Assembly: GCF_032444005.1 (NCBI RefSeq)
Contig: NC_091283.1
Coordinates: forward strand, 830,242,001 to 830,306,000
Direction of reading: 5' to 3'
Length of the DNA stretch: 64,000 nt
Source of the DNA: Ranitomeya imitator
Taxonomy: Eukaryota
Position 1 is the stretch's first letter. Each line of letters opens with the position of its first letter. Below the pieces are notes generated by a model, which made no database searches, had not been told where the DNA came from, and saw only the letters and a program-made list of their open reading frames with translations. The translations under genes were made by a program, and so were the position numbers. Below, piece by piece: positions 1 through 64,000 of the stretch.

Positions 1-815
1 TCCTGTTTCAATGAGCAAATGAGAATAAGGATGATCCCTCTACACTGTGACAGCCCTTCAGATATTTGTAGACCGCTATTAAGTCTCCTCTTTGCCTTCT
101 TTTTTGCAATCAAAACATTGCCAGATTCTTTAACCGTTCCTTGTAGGACACACTTTGCAGTCCGCTCACCATCCTGGTAGCTCTTCTCTGATCTTGCTCC
201 AGTTTTTCAATGTCCTTTTTTTTTTTTTTTTTTTAAATGTTGTGCCCAGAACTGGACACAGTGTTCCAGATGAGGCCTGACCAAGGAGAAGTAGAGGGGG
301 ATAATTACTTCAGGTGGTCTAGACTTTACGCTTCTTTTAATAGATCCCAGAACTGTTTGCTTTTTTGCTGCTGCATCACACTGTTGACTCATTTACAGTC
401 TGTGATCTATTAGTATACCCAAGTCTCTTTACACATGCTGTTGCTTAGTTCTAGTCCTCCCATTCTGTAGTTGTAATTTTTGTTTTTCTTGTCCGCATGT
501 AGAATATTGCATTTCTCCCAGTTAAATACCATTCTATTAGTCTCTGGCTATTGGTCAAGCTTATCTAAGATCCTTCTGAATCTTTTCTCTGTCTTCTAGG
601 AGGGATAGTTAACACTAGAGCTTCTGTATCGACTGCAGATTTGATGAATTTACCTTTGGTTCCCTTATCTAGATCATTTATAAAAATGTTTAACAGCACT
701 GGGGCCAGGACAGAGCCTTGTGGTACCCCACTTAAAACACTCTTCCGATTAGATGTGCAACCATTTCTGACCACTCTTTGAGTACAATCACTGAGCCAGT
801 TATGAATCCACCTAA
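1..815 (-). mobile_element. CR1-clade LINE remnant (RT region)
   Basis: SGVPQGSVLAPVLLNIFINDLD and PLYFSLVRPHLEHCVQFWA fragments. Confidence 0.85.
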
Positions 816-845
816 CCTTAGGCTTCTGTCTTCTGTGTCTTGCAG

Positions 846-24142
<23,297 letters not shown>

Positions 24143-27100
24143 AGACTATTCCTGTGGAAAGAAAAATAAGCTACCAGATCAGATTGCATCATGGTTAATC
24201 GTGCAAGATGGCGGCCGGTTTGCCGACAGGTCGCCTGGACTCTTCCTATGCATAAAACAACGTGACGAGTGGACGGCTTTAAAAAAAAAAAAAAAAAATT
24301 AGAAAAAAAGTTTTCACGGGAAATGTCTGTAAATTTTCTGTTGGTCGTTTGCATGGGCGCTCACCCTCGGGGCGGCACGGCCTCCATGACGCGCCTGGTT
24401 TGTTTTTGTCATTCTGATTTCATGTCCTGATATTTGGTTGCCTTCTCCCGATTGTTGGCGGATGTCACTGGATCTCTTTTTTTCTTCCTCCCTGGAGAAA
24501 TCCACGTTGCCAATACTTTTTTTTTAAATTTGCTTTCTGTAAGCCGGAGTGAAGGTGACGATATTGATAGCACTTGGTATATGGGAGGGTAGGACACAAG
24601 TGCCCAGCATGTGAATACGACGGAGCCTCCACATTTCAGAGGAAGAAGGGGGCCTAAGACGAGCTAAGGAGGCTTACAACGCGGAGAAGCGGAGCCTTTC
24701 TGTAAATGTTCCTGTAGAGATCTGTATGTACAGTCTGTGATTACCACGTTATGTCTTTTGTACATTATACTTTTTTGTTTCTTTTTACAAGTTCTGATCC
24801 GGCATGGTTCACGAAATACGATATGGTAAAACACGCATAAGTGCTTCAACTGCACCGTCTTGTTTTTTTTTTTCCCCCTCTTTCCACGGCTCATCCTGGT
24901 TTTCACATTTCAGTTTAGGATTCTGAAAATTTTAGGCATGGGGACACATGCTATAATGGTGCCATTTGCTTATCCCATTCATTCCTGCTTTTACACCCTG
25001 GGCCGCTCACAGACTGATATGTAAAGAGTTAGAAAAGCACTTGCGATACTTTCTGTACATTAACATTGTCTCTACGCATGCAAGGCAATGAGGACACACC
25101 GGGGGAAGAAGTAATGTCGGTAAATCACCTGACCCTCCGACTTTAGATGTGACATCTGTGGGCGATCATAGGCAGCAGGGGCTCAGAGCCGGGATGCTGC
25201 AGTCATCACGCTGGTCGGTCTTTAGACAGATTTCCCAGGAGAAGTGGCTGACGTGAGCGCTTACATTCATGCCGACTTTCATCAATGGGGAGTGGTGTTT
25301 TTTTGTTGGTGCTTTTATAGCGTATTTTTTGGACGCACATTATATTACCAAACACTTTTTCAAAAGTTCAAAGTGAATTCAAGAGGCACAGTAAACAATC
25401 GGCTCTACTTTTAAAGGGACAATCTGGGCTTTTTAATGTATGGTCTGTCGTTAGGATAACAAATGGTGCCCGTTTCTGGTACGGCAGATCGTTCCTGTTC
25501 AGGCCATAATCTACAAATCCCTTTGATAATCTGCACACTGTAGTGATGTACGGTAGAGTCATGACTCCTTTCATTTTCTAGCAGGGAAGCCTTGCATGAG
25601 TCCTTTCACCATTCATAGCCACGCAGGTCCTTAGTCCGTGGCTGCTGGAGAAGACCACCGAAAGCTTCAATCTGAAGGAGCTTCTTTTGATTAGTCAGCC
25701 CCTCGCTATGTCATAAGGACGTCACGGGACGTACTAAGGGGAAGCAGGTCGGAGGATAATCGCAGGGCCGGCAGTGGCTTCTGACCCAGGGTCCTGCGAG
25801 TCTTTTTGCCCACCTCTATTTGCGACCTATTGGTATGGGGAGGTCTGAGCACAAATTTCTATCCTCCGTCTGTGCTTATGAAGTAGGTGCTGAGTTTTGT
25901 CTCCATTAGCGTGTCTGTTCCTTATGCTCATATTGCCTTTATTTTGGATTTTTTTCCTCCCCCTTTGCATGCTGTTGGCTGGTAGCGCTGTTAGGCCATC
26001 TGTGGACTCTGGGTGTGAGGGCTATGACCACGTTTGTGACCAGGCATGTATAATTACTGCGAATGCTGTGTCTATAATATGAACCTTTATTATAAAGAAC
26101 AAACATTTTCTCTTACATCGACCTCAGACCTTGGAGTGGTTTTTATTTTTTCTGAACAGGTGTGATCCAGTGCGATAAAACTGAGAGTAGCGGCAGGTTC
26201 AACCAAAACGCAGCCATGATCCTAGGTCTCGAGAAGGCTTCACTTAACCCTCAGATGTCCACAGAGCTTTTAAATGGTTACCGTCATTTTAGCAAACTTG
26301 CATCAGTCAGTAGTACTTTTGTTATCTATCTTATCATCAGGGAAATCTTCTGCTTTCCCCATGTATGAGCCATTTCTTCTCCCCTTGCCTATTTCTCATC
26401 GTTCCCTATGAAACTCAGCTAAAATCTGTCTTGGTCGAAACAAGATGGACTGTTAGTTTAGGGAGGGATTGGATTACAGCTGCCGATAGAAGTCTTTCAA
26501 GAGGGAAGAAAAGAGGAGGCGCACAGATTGGTGCTACTTTCTAATTAAGATTTTAGCTCACCTCCCAGAGCTGGAGTCACAGCCACAAAGCTCAGTACTG
26601 CTGTTATAACATCCTTTATGCTGTCTCTGCTACAAAGACAGGTGCGCAGGAACAGTTTGTGTCTGTGTATGGGAGATGACATGGCAGATAGTCCCCATCC
26701 ACCTTCTCAGACAACTGGAAATTGCAGAATACAAGTCATATATTGGCCTCCAGAAATGGGGACGCATGGTCACCAGTGGAAGCAGTGAAGAAATGGTTTC
26801 CAAATTTTGGGTCTATAAAAGCCTTTTTTTTTTTTTATGCGGGCAGCCAACCTGACCGAACTAAAATACCGGTCTGCGTCTGAAACTAGATTTCCCATGG
26901 TCATCTCCCCAGCTCAATCGCTTTTGATACAAGACGTACAGATTTTGGCCGGACCAGTTGACTAATGCATCTGATGGACCAAGAACAAAAGGGACATTTT
27001 GGATTTTAATATTCTTGATCCTGTGGCTCCAGACGTCTGGCAGTGGCTCATTCCCTTCTACTCCTTCAGTGAGACGTGCCTCTCCGAGTCTATGGGGGGG

Positions 27101-27859
27101 ATGAGGAGGAATAGCGGTCAGTCCAATGTGTATAACCTCCCCATAAAAGACTATAAACACTATAGCGCTAAAATCGTAAAGTGTCGGGGAATATATAGGC
27201 GCTATAGAAATGAACAAAAATACTAATAAAATTGCTCATTTGCTCCATTAATGCAAAGTAAGGCTTTTTTTTTTTAAACCAGTTTTCATTAAAAACCTCT
27301 TACAATAAAGTCTGTAATGTGCGTCCATCGCCGGCTGCGCTGCTGCTTTCGATCTCCCTGCACACTGCTGCTGCTGCTGCTGCCCACTTTGGGCCGGGTT
27401 AATCACTTTGGGTTTTTTTGTTTTTTTTGAGACACTTTAGCTAGAATTGCATTTTCGGCTAAAACATCACAAAATTCTGTGCATAAAATGTCAGGTTATA
27501 AAAACGGACATTAGTGCAAAAAGTAGCAAAAACAGTTACAGACCAAAATAATAACGTAAATTCGCCGCCGCCGTTCACCCCTAAGCTGGAGCTGTCACCA
27601 ATGCGCGTGTGCGGCAGCTCCCGTCAGGCCCCAGCGCCGTGATCACCCCCCACACTCATCGCTGCGCCCGCAAACGTCCAATCTATTGAAGTGTGAAATT
27701 AACCTGTTCCAAAAACAGAAAAAAAAAATATTCAAAGTGTTTGTTTTCCCATCGCTGCAGCTGCATAAAAAAAAAAACAAAAAAAAAACCAAGAAGTTTA
27801 ATTAGCCCAAGATGGCATAAAAAAAAGTTACAGGATGTTGAGAGAGGAAAATAAGAAAG

Positions 27860-28150
27860 TGCAAGAATAGGAGGGGTTAATATTTACGTCACGGGTGCGC
27901 AGCGCTGAAATCCTCCTCCTGTGATCTGACGTCACGAGGTGTCCGGCCGTCGTGTGAGGTGCAAGTGACGTCACTCCTATCCGTCTCAGGGCGACGTCGC
28001 GACGCCTAGCTGCTACGTTCAGGGCGCGTGCTGCGCGTGACGTCAGGGGGGCAGCTGGCTCCTCCTTTTCCGGTCCTGTACAGGAAGTGCTTTTCGTGCG
28101 TCCCCACGTGTGTGTGATCATTCCCGGGACGCGGCGGCAGCAGCAGCATC
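27860..28150 (+). promoter_or_regulatory. NPM3 CpG-rich promoter and 5' UTR with clustered CRE, ETS and E-box motifs
   Basis: TGACGTCA at 27927, 27966 and 28038; TTACGTCA at 27884; CAGGAAGTG at 28081; CACGTG at 28105; CpG-dense and directly upstream of the ATG. Confidence 0.7.
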
Positions 28151-28217
28151 ATGACCACCTACCTGTCCGAGGCGCAGGAGGACCGGCTGAGCGCCGCCAT
28201 GGAGAGCTACATGTTCG
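28151..28217 (+). CDS. NPM3: NPM3 exon 1 coding part
   Basis: gcagcatcATGA start context; ends TTCG|gtgagt. Confidence 0.9.
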
Positions 28218-31200
28218 GTGAGTATGAGGAGGGGATGGACCCGATCTGCACTGGGAGTGGAGAGGAAAGAGCGATCACGGCTGTGCAGCACTACAAGTCC
28301 CAGCACATCAGGCCATGCGCTGGGTCTCACTCTTTACTCTCCGCTTTATATTTCTCCTCCTCACATTCCAGGTTTATTTGTCTTGTTTATGGTACTGCAC
28401 CAGGGCTTGGGGGTTTTTTTTGTGTTTTTTTTTTGTTCCCCCGAATAGGGACACTTTGCTACTGATGAGATGGATTTATTTATTTTTTTATTTATATACA
28501 GTAAGTGTTACAGAGAACCCTATAATAATAATACACTGGTTTTGTTTTTTTTACCTATTTAGACACAATAGGATTTCTGCTCATTTTGTTTCTTTAAGGT
28601 TTTGTCTGTGTAATGGCCGTACTCTCAGTTTGTGTGTAATCCTAGAATGTTAGACCTATAAGGGTCCTCTGGGGTCTTCAGGTCCAACCCCCTGCTCAAC
28701 GCAGGATTCACTAAACCATTGCAGATGTCTGTCCAGCCTCTGTGTGAAGACCTCCATTGAAGGAGAACTCACCACCTCTTATGGCCGCCTGTTCCACTCA
28801 TTGATCGTCCTCACTGTCAAAAAGTTTTTCTACTATCTAATCTGTATCTTCTCCCTTTCAGTTTCGTTCCGTTGCTTCTCGTGTTTCCATGTGCTAATGA
28901 GACTAATGATCCTTCACTAGACATTATTAGTCGCTGCCCACACTTCCTGTGTTAGATCCTTCTGTATCCTCTCTAGTATCACCTATCCCTCCTAGCTTTG
29001 TGTTATCAGCAGATGTAATCAGTGAACCCTCAATTCCTTCATCGAAATCATTGATAAAAGTATTGATCAGCACTGGGGCCAGGACAGAGCCCTGTGGTGC
29101 CCCACGTGAGACATTCTTCCAACTCCAACCATTTATGACCACTTTTTGGGTTTGTTCACTGAGCCAGTTAGAAATCCAACTAATAGATGCCTCGTCCATC
29201 CATGCTTAGCCATTCTTAAAATAATATATATATATATGTTTTGTTCAAATTTAGAGCTAGAAAACAAACCTTTTTAAAATAGTAAATCTTTATTAAATTG
29301 GTAAGAGTTATGCAGTACAAAGTTCACGGTGATCGGAACGGACACTTCCCCCTATTTTCAACTTGTCGAATGCTGCTGACAGGAGTGATGACGCCGTCTC
29401 TGAGGATGAACTGCTAGGATAGGAGTTGGCTCTGACCACAGCAGTCAGACTCTGGTGTCGGCTGTACAGCTCAGCTCCTGAGCCCCCTCCGAACATGTGG
29501 GCCCCAGCACTTGCCCAGGTTCCCTGGCTGTGTGACTGCTAATCTGACCAGTAACCGCCTTCCCAGGCTGAGCTCTGCAGGCCTCATACATCTCCTCTGT
29601 ATCCCACAGGCTGTGAGCTGTCATCTAAGACCTCCTACTACACCTTCAAGGTGGATGATGATGAAGACGACGACTACGAGCCCAACCTGTCCCTGAGCAC
29701 CGTAAGTCCTTTATGTAACCTCCACCAGTAGGGGGCAGCCTGAGGTCTTACACCAACCTGCTAGACGTGGTCGGGGCACGGGTCCATCATGACAAAAAAA
29801 AAAGTATGGAAACCGAGTGCTTTTGTTTTTGCGTAAAATTCTTGAACCTCTTGCACAAAAACGGTCACAAAATACAAGACAAAGAAAAACAAGTGATAAA
29901 TGGGGTATATAATATAATAACAATTACGGTAATCTTGTTTTATGCACGCCACAGAGGCGTTTTTGTGACATAGGAAAACTAAAATGCTCTCCAAGCCACT
30001 AGCAACCAATCACAGCTCTGCTTTCATTTCTTCTACTGCCCTGGTAAAATGAAAGCTGAGCTGTGATTGGTTGCTATGGGCCGTATAACCAGTTTCTTTT
30101 AGGTTGTGTGCACACGCTGCGGATCCGCAGCGGATTTGACTGCTGCGGATCCGCAGCAGTTTTCCCAAAGTTTACAGTACCATGTAAACCTATGGGGGGA
30201 AAAAACCCGCTGTGCACATGCTGCGGAAAAAGCCGCGTGGAAACGCTGCGGATTATTTTCCGCAGCATGTCAATTGTTTGTGCGGATTCCGCAGCAGTTT
30301 ACAACCAGCACCAATAGGAAAGTGCTGGTGAAAAACCGCAGAAGAAGCCGCAAGATAATCCACAGTGAAAACCGCAGTGGTTTTGCACTGCAGATTTTCC
30401 AAATCTGCTGCGGAAAAATCCGCAGCATGGGCACATACCGTTAGACAAAGTTGCCTGCTCTTGACAACCAATCAGAGCTGAGCTTTCAGTTTACCATAGC
30501 AGGTTAACAATTGAAAGCTGAGCTCTGATTGGTTGCTTCGGGCAGCAGTGTTTTTCTTTGTAAACAGTGTTGATAAATGAGGAAGCGTTGGCCATAAGAA
30601 TGATAGAACGGAAGTGAGTGGCACTTGTGTGTGGCCCTCAGGTTTATACCTCTTGGTGGCATTACTTTCATCTTTGTGTTCCTTACATCTCATAATTTGG
30701 TGCCATTTTGTAAATAGGAAGATCCTATGTGACTTCTTGTTTCTCATAGATCTGCCTTGGGGAAGGCGCCAAAGATGAATATAACATGGTGGAGGTCACG
30801 GCCCGTAATCAGAACGACGAGGAAATCACGGTGCCGATCGCTACCCTGAAACTGTCCTGTCAGACCATGGTGAGTGCAGGTATGGAGGGTGGTTCTGCCT
30901 GGCTTTACAGGTGTGTTTACTTCTGCACCTAAAAGGCCTGCCTATAACAAGCCCCACAGAGCTCCATTGACTGAAAAAAAAAAAAAAATAATAAGTCTCA
31001 GAAAATGGCAACAAAATCAAAGTTAAAAAAATCTTATTAAAAATATATTTTTATTGATATTTAGTAAATTTGCTGTCATCCTACAGACTTATACATTTTT
31101 TTTTCTTTTCCGATGTACTCTGTAAAACAACAAAAAAAATCCATGTATTTACTACTTCACCTCACTTGGATTTTTTTTCCATTTTTTTTTTTCACTACAG

Positions 31201-32666
31201 TTTAATGATAGTGAATGATAATAATAATCTTTATATATAGCGCTAACATATTCCGCAGCGCTTTACAGTTTTCACACATTATCATCACTGTCCCCGATGG
31301 GGCTCACAATCTAGAATTCCTATCAGTATGTCTTTGGAATGTGGGAGGAAACCGGAGAACCCGGAGGAAACCCACGCAAACACGGAGAGAACATACAAAC
31401 TCTTTTCAGATGTTGTCCTTGGTGGGATTTGAACCCAGGACTCCAGCGCTGTAAGGCTGCTGTGCTATCCACTGCACCACCGTGCTGCTATAAGTCTACA
31501 ACTCATTCCGTCAAAAAAAAAAAATAATCCCTCACACGTCTATGTGGATGGGAAAATAATAATGACCCTTGGAGGACGGGGAAGTAAAAGTGCAAAACAA
31601 GGAAAATCCTTTGATTTAGGGTCAAACGTGAGGGTGATTGTAAAATAAAGAAATGTGCTACTGTAATTGGGTTGGTGCTGATCGGTTTGGAGGACCCGGG
31701 CCGTTGCCCACGTAGGTAATCTGTGGCCTCTGGACAGGGGGCCTGAGGACCACCTCTTGTGTGATGGCTTAGCCGGCCTGGCACAAGGTCGTCATTGCAC
31801 ACGTGATGTCACGACAGGCTAAGCAACACTTCTGGCTAAATCTGATCCTTTTTTTTTTTTTTGCTTGTACTGTAACATGCTGTAATATCTTGTGTGAATT
31901 CACCCTCCGATAAGACATTTGACCTCCTGCATTTCCCTTAACATGCTTTTTTTTTTCTTTTTTTTTTTTTTTTGCACAGATCAATCTGGATAACTTTGTG
32001 CTTCAGCCTCCAGTAACATTTCGACTCAGGTCTGGCTCTGGCCCCGTTCAGCTCTCCGGACAAGTCATAGTCGGTAATAGCAAATTTTATTATTGTGCAG
32101 AATAACAGGTGACAAAATTCAATGAAATCCTCAATAGTGCGGCCCGAAAATGTAGGTGAAGTGAGCTGGGAATGGATCGTATGGTACGAGACGTTCCCGC
32201 TATATGTGTTGGCTCACTTGAAGCCTACATACATGCCCATATAACGTTGGTGACTCCGGGGTGGTGCCAGCCCCAATGTTTTGCGTTTGAACTTTTGTTT
32301 GTAAAATAAAGCGGATCCATAAATCTTCAGCGCCGAATTGAGATGTCTCTGCTCTTCCTGTTCCAGTCAATACAGCAAAGCTGACAAGTGAAGTGCAGAT
32401 ATCAGGAAATTTTCAGCTCAAGTGAAAACTGCAATATATCAAGATTTGTTTAAGACGCGTAGTCGCATCAAATGAAGAAAAATGTATTAACGTGATTATC
32501 GGCTGCTTTTAATTGTTCTTTATGTATTTTCTTTGCAGCATCCACAGACTTAGATTATGATGAAGAGGATGATGATGAGGATGATGAAGATGAGGACGAC
32601 GACGAGGATGATGAGGAAGAGTTGGCTCCCATTAAACCGGCAAACAAAAAAATGAGACACTGCTGA
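28151..32666 (+). CDS. NPM3: Nucleoplasmin-3 (NPM3/NO29), complete: join(28151..28217,29610..29701,30750..30869,31980..32073,32539..32666), 166 aa
   Basis: Five exons with canonical splice sites sum to 501 nt. They give MTTYLS...ESYMFGCELSSKTSYYTFKV...ICLGEGAKDEYNMVEV...LKLSCQTM INLDNFVLQPPVTFRLRSGSGPV plus an acidic tract and IKPANKK. This is a nucleoplasmin core, and the gene is adjacent to OGA as in other vertebrates. Confidence 0.95.
28625..29215 (-). mobile_element. CR1 remnant in NPM3 intron 1
   Basis: WISNWL...GAPQGSVLAPVLINTFINDFD...SADNTKLGG plus CR1-type 3' end sequence. Confidence 0.82.
29610..29701 (+). CDS. NPM3: NPM3 exon 2
   Basis: ccacag|GCTGTGAG...AGCACC|gtaagt; encodes GCELSSKTSYYTFKVDDDEDDDYEPNLSLST. 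Confidence 0.93.
30101..30445. mobile_element. MITE with terminal inverted repeats and many GCTGCGGA/TCCGCAGC motifs
   Basis: Ends GGTTGTGTGCACACGCTGCGGA and TCCGCAGCATGGGCACATACC; non-coding. Confidence 0.65.
30750..30869 (+). CDS. NPM3: NPM3 exon 3
   Basis: tcatag|ATCTGC...ACCATG|gtgagt; encodes ICLGEGAKDEYNMVEVTARNQNDEEITVPIATLKLSCQTM. Confidence 0.94.
31216..31488 (-). mobile_element. tRNA-derived SINE (V-SINE-like) in NPM3 intron 3
   Basis: On the minus strand: A box TGGTGCAGTGG, B box GGTTCAAATCC, central TGCGTGGGTTTCCTCC core and (ATT)n tail. Confidence 0.82.
31980..32073 (+). CDS. NPM3: NPM3 exon 4
   Basis: long T tract-gcacag|ATCAAT...GTCG|gtaata; encodes INLDNFVLQPPVTFRLRSGSGPVQLSGQVIV. 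Confidence 0.94.
32539..32666 (+). CDS. NPM3: NPM3 exon 5 (acidic tract, basic tail, stop)
   Basis: tttgcag|CATCCACA...TGCTGA; 21 consecutive D/E residues, then LAPIKPANKKMRHC*. Confidence 0.9.
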
Positions 32667-33141
32667 AATGTTTTCAGCTCCCTGGAAGTTGTGCCTGTTC
32701 CATTTTGGGACGTCTCGTACATATTGCGTGTAGTTAGACCCCCCAGGTGATTTTAGGTTTTGCCCACCCGGTTTCTGAAATTTATCCAATCTGGGTTAAG
32801 GGTTTTATAAATTCACTATTTTCTTATCCTCTGTGTCCTAAAAGTCACATTAGTGGAAGACCCCCAGCGATCTGCAGAAAGGGCCAGTCCTGCTGGTTGC
32901 CCCCACTGGTGATGTCCTTTTGTTGGCTTCACTACTGATGGGACTTTTTATGACGTCTGCAGGACAGTTTTCAGATGAACATATTTCCCTTCTGGCTGAC
33001 GTGGAGCATTTCACACGAGACAAAACCGTGCTTTTTACAATCAATAGGTTTATTTTTGTATCGGAGATTTGATGTTGGAGACCGTTTATTTTTTTGTAGT
33101 TTACTGGGAAGGAAAGTGTTAAGGGTGAAGTTGAAATGCTA

Positions 33142-33147
33142 AATAAA
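33142..33147 (+). terminator. Probable NPM3 polyadenylation signal (AATAAA)
   Basis: First AATAAA about 480 nt after the stop codon, followed by T-rich sequence. It sits beside a genomic A-run, so it is not certain. Confidence 0.55.
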
Positions 33148-34690
33148 AAAAAAAAAATTAAACCTTTTTTTTTAGTTGATCCTGGAGAAGCAAAAACATG
33201 AGATTTGTTCTTTTGTGGCCGTATCCTTGGCGTAGGTCATCAATATCGGTAGGCTCGGACTTCCAGTACCCCCACCATAAACTTTTACTCTCTAGTAGTG
33301 GCCAAATGTGAACAGCGGTCAACAGCACAACTTTTTCACCATGTAGTATTCGCTCTGTGGCGCTGCAGTTTTTGTTGGAAGTGAATAGGGGCTGAGCTGC
33401 TGTACCCAGAAACGACCACTAGATGGCGAACAGAGCTGCACTTTGTGCCGTTCATTCATCCGCTGGTGCGGAGAACTTCTGATCGGCAGGTGTACAACGC
33501 ATCGGACCCCCCCGCCTATCTGATATTGATGACCATTCCGAAGAATAAGTCATCAATATCATAAGTCTGGAGAACCCCTTTCATGACCCGTTCAAAGCTG
33601 CCCACTTTGTATCAAGGCACTTGGAAGTATATTCTGTTTTCCTGTGCGGTCAGGACCCTGTTCAAGCTGTTTGTTTAGCCCTTGTTACTCTGGACATTAC
33701 CATCGATTCTGGTGCTTGGCTCTGTTTTTATGGAGAAACCAATATGTTTAAAAAAAATAAAAAATGGTGATGCAACTATTTTTGAATTTTTTATTCTCCC
33801 CCCCCCCCCCCCGTACCAAATTAATAATAATTGATTGCGAAGGGGCATTATTTGCATTGAGCAGCGTCCGATGTTGCAGACGCTTCGGTCAGCAGAGGAG
33901 CTGGATCCAGAAAACTGTTTCAAAATTCTATTTTTTTTAAGATAATTTTTTTTAATATTGGCAAAATTGTTCAATGCAATAAAGAATTGAATAAAAAGAA
34001 TAAAGTGTTTTGACGGCTGCTGTGACTTTGTCTGCTCTTTAAACTTCCTCTTAAGTCCTCTTTCCATTCCATGTTAGGACTTGATAATATTTGGAGTAAT
34101 GGTATACCGTATATTGCAGCTCTGGCTCAGTTTGTCATTTTTGGTCTAGGAAACCTAAAAACTATACAATAAATGGATCCAAGTTTTAAACAGAATCTGT
34201 CTCTAACAATTATTCTGTAGATATGGGGGTGTAATGGTGCATGGCTGCGGTACTGAAAGCGGCTTCTGGGAGAAAATTCACTTTATTCGTCCTAGGGATC
34301 GACCCTTACCATATGCGCCGTACACTGTATAGTGGCCGACCCTGGTATTGCAGTTTAGGTCCTATTCACTTTTCATACATGGCAACTTCGGTAGGTGGAG
34401 GTGTGGCCGTAGGACCCAAAAGTGTTATCCAACCTGTTTAAAAAAAAAAAAAAAAATGCTCCATAATTATTTCATGAAAAGGTTTTGTTTTTTTTTGCTC
34501 TTTGTTTTCTACTTTGTGTGCACAGTACTAGGATGACAATTGTAGGTCTCTAGAGATCAAAGTTTCGATTGAGAGAATCTGCAGGAAAGCTGCAATGTAC
34601 TAGATGGAGAAAAGTATGTGTCCCCCCCCCACCCCCTTGTATTCTGCTTGCAGGAGCTTTTCTGACCCCCCCCCCCCCCCCCCCCATTCT

Positions 34691-36335
34691 ACATCCATAG
34701 ACGTACATGCATGCATCCATAGACGTACGTGTAGGCGTGCATGCATCTACAGACATGCGTGCATCCATAGATGTACGTACGTGCATGCATCCATAGATGT
34801 ACGTGCATCCATAGACATACGTGCAGGCATGCATCCATAGACGTGCAGGCATGCATGCATCCATCCATAGACGTGCAGGCATGCATCCATAGACGTACGT
34901 GCATGCATGCGTCCATAGACGTACGTGCATGCATGCGTCCATAGACGTACGTGCATGCATGCATCCATAGACGTACGTGCATGCATGCATCCATAGACGT
35001 ACGTACGTGCAGGCATGCATCCATAGACGTACGTGCAGGCATGCATCCATAGACGTACGTGCAGGCATGCATCCATAGACGTACGTGCATGCATGCATCC
35101 ATAGACGTACGTGCATGCATGCATCCATAGACGTACGTGCATGCATCCATCCATAGACGTACGTGCATGCATCCATCCATAGACGTACGTGCATGCATCC
35201 ATCCATAGACGTGCATGCATGCATCCATAGACGTACGTGCATGCATGCATCCATAGACGTACGTGCATGCATGCATCCATCCATAGACGTGCAGGCATGC
35301 ATCCATAGACGTACGTGCAGGCATGCATCTATAGACGTACGTGCAGGCATGCATCTATAGACGTACGTGCAGGCATGCGTCCATAGACGTACGTGCAGGC
35401 ATGCGTCCATAGACGTACGTGCAGGCATGCGTCCATAGACGTACGTGCAGGCATGCATCCATAGACGCACGTACGTGCATGCGTCCATAGACGCACGTAC
35501 GTGCATGCGTCCATAGACGTACATGCATGCATCCATCCATAGACGTACGTGCAGGCATGCATCTATAGACGTACGTACGTGCAGGCATGCATCTATAGAC
35601 GTACGTGCAGGCATGCGTCCATAGACGTACGTGCAGGCATGCGTCCATAGACGTACGTGCAGGCATGCGTCCATAGACGTACGTGCAGGCATGCATCCAT
35701 AGACGCACGTACGTGCATGCGTCCATAGACGTACATGCATGCATCCATCCATAGACGTGCAGGCATGCATCCATAGACGTACGTGCAGGCATGCGTCCAT
35801 AGACGTACGTGCAGGCATGCGTCCATAGACGTACGTGCAGGCATGCGTCCATAGACGTACGTGCAGGCATGCGTCCATAGACGTACGTGCAGGCATGCGT
35901 CCATAGACGTACGTGCAGGCATGCGTCCATAGACGTACGTGCAGGCATGCATCTATAGACGTACGTGCAGGCATGCATCCATAGAAGTACGTGCAGGCAT
36001 GCGTCCATAGACGTACGTGCAGGCATGCGTCCATAGACGTACGTGCAGGCATGCATCCATAGACGCACGTACGTGCATGCGTCCATAGACGTACATGCAT
36101 GCATCCATCCATAGACGTACGTGCAGGCATGCATCTATAGACGTACGTGCAGGCATGCGTCTATAGACGTACGTGCAGGCATGCGTCCATAGACGTACGT
36201 GCAGGCATGCGTCCATAGACGTTCGTGCAGGCATGCGTCCATAGACGTACGTGCAGGCATGCATCCATAGACGCACGTACGTGCATGCGTCCATAGACGT
36301 ACGTGCATGCATCCATCCATAGACGTGCATGCATC
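34691..36335. repeat. About 1.64-kb satellite, 26-bp base unit ATCCATAGACGTACGTGCAGGCATGC with variants
   Basis: Direct reading; explains all the MHAC/MPAR periodic ORFs. Confidence 0.97.
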
Positions 36336-38547
36336 TGCAGAGTGGTGACTGCATATTCAATGGCTCCAGCTCTTCTGGGAAGGATTTATACAAGATTTTT
36401 GAGGTGTCTGAATTTTTGACCCTTCATCCAGAAGAGCTTTTGTGGGGTCAGATCCTGATGTTGGGGGTCCGGGCTCACAATCTCCGGTCTGGGTGTTGGA
36501 TGGGGCTGAGGTCCGGGCTCTGTGCGGCCGCTCATGTTCCCCCTCCATGTCTGTATGGAGCTTGTGCACTGGGCGCTGTCCTGGGGAACAGAAAAGGGCG
36601 AACCCCAAACTGTTCCCACAACCATGGAAGCTACAATTGTCCACAAAGTCTGGTGCTGAAGAACTGAGATTTCCCTTCACTGGAGCTGAGCGGCCAAGCT
36701 GCCCCCTGATAACCGCCCATAGCATTATCCTCCTCCACCATCAGCATATTGCATCGGATGTGTTAAACTATCGTGCTTTGTCAGTTTCTCCAATGAAAAC
36801 TAGACCTCGTCCTGCAAAAAAACAAAAGCAACCCCCTGTATAGCTATATCAAAGGAGAATAATAAAGGTTGTGAAAAGCTCTGGATCCCCAGATCCTCAT
36901 CTCTCTCCCCTGTGATCATCTGTCTGGGAGAGTGCAGAGACCCCCACACATATCAATCTTTATGTGAGTGGGTCTGGCAGAGATTAGTCTATTGTGTATG
37001 GAGGTTTTATCGGTCAATACCATTGTATCCAGCCCAGACAATTCTGTGTCTCTTCTCTCCGTCACTTTGCTACAATGTATCAGTCTGCACCTCACAGATA
37101 CAATTGTTGCAAGCCCCCAAAAGAAATGGAGAAGTTCTCTAAGTATATTAGGAAGTCAATGAACTTTTCTCATTACTTACAGAATTTTACTTCCGCAATG
37201 ATCCTCCTGAAGGATTTTGGTTCATCTTAGGAATTTTGACCAAGTAAAATTAGAATTTACTCAGGATGTCGGAGTCTCTGTAGGAACAACGCTCCCGAGA
37301 ATCCATTAATGAGCTCTAGAGATCGGTTTTGTTAACGAGCTTCATAATTGACGTAGCCAAGAAATCGGTCTCCGCGGGTCAGATCTGGAGAAGAAAATAA
37401 TCTAATTGTTTCCTCATTAAAACTTTGTATCGTGGAACCTGAAGAAAAGCTCGTACACGGCAGCTTCGGAGAATCGCGTCTGCAGTCTCTCCTTGATGGA
37501 TACGGAGACCTTTGAAGACGTTATTTTAGACTTAATAGAATGTATTTTTGTTATTGAGTTTTATTAAAAATGTACAACCATTCGGCTTTTACGGTCTCCG
37601 TTTTCCTTCACGTTACTGGCTGCAGAATGAGTAAACTTGTAAACCATTAGTGAGCTCTTTCTGACAAGCTCCGTCCTCACTGCTGATTTATGACCACCTC
37701 AAGGTGGAGCTGAACTTTGAAGACAATTTTCTTTTACTAATGCATTTTGGGCTAAAAATAATTTTTGCAAATGGGTTTCATTAAAAAAAAATTCCACTGT
37801 TTTAGTTTCTGTTTTCGCAGCAGAATGAGTTAACTGAGGATCTGTCGGCAAGCTTCCTGGGATAGGAAGTTTATCAATCTTTTATCTGTCTTTTCCTGAT
37901 CTCCTTTCTTCTTATTTATGATCAAAGTTGATCTGACCTTTGTTGCGGTCATTAATCATCACAGATAAGCTCAGTAAAAGACAAGTGAAAGAGTTACAAA
38001 CTTTTCCTTCCATACTAGATCACTGATAGATTCTTAGTTAACTCATTCTTCAGCCAGCAATGTGCAGGGAAACAAAGAGTCTAAAAGTACCAAATGTATG
38101 CAAAGTTTTAAAAGAAACCCTAATGCAAAAATTATTTTTAGACGAAAAATTAAAAAAAGAAATGAAAAATATCTATTGATGCATTTCTCAAAGTCACCTG
38201 ACCACTGCAGCCAATCACAGGCCATAGTGGTCCGATGGCTCCAAAACCGCTCTGGAAAAAGATGGAGACACAAACGCACAGAGATCTTCTGATTTCTAGT
38301 AAGTGTTATGTCTCGCCTGAAAGTGAGTAAATTAAATGTTTTTCTCTCACTCGAAATCTACACTCCTCAGTATGGCTGTACATTGTCCTCCTCCGAGACA
38401 GGAGAGCAGGAATCCCTACTGTGTGTGTGCTGTGTATGAGAGGCATCATGGCAGCCAGCCTCTACCCACTAACTCAGGGAAAACTGAAAACTAGAGTTGG
38501 AACTTACAGAGGGCAAAACTAGTGAAAGATGCAAAAATAAATCCTAG

Positions 38548-38815
38548 AATGTTAGAGTTGGAAGGGACCTCCAGGGTCATCGTGTCCGACCCCCTGCTCA
38601 ATGCAGGATTCACTAAACCATCTCAAACTGATGTCTGTCCAGCCTCTGAAGACTTCCATTGAAGGAGAACTCACCACCTCTCGCGTCCGCCTGTTCCACT
38701 CATTGATCACCCTCACTGTCAAAAAGTTTTTTCTAGTATCCAATCTGTATTTTGACCCTTTCAGTTTCATTCCATTGCTTCTCGTGTTTCCATGTGCAAC
38801 TGTGAATAATGATAC
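38548..38815 (-). mobile_element. CR1 3'-end fragment
   Basis: TRSNGMKL...RKNFLTVRVINEWN...VVSSPSMEVF. Confidence 0.82.
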
Positions 38816-39246
38816 ATGGTCCCTGTCAGCTTGTGTTCTTCCCACAGTGCCCCCCTAATGCCATCTGGCCAAACCGGCCGCCCACATGATTTATGATGCA
38901 TTAGATGAGACCACCTTATTCCATTGCTTCATGGTCCAATTCTGATTCTTAGAAACCTGACCTTCTGTCACTGAGTGACTCTTTGGTTCCCTAGTACTTG
39001 ACCCATTGTGTTTTCCTTGAGTCCTTGGAGCTTGTCTCCTTGAGCAGACTTTCATTTGACTTAAAGGACTTGTACACCTTCTCACAATTTTTCCTAAATT
39101 CAAAGCTAAGCAACTTTATAAATAGTCTTCATTAAACATTTTCCACCATTTTGCTGCTTCAGAGTGTCTGTTTTATCCAGCTGAGCACTTTACAAAACTT
39201 CCTCCTTCGCCTCATTGGGGGACACTGCCCGTGGTGTATGCTGCTG

Positions 39247-39621
39247 CAGTATACACCCTCCTGCTGGCTCTCGGCTCCTCCCCTGCAGTATACACCTGCT
39301 GGCTCTCGGCTCCTCCCCTGCAGTGTACACCCTCCTGCTGGCTCTCGGCTCCTCCCCTGCAGTATACACCCTCCTGCTGGCTCTCGGCTCCTCCCCTGCA
39401 GTATACACCCTCCTGCTGGCTCTCGGCTCCTCCCCTGCAGTATACACCCTCCTGCTGGCTCTCGGCTCCTCCCCTGCAGTATACTCCCTCCTGCTGGCTC
39501 TCAGCTCCTCCCCTGCAGTATACACCCTCCTGCTGGCTCTCCGCTCCTCCCCTGCAGTATACACCCTCCTGCTGGCTCTCAGCTCCTCCCCTGCAGTATA
39601 CACCCTCCTGCTGGCTCTCAG
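39247..39621. repeat. 39-bp minisatellite (10 copies) inside the left ITR of the second DIRS
   Basis: Unit CAGTATACACCCTCCTGCTGGCTCTCGGCTCCTCCCCTG starting at 39247, 39286, 39321, 39360, 39399, 39438, 39477, 39516, 39555 and 39594. Confidence 0.95.
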
Positions 39622-39982
39622 CTAACCAGTTCTTGCTTAGTGTCTGTAGGAGTCACTGTGTCTATGGCGCCCTACGGCAGCTCCGCCCACCTTTTCTGGC
39701 ACGAGAGCGCTCAGTTTTCTCGGCCACTACAACGCCCCTCACTTCTACCGCTGGTATCGCTCCCGCCGGCTGCAGAAAATTAGGCCCCGGTTTGGGCCTA
39801 TTCATGGAAGTCTCGAGGCTCTGCCCACATCGTGCATGTCGCTCCGGCCCCGAATTGGCGCTTCTCGCTCTCTGCGAGATTTTATCACATGTGCAACTCC
39901 CGGTGGCCATCTTGGTCCACCCGGCCGGCTCACACAGGGACGACGATTTTGCACTAAAGGGGCACAACGACTCTGCAACAAT

Positions 39983-40137
39983 AACCAGTATTCCCTGGTC
40001 TTAAAGGCACATGACCAGTATTCCCTGGTCTAAAAGGCACATGGCCAGTATTCCCTTGTCTAAAAGGCACATGACCAGTATTCCCTGGTCTAAAAGGCAC
40101 ATTACCAGTATTCCCTGGTCTTAAAAGCACATGACCA
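39983..40137. repeat. 30-bp tandem repeat (about 5 copies) within the second DIRS
   Basis: Unit ACCAGTATTCCCTGGTCTAAAAGGCACATG. Confidence 0.9.
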
Positions 40138-43100
40138 ATCCGAAGCCGGTCACCCTTAATGAGCTCTGGAGCCCTCCGCCGCTGATCCCAGTTTATCCCA
40201 GAGTACATAGTTCCCTCAGTGGACTTCGTCATTGACCGCAATCCATGGTTTCTTTGACCAAGAGATTGAATCCCTCCGTGATCCCTCTGTGGCTCGGGGT
40301 GCTCGCAAGACCGATATACATGGTCCCTTTTCTACATGGGAGCTGTCGGCTAGCAGGGGCCGCAAGTGTTCTAGAAATGTACAGCCATCTAGAAAACGGA
40401 AGTTTTCATTTCCTGATTTCTCTCCCCAATGATTTGCTGAGAACAAGACTCTGAATATGGATCGGATATTGCTTTGGACCTGGACTTGCCAGAGCTTCAG
40501 AAAAGGATGAACTCGCCTATTTATATAATCTCTGTGCACTGACGAGGACTCTGGTTCTGCTCTAGACTACGCAGTGTCCCTCATAAGGAGACTAAACTCC
40601 CTCATAGAGCATTTGCCATTCAGTCCGGATATGCCAGTCACTGGACAGAAGCCTCTACGTGGGATGCCATGCCTGGACTGATTTTTAAAGGCGACTGGTC
40701 CTTTAAAGGGCACCGATCTCCCCACACCATCAACAGACGGGCACACGGAGTGTCGTCTCCATGTTTCCTCTTCTACATCCAGGCCTAACGCCAGACAACC
40801 TGTCCTGTCCACCCGGGGACCTGAACTCTGTGGATGTACAGAGGCACCCTTTTTGGGGTCCGAGCACCCCCCTCTGCATTACCACTATTTAGCAGATGAT
40901 GCAAGAAGGCGGACGATCCCTCTCCACTTCCCTGTTAAGAGGATGGTGGATCGAGGGTTCTTAATTTTTAACTCCGTCAAAAGAGAGCGGCGATGGCAAG
41001 AGACGATGACCTGCTGGGTGCAGCCGCGCATTCTGCCACTTTGCAGATTAACCGTGTAGATTCTCCTGTGGCATACCTACCAGTATCCCTGCCCGATGTA
41101 TCATCAATTAAAAATACCACGGACTGTCAGATAGCAAATATGGTTTGTTCCGTCTTGCTGCTTCGGGTTCAGCGCTCTACCCTCCCTAGCCACCGCATGG
41201 ATTGCTAGAGCAATGGTCTTCTGGTCGGAGACCTTAACTACTTTGATTCACACCAGTAGCCTTTTCCCGAAGACAGTACAACTGGCCAATCAAATCTTTT
41301 GAGCTGGAGACTAACAAAGGATCGTATGTTTCCTACAGACCCAACCAGCAGTGGAAGAGTTATCCAGGACAGTCTAGATCTAAGGAATCTTGGTTCCAAA
41401 AAGGGGAACGAAAAGTAAGACCGATCCTGGACCTCAAACTTCTAACAACCTTTGGCAAGGTCCTCCTTCTTCGGATGGAGTTCCTCCGCTCAGCCTTTAC
41501 TTCAACAGAAAAAGGTGGAGTTTCTGGCATCCATCGACATTCGGGATGCTTACCCTCACATTCCTATTTTTCCCCTCTTCAAAAATTCCTTCGCTTTTCC
41601 ATTCGCGAACAGCATTTTCAAGTCACGACCTTGTCCTTTGGCCTTGCTACCGCACCCAGAGTGTTCGCTAGTGTCATGGGGGCTGTCATGTTCCTCTTGC
41701 ACCCTAGAGGCGTGGTCGTCCTGCCCTACCTGGTCGACTTTCTAGCCGCTCTTCCACGGCTACGCTGAGTCGTCTATATCACTTTCGATACCCTCTCACC
41801 TGGGCTGGCAGCTAAACTTAGACAAGTTCTCCTCATTTCCAGCCCAGCAGATATCCTTTTTGACTATGATCCTGCACACTTCTAGAAGGATGGTAATTCT
41901 CCCTCGAGACAAGGTCATGGCCCTTCAACAGAGAGCTCCGGCACGTGATCACTCATCCCCTCATTTCATTCGATTTGCTAGGAGGGTTCTGAGGAAAAAT
42001 GGTGACAACAATGGAAGCAGTTTCCTTCGCTCTGCTCGTTTTCAGCAAGTCAAACAGACTTTCAGACGGTAGTCTCTGAGCTCCTTCTTCATCCAGGGCC
42101 TTTGTCCCAATTCAATGGTTATTAGTAACTACCAATGCAAGTCTTCTTCTCCCGATCATTGCTCTGGAGATCAGATCGGTCTAGTCCTACAGCAGGTCCA
42201 CTGCCTTCTGGCATGTCACCCCATCCAAATTCAATTGGATAATGCCACGGCTGTGCCATAAGTCAATCATCTAGCAGGTACCCACGGTCAGGCGCCATGG
42301 CCGAGGTACCTCACATTCTCTGATGGGCCGAGATTTATCATTCGGTGATCTCGGCAGTACATATGCCAGGAGTAGAACTCTGGGCGGCAAATATATTCAG
42401 CCATCAGGGTTCCGCCTCAAGTGAGTAGGAACTTCACCCGGAAGTCTTCCATCAGATCTGCCTTCACTGGAGCTCTCCAGTTATAGATAGGATGGTATCC
42501 AGACTGAACGCCAATGTACTCGAGTTCATGATTCGGCCTCGAGATCCAAGAGCCATCGCACTGCATGCTCTGGTTCTTTGGTGGTACCAGTTTCCATAAC
42601 TTCCCTTCCACTACTTCCGAAAGCCTTTCGGAAGCAGAAAGGGCCCCAGTGATCCTCGGAGATCCGCACTGACCACATCAGTTATTTGTTTGCGGAGCTA
42701 GTATCTTTCCACCTTATTGCAACAAAACTGCAAGTAGGGACTTTCTCGCAGGAAGTTTTTACATGTAGTTCTTCCCTATCGCATACCGTTAGATCATTGG
42801 GACCTTAATGGTCCTACGAGTCTTACAGTAGACTCCTTTTCATCCGGACAGACTTTACTATCAGGGAAGGTCGCCCTTTTTTCTCTGCGATATCCTCATC
42901 CTGACGAGTCTTCGGAGCTAGCTGCTCTGTTCTTTCAGACTTTTTCCCCTTATTACCTTCAAGTCAAGGTTGTCCTCAGGCCATCCCCGTCCCTTGTTAC
43001 CAAGGTGATATTGCATTACCACTGTTATGAGGGCATCGTTCTTCCCTCATCTCTTTTGGCACCAGTTCACAAAATGGAATGAGTTCCCCATATTCTGGAC

Positions 43101-45490
43101 GAAGTGAGTGATGTGAGTAGATAAGTCTCGAGGACGGCGTCCTTCCGAAGGTTGGACACTTTATTTGGGCTTTCTGACGGTAAGAGGAAGGCTTCCTGAT
43201 GTTTACAGGAAGGGTTTAGCCGTTTCATTGGCCATGTTAGCCTGGTGGATTCGTTTCACCATCCAGGAGTCCTTCTGTGTTAAATATCAGCCTATCTCCC
43301 TGTCTATCGAGGGTTCTAGGCACCAGGCATTGGCAAAGCACACCTGCAAGCTTGTGGATTCGTCCAGTCTGCATGCATTCTTGAAGAACTGTAATTCCCA
43401 GACTTCCACAGATGTGAGTCTGGGCAGGCGGACTCTGCAGGTTGAGGTGGCGCACTTGTAAGTAGCGGTTACACAGGGCCTGATCTGATGTTGTCTCCAC
43501 AAAGGGACTGCTTTGGGACGTCCCACGGTCTGTGTCCCCCAATGAGGCGAAGGAGAAATAGGGATTTTTGTGTACTCACCGTAAAATCCTTTTCGCCGAG
43601 CCAATCATTGGGGGACACAGCTCCCACCACGTTATTATCTTATGCTTGTTTTATAATTTGACATGCTATACTCTCATATATAATATGACATGCTATACGC
43701 TCATATGTTGTTATTGATCTACTGCTTTTGCCCCGAACTGGTTAGCTGAGAGCCAGCAGGAGGGTGTATACTGCAGAGGAGGAGCTAACTTTCTTTGTAT
43801 CAGTTAGTGTCAGCCTCCCAGTGGCAGCAGCATACACCCACGGTCTGTGTCCCCCAATGAATGGCTCGGAGAAAAGGATTTTACGGTGAGTACACAAAAA
43901 TCCCTATTTTACATATCTACAGAGCTCCTGCTCAGTTCTGACGGCTCGCTGTGCTCTCCTCTCTCTTCTGTTAGTGATAGCAGGAGCGAATGGGTTGTAC
44001 ACATACCTTCTATGGATAGAGGGGAAAGTATCTACAGTCTCAGGGAAGGAAGAGACAACAGGCTATAGAAGATAAAGAAAGCAAATGAAGAGGAAATCAC
44101 TGCAGTCTGAAAGCAAATGAAGACAGCAGTACCCTCGATACCCAAAAGATCACATCCAGCCTGTATTACTGAGACGCTCCCTCAGAAGAAAAATTTGAAA
44201 CTTGGATCCGCCTACAAACTGCATAACTGGAAATCTAAAAATGAATGAAATGATAGGTAGCCAGTAACAAATGTAAAAATCATTTTCCATAGCTTTTAAG
44301 ACAATATTTACCCATCTTCTGCAGATCAAAATAACAAAAATACTTGCAGGATGTTTTAATGGCTTTTTTTGCTTTTGGAGAATTTTATTTGGTTAGCAAA
44401 GTTTCCAACTTCTCAGATCTCTAGCGATCACCAATTTTCAGGGAGAACCTCTCTGCTTGTGTTCCATTGCAGCACTACCACAGTTTTTAGGTTTAAGCCT
44501 CTCCTAGGTTTAAGCCTCTCCTAATGATCTACTAATTCAGGTTAAACTATAGATTGTATTAAGTGATGGAAATATTTCAAGATTTTTGTGCTATTGTAGT
44601 TGTACTAACCCTGTGTGAATATATACCTTGTCCAGCTATAAATGAGCATGGGTGGAATTCTCGTGACATCTTTATCATTTACAGTCCTTCTTACGTTGTC
44701 CATGCACATGAGAAGACTGTCAGCTTCTTCGGTTGACATCTATTTCCTCTCAACATTTAGCATGCAACTTTATTTAAATGGAAATCCTTCTTCCCCGCCA
44801 ACATCTTCCATTATGGCGCAGTAGGGCGACTCCGATATCTGATAAATTATCTTTTTATTTTACTAAAATTGACCAGCTGAGTGAAATCTTGGCAAATTTC
44901 CTACGATAATGTCAATGATGTGATATTATTGTGTGAAAAAAAATAAACAGATTGTTGACCTTATTTTCTCCTTCTAATTATATGTAATTACATGAGATTT
45001 CTTCATCGTTATCAGATTCCCAATGGTTGTGACTCCCAGGTGATTGGCAATACACAACCTCAAACCCCTAAAGTGAACGCTCACATTGTATAAATCCATG
45101 TTGGATGCCTTCTGTTCTCGATAAAATGATCTGCATATCTTCAGAAGTTACTGATTTCTTATTCCTGTGTTGCATTTCATGTAAGTCTCCCTTCTCCAGC
45201 TGGATATCTGCAAAGCTAGTACCTTCCAAGAGTCATGTCAAGTTCATCTTACCACACCAATCTAAACTGTACTTTATGCTGATGAGGAGCAAAAAGTCAG
45301 AAACAGCATTAACTACAGACAAGTGTCTCTGGTCTGGTGACATCCCTAGTCATGTTTCAAGATTCTCTATAGGGTAACTATAGGTGGCCGCTCTCCTCCT
45401 TCTGGAGGACAGCAAATTAGAATTTTTCCCATTGACCATTTCCTGTAAGACTTTTTGTCCCAGCTGGATCGCTAGTCTCATCAGAGGGAA

Positions 45491-46420
45491 ATGGAGTGGT
45501 CAAACCTCACCGTCACTGACTTCGTTCTCCTCGGCTTCCATGAGCTTCCAGACTTCCAGTTGGTTTTCTTTTTCATATTTCTGGTCACTTATGTCGCAAC
45601 GTTGGTTGGAAATTTATTAACAACTGGTCTATTTTGCATTGACCCTCATTTCCACAGTCCCATGTATATACTCCTGTGTAACATGTCAGTACTGGATATG
45701 TCCTTCACCTCAATGGTTCTACCCAAGTTATTGGACATCTTTCTAACTGGGAACAATGTCATCTCCTACCATGGTTGTATGGCTCAGGTTTTCTTTTTCG
45801 TGGTGCTCATAGTGTCGGAATACTTCATCCTGGCTGCCATGGCTTATGATCGTTACGTGGCCATCTGTCATCCCCTTCGTTACTCTTATTTCATGAGCCT
45901 GCAGGTCTGTTTCTGGATGACATGGACATCTTGGAGCATAGGAGTCCTTGAGGGCATTCTTTATGTGATTCTAATATCATCTTGTACATTTTGTAGGTCA
46001 AATAAAGTAGACCATCTTTTCTGTGACTTAAAGCCTCTAATGAAGCTTTCTTGTAGCAGCACACAGACAATAGAGACAATAATACTTGTACTTGGGTCCA
46101 TCATTGGCTTTATTCCCTCGGTCATGACCTTGGTGTCCTACATCTATATCATCTCTGCAATCTTGAAGATTAACTCTAAAGAAGGAAGACACAAAACCTT
46201 CTCCACCTGCTCCTCACACCTCACAGTCATCCTCTTGTTTTACGGAACGGTCCTCGGCATGTACATGAGGCCAAAGTCCAGTTATTCCATGGACCAAGAC
46301 AAGGTGTTTGCCATCTTGTATTCCGGAGTCATTCCAATGCTCAACCCTCTCATTTACAGCTTGAAAAATCAGGAGGTGAAGAAAGCTCTGTGCAGAATAA
46401 AGAAACAATTGTTTTTTTAA
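45491..46420 (+). CDS. Olfactory receptor, class II-type 7TM GPCR, intact, 309 aa (OR-A)
   Basis: Single-exon ORF with N-glycosylation site [44 protein letters not shown] and [12 protein letters not shown]. Confidence 0.96.
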   Translation: MEWSNLTVTDFVLLGFHELPDFQLVFFFIFLVTYVATLVGNLLTTGLFCIDPHFHSPMYILLCNMSVLDMSFTSMVLPKLLDIFLTGNNVISYHGCMAQVFFFVVLIVSEYFILAAMAYDRYVAICHPLRYSYFMSLQVCFWMTWTSWSIGVLEGILYVILISSCTFCRSNKVDHLFCDLKPLMKLSCSSTQTIETIILVLGSIIGFIPSVMTLVSYIYIISAILKINSKEGRHKTFSTCSSHLTVILLFYGTVLGMYMRPKSSYSMDQDKVFAILYSGVIPMLNPLIYSLKNQEVKKALCRIKKQLFF

Positions 46421-46448
46421 CTGAAGACTATATCAAACATAATATATA

Positions 46449-47960
46449 CAGTACTGTGCAAAAGTTTTAGGCAGGTGTAGAAAAATGCTGCACAGTATGA
46501 AGAACGGTTTCAAAAAAAGAAGTGTTAATATATTTTTTTAATCAACTAACAAAATGTAAAGTGAATTAAGTAAAAAAAGAGAAAAATCACATCAATATTT
46601 GATGTGACCGCTGTTACGATTCCACCTCTCACTGTGTCTGGGATGCAGTTACTGACAGCTCGGCCTTCCAATATGGTACATGGGTGTGCTGAAGCTGTCA
46701 GTACTTTGATTGGCAGCTCAGTCATCCAGTCTGGTGCAGGGGCGTGCTGAGCTGTCAAGTGTTTTGATTGCCAGCTCGACCATCCAATCTGAGACTGGGA
46801 GGTAGCGGCTGTCTCCAGATGTTCATTATCCCAGGCGATTGCCAGGCTACTTAACTGAGCTATTACTCTCAGATCTCTGTCAGCTGTACATTTAGCTACT
46901 GTGTGGTTTGTCTCTGTGGCTGGCATTCTGCTACAGATTTTTTTTGTTGCCTGTCCTTGGACCTTGTTCTGACTATCCATCTGTTTAACCTCTTCTGCTC
47001 TGATCCACTATCCTCCAGATGTTCATTATCCCAGGTGCTTGCCAGGCTACTTAACTGAGCTATTACTCCCAGATCTCTGCCAGCTGTACATTTAGCTACT
47101 GTGTGGTTTGTCTTTTGTGGCTTGCATTCAGTCATAGATCTTTCATTGCCTGACCTTGGACCTTGTTCTGACTATCCATCTGTTTAACCCCTTCTGCTCT
47201 GATCCTCTATCCTCCTGGTATTCTGACCTCGGAACGTTACCCGACAACACTTTTGTCTCTTCCTTCTGTTTATGACCTACCCTCCTGGCCTCAGACTCCT
47301 TGACTACCCTGACTCATGTCTTGGCTGTGACAAGTGACTCAGTGTCACAACTGCCCTTTGCCTTCAAAACAGCATCAATTCTTCTAAGTAGAGATGCACC
47401 AAGTCAGGTATTTTGTAGCATTATAGTCAGGAGTATGAGTAAGTAGTTATACCAAGCAGGTGATAGCATCATTTTCAAATGTTGGTTGAAATAAAATGCA
47501 TTAAATGAAATGGAAACAGCTGTGTAAGAGACTTAAAACTGGGTGAGGAACAGACAAACTCTGCTACAAAGGTGAGGTTGTGAAAGACAGTTTCATGTCT
47601 CAGCTCAAGCACCATGGCAGGACTGAGCCCAGCAACAAGACACAAGGTAGTTAATATATACTGTATATGTATATATACATATACTGTATATTCAGTCCTG
47701 TGCAAAAGTTTTAGCTAGTTGCAGAAAATAAGCTGCACAGTAAGAAGATTCAAAATATAGAAGTGTTCATAGTTTAACTTTTTATCAACTAACAAAAGGC
47801 AAAGTGAATGAAAAAAGGAAAATCTAAATCCCATCAGTATTTGGGAAACAGCATAAATGTATCAAATCAAGGCGGATACTTATCCATCATGTCACATCAT
47901 CAGGGAGGCGTCTGATTGGTTCCAAATATATTCTGCAGCCGGACAACGACCCCAAACATC
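46449..47960. mobile_element. Fragmented Tc1-type element(s), interrupted by a solo LTR
   Basis: TA-CAGTACTGTGCAAAAGTTTTAG end at 46449 and a second similar end at about 47695; DNDPKH-like fragment at about 47940. Confidence 0.65.
46612..47349. mobile_element. Solo LTR-like insertion (738 bp) with an internal 200-bp tandem duplication
   Basis: Begins TGTTAC and ends GTCACA; 5-bp TSD ACCGC (46607-46611) / ACTGC (47350-47354); the Tc1 sequence rejoins across it. Confidence 0.8.
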
Positions 47961-49839
47961 CAGCCAATGTAATTAAAGGGGGTAATTCCTATCTCCAAGA
48001 TCCTATTCCAATATGTACAGTAATATTACAAATTTTGCTATAGGTTACATACAGCGTTAGTTTTGTACAGGTCTCATCAACTGTATTTCAAACTATTATT
48101 GTTTTTATGTAGACTTCTTGTTATGTTTTGGATCATTATTGTTTTTTTTATAACCTTCATAGTAGGGGATGCATTGAAATTAATGATATATATTATATGT
48201 TCTGGATTACTGGAAAAGGGACATTCATCTAGATATTGTTCCTGATAAGAATTTGGGGTTGTGAGAGAATTTTTCTAATTTTGCACTCATGTCCGGGACT
48301 AGCATATTGATGATCTATCCTCTTGTACAGGAAATAAGTTGCAGTGCCAATAGAAAGGTCGGCAATTTGTTGGTCCCGAACCACCCATTTTAACTCCACA
48401 GTATAGGAGTTAGTTTCAGGAAATGTAAAAATTAATCGACATTCTCTTAAAAAATATATCTGGTAAATTAATGACTAAGTAATTCATAATAAATTTCTAG
48501 GTAGATGATCTTTCACACGGCCCCCACCATGTTTAACTGTAGGTATGATGTTTGACTTGTGGAATGTTGTAATAGCTTTGTGCGGGTCAAAATGGGACTC
48601 ATACCTTCCAAATAATTCTTCTCAACCTATCTTTCTATAGAAAATTATCTAAAATGGTTTGAATGTCATCCAGAAGTTTAAGTTTCAAACAGAAGAAGAT
48701 CAATTGCGGACTGCAGTGTTTTCCAGGATGCTGCTCCCACCCTTTTGTGTCATTTCTTTCTTAGGATATATGAAGATGGCATCTCTTAGATCTCGGCGTA
48801 CCCACCTCATTTTTGAAGCAGAAGATGTTTCAGGAAAATGCTGGCAATGATTTCCGTGAAGAGCCTTTTCTGCTGTCTGAATAGACATCTCTTGCTGTTG
48901 TTATTTTTTTTATAATGTCATACACTATATAACATAGTGGCAGCTGCCAGAAGAATGGACGGTCACTTATTTTAGCCATGTCATGACTTTCTGAGCCTGA
49001 AATGTTTAAAAGAAGCAACAAAAAACGGACCATATGCACAACACATCGTATTGACATGAAAAAGACGTCACGTGCACAATACTCTGAGAGTTCAGACCAG
49101 TGACTTAGTGTGAGGGGTCCATATGAGTGATTGTCCTGGGCACCAAGGTCTATGTTTGCCCCCTGTCAAACATTCAGTGCCGGCAAACACCACTTCTTGA
49201 AGCGATGGAGTGGGAGCAGGGTCAAAGGATATAAAATAATTATATAAAAATTGTAATAAAAATTTAAAAAAAAACAACAATGCATAAATTTTTATTGTTA
49301 AAATATCATGTCTGCTTTAAAGCGGTTGTCCAGGCTCAGGAACAAGTTTTCAATCACTCTACAGTATGTGACTGGAGATTTGTGAATCCTAACAGTGTGC
49401 ACAGTGCGCACTGTCAGGATTCTCCGGTGTCAGCACTGGTCACATGACTACAAGTATGTGATTTGCTTACTCGCAGCCACATTCCAACTAGTTGTTTCCG
49501 GCCTCACTCAATTCATGTCTAGTTGGCATGTGACGGCATCTATGCAAATCGCATACTTGTGGTCAGGCTCCTGCCTGTTATTGGTATAAGAGGATCCTGA
49601 CAGCGCGCACAAGCATTCCCAAGATCCATCACTTCAGGAACCTTTTCATTTATTGCTCAGTGACCAGACATCTTTTTCTGTCATGCGGTGTCAGCTGCAC
49701 AGTAATTGCCGCAGCTTTTTATATCATCTTCTCTTAGTTCAGTATCTCTCAATATTGTAGGCTTACATTAAATGCATTGGATTACATATGAATAGAACTA
49801 ATAACACAATACACAACATATATGTGACCTATACACATA

Positions 49840-49935
49840 CAGTGGGGAAAAAAGTGTTTACTCAGCCACCAATTGTGGATGTTCTCCCACTTAAAAAGAT
49901 GAGAGAGGCCTGTAATTGACATCATAGGTAGACCA
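49840..49935. mobile_element. Isolated Tc1-type terminal fragment
   Basis: TA-CAGTGGGGAAAAAAGTGTTTACTCAGCCACCAATTG resembles Tc1 ends; no transposase follows. Confidence 0.5.
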
Positions 49936-50161
49936 CAACCATACATATTAGAGTGGAGGATTATTTTTACAACGTTTCCTTTTTAGGAACAAAAAAAAAG
50001 ACATATTTTATCAACTAAGTGTCTATGACCAACTTCAGATCCACTTTTATGAGAATATAAAGTTATTCGAACCATAGCACGGATTTCTTACCCACACCTC
50101 AGAATACCATAAAAAAAGTTGTACGGCCATATGTCCAGCAAAGTCCAGTCATTACGTAGCG

Positions 50162-51086
50162 CTAAGGCTGGTTTCACATTGGCGTTTTTTGGGGTGCGTT
50201 TTTGCGGTAAAAAACGCAAAAAAACGCATGGTGAAAAAACGCATGTAAACGCGTGTAAACGCTGCGTTTTTTTGACGCATGCGTTTTTGCATGTGGTAAA
50301 AAAAACGCGGCGTTTTGACGCGTTTACATGCGTTTTTACATGCGTTTGCGTTTTTTAAATGCATGCTGAGAAATGTGTGACAGCTGCCAATCATCAAAAA
50401 AAAGTAAAAAACCCACNNNNNNNNNNNNNNNNNNNNNNNNNNNNNNNNNNNNNNNNNNNNNNNNNNNNNNNNNNNNNNNNNNNNNNNNNNNNNNNNNNNN
50501 NNNNNNNNNNNNNNNNNNNNNNNNNNNNNNNNNNNNNNNNNNNNNNNNNNNNNNNNNNNNNNNNNNNNNNNNNNNNNNNNNNNNNNNNNNNNNNNNNNNN
50601 NNNNNNNNNNNNNNNNNNNNNNNNNNNNNNNNNNNNNNNNGGTAGGGTTAGGGGTAGGTTTAGGGTTAGGGGTAGGGTTAGGGGTAGGGTTAGGTTCCCT
50701 TTATCACCTTTATGTTGGGGGGTGGCATATCAGTGTGTTTTCTGGTTTTTTAATAAAAAAACGCATGCGTTTTTTACCGCAAAAAACGCATGCACCAAAA
50801 AACGCATGCGTCCCCATTGACTCCAATGTATTTTTTGACCCCAAAAAAACGCATGAAAACGCATGCGTTTTTTTTTGGTCCAAAAAACGCTTCTAAAAAT
50901 ACTACAAGTAGCATTTCAGAAAATGAACGCATGCAGTAAAAAAACGCATGCGTCAAAAAACGCGACTAAACGCGTACACAAAAAAACGCATGCGTTTTCA
51001 ATGTTAAAGATAGGGAAAAAAAACGCATGCGTTTTTTTGAAAAAAAACGCTGCAGACAAAAACGCAAGTGTGAAACCACCCTAAGT
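50162..51086. mobile_element. Palindromic MITE (AAAACGC-rich) containing G-rich TTAGGG/GTAGGG repeats and spanning the gap
   Basis: Inverted ends GGCTGGTTTCACA and TGTGAAACCACCC; repeated AAAACGCATGCG. Confidence 0.7.
50417..50640. other. Assembly gap (224 N)
   Basis: Run of N. Confidence 0.99.
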
Positions 51087-51189
51087 CTGTTTACCCTAGC
51101 GTTTTTAAGGGATCATTAAATTCTAGTAGTCATATTTTTGGCCATGTCTTTTTTTTTATTTTGTCCCTTACATTGATTCAACCTTAAAC

Positions 51190-53355
51190 ACAATTATATT
51201 TTTGAACCTTTTCCATTGTCATAGATTTCCTTGAAACATACAACTCTGCCCTTCACCTCTCCAAACAAGCCTATTTCACCGCATTCATCACTGCACTATC
51301 CAACAATCCAAAATGACATTTTTCATTCCCTCCTCAGTCCAAGAGTGCAGGCCCCCACTATCGACCTCAGAGCTGGCAATCTGGACAATTATTGCAATGA
51401 AAAAATTGACCATATCCGACAGGAAATTTTCTCTCAATCCCCTAGCATCATGCATTCTCCTTTCTCCTACACTCCATGTAGCTCACTTTCTGTCTTTGAA
51501 CTGGCCACGGAAGAAGAGGTTACCTGGATCCTCAAATCTTCTCTCCCTACTACCTGCACCAATGACCCTATTCCCTCACATCTCCTTCAATCCCTTTCCC
51601 CACCTGTGACCACTCACCTAACTAAAATATTTAATCTCTCTAATCAGGTAACTTTTCTTCCTCCTTTAAACATGCCAACATACATCCATTACTTAAAAGA
51701 CCATCTCTCGACCAGAACTGTGCTGCTAAATGCAGACCTGTCTTTAATCTTCCTTTCATCTCTAAACACCTGGAACGCCTGGTCCACTCCCGTCTAATCC
51801 ACTATCTCTCAGACCACTCTCTTTTTGACCCATTAAAATATGGCTTCCACTCTTTACATTCTATTAAAACTGCCCTTACTAAAATCTCTAACAATCAACT
51901 GATGGCTAAATCCAAAGGTCACTGCTCCCTGGTGATCTCCTGGATCTCTGCAGCATTCGACACTGTGGATCACCAGCTCCTCACTATGCTCCATGCTATC
52001 GTCCTCAAGGGCAGCATTCTCTCCTGGTTCTCCTCTGACCGATCCTTCACTGTATCTTTTGCTGGTTCCTCTTCCTTTCATCTTCCCCTTACTGTCGGGG
52101 TTCCTCGAGGATCAGTCCTAGGTCCCCTCCTCTTCTCCTTGTATACTGCCCCTATTAGGAAAACAATATGTAGATTAGATTTTCAGTACTATTTCTATGC
52201 TGATGACACCTAATTATACACCTTCATATAAAATACCAGTGATTGTTTTTCCTCTGTCTCTAACATTATGTCCTCCCTCTAAAACTGAATCTCTCAAATA
52301 CTGAACTCCTGTGTTTCCTTCCTCCACTAGCTTTCCCAAACCCAATATTGCCATTTCCTTGTGTGATTCCACCATTACTCCCCAGCAACATGCTCGCTGC
52401 CTTGGTGTCATACTTGATTAATATTGTTCATACACTCCCCACATCCGATCACTTGCTCATGTCCATCTACACCTCAAAAACACCTTTAGAATTCCACCTT
52501 TTCTTAACTTTGACTCTGCAAAAACTCTTACTGTGGCTCTTATTCATTCCCATTTAGACTATTGCACTGTCTACTAATCGGTCTCCCTGTTACTAAACCC
52601 TCCCCTCTCCAATCGATCCTGAATGCAGCAAACAGGATCATAATCTTTTCCAACCGCTGCACCGATGCCTCTGCCCTGTGCCAGTCGTTGCACTGGTTGC
52701 CCATCCAATATAGATGTTAATATAAAGTTATCACTCTCACCCATAAAGCGCTCCATGGTTCAGCACCACCCTACATCTCCTCCCTCTTCTCAGTCTACCA
52801 CCTAACCTGTGCCTCTGGTTCTGCTAATGACCTAAGATTAACATCCTCAATAATCTGAACCTCCCACTCTCCTCTCAAAGACTTCTCAAGAGCTGCGTCA
52901 GTTCTCTGGAATGCAATGCCCAAGAAAATTCGATCAATACCCAAAACCTATAGTTCTAAGCATGGTCAAAAAATTGCACTTCTTTAGACTGGCCTATCGC
53001 ATCCCCTCACTTATGTAGCTAGCTATTCCTGTTTTACCCTTACAAAATTTTCCTCCAAATCAGGTTCCTCCATGCACTTAATAGCCCTGTGTGTCTGTAC
53101 TGTACATGCACTGGGTGGTTCATGCTGAGTTATTTGAATCCCCTATTTATTATAATAATGGCTGGACCATACAAGCATTTTTGTTACCATTTCTTCATAG
53201 ATTGTAGCTTGTGAGCACCAGGGCCCTCACTCCTTGGGGAATCTGTTGAATTATGTGTTGCTCCGTTAAGTCTTTATTGTCTGTACAAGTCCCCTATGAA
53301 ATATAAAGAGTTGTGGAATATATTGGAGCTATAGAAATAAAACTGATTATTCTCG
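51190..53355 (+). mobile_element. L2/CR1-group LINE relic, multiple stops and frameshifts
   Basis: DPIPSHLL, SAAFDTVDHQLL, GVPRGSVLGPLLFSLY and YADDT fragments; AATAAA and (ATT) tail near 53340. Confidence 0.85.
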
Positions 53356-54315
53356 TTATCATTGGACAACGCCAGCATCTCATCTCCTCTAGGAACAAAA
53401 GTCTGGGCATGTTGAAATTAAACTTGCACGATCCTTCTTTACCCAATATTTGTCATCAGGAGGCAGTAGGGAGGCCTTCATACACACCTGACAGATAAAT
53501 CAGAAGGTCTGGAAAAATTTTGGCTAAAGTGTAGAAGTGAAGCGCTTACAAGTCCACTTTCAATATCAATAACTTGATGATTACCCTGCACAAACAGAAA
53601 AAAAGATTGAACAAAAAAAGTTCTTACAGAGCACTTCCAACCACACTCCAGCAGAAGTATATTATCATCTAATGTAGATGTTTTTATTTTCTTTATTCAT
53701 ATTTTTCTATATTATTTTACTATATTATATTATTTTCTAAATTATTATTTGTTGCTATTAAATAAATTGAAGATTTCCTGAAACGCGTCAACTCAAATCT
53801 TATTTTTTTAATTGACATTTAAAAAAAAAAAATGTATTTACTAAATAATGCAAGAAGATTGGAGAGAAATGATGCTTATATTCTATAAACTTTATATCAT
53901 TATTGGAGACCTGAGGTCGGATTCAAATAAAGCTCTTGGCGAGATGGGGGGCACTATTCTGGTTCCCCCCTTTAACAAGTGCATACCTTTTTTACAAGCG
54001 CACATTGTTGGTGGATATCATGATTGTTTGGCTGGTTTTTTTTTTGTATTTTGTGATAATCACATATTTTCTCCTTACTAATAATAATTGTGTGAAATTC
54101 TCTAATTATTTTTATTATACATAATTACATTTAGTTGATAATTGCCTTATGGTTCCCAGGAGCTTTACAAATCAACATCTCGAATCTCCAAAGTGAACTC
54201 TCCTTAGATACACATTGTATAAATCCACCATAGAGACCCTCTGCTCTCCATAAGACATCCATGCATCTTCGCGAATCACCGATCGTACAAAAGATGTTTG
54301 TCTCATCAGAGGGTA

Positions 54316-55295
54316 ATGGAGACAATAAACCTCACCGTCACTGACTTCGTTCTCCTCGGCTTCCATGAGCTTCCAGACTTCCAGTTGGTTTTCTTTTTCA
54401 TATTTCTGGTCATCTATGTCGCAACGTTGGTTGGAAATTCATTAACAACTGGTCTATTTTGCATTGACCCTCATTTCCACACTCTCATGTATATACTCCT
54501 GTGTAACATGTCAGTATTGGATATGTCCTTCACCTCAATGATTCTACCAAAGTTATTGAACATCTTTCTAACTGGGAACAATGTCATCTCCTACCATGGT
54601 CGTATCGCTCAGGTTTTCTTTTTTGTGGTGCTCATAGTGTCGGAATACTTCATTCTGGCTGCCATGGCTTACGATCGTTACGTGGCCATCTGTCATCCCC
54701 TTCATTACTCTTATTTCATGAGCCTGCAGATCTGTTTCTGGATGGCATGGACATCTTGGAGCATAGGAGTCCTTGAGGGCATTTTCTTCATCATTCTGAT
54801 ATCATCTTGTACATTTTGTAGGTCAAATGAAGTAGACCATCTCTTCTGTGATATGAAGCCTCTAATGATACTTTCTTGTAGCGACACACAGACTATAGAA
54901 ATGGTAATATTTGTTCTTGGTGTCATCATTGGCTTTGTCCCCTCAAACATGACCTTGGTGTCCTACATCTATATCATCTCTACAATCTTGAAGATTAACA
55001 GGAAGGAAGACACAAAACCTTCTCCACCTGCTCCTCACACCTCACAGTCATCCTCTTGTTTTACGGAACGGTCCTCGGCATGTACATGAGGCCAAAGTCC
55101 AGCTATTCCATGGACCAGGACAAGGTGTTTGCCATCTTGTATGCCGGAGTCATTCCAATGCTCAACCCTCTCATTTACAGCTTGAAAAATCAGGAGGTGA
55201 AGAAAGCTCTATGCAGAATAAAGAAAAAAACTATATTTTGCCAGGCTACGCTAAATATAAAACTAGAAATCAAAGCCATGTTTTCCAACATTTAA
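54316..55295 (+). pseudogene. Olfactory receptor pseudogene (OR-B)
   Basis: Paralogue of OR-A starting METINLT at 54316. A net 4-nt deletion at about 55000 (aac-ag-gaagga versus aac-tctaaa-gaagga) shifts TM6-7 out of frame. The conserved TM3 Cys is Arg (YHGRIAQ), and HTPMY is HTLMY. Confidence 0.9.
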
Positions 55296-56489
55296 GAAGA
55301 TTTTTCCAACCTACACAGAAGAGAATCCAAAGTCTTTGTGAAACTTGATGGCCGCGAGATGGTTTCACTGGAGATCCCAAAGGCAGAGCTCTGAAGAACT
55401 TTGTTAGTCCAGTACAGCCATATCTTCAGTTGTCCTAAAGATAATAAATGGAGAGGAGGTGTGAATGTGCAGCCATTGCTCTATTTGAACAGGTCACATC
55501 ATAGTCCTGTTGTGGGACCCGATGATCAATTGTGGATAGATGACTCTTTGCAAAGTTGGGACAACAGCTTTAATGCATGTTTCATATACAGACCGTTTAT
55601 AATTGATCTACAATTAGCTAAATGTCTTTCGTGAAATATATAACTATAGTTCTGTGTATTAGATAAATTACTATACTATACCGTTGTAATCAGAATTTGT
55701 TAAGTCCCACTGTAAATTCGGGTTTATTAGCAAAACGTAAAACTTTGTTTTTTGTAGTAAAGGAATGTAAATAGCAAATCACAATAAAACGATTTTTTTT
55801 CTCCAAATTTAGCATAAAATTCCACGTTGACTAACTACTGCAGTGTAAGAATAATTTATCCCCCTAAATATGAACCCTCATAACAGCGCGCATTTCCAAA
55901 CAACTCTAGCATACCAGACGTAATAATAAGCAAGGGCTTCATTAGTTGCACCTGATGTGCCTGAGAAAATACACATCAAATACCTAGACTGGCTGTGAAA
56001 TTATGGGCATTTGATTGCATGCAGGGTCAGACTAGGGTGTCTGGGGCCCACAGGAGGAATTGTCTGTAGGGGCTCACCCTACAGCTGTATACAAATATCT
56101 GTAATCCATTATCCCCATTATAGTGGGACATCGACTGTCAACAGGCGGCTCCTGCACATCTACTGTGCGCCACCATAACTGGGATGTACAATTATGGTAG
56201 TTTGCATTAAAGGGCTTCTTTATTTAAAACAAGTTATAATAATAGCAAATACAAGGGAGAAATACTGCCACACCATGACCAGACCACATAGTAACCGAAT
56301 AATGCTACATAGAGGGGAGAAATACCAACACATTGTGACCAAACCACATAGTAACCGAATAATACTGCATACAGGGTATAAATACTGCTACATCATGACC
56401 ACACCACATATTACCACCACGTAGTGACTATATACTGCAATACTGATCATGAGTAAAAACCACAATACTACCAACACTGTTATTACCAC

Positions 56490-57335
56490 CAGTGACATTA
56501 TACACAGGTGCTCTGTATATAGTATAGCATATAGTGTCAGTGTACAGGTAATGCAGTGATCACCAGTGACATTACACACAGGAGCTCTGTACACAGTGTC
56601 AGTGTACAGGTAATACAGGGATCACCAGTGACATTATACACAGGAGCTCTGTATATAGTGTCAGTGTACAGGTAATACAGAGATCACCAGTGACACTATA
56701 CACAGGAGCTTGTATATAGTGTCAGCTTACAGGTAATACAGTGATCACCAGTGACATTATACACAGGCGCTCTGCATACAGCTTATAATGTGCAGTTAAT
56801 ACAGGGATCACTGGAGACATTATACCCAGTAACTCTGTATATAGTGTATAATGTACAGGTAATACAGGGATCACCAGTGGCATTATACACAGTAGCTCAG
56901 TATATAGTGTCAGTGTACAGATAATACAGTGATCACATGTGACATTATACACAGGAGCTCTGTACACAGCTTATAATGTGCAGGTAATACAGGGATAACT
57001 GGAGACATTATACCCAGTAACTCTATATATAGTGTATTATGTACAGGTAATACAGGGATCACCAGTGACATTATACACAGGAGCTCTGTATACAGTATCA
57101 GTGTACAGGTAATATAGTGATCACCAGTGACATTATACACAGGAGCTCTGTATATAGTGTCAGTGTACAGGTAATACATAGATCACCAGTTACATTATAC
57201 ACAGGAACTCTGTATATAGTGTCAGTGTACAGGTAATACAGGGATCACCAGTGATATTATACACACTAGCTCTGTATATAGTGTCAGTGTACATGTAATA
57301 CAGTGACATTATACACAGGAGCTCTGTATATAGTG
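56490..57335. repeat. About 62-bp minisatellite (about 13 units)
   Basis: Unit CAGTGACATTATACACAGGAGCTCTGTATATAGTGTCAGTGTACAGGTAATACAGTGATCAC with variants. Confidence 0.9.
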
Positions 57336-57559
57336 TTCAGAGACACCTGCACAAATATGGACCATTAAAAAAGTAAAGCATATTACAGCAGTAAATGCTC
57401 TAATTGCCCCCTACAGTAATTATGTCCCCCACTTGCCACAATAAACTAATAATGTATGTTCCTCATTCCTGCTCCAATATAGTAATTAAGTCCCTCATTC
57501 TGGTCCACTTTATTTAATAATGTTCCGCATCTTGGGCATTTATGTCACTTTCCTTGGCT

Positions 57560-58105
57560 GGCTCATACGTCCCTTGGCCTGGCTGAAGTCCTATTATGTC
57601 CCTTGGTTTGACTGCCCCCCTTATGTCCCTTAGCCTGAATGGCCCCCTTTATATCCCTCAGCCTGGCTGGCCCCTCCATATGTCTATTGGCCTGGTTGGC
57701 CCTCCCATATGTCCTTTGGCCTGGCTGGCCCTCCATAAGTCCCTTGGCCTGGATGGCCCCACAAATGTCCCTTGGCCTGCCTGGCCTTGCATGTGTCTTG
57801 CCTGCCTGGCCCCCCTATATCCCTTGGTCTGGCTGGGTCACCAATATGTCCCTTGACCTTGCTAGCCCCTCATATGTCCCTTGGCATGGCTGCTTCCACA
57901 AATATCCATTGGCTTGGCTGGCCCCCATATGTCCCTTGACTTAGCTGTTCTCCCATATGTCCATTGGTCTGGCTGGCCCCCCATATGTCCCTTGGCTTGG
58001 CTGGCACCCCATTATGTCCTTTGGCCTGGCTGGCTCCCATTATGTCTCTTGGCCTGGCTGTCTCCCATTATGTTCCTTGGCCTGGCTGCCCCCCATGTCC
58101 CTGAC
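57560..58105. repeat. About 28-30-bp degenerate minisatellite
   Basis: Recurrent ATGTCCCTTGGCCTGGCTGGCCCC. Confidence 0.85.
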
Positions 58106-60358
58106 ACTTGACGCTATTTTTCTCTTAATGTATTTTTGGGGTTTTGAATGACTAAAAAGTAAAAAAAAAGTAAACTAAAGTCATACATATATTCATTTTC
58201 TTTATCAGACGACTTATAAATGATGATCTACATGGCACAGAGCCATCAGATTTCCACCATCTGATTTATTGAATTGAGAATTTATTGGACCCTCTTAATC
58301 ATTTCTCTTCAGTGTTGGTTTTTCTAGGCTGTAGCATATTTTGAAACTGTTGGCTGAGAACGTAAATGTTCGGATAAATCCAAAGGAGACATTTTATTTC
58401 AAAAATGGAAATGAATATTCCCATTGAATATGATTTCCGTGGTTGTAGAAACTGTAGCCCTTTACCAGTGAATGTCCTGATTAGGAATTATAGCTATTTG
58501 TATAGAACAATTGTGGCCATACACAGTAGACTTACATCAACCAACACCCCGATTTCTGCCAACCATCTCATTATTCATTCACCGACTGGACCTTAAAGAA
58601 ATAAAAGCTGGATGTATAAAAAATGACAAACTTATTACTCACCTACCGTCACCCATCTGGATCCTTTGCTCTGCTCCGTGATCTGTGCTGTCATTGGGAC
58701 TGAAGACATCAACACTCAACCCCCGGGATTGTGCACTGATCAAAGTCACCTGACTGCTGCAGCCAATCACAATCCTCAGCAGTCTAGCGGCTGGTTGAAT
58801 GTTGATGTCTCTTGTCTTGGTGTAGATCTCGGAGCAGACAACTCCTTCAACTTTCCGTCCAAGCCAGAAGATAGACTATTTATTCAGTCTTGGATGGAAC
58901 ATCACGGCTACAGCCAACCACTGGCAAGTTGCATCCGCCATTAAAAGGAATGAGCAAGAGACTGTCAGGGAACACAGACAACAATGCAAAGGAGCAGAGC
59001 CGCTCTGGTGGGTGAGAATCTTCTCCTTTCTTTGTCTCTAGACCTCCATGGGCCCATAAGTAACATATCAATACTTGGCTGCCATCTTGGTCCACCTATG
59101 AAGCCGAGCGACAGCCATAGGAGATATCCACTATGAACTGTAATAAGCACATAGAAGAAGAGATCAGACATTCACAAGTTAAAGTACCCAACGGAGGATA
59201 CAAAATAAAGCAAGAGTAAATTAAAAGAATTAAAAAACATAAAAATGATTAAAAAAAAGAAAAGAAAAAAATCAAACATAAAAACTGAAATAACCCCCCT
59301 TAATTAAAATAATGACAAAAAAATAATATCTGGAAAATTCAGATCTATTAAAATGCAATTACAGGCATTATATGTGCCCCAAAAATACCAACAATAACTG
59401 CGGCTCAACTCTCATAAAATCAACCAGCATACAGTTCCATCGATTGAAAAATGACGGGTCTCAGAGAATGGTGACACAAACCAGTTTTGTTTCTTTTCTT
59501 TTTTTTTAACAGATTTCTACATTTTTTCATCACTTAAATAAAAGCGCTACAAGTTTGATACAGCTGTAATTTTAATAAAACAAAACCTAAAAAACAACGT
59601 CAGAATTGTGCGTTTTTGTCACCAATTCACCGCACTTGGATTTTTTTTTTCTGTTTTCCAGTACATTATATGAAAAAAAAAAACTGAGGAAGAAACTAAG
59701 GCTATATAACCTTTGAAAATTACTTGCTTGAGGACTTGTTTACACATTGTGGCTTTGCTGCTTTTTTTCTGTGAAAAAAAACAAACAAAACTTTTTTAAA
59801 ATTATTTTTCTCTTGGGGATTTAAGGGATCCAAGCATTTTTTCATATCTGCAACGTCATTTCTTTCGGAGTTTTTGCAGCGTTTTTCCACCCATTCAAAT
59901 GAATGGGAAAAAAGCACATAAAAACGCATAAAAAACAACCAAATCTGCTGCAAATACTCAACGTTTGCACATACACTTAGAAGGTCCTGATTTTGATGTA
60001 AGTCACTCGCAGAACTCACCGATACATAAAACTGTATATAATGCAACATCTTACAAATATTAAAGGAAACTTGTCACTTGATTCATACTGCCCAAACCAC
60101 GGGCAGCATGAATCAGATCCTGGCTGCATGATTGTAGCCAGGTATATTTTTCTTGGAAACGCTCCTTTAATATCCGGCAAGGAACCATGGAAGGAGACAA
60201 GACTAGTGCAGCTCTTCCCAGCACCGCTAGAGGTGATTGTCAGGCAGTGGCATAGATAAACTCTGTGTAAAATTGTGACCTGGGCCCCATCTGTATGTTG
60301 GTCAGGGGTATAGGCACTTGTAGATCTTATAAAGACATATTTGTTGGCCCCCCATGTA

Positions 60359-61460
60359 CAGTGGTATGTAAAGGTTTGGGCACCCCTGGTCAAAATCACT
60401 GTTATTGTACAGTTAAGCAAGCTGAAGATAAAAAATTCCCTAAAATGGCTAAAGTTAAAGATGACACATTTCCTTCAGATTTTAGGCCAAAATATATATT
60501 TTCAACATTTATGTTGTAAAATTACAAAAAAGGAAAATGGGCACCCTGCATGGTTAGTACCTAGAAGCACCCCTTATTGCAAGTATCACAGCTTGTAAAC
60601 AAGAGGCTTCCAATTCTTTTATTTTGGGGGATTTTCATCCATTTTTCCTTGGATAATTCTCCCAGTTCTGTGAGATTCCTGGGCCGTCTTGCATCCTCTA
60701 CTATTTTGAGGTCTAGCCACAGATTTTCAATGATGTTCAGACCAGGGGACTGTGAGGAGCATTGTAAAACTTCATTTTGCACCTTTTGAGGTCATCTATT
60801 ACAGATTTTGCCATGTGTTTAGGTTCATTATAAATTTGTAGAAGCCATCCTCTTCCTCTTTTCACCTTTAGTTTTTTTTTTTTACAGATGGTGTTATGTT
60901 TGCATCAAGAATTTGTTGACATTTCATTGAATCCATTCTTCCCTCTACCATTGTGTAATTGGCTGCAACACAACCCCAAACCATGATTGATCCACCCCAA
61001 TGCTTAATGGTTGGTGAGATGTTCTTTTTCTGAAATTCTGTGCTCTTTATTTCTCCACACATTCAGTGCCTTTGATCATTGTGGACACGGAGTTCTATTT
61101 TAACCTCATCTGTCCACAGAACTTGTTTCCAAAATGCATCAGGCTTGTTTAGATGTTCTTTTGCATACTTCTGATACAGAATTTTATGGTGAGGACACAG
61201 GAGAGGTTTTCTTCTGATGAATCTTCCATGAAGGCCATATTTGTGCAGGTGTTTCTGAACAGTAGAACAAAGTACCACAACTCCTGAGTCTGCTACATCT
61301 TTATGAAGGTCATTTTGCAGTTAAGCAGGGTTTCTGATATGCCTTTCTAGCAATCATGTAAGCAGCTCTCACTGAAATTTTGCTTGGTCTTCCAGACCTT
61401 ATCTTGACCTCCACTGTTCTTGTTAACTGCAACTTCTTAATTACATTTAGAACTGAGGTA
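60359..61460 (-). mobile_element. Tc1-family transposon relic
   Basis: TA-CAGTGGTATGTAAAGGTTTGGGCACCCC TIR; fragments SPGLNIIENLW, PTIKHWGGSIMVWG and WKQVLWTDEVKIE. Confidence 0.85.
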
Positions 61461-62098
61461 TTGCTGTCAATTATGTTAAATAATAGTCACCCTGGTTGGG
61501 TGTTTGCTTGTATTTTAATACTTTTTGTGAGACTACCTTCTAGTAGTTTTCCTGATATGGTTTTCTCCTGCGTTTTTGTGCCTGATATTAATTGCATTTT
61601 AGAATAAGTAAAGCTTAATGTGATTGTGAGATTTGGTCTAACACTTCGTAGTGGTGGAATATTCAGAAATTATTGACCATACATCATAGAGTTAAAAATA
61701 AAAGTGTAGTACTAGTGATTCTACCAAATATAGTTTCGATCTACTGAACTCTTCCAACTTGTCAGTTTCGATGAATTCTAGCCTTGACATCGCTTGATTT
61801 TTTTTTTTGAAATGCTATAAATAGTTATTCACTTTTTGGAGAGTTAAAATTATTTGCTATATCACTTTGTGGAATGTAATGATTAAGACATCTTAATTAT
61901 TAAATTTCTTGTCCTTCCCGGGAGTCGTTGTTTTAATTGCTAGTAAATTCAAACCTCTGGTGCATATTTCAATGGGATAAAGGTTCTATATATTCCTTGT
62001 ATTTTTCCATTGTCATTAAATAGAAACAACCATTTCTGCCATGTGTGAGATTACACGACTCAATTCTCGAAAGGAAATTATTCCTTTCATGTTGCTAA

Positions 62099-63028
62099 AT
62101 GGAGGTACAAAATTTCAGCCTTACTGAATTTGTTCTCCTCGGCTTCCATGAGCTTCCAGACTTCCAGTTGGTTTTCTTTTTCATATTTCTGGTCATCTAT
62201 GTTGCAACGTTGGTTGGAAATTTATTAACAACTGGTCTATTTTGCTTTGTTCCTCACTTCCACACTCCCATGTATATATTCCTGTGTAACATGTCTGTAT
62301 TGGATATGTCCTTCACCTCAATGGTTCTACCAAAGTTATTGGATATCTTTCTAACTGGGAACAATGTCATCTCCTACCATGGTTGTATCGCTCAGGTTTT
62401 CTTTTTCGTGGTCCTCATGGTGTCGGAATACTTCATCCTGGCTTCCATGGCTTATGATCGTTACGTGGCCATCTGTCACCCCCTTCGTTACTCTTATTTC
62501 ATGAGCCTGCAGGTCTGTTTCTGGATGACATTGGCGTCTTGGAGTATAGGAGTCCTTGAGGGCATTATGTACGCCAGTATAATATCATCTTGTACATTTT
62601 GTGAATCAAATGAAATTGACCATTTATTCTGTGATATAAAGCCTCTTGTAAAGCTTTCATGTAGTGATACACGGACCATAGAAACAGTGATACTTGGACC
62701 GAGTGCCATCATTGGCTTTTTTCTTTCAATTATGACCTTGGTGTCCTACATCTATATCATTTCTACAATTTTGAAGATTAACTCTAAAGAAGGAAGACAA
62801 AAAACCTTCTCCACCTGCTCCTCACACCTCACAGTCATCCTCTTGTTTTACGGAACGGTCCTCGGCATGTACATGAGGCCAAAGTCCAGCTATTCCATGG
62901 ACCAGGACAAGGTGTTTGCCATTTTGTATGCAGGAGTCATTCCAATGCTCAACCCTCTCATTTACAGCTTGAAAAATCAGGAGGTGAAGAAAGCTCTGTG
63001 CAGAATAAAGAAACAATTGTTTTGTTAG
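62099..63028 (+). CDS. Olfactory receptor, class II-type, intact, 309 aa (OR-C)
   Basis: Single-exon ORF with NFS sequon, [30 protein letters not shown] and [12 protein letters not shown]. Confidence 0.96.
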   Translation: MEVQNFSLTEFVLLGFHELPDFQLVFFFIFLVIYVATLVGNLLTTGLFCFVPHFHTPMYIFLCNMSVLDMSFTSMVLPKLLDIFLTGNNVISYHGCIAQVFFFVVLMVSEYFILASMAYDRYVAICHPLRYSYFMSLQVCFWMTLASWSIGVLEGIMYASIISSCTFCESNEIDHLFCDIKPLVKLSCSDTRTIETVILGPSAIIGFFLSIMTLVSYIYIISTILKINSKEGRQKTFSTCSSHLTVILLFYGTVLGMYMRPKSSYSMDQDKVFAILYAGVIPMLNPLIYSLKNQEVKKALCRIKKQLFC

Positions 63029-64000
63029 GTCATTGTTCACATGTCTGTTTGGCGTCCATGTATATTTGACTCCAGTAGAAAAAAAGACAAATGTGTAGAA
63101 AAATAGATACAAACACATTCCAAACTGAACTCAGAGTTTACACTTTTAACTGATTAAGTCTGAAAAGGAAATGTAATGTTGCTGTTTAAATAAGTAAAAT
63201 AAATAAGTGCTTATATAGGTGGAACTGTCAAATGGATACAATTAAAAATACAATCTTTGGCGTCAATCGGCATCTGATTTTACACCTTTAGTGTTCCATT
63301 GGTGCACAGTGCTAAAAATGAATTTATTAAACAGATGACAAAATAAATGATCCATTTGCAATCGACTTTAAAGGGAACCTGTCACCTAAAAAAAAAATGC
63401 TATGACCCTGCAGATATGAGGATAACCTGCAGGTTAATAGCATTCTGAACCTGCCTGGTGCCTGCATTTAGACCTATGCTGCCAGGAGAAAATTAACTTC
63501 AGTCCCTCCGACAGCGTTCAGGATCCAGTCATTAGGGCAACGCCAGTGGGTTCAGTCACGACTCTGTGTATGGAAAATGGGGGTGGAACCGCGTCCCCAG
63601 CACTGACTGACATCTGGCCCTAATGCTGAGCCCGGTCCTGCACCCTCTGATGACCTCCCCCTGATGCAGGGCAGGCGAGGATCGGACAGCGGGTTATGCC
63701 CGGCAGCGTCTCCTCCACCTGGGCAGCTTATTGGTCCACTCCCTTCTACGGCTCCATCCTCCACAGGCACACTGCGGGCTTATGGGTCCCATGGACAGGA
63801 AGACAATCCTCCCATCACTGGCAGGTTCCCTATCCACTGAAGCTTCTGCTAGAAGAAGTAACAGCACCAACTTCGAGGTTCGTCATCGGGAGTCTGGATA
63901 TCCAGCTGGTGGGATGACAGCTCCCACGCAGCCTGGTGAGTATTACTCCATGTCTTGTCCATTTCCTCCTATTTTAATGTCAAAAAGTTTAGAGGGCAGC

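What the first reader, a model, noticed from the sequence alone, without database searches (positions are those of the whole stretch)
32667..64000. Olfactory receptor cluster where FGF8 normally follows NPM3
Known: in human and mouse the order is OGA-NPM3-FGF8 on one strand, with FGF8 only several kb past NPM3 inside a conserved regulatory block. Seen: 31 kb downstream of NPM3 holds no FGF8-like exon that I could find, but three OR genes. The first OR lies before the N gap, so it is contiguous with NPM3. Inference: either an OR cluster has been inserted and expanded between NPM3 and FGF8, or the synteny block is broken here. Either would matter for FGF8 regulation and for how OR clusters are founded.
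Basis: partly seen in the sequence, partly recalled or inferred. Interest (0 to 1): 0.7.

Follow-up and report, generated by a model that had tools for sequence, protein, structure and literature searches.

The report
Frog smell-receptor cluster beside NPM3
In the mimic poison frog, and in at least two other families of hyloid frogs, a tandem cluster of olfactory receptor genes starts right after NPM3, where other vertebrates have FGF8; it is a real, lineage-specific change of gene order, but I could not find where FGF8 now lies.

Summary
The window is from an 854-Mb chromosome of Ranitomeya imitator. On the + strand it carries the last OGA exons, a complete NPM3 (stop at 32664-32666) and three class II-type olfactory receptor (OR) genes. 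OR1 and OR3 are intact; OR2 has a 4-bp frameshift deletion. No FGF-like reading frame lies in 32.7-64 kb.

It is not a misassembly:
- An older, independent R. imitator scaffold carries NPM3, an OR1-like and an OR3-like gene in ascending accession order.
- In Engystomops an OR cluster starts 5.4 kb after NPM3, and in Leptodactylus 6.6 kb after NPM3-like exons, on the same strand.

The arrangement looks derived. In the spadefoot Spea, the 10 kb after NPM3 holds no OR. Its single gene of this OR subfamily lies 3.58 Mb away on the same chromosome, between A2M-like genes. The subfamily has one or two copies in non-hyloid frogs and four to eight or more in hyloids, expanded family by family.

FGF8 could not be located because no FGF query could be obtained. 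"ORs intercalated between NPM3 and FGF8" and "larger break" therefore both stay open. The genes are already annotated. I found no paper describing the arrangement. Interest is modest.

The parts
23165..24138 (+). Last three coding exons of OGA (about 23165-23368, 23634-23808, 23999-24138)
   Evidence: Collinear blastn matches at 78-85% to the Spea OGA gene, called with PF07555 NAGidase. Reading frames seen. Pfam was blank on the short exon pieces.
28151..32666 (+). NPM3, five coding exons: e1 28151-28219, e2 about 29609-29707, e3 about 30750-30875, e4 about 31980-32072, e5 (acidic tail) about 32540-32666 including the stop
   Evidence: Pfam Nucleoplasmin on e3 and e4. tblastn with R. variabilis NPM3 (P0122) and R. 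imitator NPM3 (P0121), exon by exon. The exon-1 search returned exactly these proteins. Exons were not joined into a model.
34701..36333 (.). 26-bp tandem array, about 63 copies, in the NPM3-OR1 spacer
   Evidence: Tandem Repeats Finder. It explains the long repetitive ORFs at 34550-36134.
39244..39623 (.). 39-bp tandem array, about 10 copies
45491..46420 (+). OR1: intact 309-aa olfactory receptor, first gene after NPM3 (12.8 kb from the NPM3 stop)
   Evidence: It is 92% identical to a Dendrobates tinctorius OR. The exact protein is on record on the 854-Mb contig.
50417..50640 (.). Assembly gap (N), left unfilled
   Evidence: Both flanks are the same palindromic ACGCATGCG-rich repeat. The gene order across the gap is supported by the older scaffold.
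50641..50695 (+). Degenerate TTAGGG-like (telomere-type) repeat at the right edge of the gap
   Evidence: Seven overlapping matches, against 0.04 expected by chance. It is the only such site in the window.
51644..52210 (+). Reverse-transcriptase fragment of a LINE-type retroelement
   Evidence: Pfam RVT_1, E 2e-16.
54316..55245 (+). OR2: pseudogene with a 4-bp deletion near 55000, before TM6. The open frame ends at 55089 (257 aa).
   Evidence: DNA alignment with OR1 and OR3 and the two frames seen. The D. tinctorius orthologue P0002 is intact.
56529..57306 (.). 62/188-bp tandem array
57564..58096 (.). 28-bp tandem array
62099..63028 (+). OR3: intact 309-aa olfactory receptor
   Evidence: It shares a 90% cluster with CAJ0935137.1 of the older R. 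imitator scaffold.

Best explanation
This is a genuine olfactory receptor (OR) gene cluster that begins 12.8 kb downstream of NPM3 in Ranitomeya imitator. The position is inherited, not an assembly artefact.

Proposed history:
1. One gene of a frog-specific class II OR subfamily came to lie immediately 3' of NPM3, on the same strand. In the spadefoot Spea this gene is single-copy and sits 3.6 Mb from NPM3 on the same chromosome.
2. This happened before dendrobatid and leptodactylid frogs diverged.
3. The gene then multiplied by tandem duplication, separately in each family (birth-and-death evolution). In dendrobatoids four orthologue groups arose. Three are in this window and one of them (OR2) is now dead.

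The intact copies are under purifying selection and presumably work as ordinary odorant receptors.

FGF8 is not within 31 kb of NPM3. My best guess, which is inferred and not shown, is that the FGF8-FBXW4 block is still distal on the same chromosome, so the OR array is intercalated between NPM3 and FGF8.

My confidence differs by part: about 0.85 that the adjacency is real, derived and shared by hyloids, and about 0.5 for the intercalation. The figure given for the whole statement is 0.55.
For: Real genes:
- Pfam 7tm_4 at E 2e-48 and 6e-48 over the whole profile.
- dN/dS is 0.29-0.44 among the window copies and 0.14-0.19 against leptodactylid copies.

Not a misjoin:
- Engystomops L006 has a Nucleoplasmin gene ending at 4617 and the first OR at 10001, same strand. 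Its last two exons are 81% and 68% identical to the window's NPM3.
- Leptodactylus L001 has NPM3-like exons at 1535-3375 and then five tandem ORs.
- The older R. imitator 4.53-Mb scaffold carries CAJ0935129 (NPM3), CAJ0935131 (OR1-like) and CAJ0935137 (OR3-like).
- NPM3 and this OR subfamily sit on contigs of identical length, i.e. the same chromosome, in 15 frog species.

Derived state:
- In Spea, OGA-NPM3 lies at 29.75 Mb. The next 10 kb has no OR (tblastn blank) and no called gene.
- The Spea subfamily OR lies at 33.34 Mb, same strand, between two A2M-like genes.
- PMC2446394 lists Fbxw4, Fgf8, Npm3, Mgea5 together on X. tropicalis scaffold 238 and calls the linkage invariant in tetrapods.

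Expansion:
- In the tree the hyloid copies form one clade (SH-aLRT 99) with copies grouped by family.
- Spea, Bombina, Gastrophryne, Mantella and Pseudophryne each show a single copy.
- Paralogue dS is 0.13-0.23, against 0.54-0.63 to leptodactylids.
- Similarity between window copies ends within about 16 nt of the coding sequence.
Against: - FGF8 was never located, so 'between NPM3 and FGF8' is unproven.
- The Engystomops cluster runs at least 180 kb from NPM3. At its far end sits an OR of another family (39% identical, opposite strand). This fits a larger OR-rich region, or a more complex rearrangement, better than a simple single-gene insertion.
- A single inversion cannot explain the layout, because the OR and NPM3 are on the same strand in both Spea and the hyloids.
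- The A2M context is known only from Spea and could itself be the derived state.
- Mantella, Discoglossus and D. tinctorius look-ups showed no neighbours within 10 kb. The age of the event beyond dendrobatids plus leptodactylids is therefore open.
- The tree is a quick LG+G4 search.
- Copy counts come from the best 120 hits only.
Confidence: 0.55

Rival explanations
1. Synteny break. A larger intrachromosomal rearrangement separated NPM3 from FGF8 and joined NPM3 to an OR-bearing region. FGF8-FBXW4 now lies megabases away, or in another orientation, and not at the far end of this cluster.
For: - The Engystomops cluster extends at least 180 kb and contains a second, unrelated OR family on the opposite strand.
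- The Spea orthologue is on the same chromosome 3.58 Mb away, so material for an intrachromosomal rearrangement existed.
- A telomere-type repeat lies inside the cluster at 50641-50695. Such interstitial sites can mark old breakpoints; that link is from my own knowledge and was not tested here.
Against: - A single inversion would flip the OR relative to NPM3, yet both are on the same strand in Spea and in hyloids.
- No A2M-like exons accompany the ORs in the window or the other loci.
- No direct evidence on FGF8 either way.
Confidence: 0.35
2. Assembly artefact. The OR genes were joined to NPM3, or to each other across the N gap, by a misassembly.
For: - A 224-N gap lies between OR1 and OR2.
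- The contig to the right of the gap starts with a telomere-like repeat.
- The NPM3-OR1 spacer holds a 1.6-kb tandem array.
Against: - OR1 and NPM3 share one gap-free contig.
- The same NPM3-then-OR order is seen in Engystomops and (with degenerate NPM3-like exons) Leptodactylus.
- An independent R. imitator scaffold carries NPM3, an OR1-like and an OR3-like gene in ascending accession order.
- Both gap flanks are the same repeat type.
Confidence: 0.03
3. Ancestral arrangement. ORs of this subfamily already lay next to NPM3 in the frog or tetrapod ancestor, and Spea, Xenopus and amniotes lost or moved them.
For: - NPM3 and the subfamily are on the same chromosome even in Spea and Discoglossus.
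- The position in Discoglossus, Bombina, Pelodytes, Mantella, Gastrophryne and Pseudophryne relative to NPM3 is unknown.
Against: - Spea has no OR in the 10 kb after NPM3 and keeps its only copy 3.58 Mb away.
- Mantella's copy has no NPM3 exon within 10 kb.
- No Xenopus or amniote member of the subfamily appears among the best 120 hits.
- Published maps list Fgf8 next to Npm3 in X. tropicalis and amniotes.
Confidence: 0.07

Closest known systems
Canonical vertebrate block FBXW4-FGF8-NPM3-OGA(MGEA5)-KCNIP2 (Lbx1/Tlx1 paralogon; Wotton et al. 2008, PMC2446394)
   Same: OGA and NPM3 are present in the usual order and orientation. They are collinear with Spea.
   Different: FGF8 does not follow NPM3 within 31 kb. 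OR genes do. The paper describes the Fgf8-Npm3 linkage as invariant in tetrapods, and FGF-NPM pairs as marking the paralogous Lbx/Tlx loci (Fgf8-Npm3, Fgf17-Npm2, Fgf18-Npm1, Fgf24-Npm4).
Tandem OR gene clusters evolving by birth-and-death (class II OR expansions in tetrapods; Nei, Niimura and co-workers, cited from my own knowledge)
   Same: - Single coding exon of about 310 aa.
- Head-to-tail copies 8-9 kb apart.
- A mix of intact genes and a pseudogene.
- Lineage-specific copy number and purifying selection on intact copies.
   Different: Nothing unusual in the genes themselves. Only the address is unusual: directly 3' of a housekeeping gene, in a deeply conserved developmental block.
Spea bombifrons orthologous OR (P0039), on chromosome record CM049780.1
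   Same: It is in the same OR subfamily clade (SH-aLRT 99), on the same chromosome as NPM3, and on the same strand.
   Different: It is single-copy, flanked on both sides by A2M-like genes, and 3.58 Mb from NPM3 rather than 5-13 kb.

Membership tests
Vertebrate olfactory receptor (Pfam 7tm_4, rhodopsin-type GPCR) | Full-length match to the OR profile above the curated cut-off | tested here: met
   OR1 scores 166 bits and OR3 164.5 bits against a cut-off of 27, covering profile positions 1/2-276 of 280. OR2 covers only 1-205.
Vertebrate olfactory receptor (Pfam 7tm_4, rhodopsin-type GPCR) | Uninterrupted single coding exon of about 310 aa with the MAYDRYVAICxPL, KxFSTCxSHL and PMLNPxIY motifs | tested here: met
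   The motifs can be read directly in the OR1 and OR3 translations. OR2 fails this test through a 4-bp deletion.
Vertebrate olfactory receptor (Pfam 7tm_4, rhodopsin-type GPCR) | Expression in olfactory sensory neurons and odorant response | not testable with these tools
No expression data were seen.
NPM3 (nucleoplasmin-3) | Nucleoplasmin core domain plus an acidic C-terminal tract, downstream of OGA on the same strand | tested here: met
   Pfam PF03066 on exons 3 and 4. Exon-by-exon tblastn to annotated frog NPM3 proteins. Acidic tail at about 32540-32663. OGA exons lie upstream.
FGF8 present in 32667-64000 | A reading frame matching the FGF domain (PF00167) | tested here: not met
   The 30 stop-free stretches of 99 aa or more tested (repeat, OR-overlapping and gap-spanning frames left out) gave no FGF hit. 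Reading stretches of 70 aa or more by eye and motif patterns gave nothing. Very short 5' exons of FGF8 could not be excluded.
Conserved NPM3-OR adjacency in hyloid frogs | An OR of the same subfamily within about 15 kb 3' of NPM3, same strand, in other families | tested here: met
   Engystomops at 5.4 kb and Leptodactylus at 6.6 kb, after degenerate NPM3-like exons. For Bufo, Hyla, Dendropsophus, Eleutherodactylus and Rhinoderma only same-chromosome linkage is shown.

The most novel reading that the evidence does not exclude
The FGF8-NPM3 adjacency is kept in tetrapods and mirrored by FGF-NPM pairs at the paralogous vertebrate loci. Across the hyloid frog radiation it has been physically split by an OR array of about 180 kb or more, while FGF8 stays functional beyond it. 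If so, no essential FGF8 control element needs the NPM3 side. These frogs would then be a natural insertion experiment on the boundary of the FGF8 regulatory domain, and a dated example of how a new OR cluster is seeded from one relocated gene.
Probability: 0.45. Interest if true: 0.5.

Novelty: new member of a known kind. Interest (0 to 1): 0.35.

Why it matters
OR clusters are born, grow and die constantly, so another one is ordinary. The address is the unusual part. NPM3 and FGF8 are neighbours in tetrapods and in one of the duplicated teleost loci, and the paralogous pairs (FGF17-NPM2, FGF18-NPM1, FGF24-NPM4) are neighbours too (PMC2446394).

Three things follow from a clade-wide interruption of that pair:
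- It gives a datable founding event for an OR cluster: one gene in basal frogs, four to eight or more in hyloids.
- It bears on whether the FGF-NPM linkage is kept by regulatory constraint or by chance.
- It offers a natural test of where the FGF8 regulatory domain ends on its 5' side.

All of this depends on locating fgf8, which I could not do.

Tried and rejected
1. Locating FGF8. No tool gave me an FGF protein to search with, and I did not type one from memory. Patterns and Pfam scans found no FGF frame in the window or in loci L001-L008. Scan notes for this genome hold no note on FGF8 or FBXW4 apart from this finding itself.

2. Walking along the chromosome. R. imitator, D. tinctorius and Discoglossus records returned no DNA and no neighbours within 10 kb. 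All 12 context look-ups are used.

Later Pfam and cluster look-ups, made by reference, touched 51.2-55.1 kb.

4. Non-coding sequence shared after NPM3. None was found between the window and Spea, Engystomops or Leptodactylus, so no breakpoint could be placed.

5. A2M-like exons near the hyloid or Mantella ORs. None were found.

6. The careful mixture-model tree was killed by the sandbox. The tree used is the quick LG+G4 one.

7. NPM3 was searched exon by exon only. I did not build or search a joined spliced model.

8. The large representative protein search was not used.
Full report
**What is in the window.**
An exact look-up of OR3 places the window on an 854,142,487-bp record of assembly GCA_032444005.1. 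Annotated proteins name the species as Ranitomeya imitator. An earlier scan note on the same piece puts the window more than 792 Mb into that chromosome.

On the + strand the window holds, in order:
- The last OGA exons at 23165-24138. They are collinear at 78-85% with the Spea gene that carries the NAGidase domain.
- NPM3. Exons 3 and 4 hit Pfam Nucleoplasmin. Exon 1 retrieved the annotated NPM3 of R. imitator and R. variabilis. tblastn with those proteins lays out exons at 28151-28219, about 29609-29707, about 30750-30875 and 31980-32072. The acidic last exon runs to the stop at 32664-32666. I searched NPM3 exon by exon and did not build a joined model.
- Three OR genes. OR1 (45491-46420) and OR3 (62099-63028) are intact 309-codon frames that match Pfam 7tm_4 end to end. 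OR2 (54316-55245) carries a 4-bp deletion near 55000, outside any homopolymer. This shifts the frame before TM6. Its Dendrobates orthologue is intact.

The rest of 32.7-64 kb is tandem arrays and transposon debris, including an RVT_1 fragment.

**No FGF8 here.**
The 30 stop-free stretches of 99 aa or more that I tested in 32.7-64 kb, on either strand, gave no FGF-domain hit; frames that are tandem-repeat translations, overlap the ORs or span the gap were left out. Reading all stretches of 70 aa or more by eye gave nothing FGF-like. Short FGF-core patterns gave nothing credible. Tiny 5' exons cannot be excluded. The large last exon of FGF8 is absent.

**The gap.**
The N run at 50417-50640 was left unfilled. 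Both flanks consist of the same palindromic ACGCATGCG-rich repeat. The right-hand contig opens with 55 nt of degenerate TTAGGG-type repeat, the only such site in the window.

The order across the gap has independent support. An older R. imitator assembly has a 4.53-Mb scaffold with CAJ0935129 (NPM3), CAJ0935131 (a fragment clustering with OR1) and CAJ0935137 (clustering with OR3), in ascending accession order.

**Not an artefact, and not private to this species.**
- In Engystomops pustulosus, a Nucleoplasmin gene ends 5.4 kb before the first OR of the same subfamily, on the same strand. Its last exons are 81% and 68% identical to the window's NPM3. ORs of this subfamily continue for about 170 kb. 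About 177 kb from the first OR (about 182 kb from the NPM3 stop) there is an OR of another family, 39% identical, on the opposite strand.
- In Leptodactylus fuscus, NPM3-like exons precede five tandem ORs by 6.6 kb.

**Derived, and expanded.**
A quick maximum-likelihood tree of 67 ORs recovers the subfamily as one clade (SH-aLRT 99). Copy numbers differ sharply:
- One copy in Spea, Bombina, Gastrophryne, Mantella and Pseudophryne.
- Two copies in Discoglossus and Pelodytes.
- One hyloid clade (SH-aLRT 99) in which copies group by family, e.g. five in Leptodactylus, at least eight in Dendropsophus, and four orthologue groups in dendrobatoids.

OR1, OR2 and OR3 each have their own Dendrobates orthologue. 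A fourth R. imitator member (P0013) lies outside the window.

Other measures agree with this picture:
- Synonymous divergence among the window copies is 0.13-0.23, against 0.54-0.63 to leptodactylid copies. dN/dS is 0.14-0.44.
- Similarity between window copies stops within about 16 nt of the coding sequence. About 190 nt upstream of the start codon is conserved across species.

In Spea bombifrons, OGA-NPM3 lies at 29.75 Mb. The following 10 kb holds no OR and no called gene. The single subfamily OR sits 3,581,893 bp further on, on the same strand, between two A2M-like genes.

Wotton et al. 2008 (PMC2446394) list Fbxw4, Fgf8, Npm3 and Mgea5 together on X. tropicalis scaffold 238. They call the linkage invariant in tetrapods and show FGF-NPM pairs at the paralogous loci. 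No paper in the library combines fgf8, npm3 and olfactory receptor.

**Reading.**
Shown:
- An OR cluster directly 3' of NPM3 is real.
- It is shared by at least dendrobatids and leptodactylids.
- It is absent from the same place in Spea.
- It grew by family-specific tandem duplication.

Inferred:
- A single founder gene was relocated on its own chromosome. A single inversion cannot do this, because the strand is unchanged.
- The intact copies function as odorant receptors.

Open:
- Where FGF8 lies. I rate intercalation between NPM3 and FGF8 at about 0.5 and a larger break at about 0.35.
- The second OR family at the far end of the Engystomops cluster cautions against a simple one-gene story.

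**Verdict.**
The genes are ordinary and already annotated. The change of neighbourhood appears undescribed and is of modest interest until fgf8 is placed.

Noticed in passing
window 50641-50695: A degenerate TTAGGG-type (telomere-like) repeat sits exactly at the right edge of the assembly gap, inside the OR cluster. Its orientation does not fit a chromosome end, so it is an interstitial site. It could be a relic of an old break or simply the cause of the gap.
   Followed up: partly
L001:965-3375 (Leptodactylus fuscus CM063213.1): The NPM3-like exons of Leptodactylus are only 35-46% identical to other hyloid NPM3, against 67-81% for Engystomops. A large tandem repeat fills an intron. No L. fuscus NPM3 protein appeared among the 120 homologues listed. 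It may be a decaying or fast-evolving NPM3.
   Followed up: partly
L002 (Spea bombifrons CM049780.1, 33.33 Mb): The single Spea member of this OR subfamily is embedded between two large alpha-2-macroglobulin-like genes on the same strand. That is an odd home for an OR.
   Followed up: no
window 8422-13642 (- strand) and 18510-22915 (+ strand): Inside OGA introns lie a LINE-type element with long open frames (1257 aa and 379 aa) and a long retroelement-like set of ORFs (627 aa and others). They look young. I did not examine them.
   Followed up: no
window 54122-54316 and 61912-62099; L003, L005, L001: About 190 nt just upstream of the OR start codons is conserved at about 78-83% between Ranitomeya, Engystomops and Leptodactylus copies, although the rest of the flanks has diverged. 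It is probably 5' UTR and splice-acceptor or promoter-proximal sequence.
   Followed up: no
window 50100-51080: A block of short palindromic repeats rich in AAAAACGCATGCGTTTTT surrounds the gap on both sides.
   Followed up: partly
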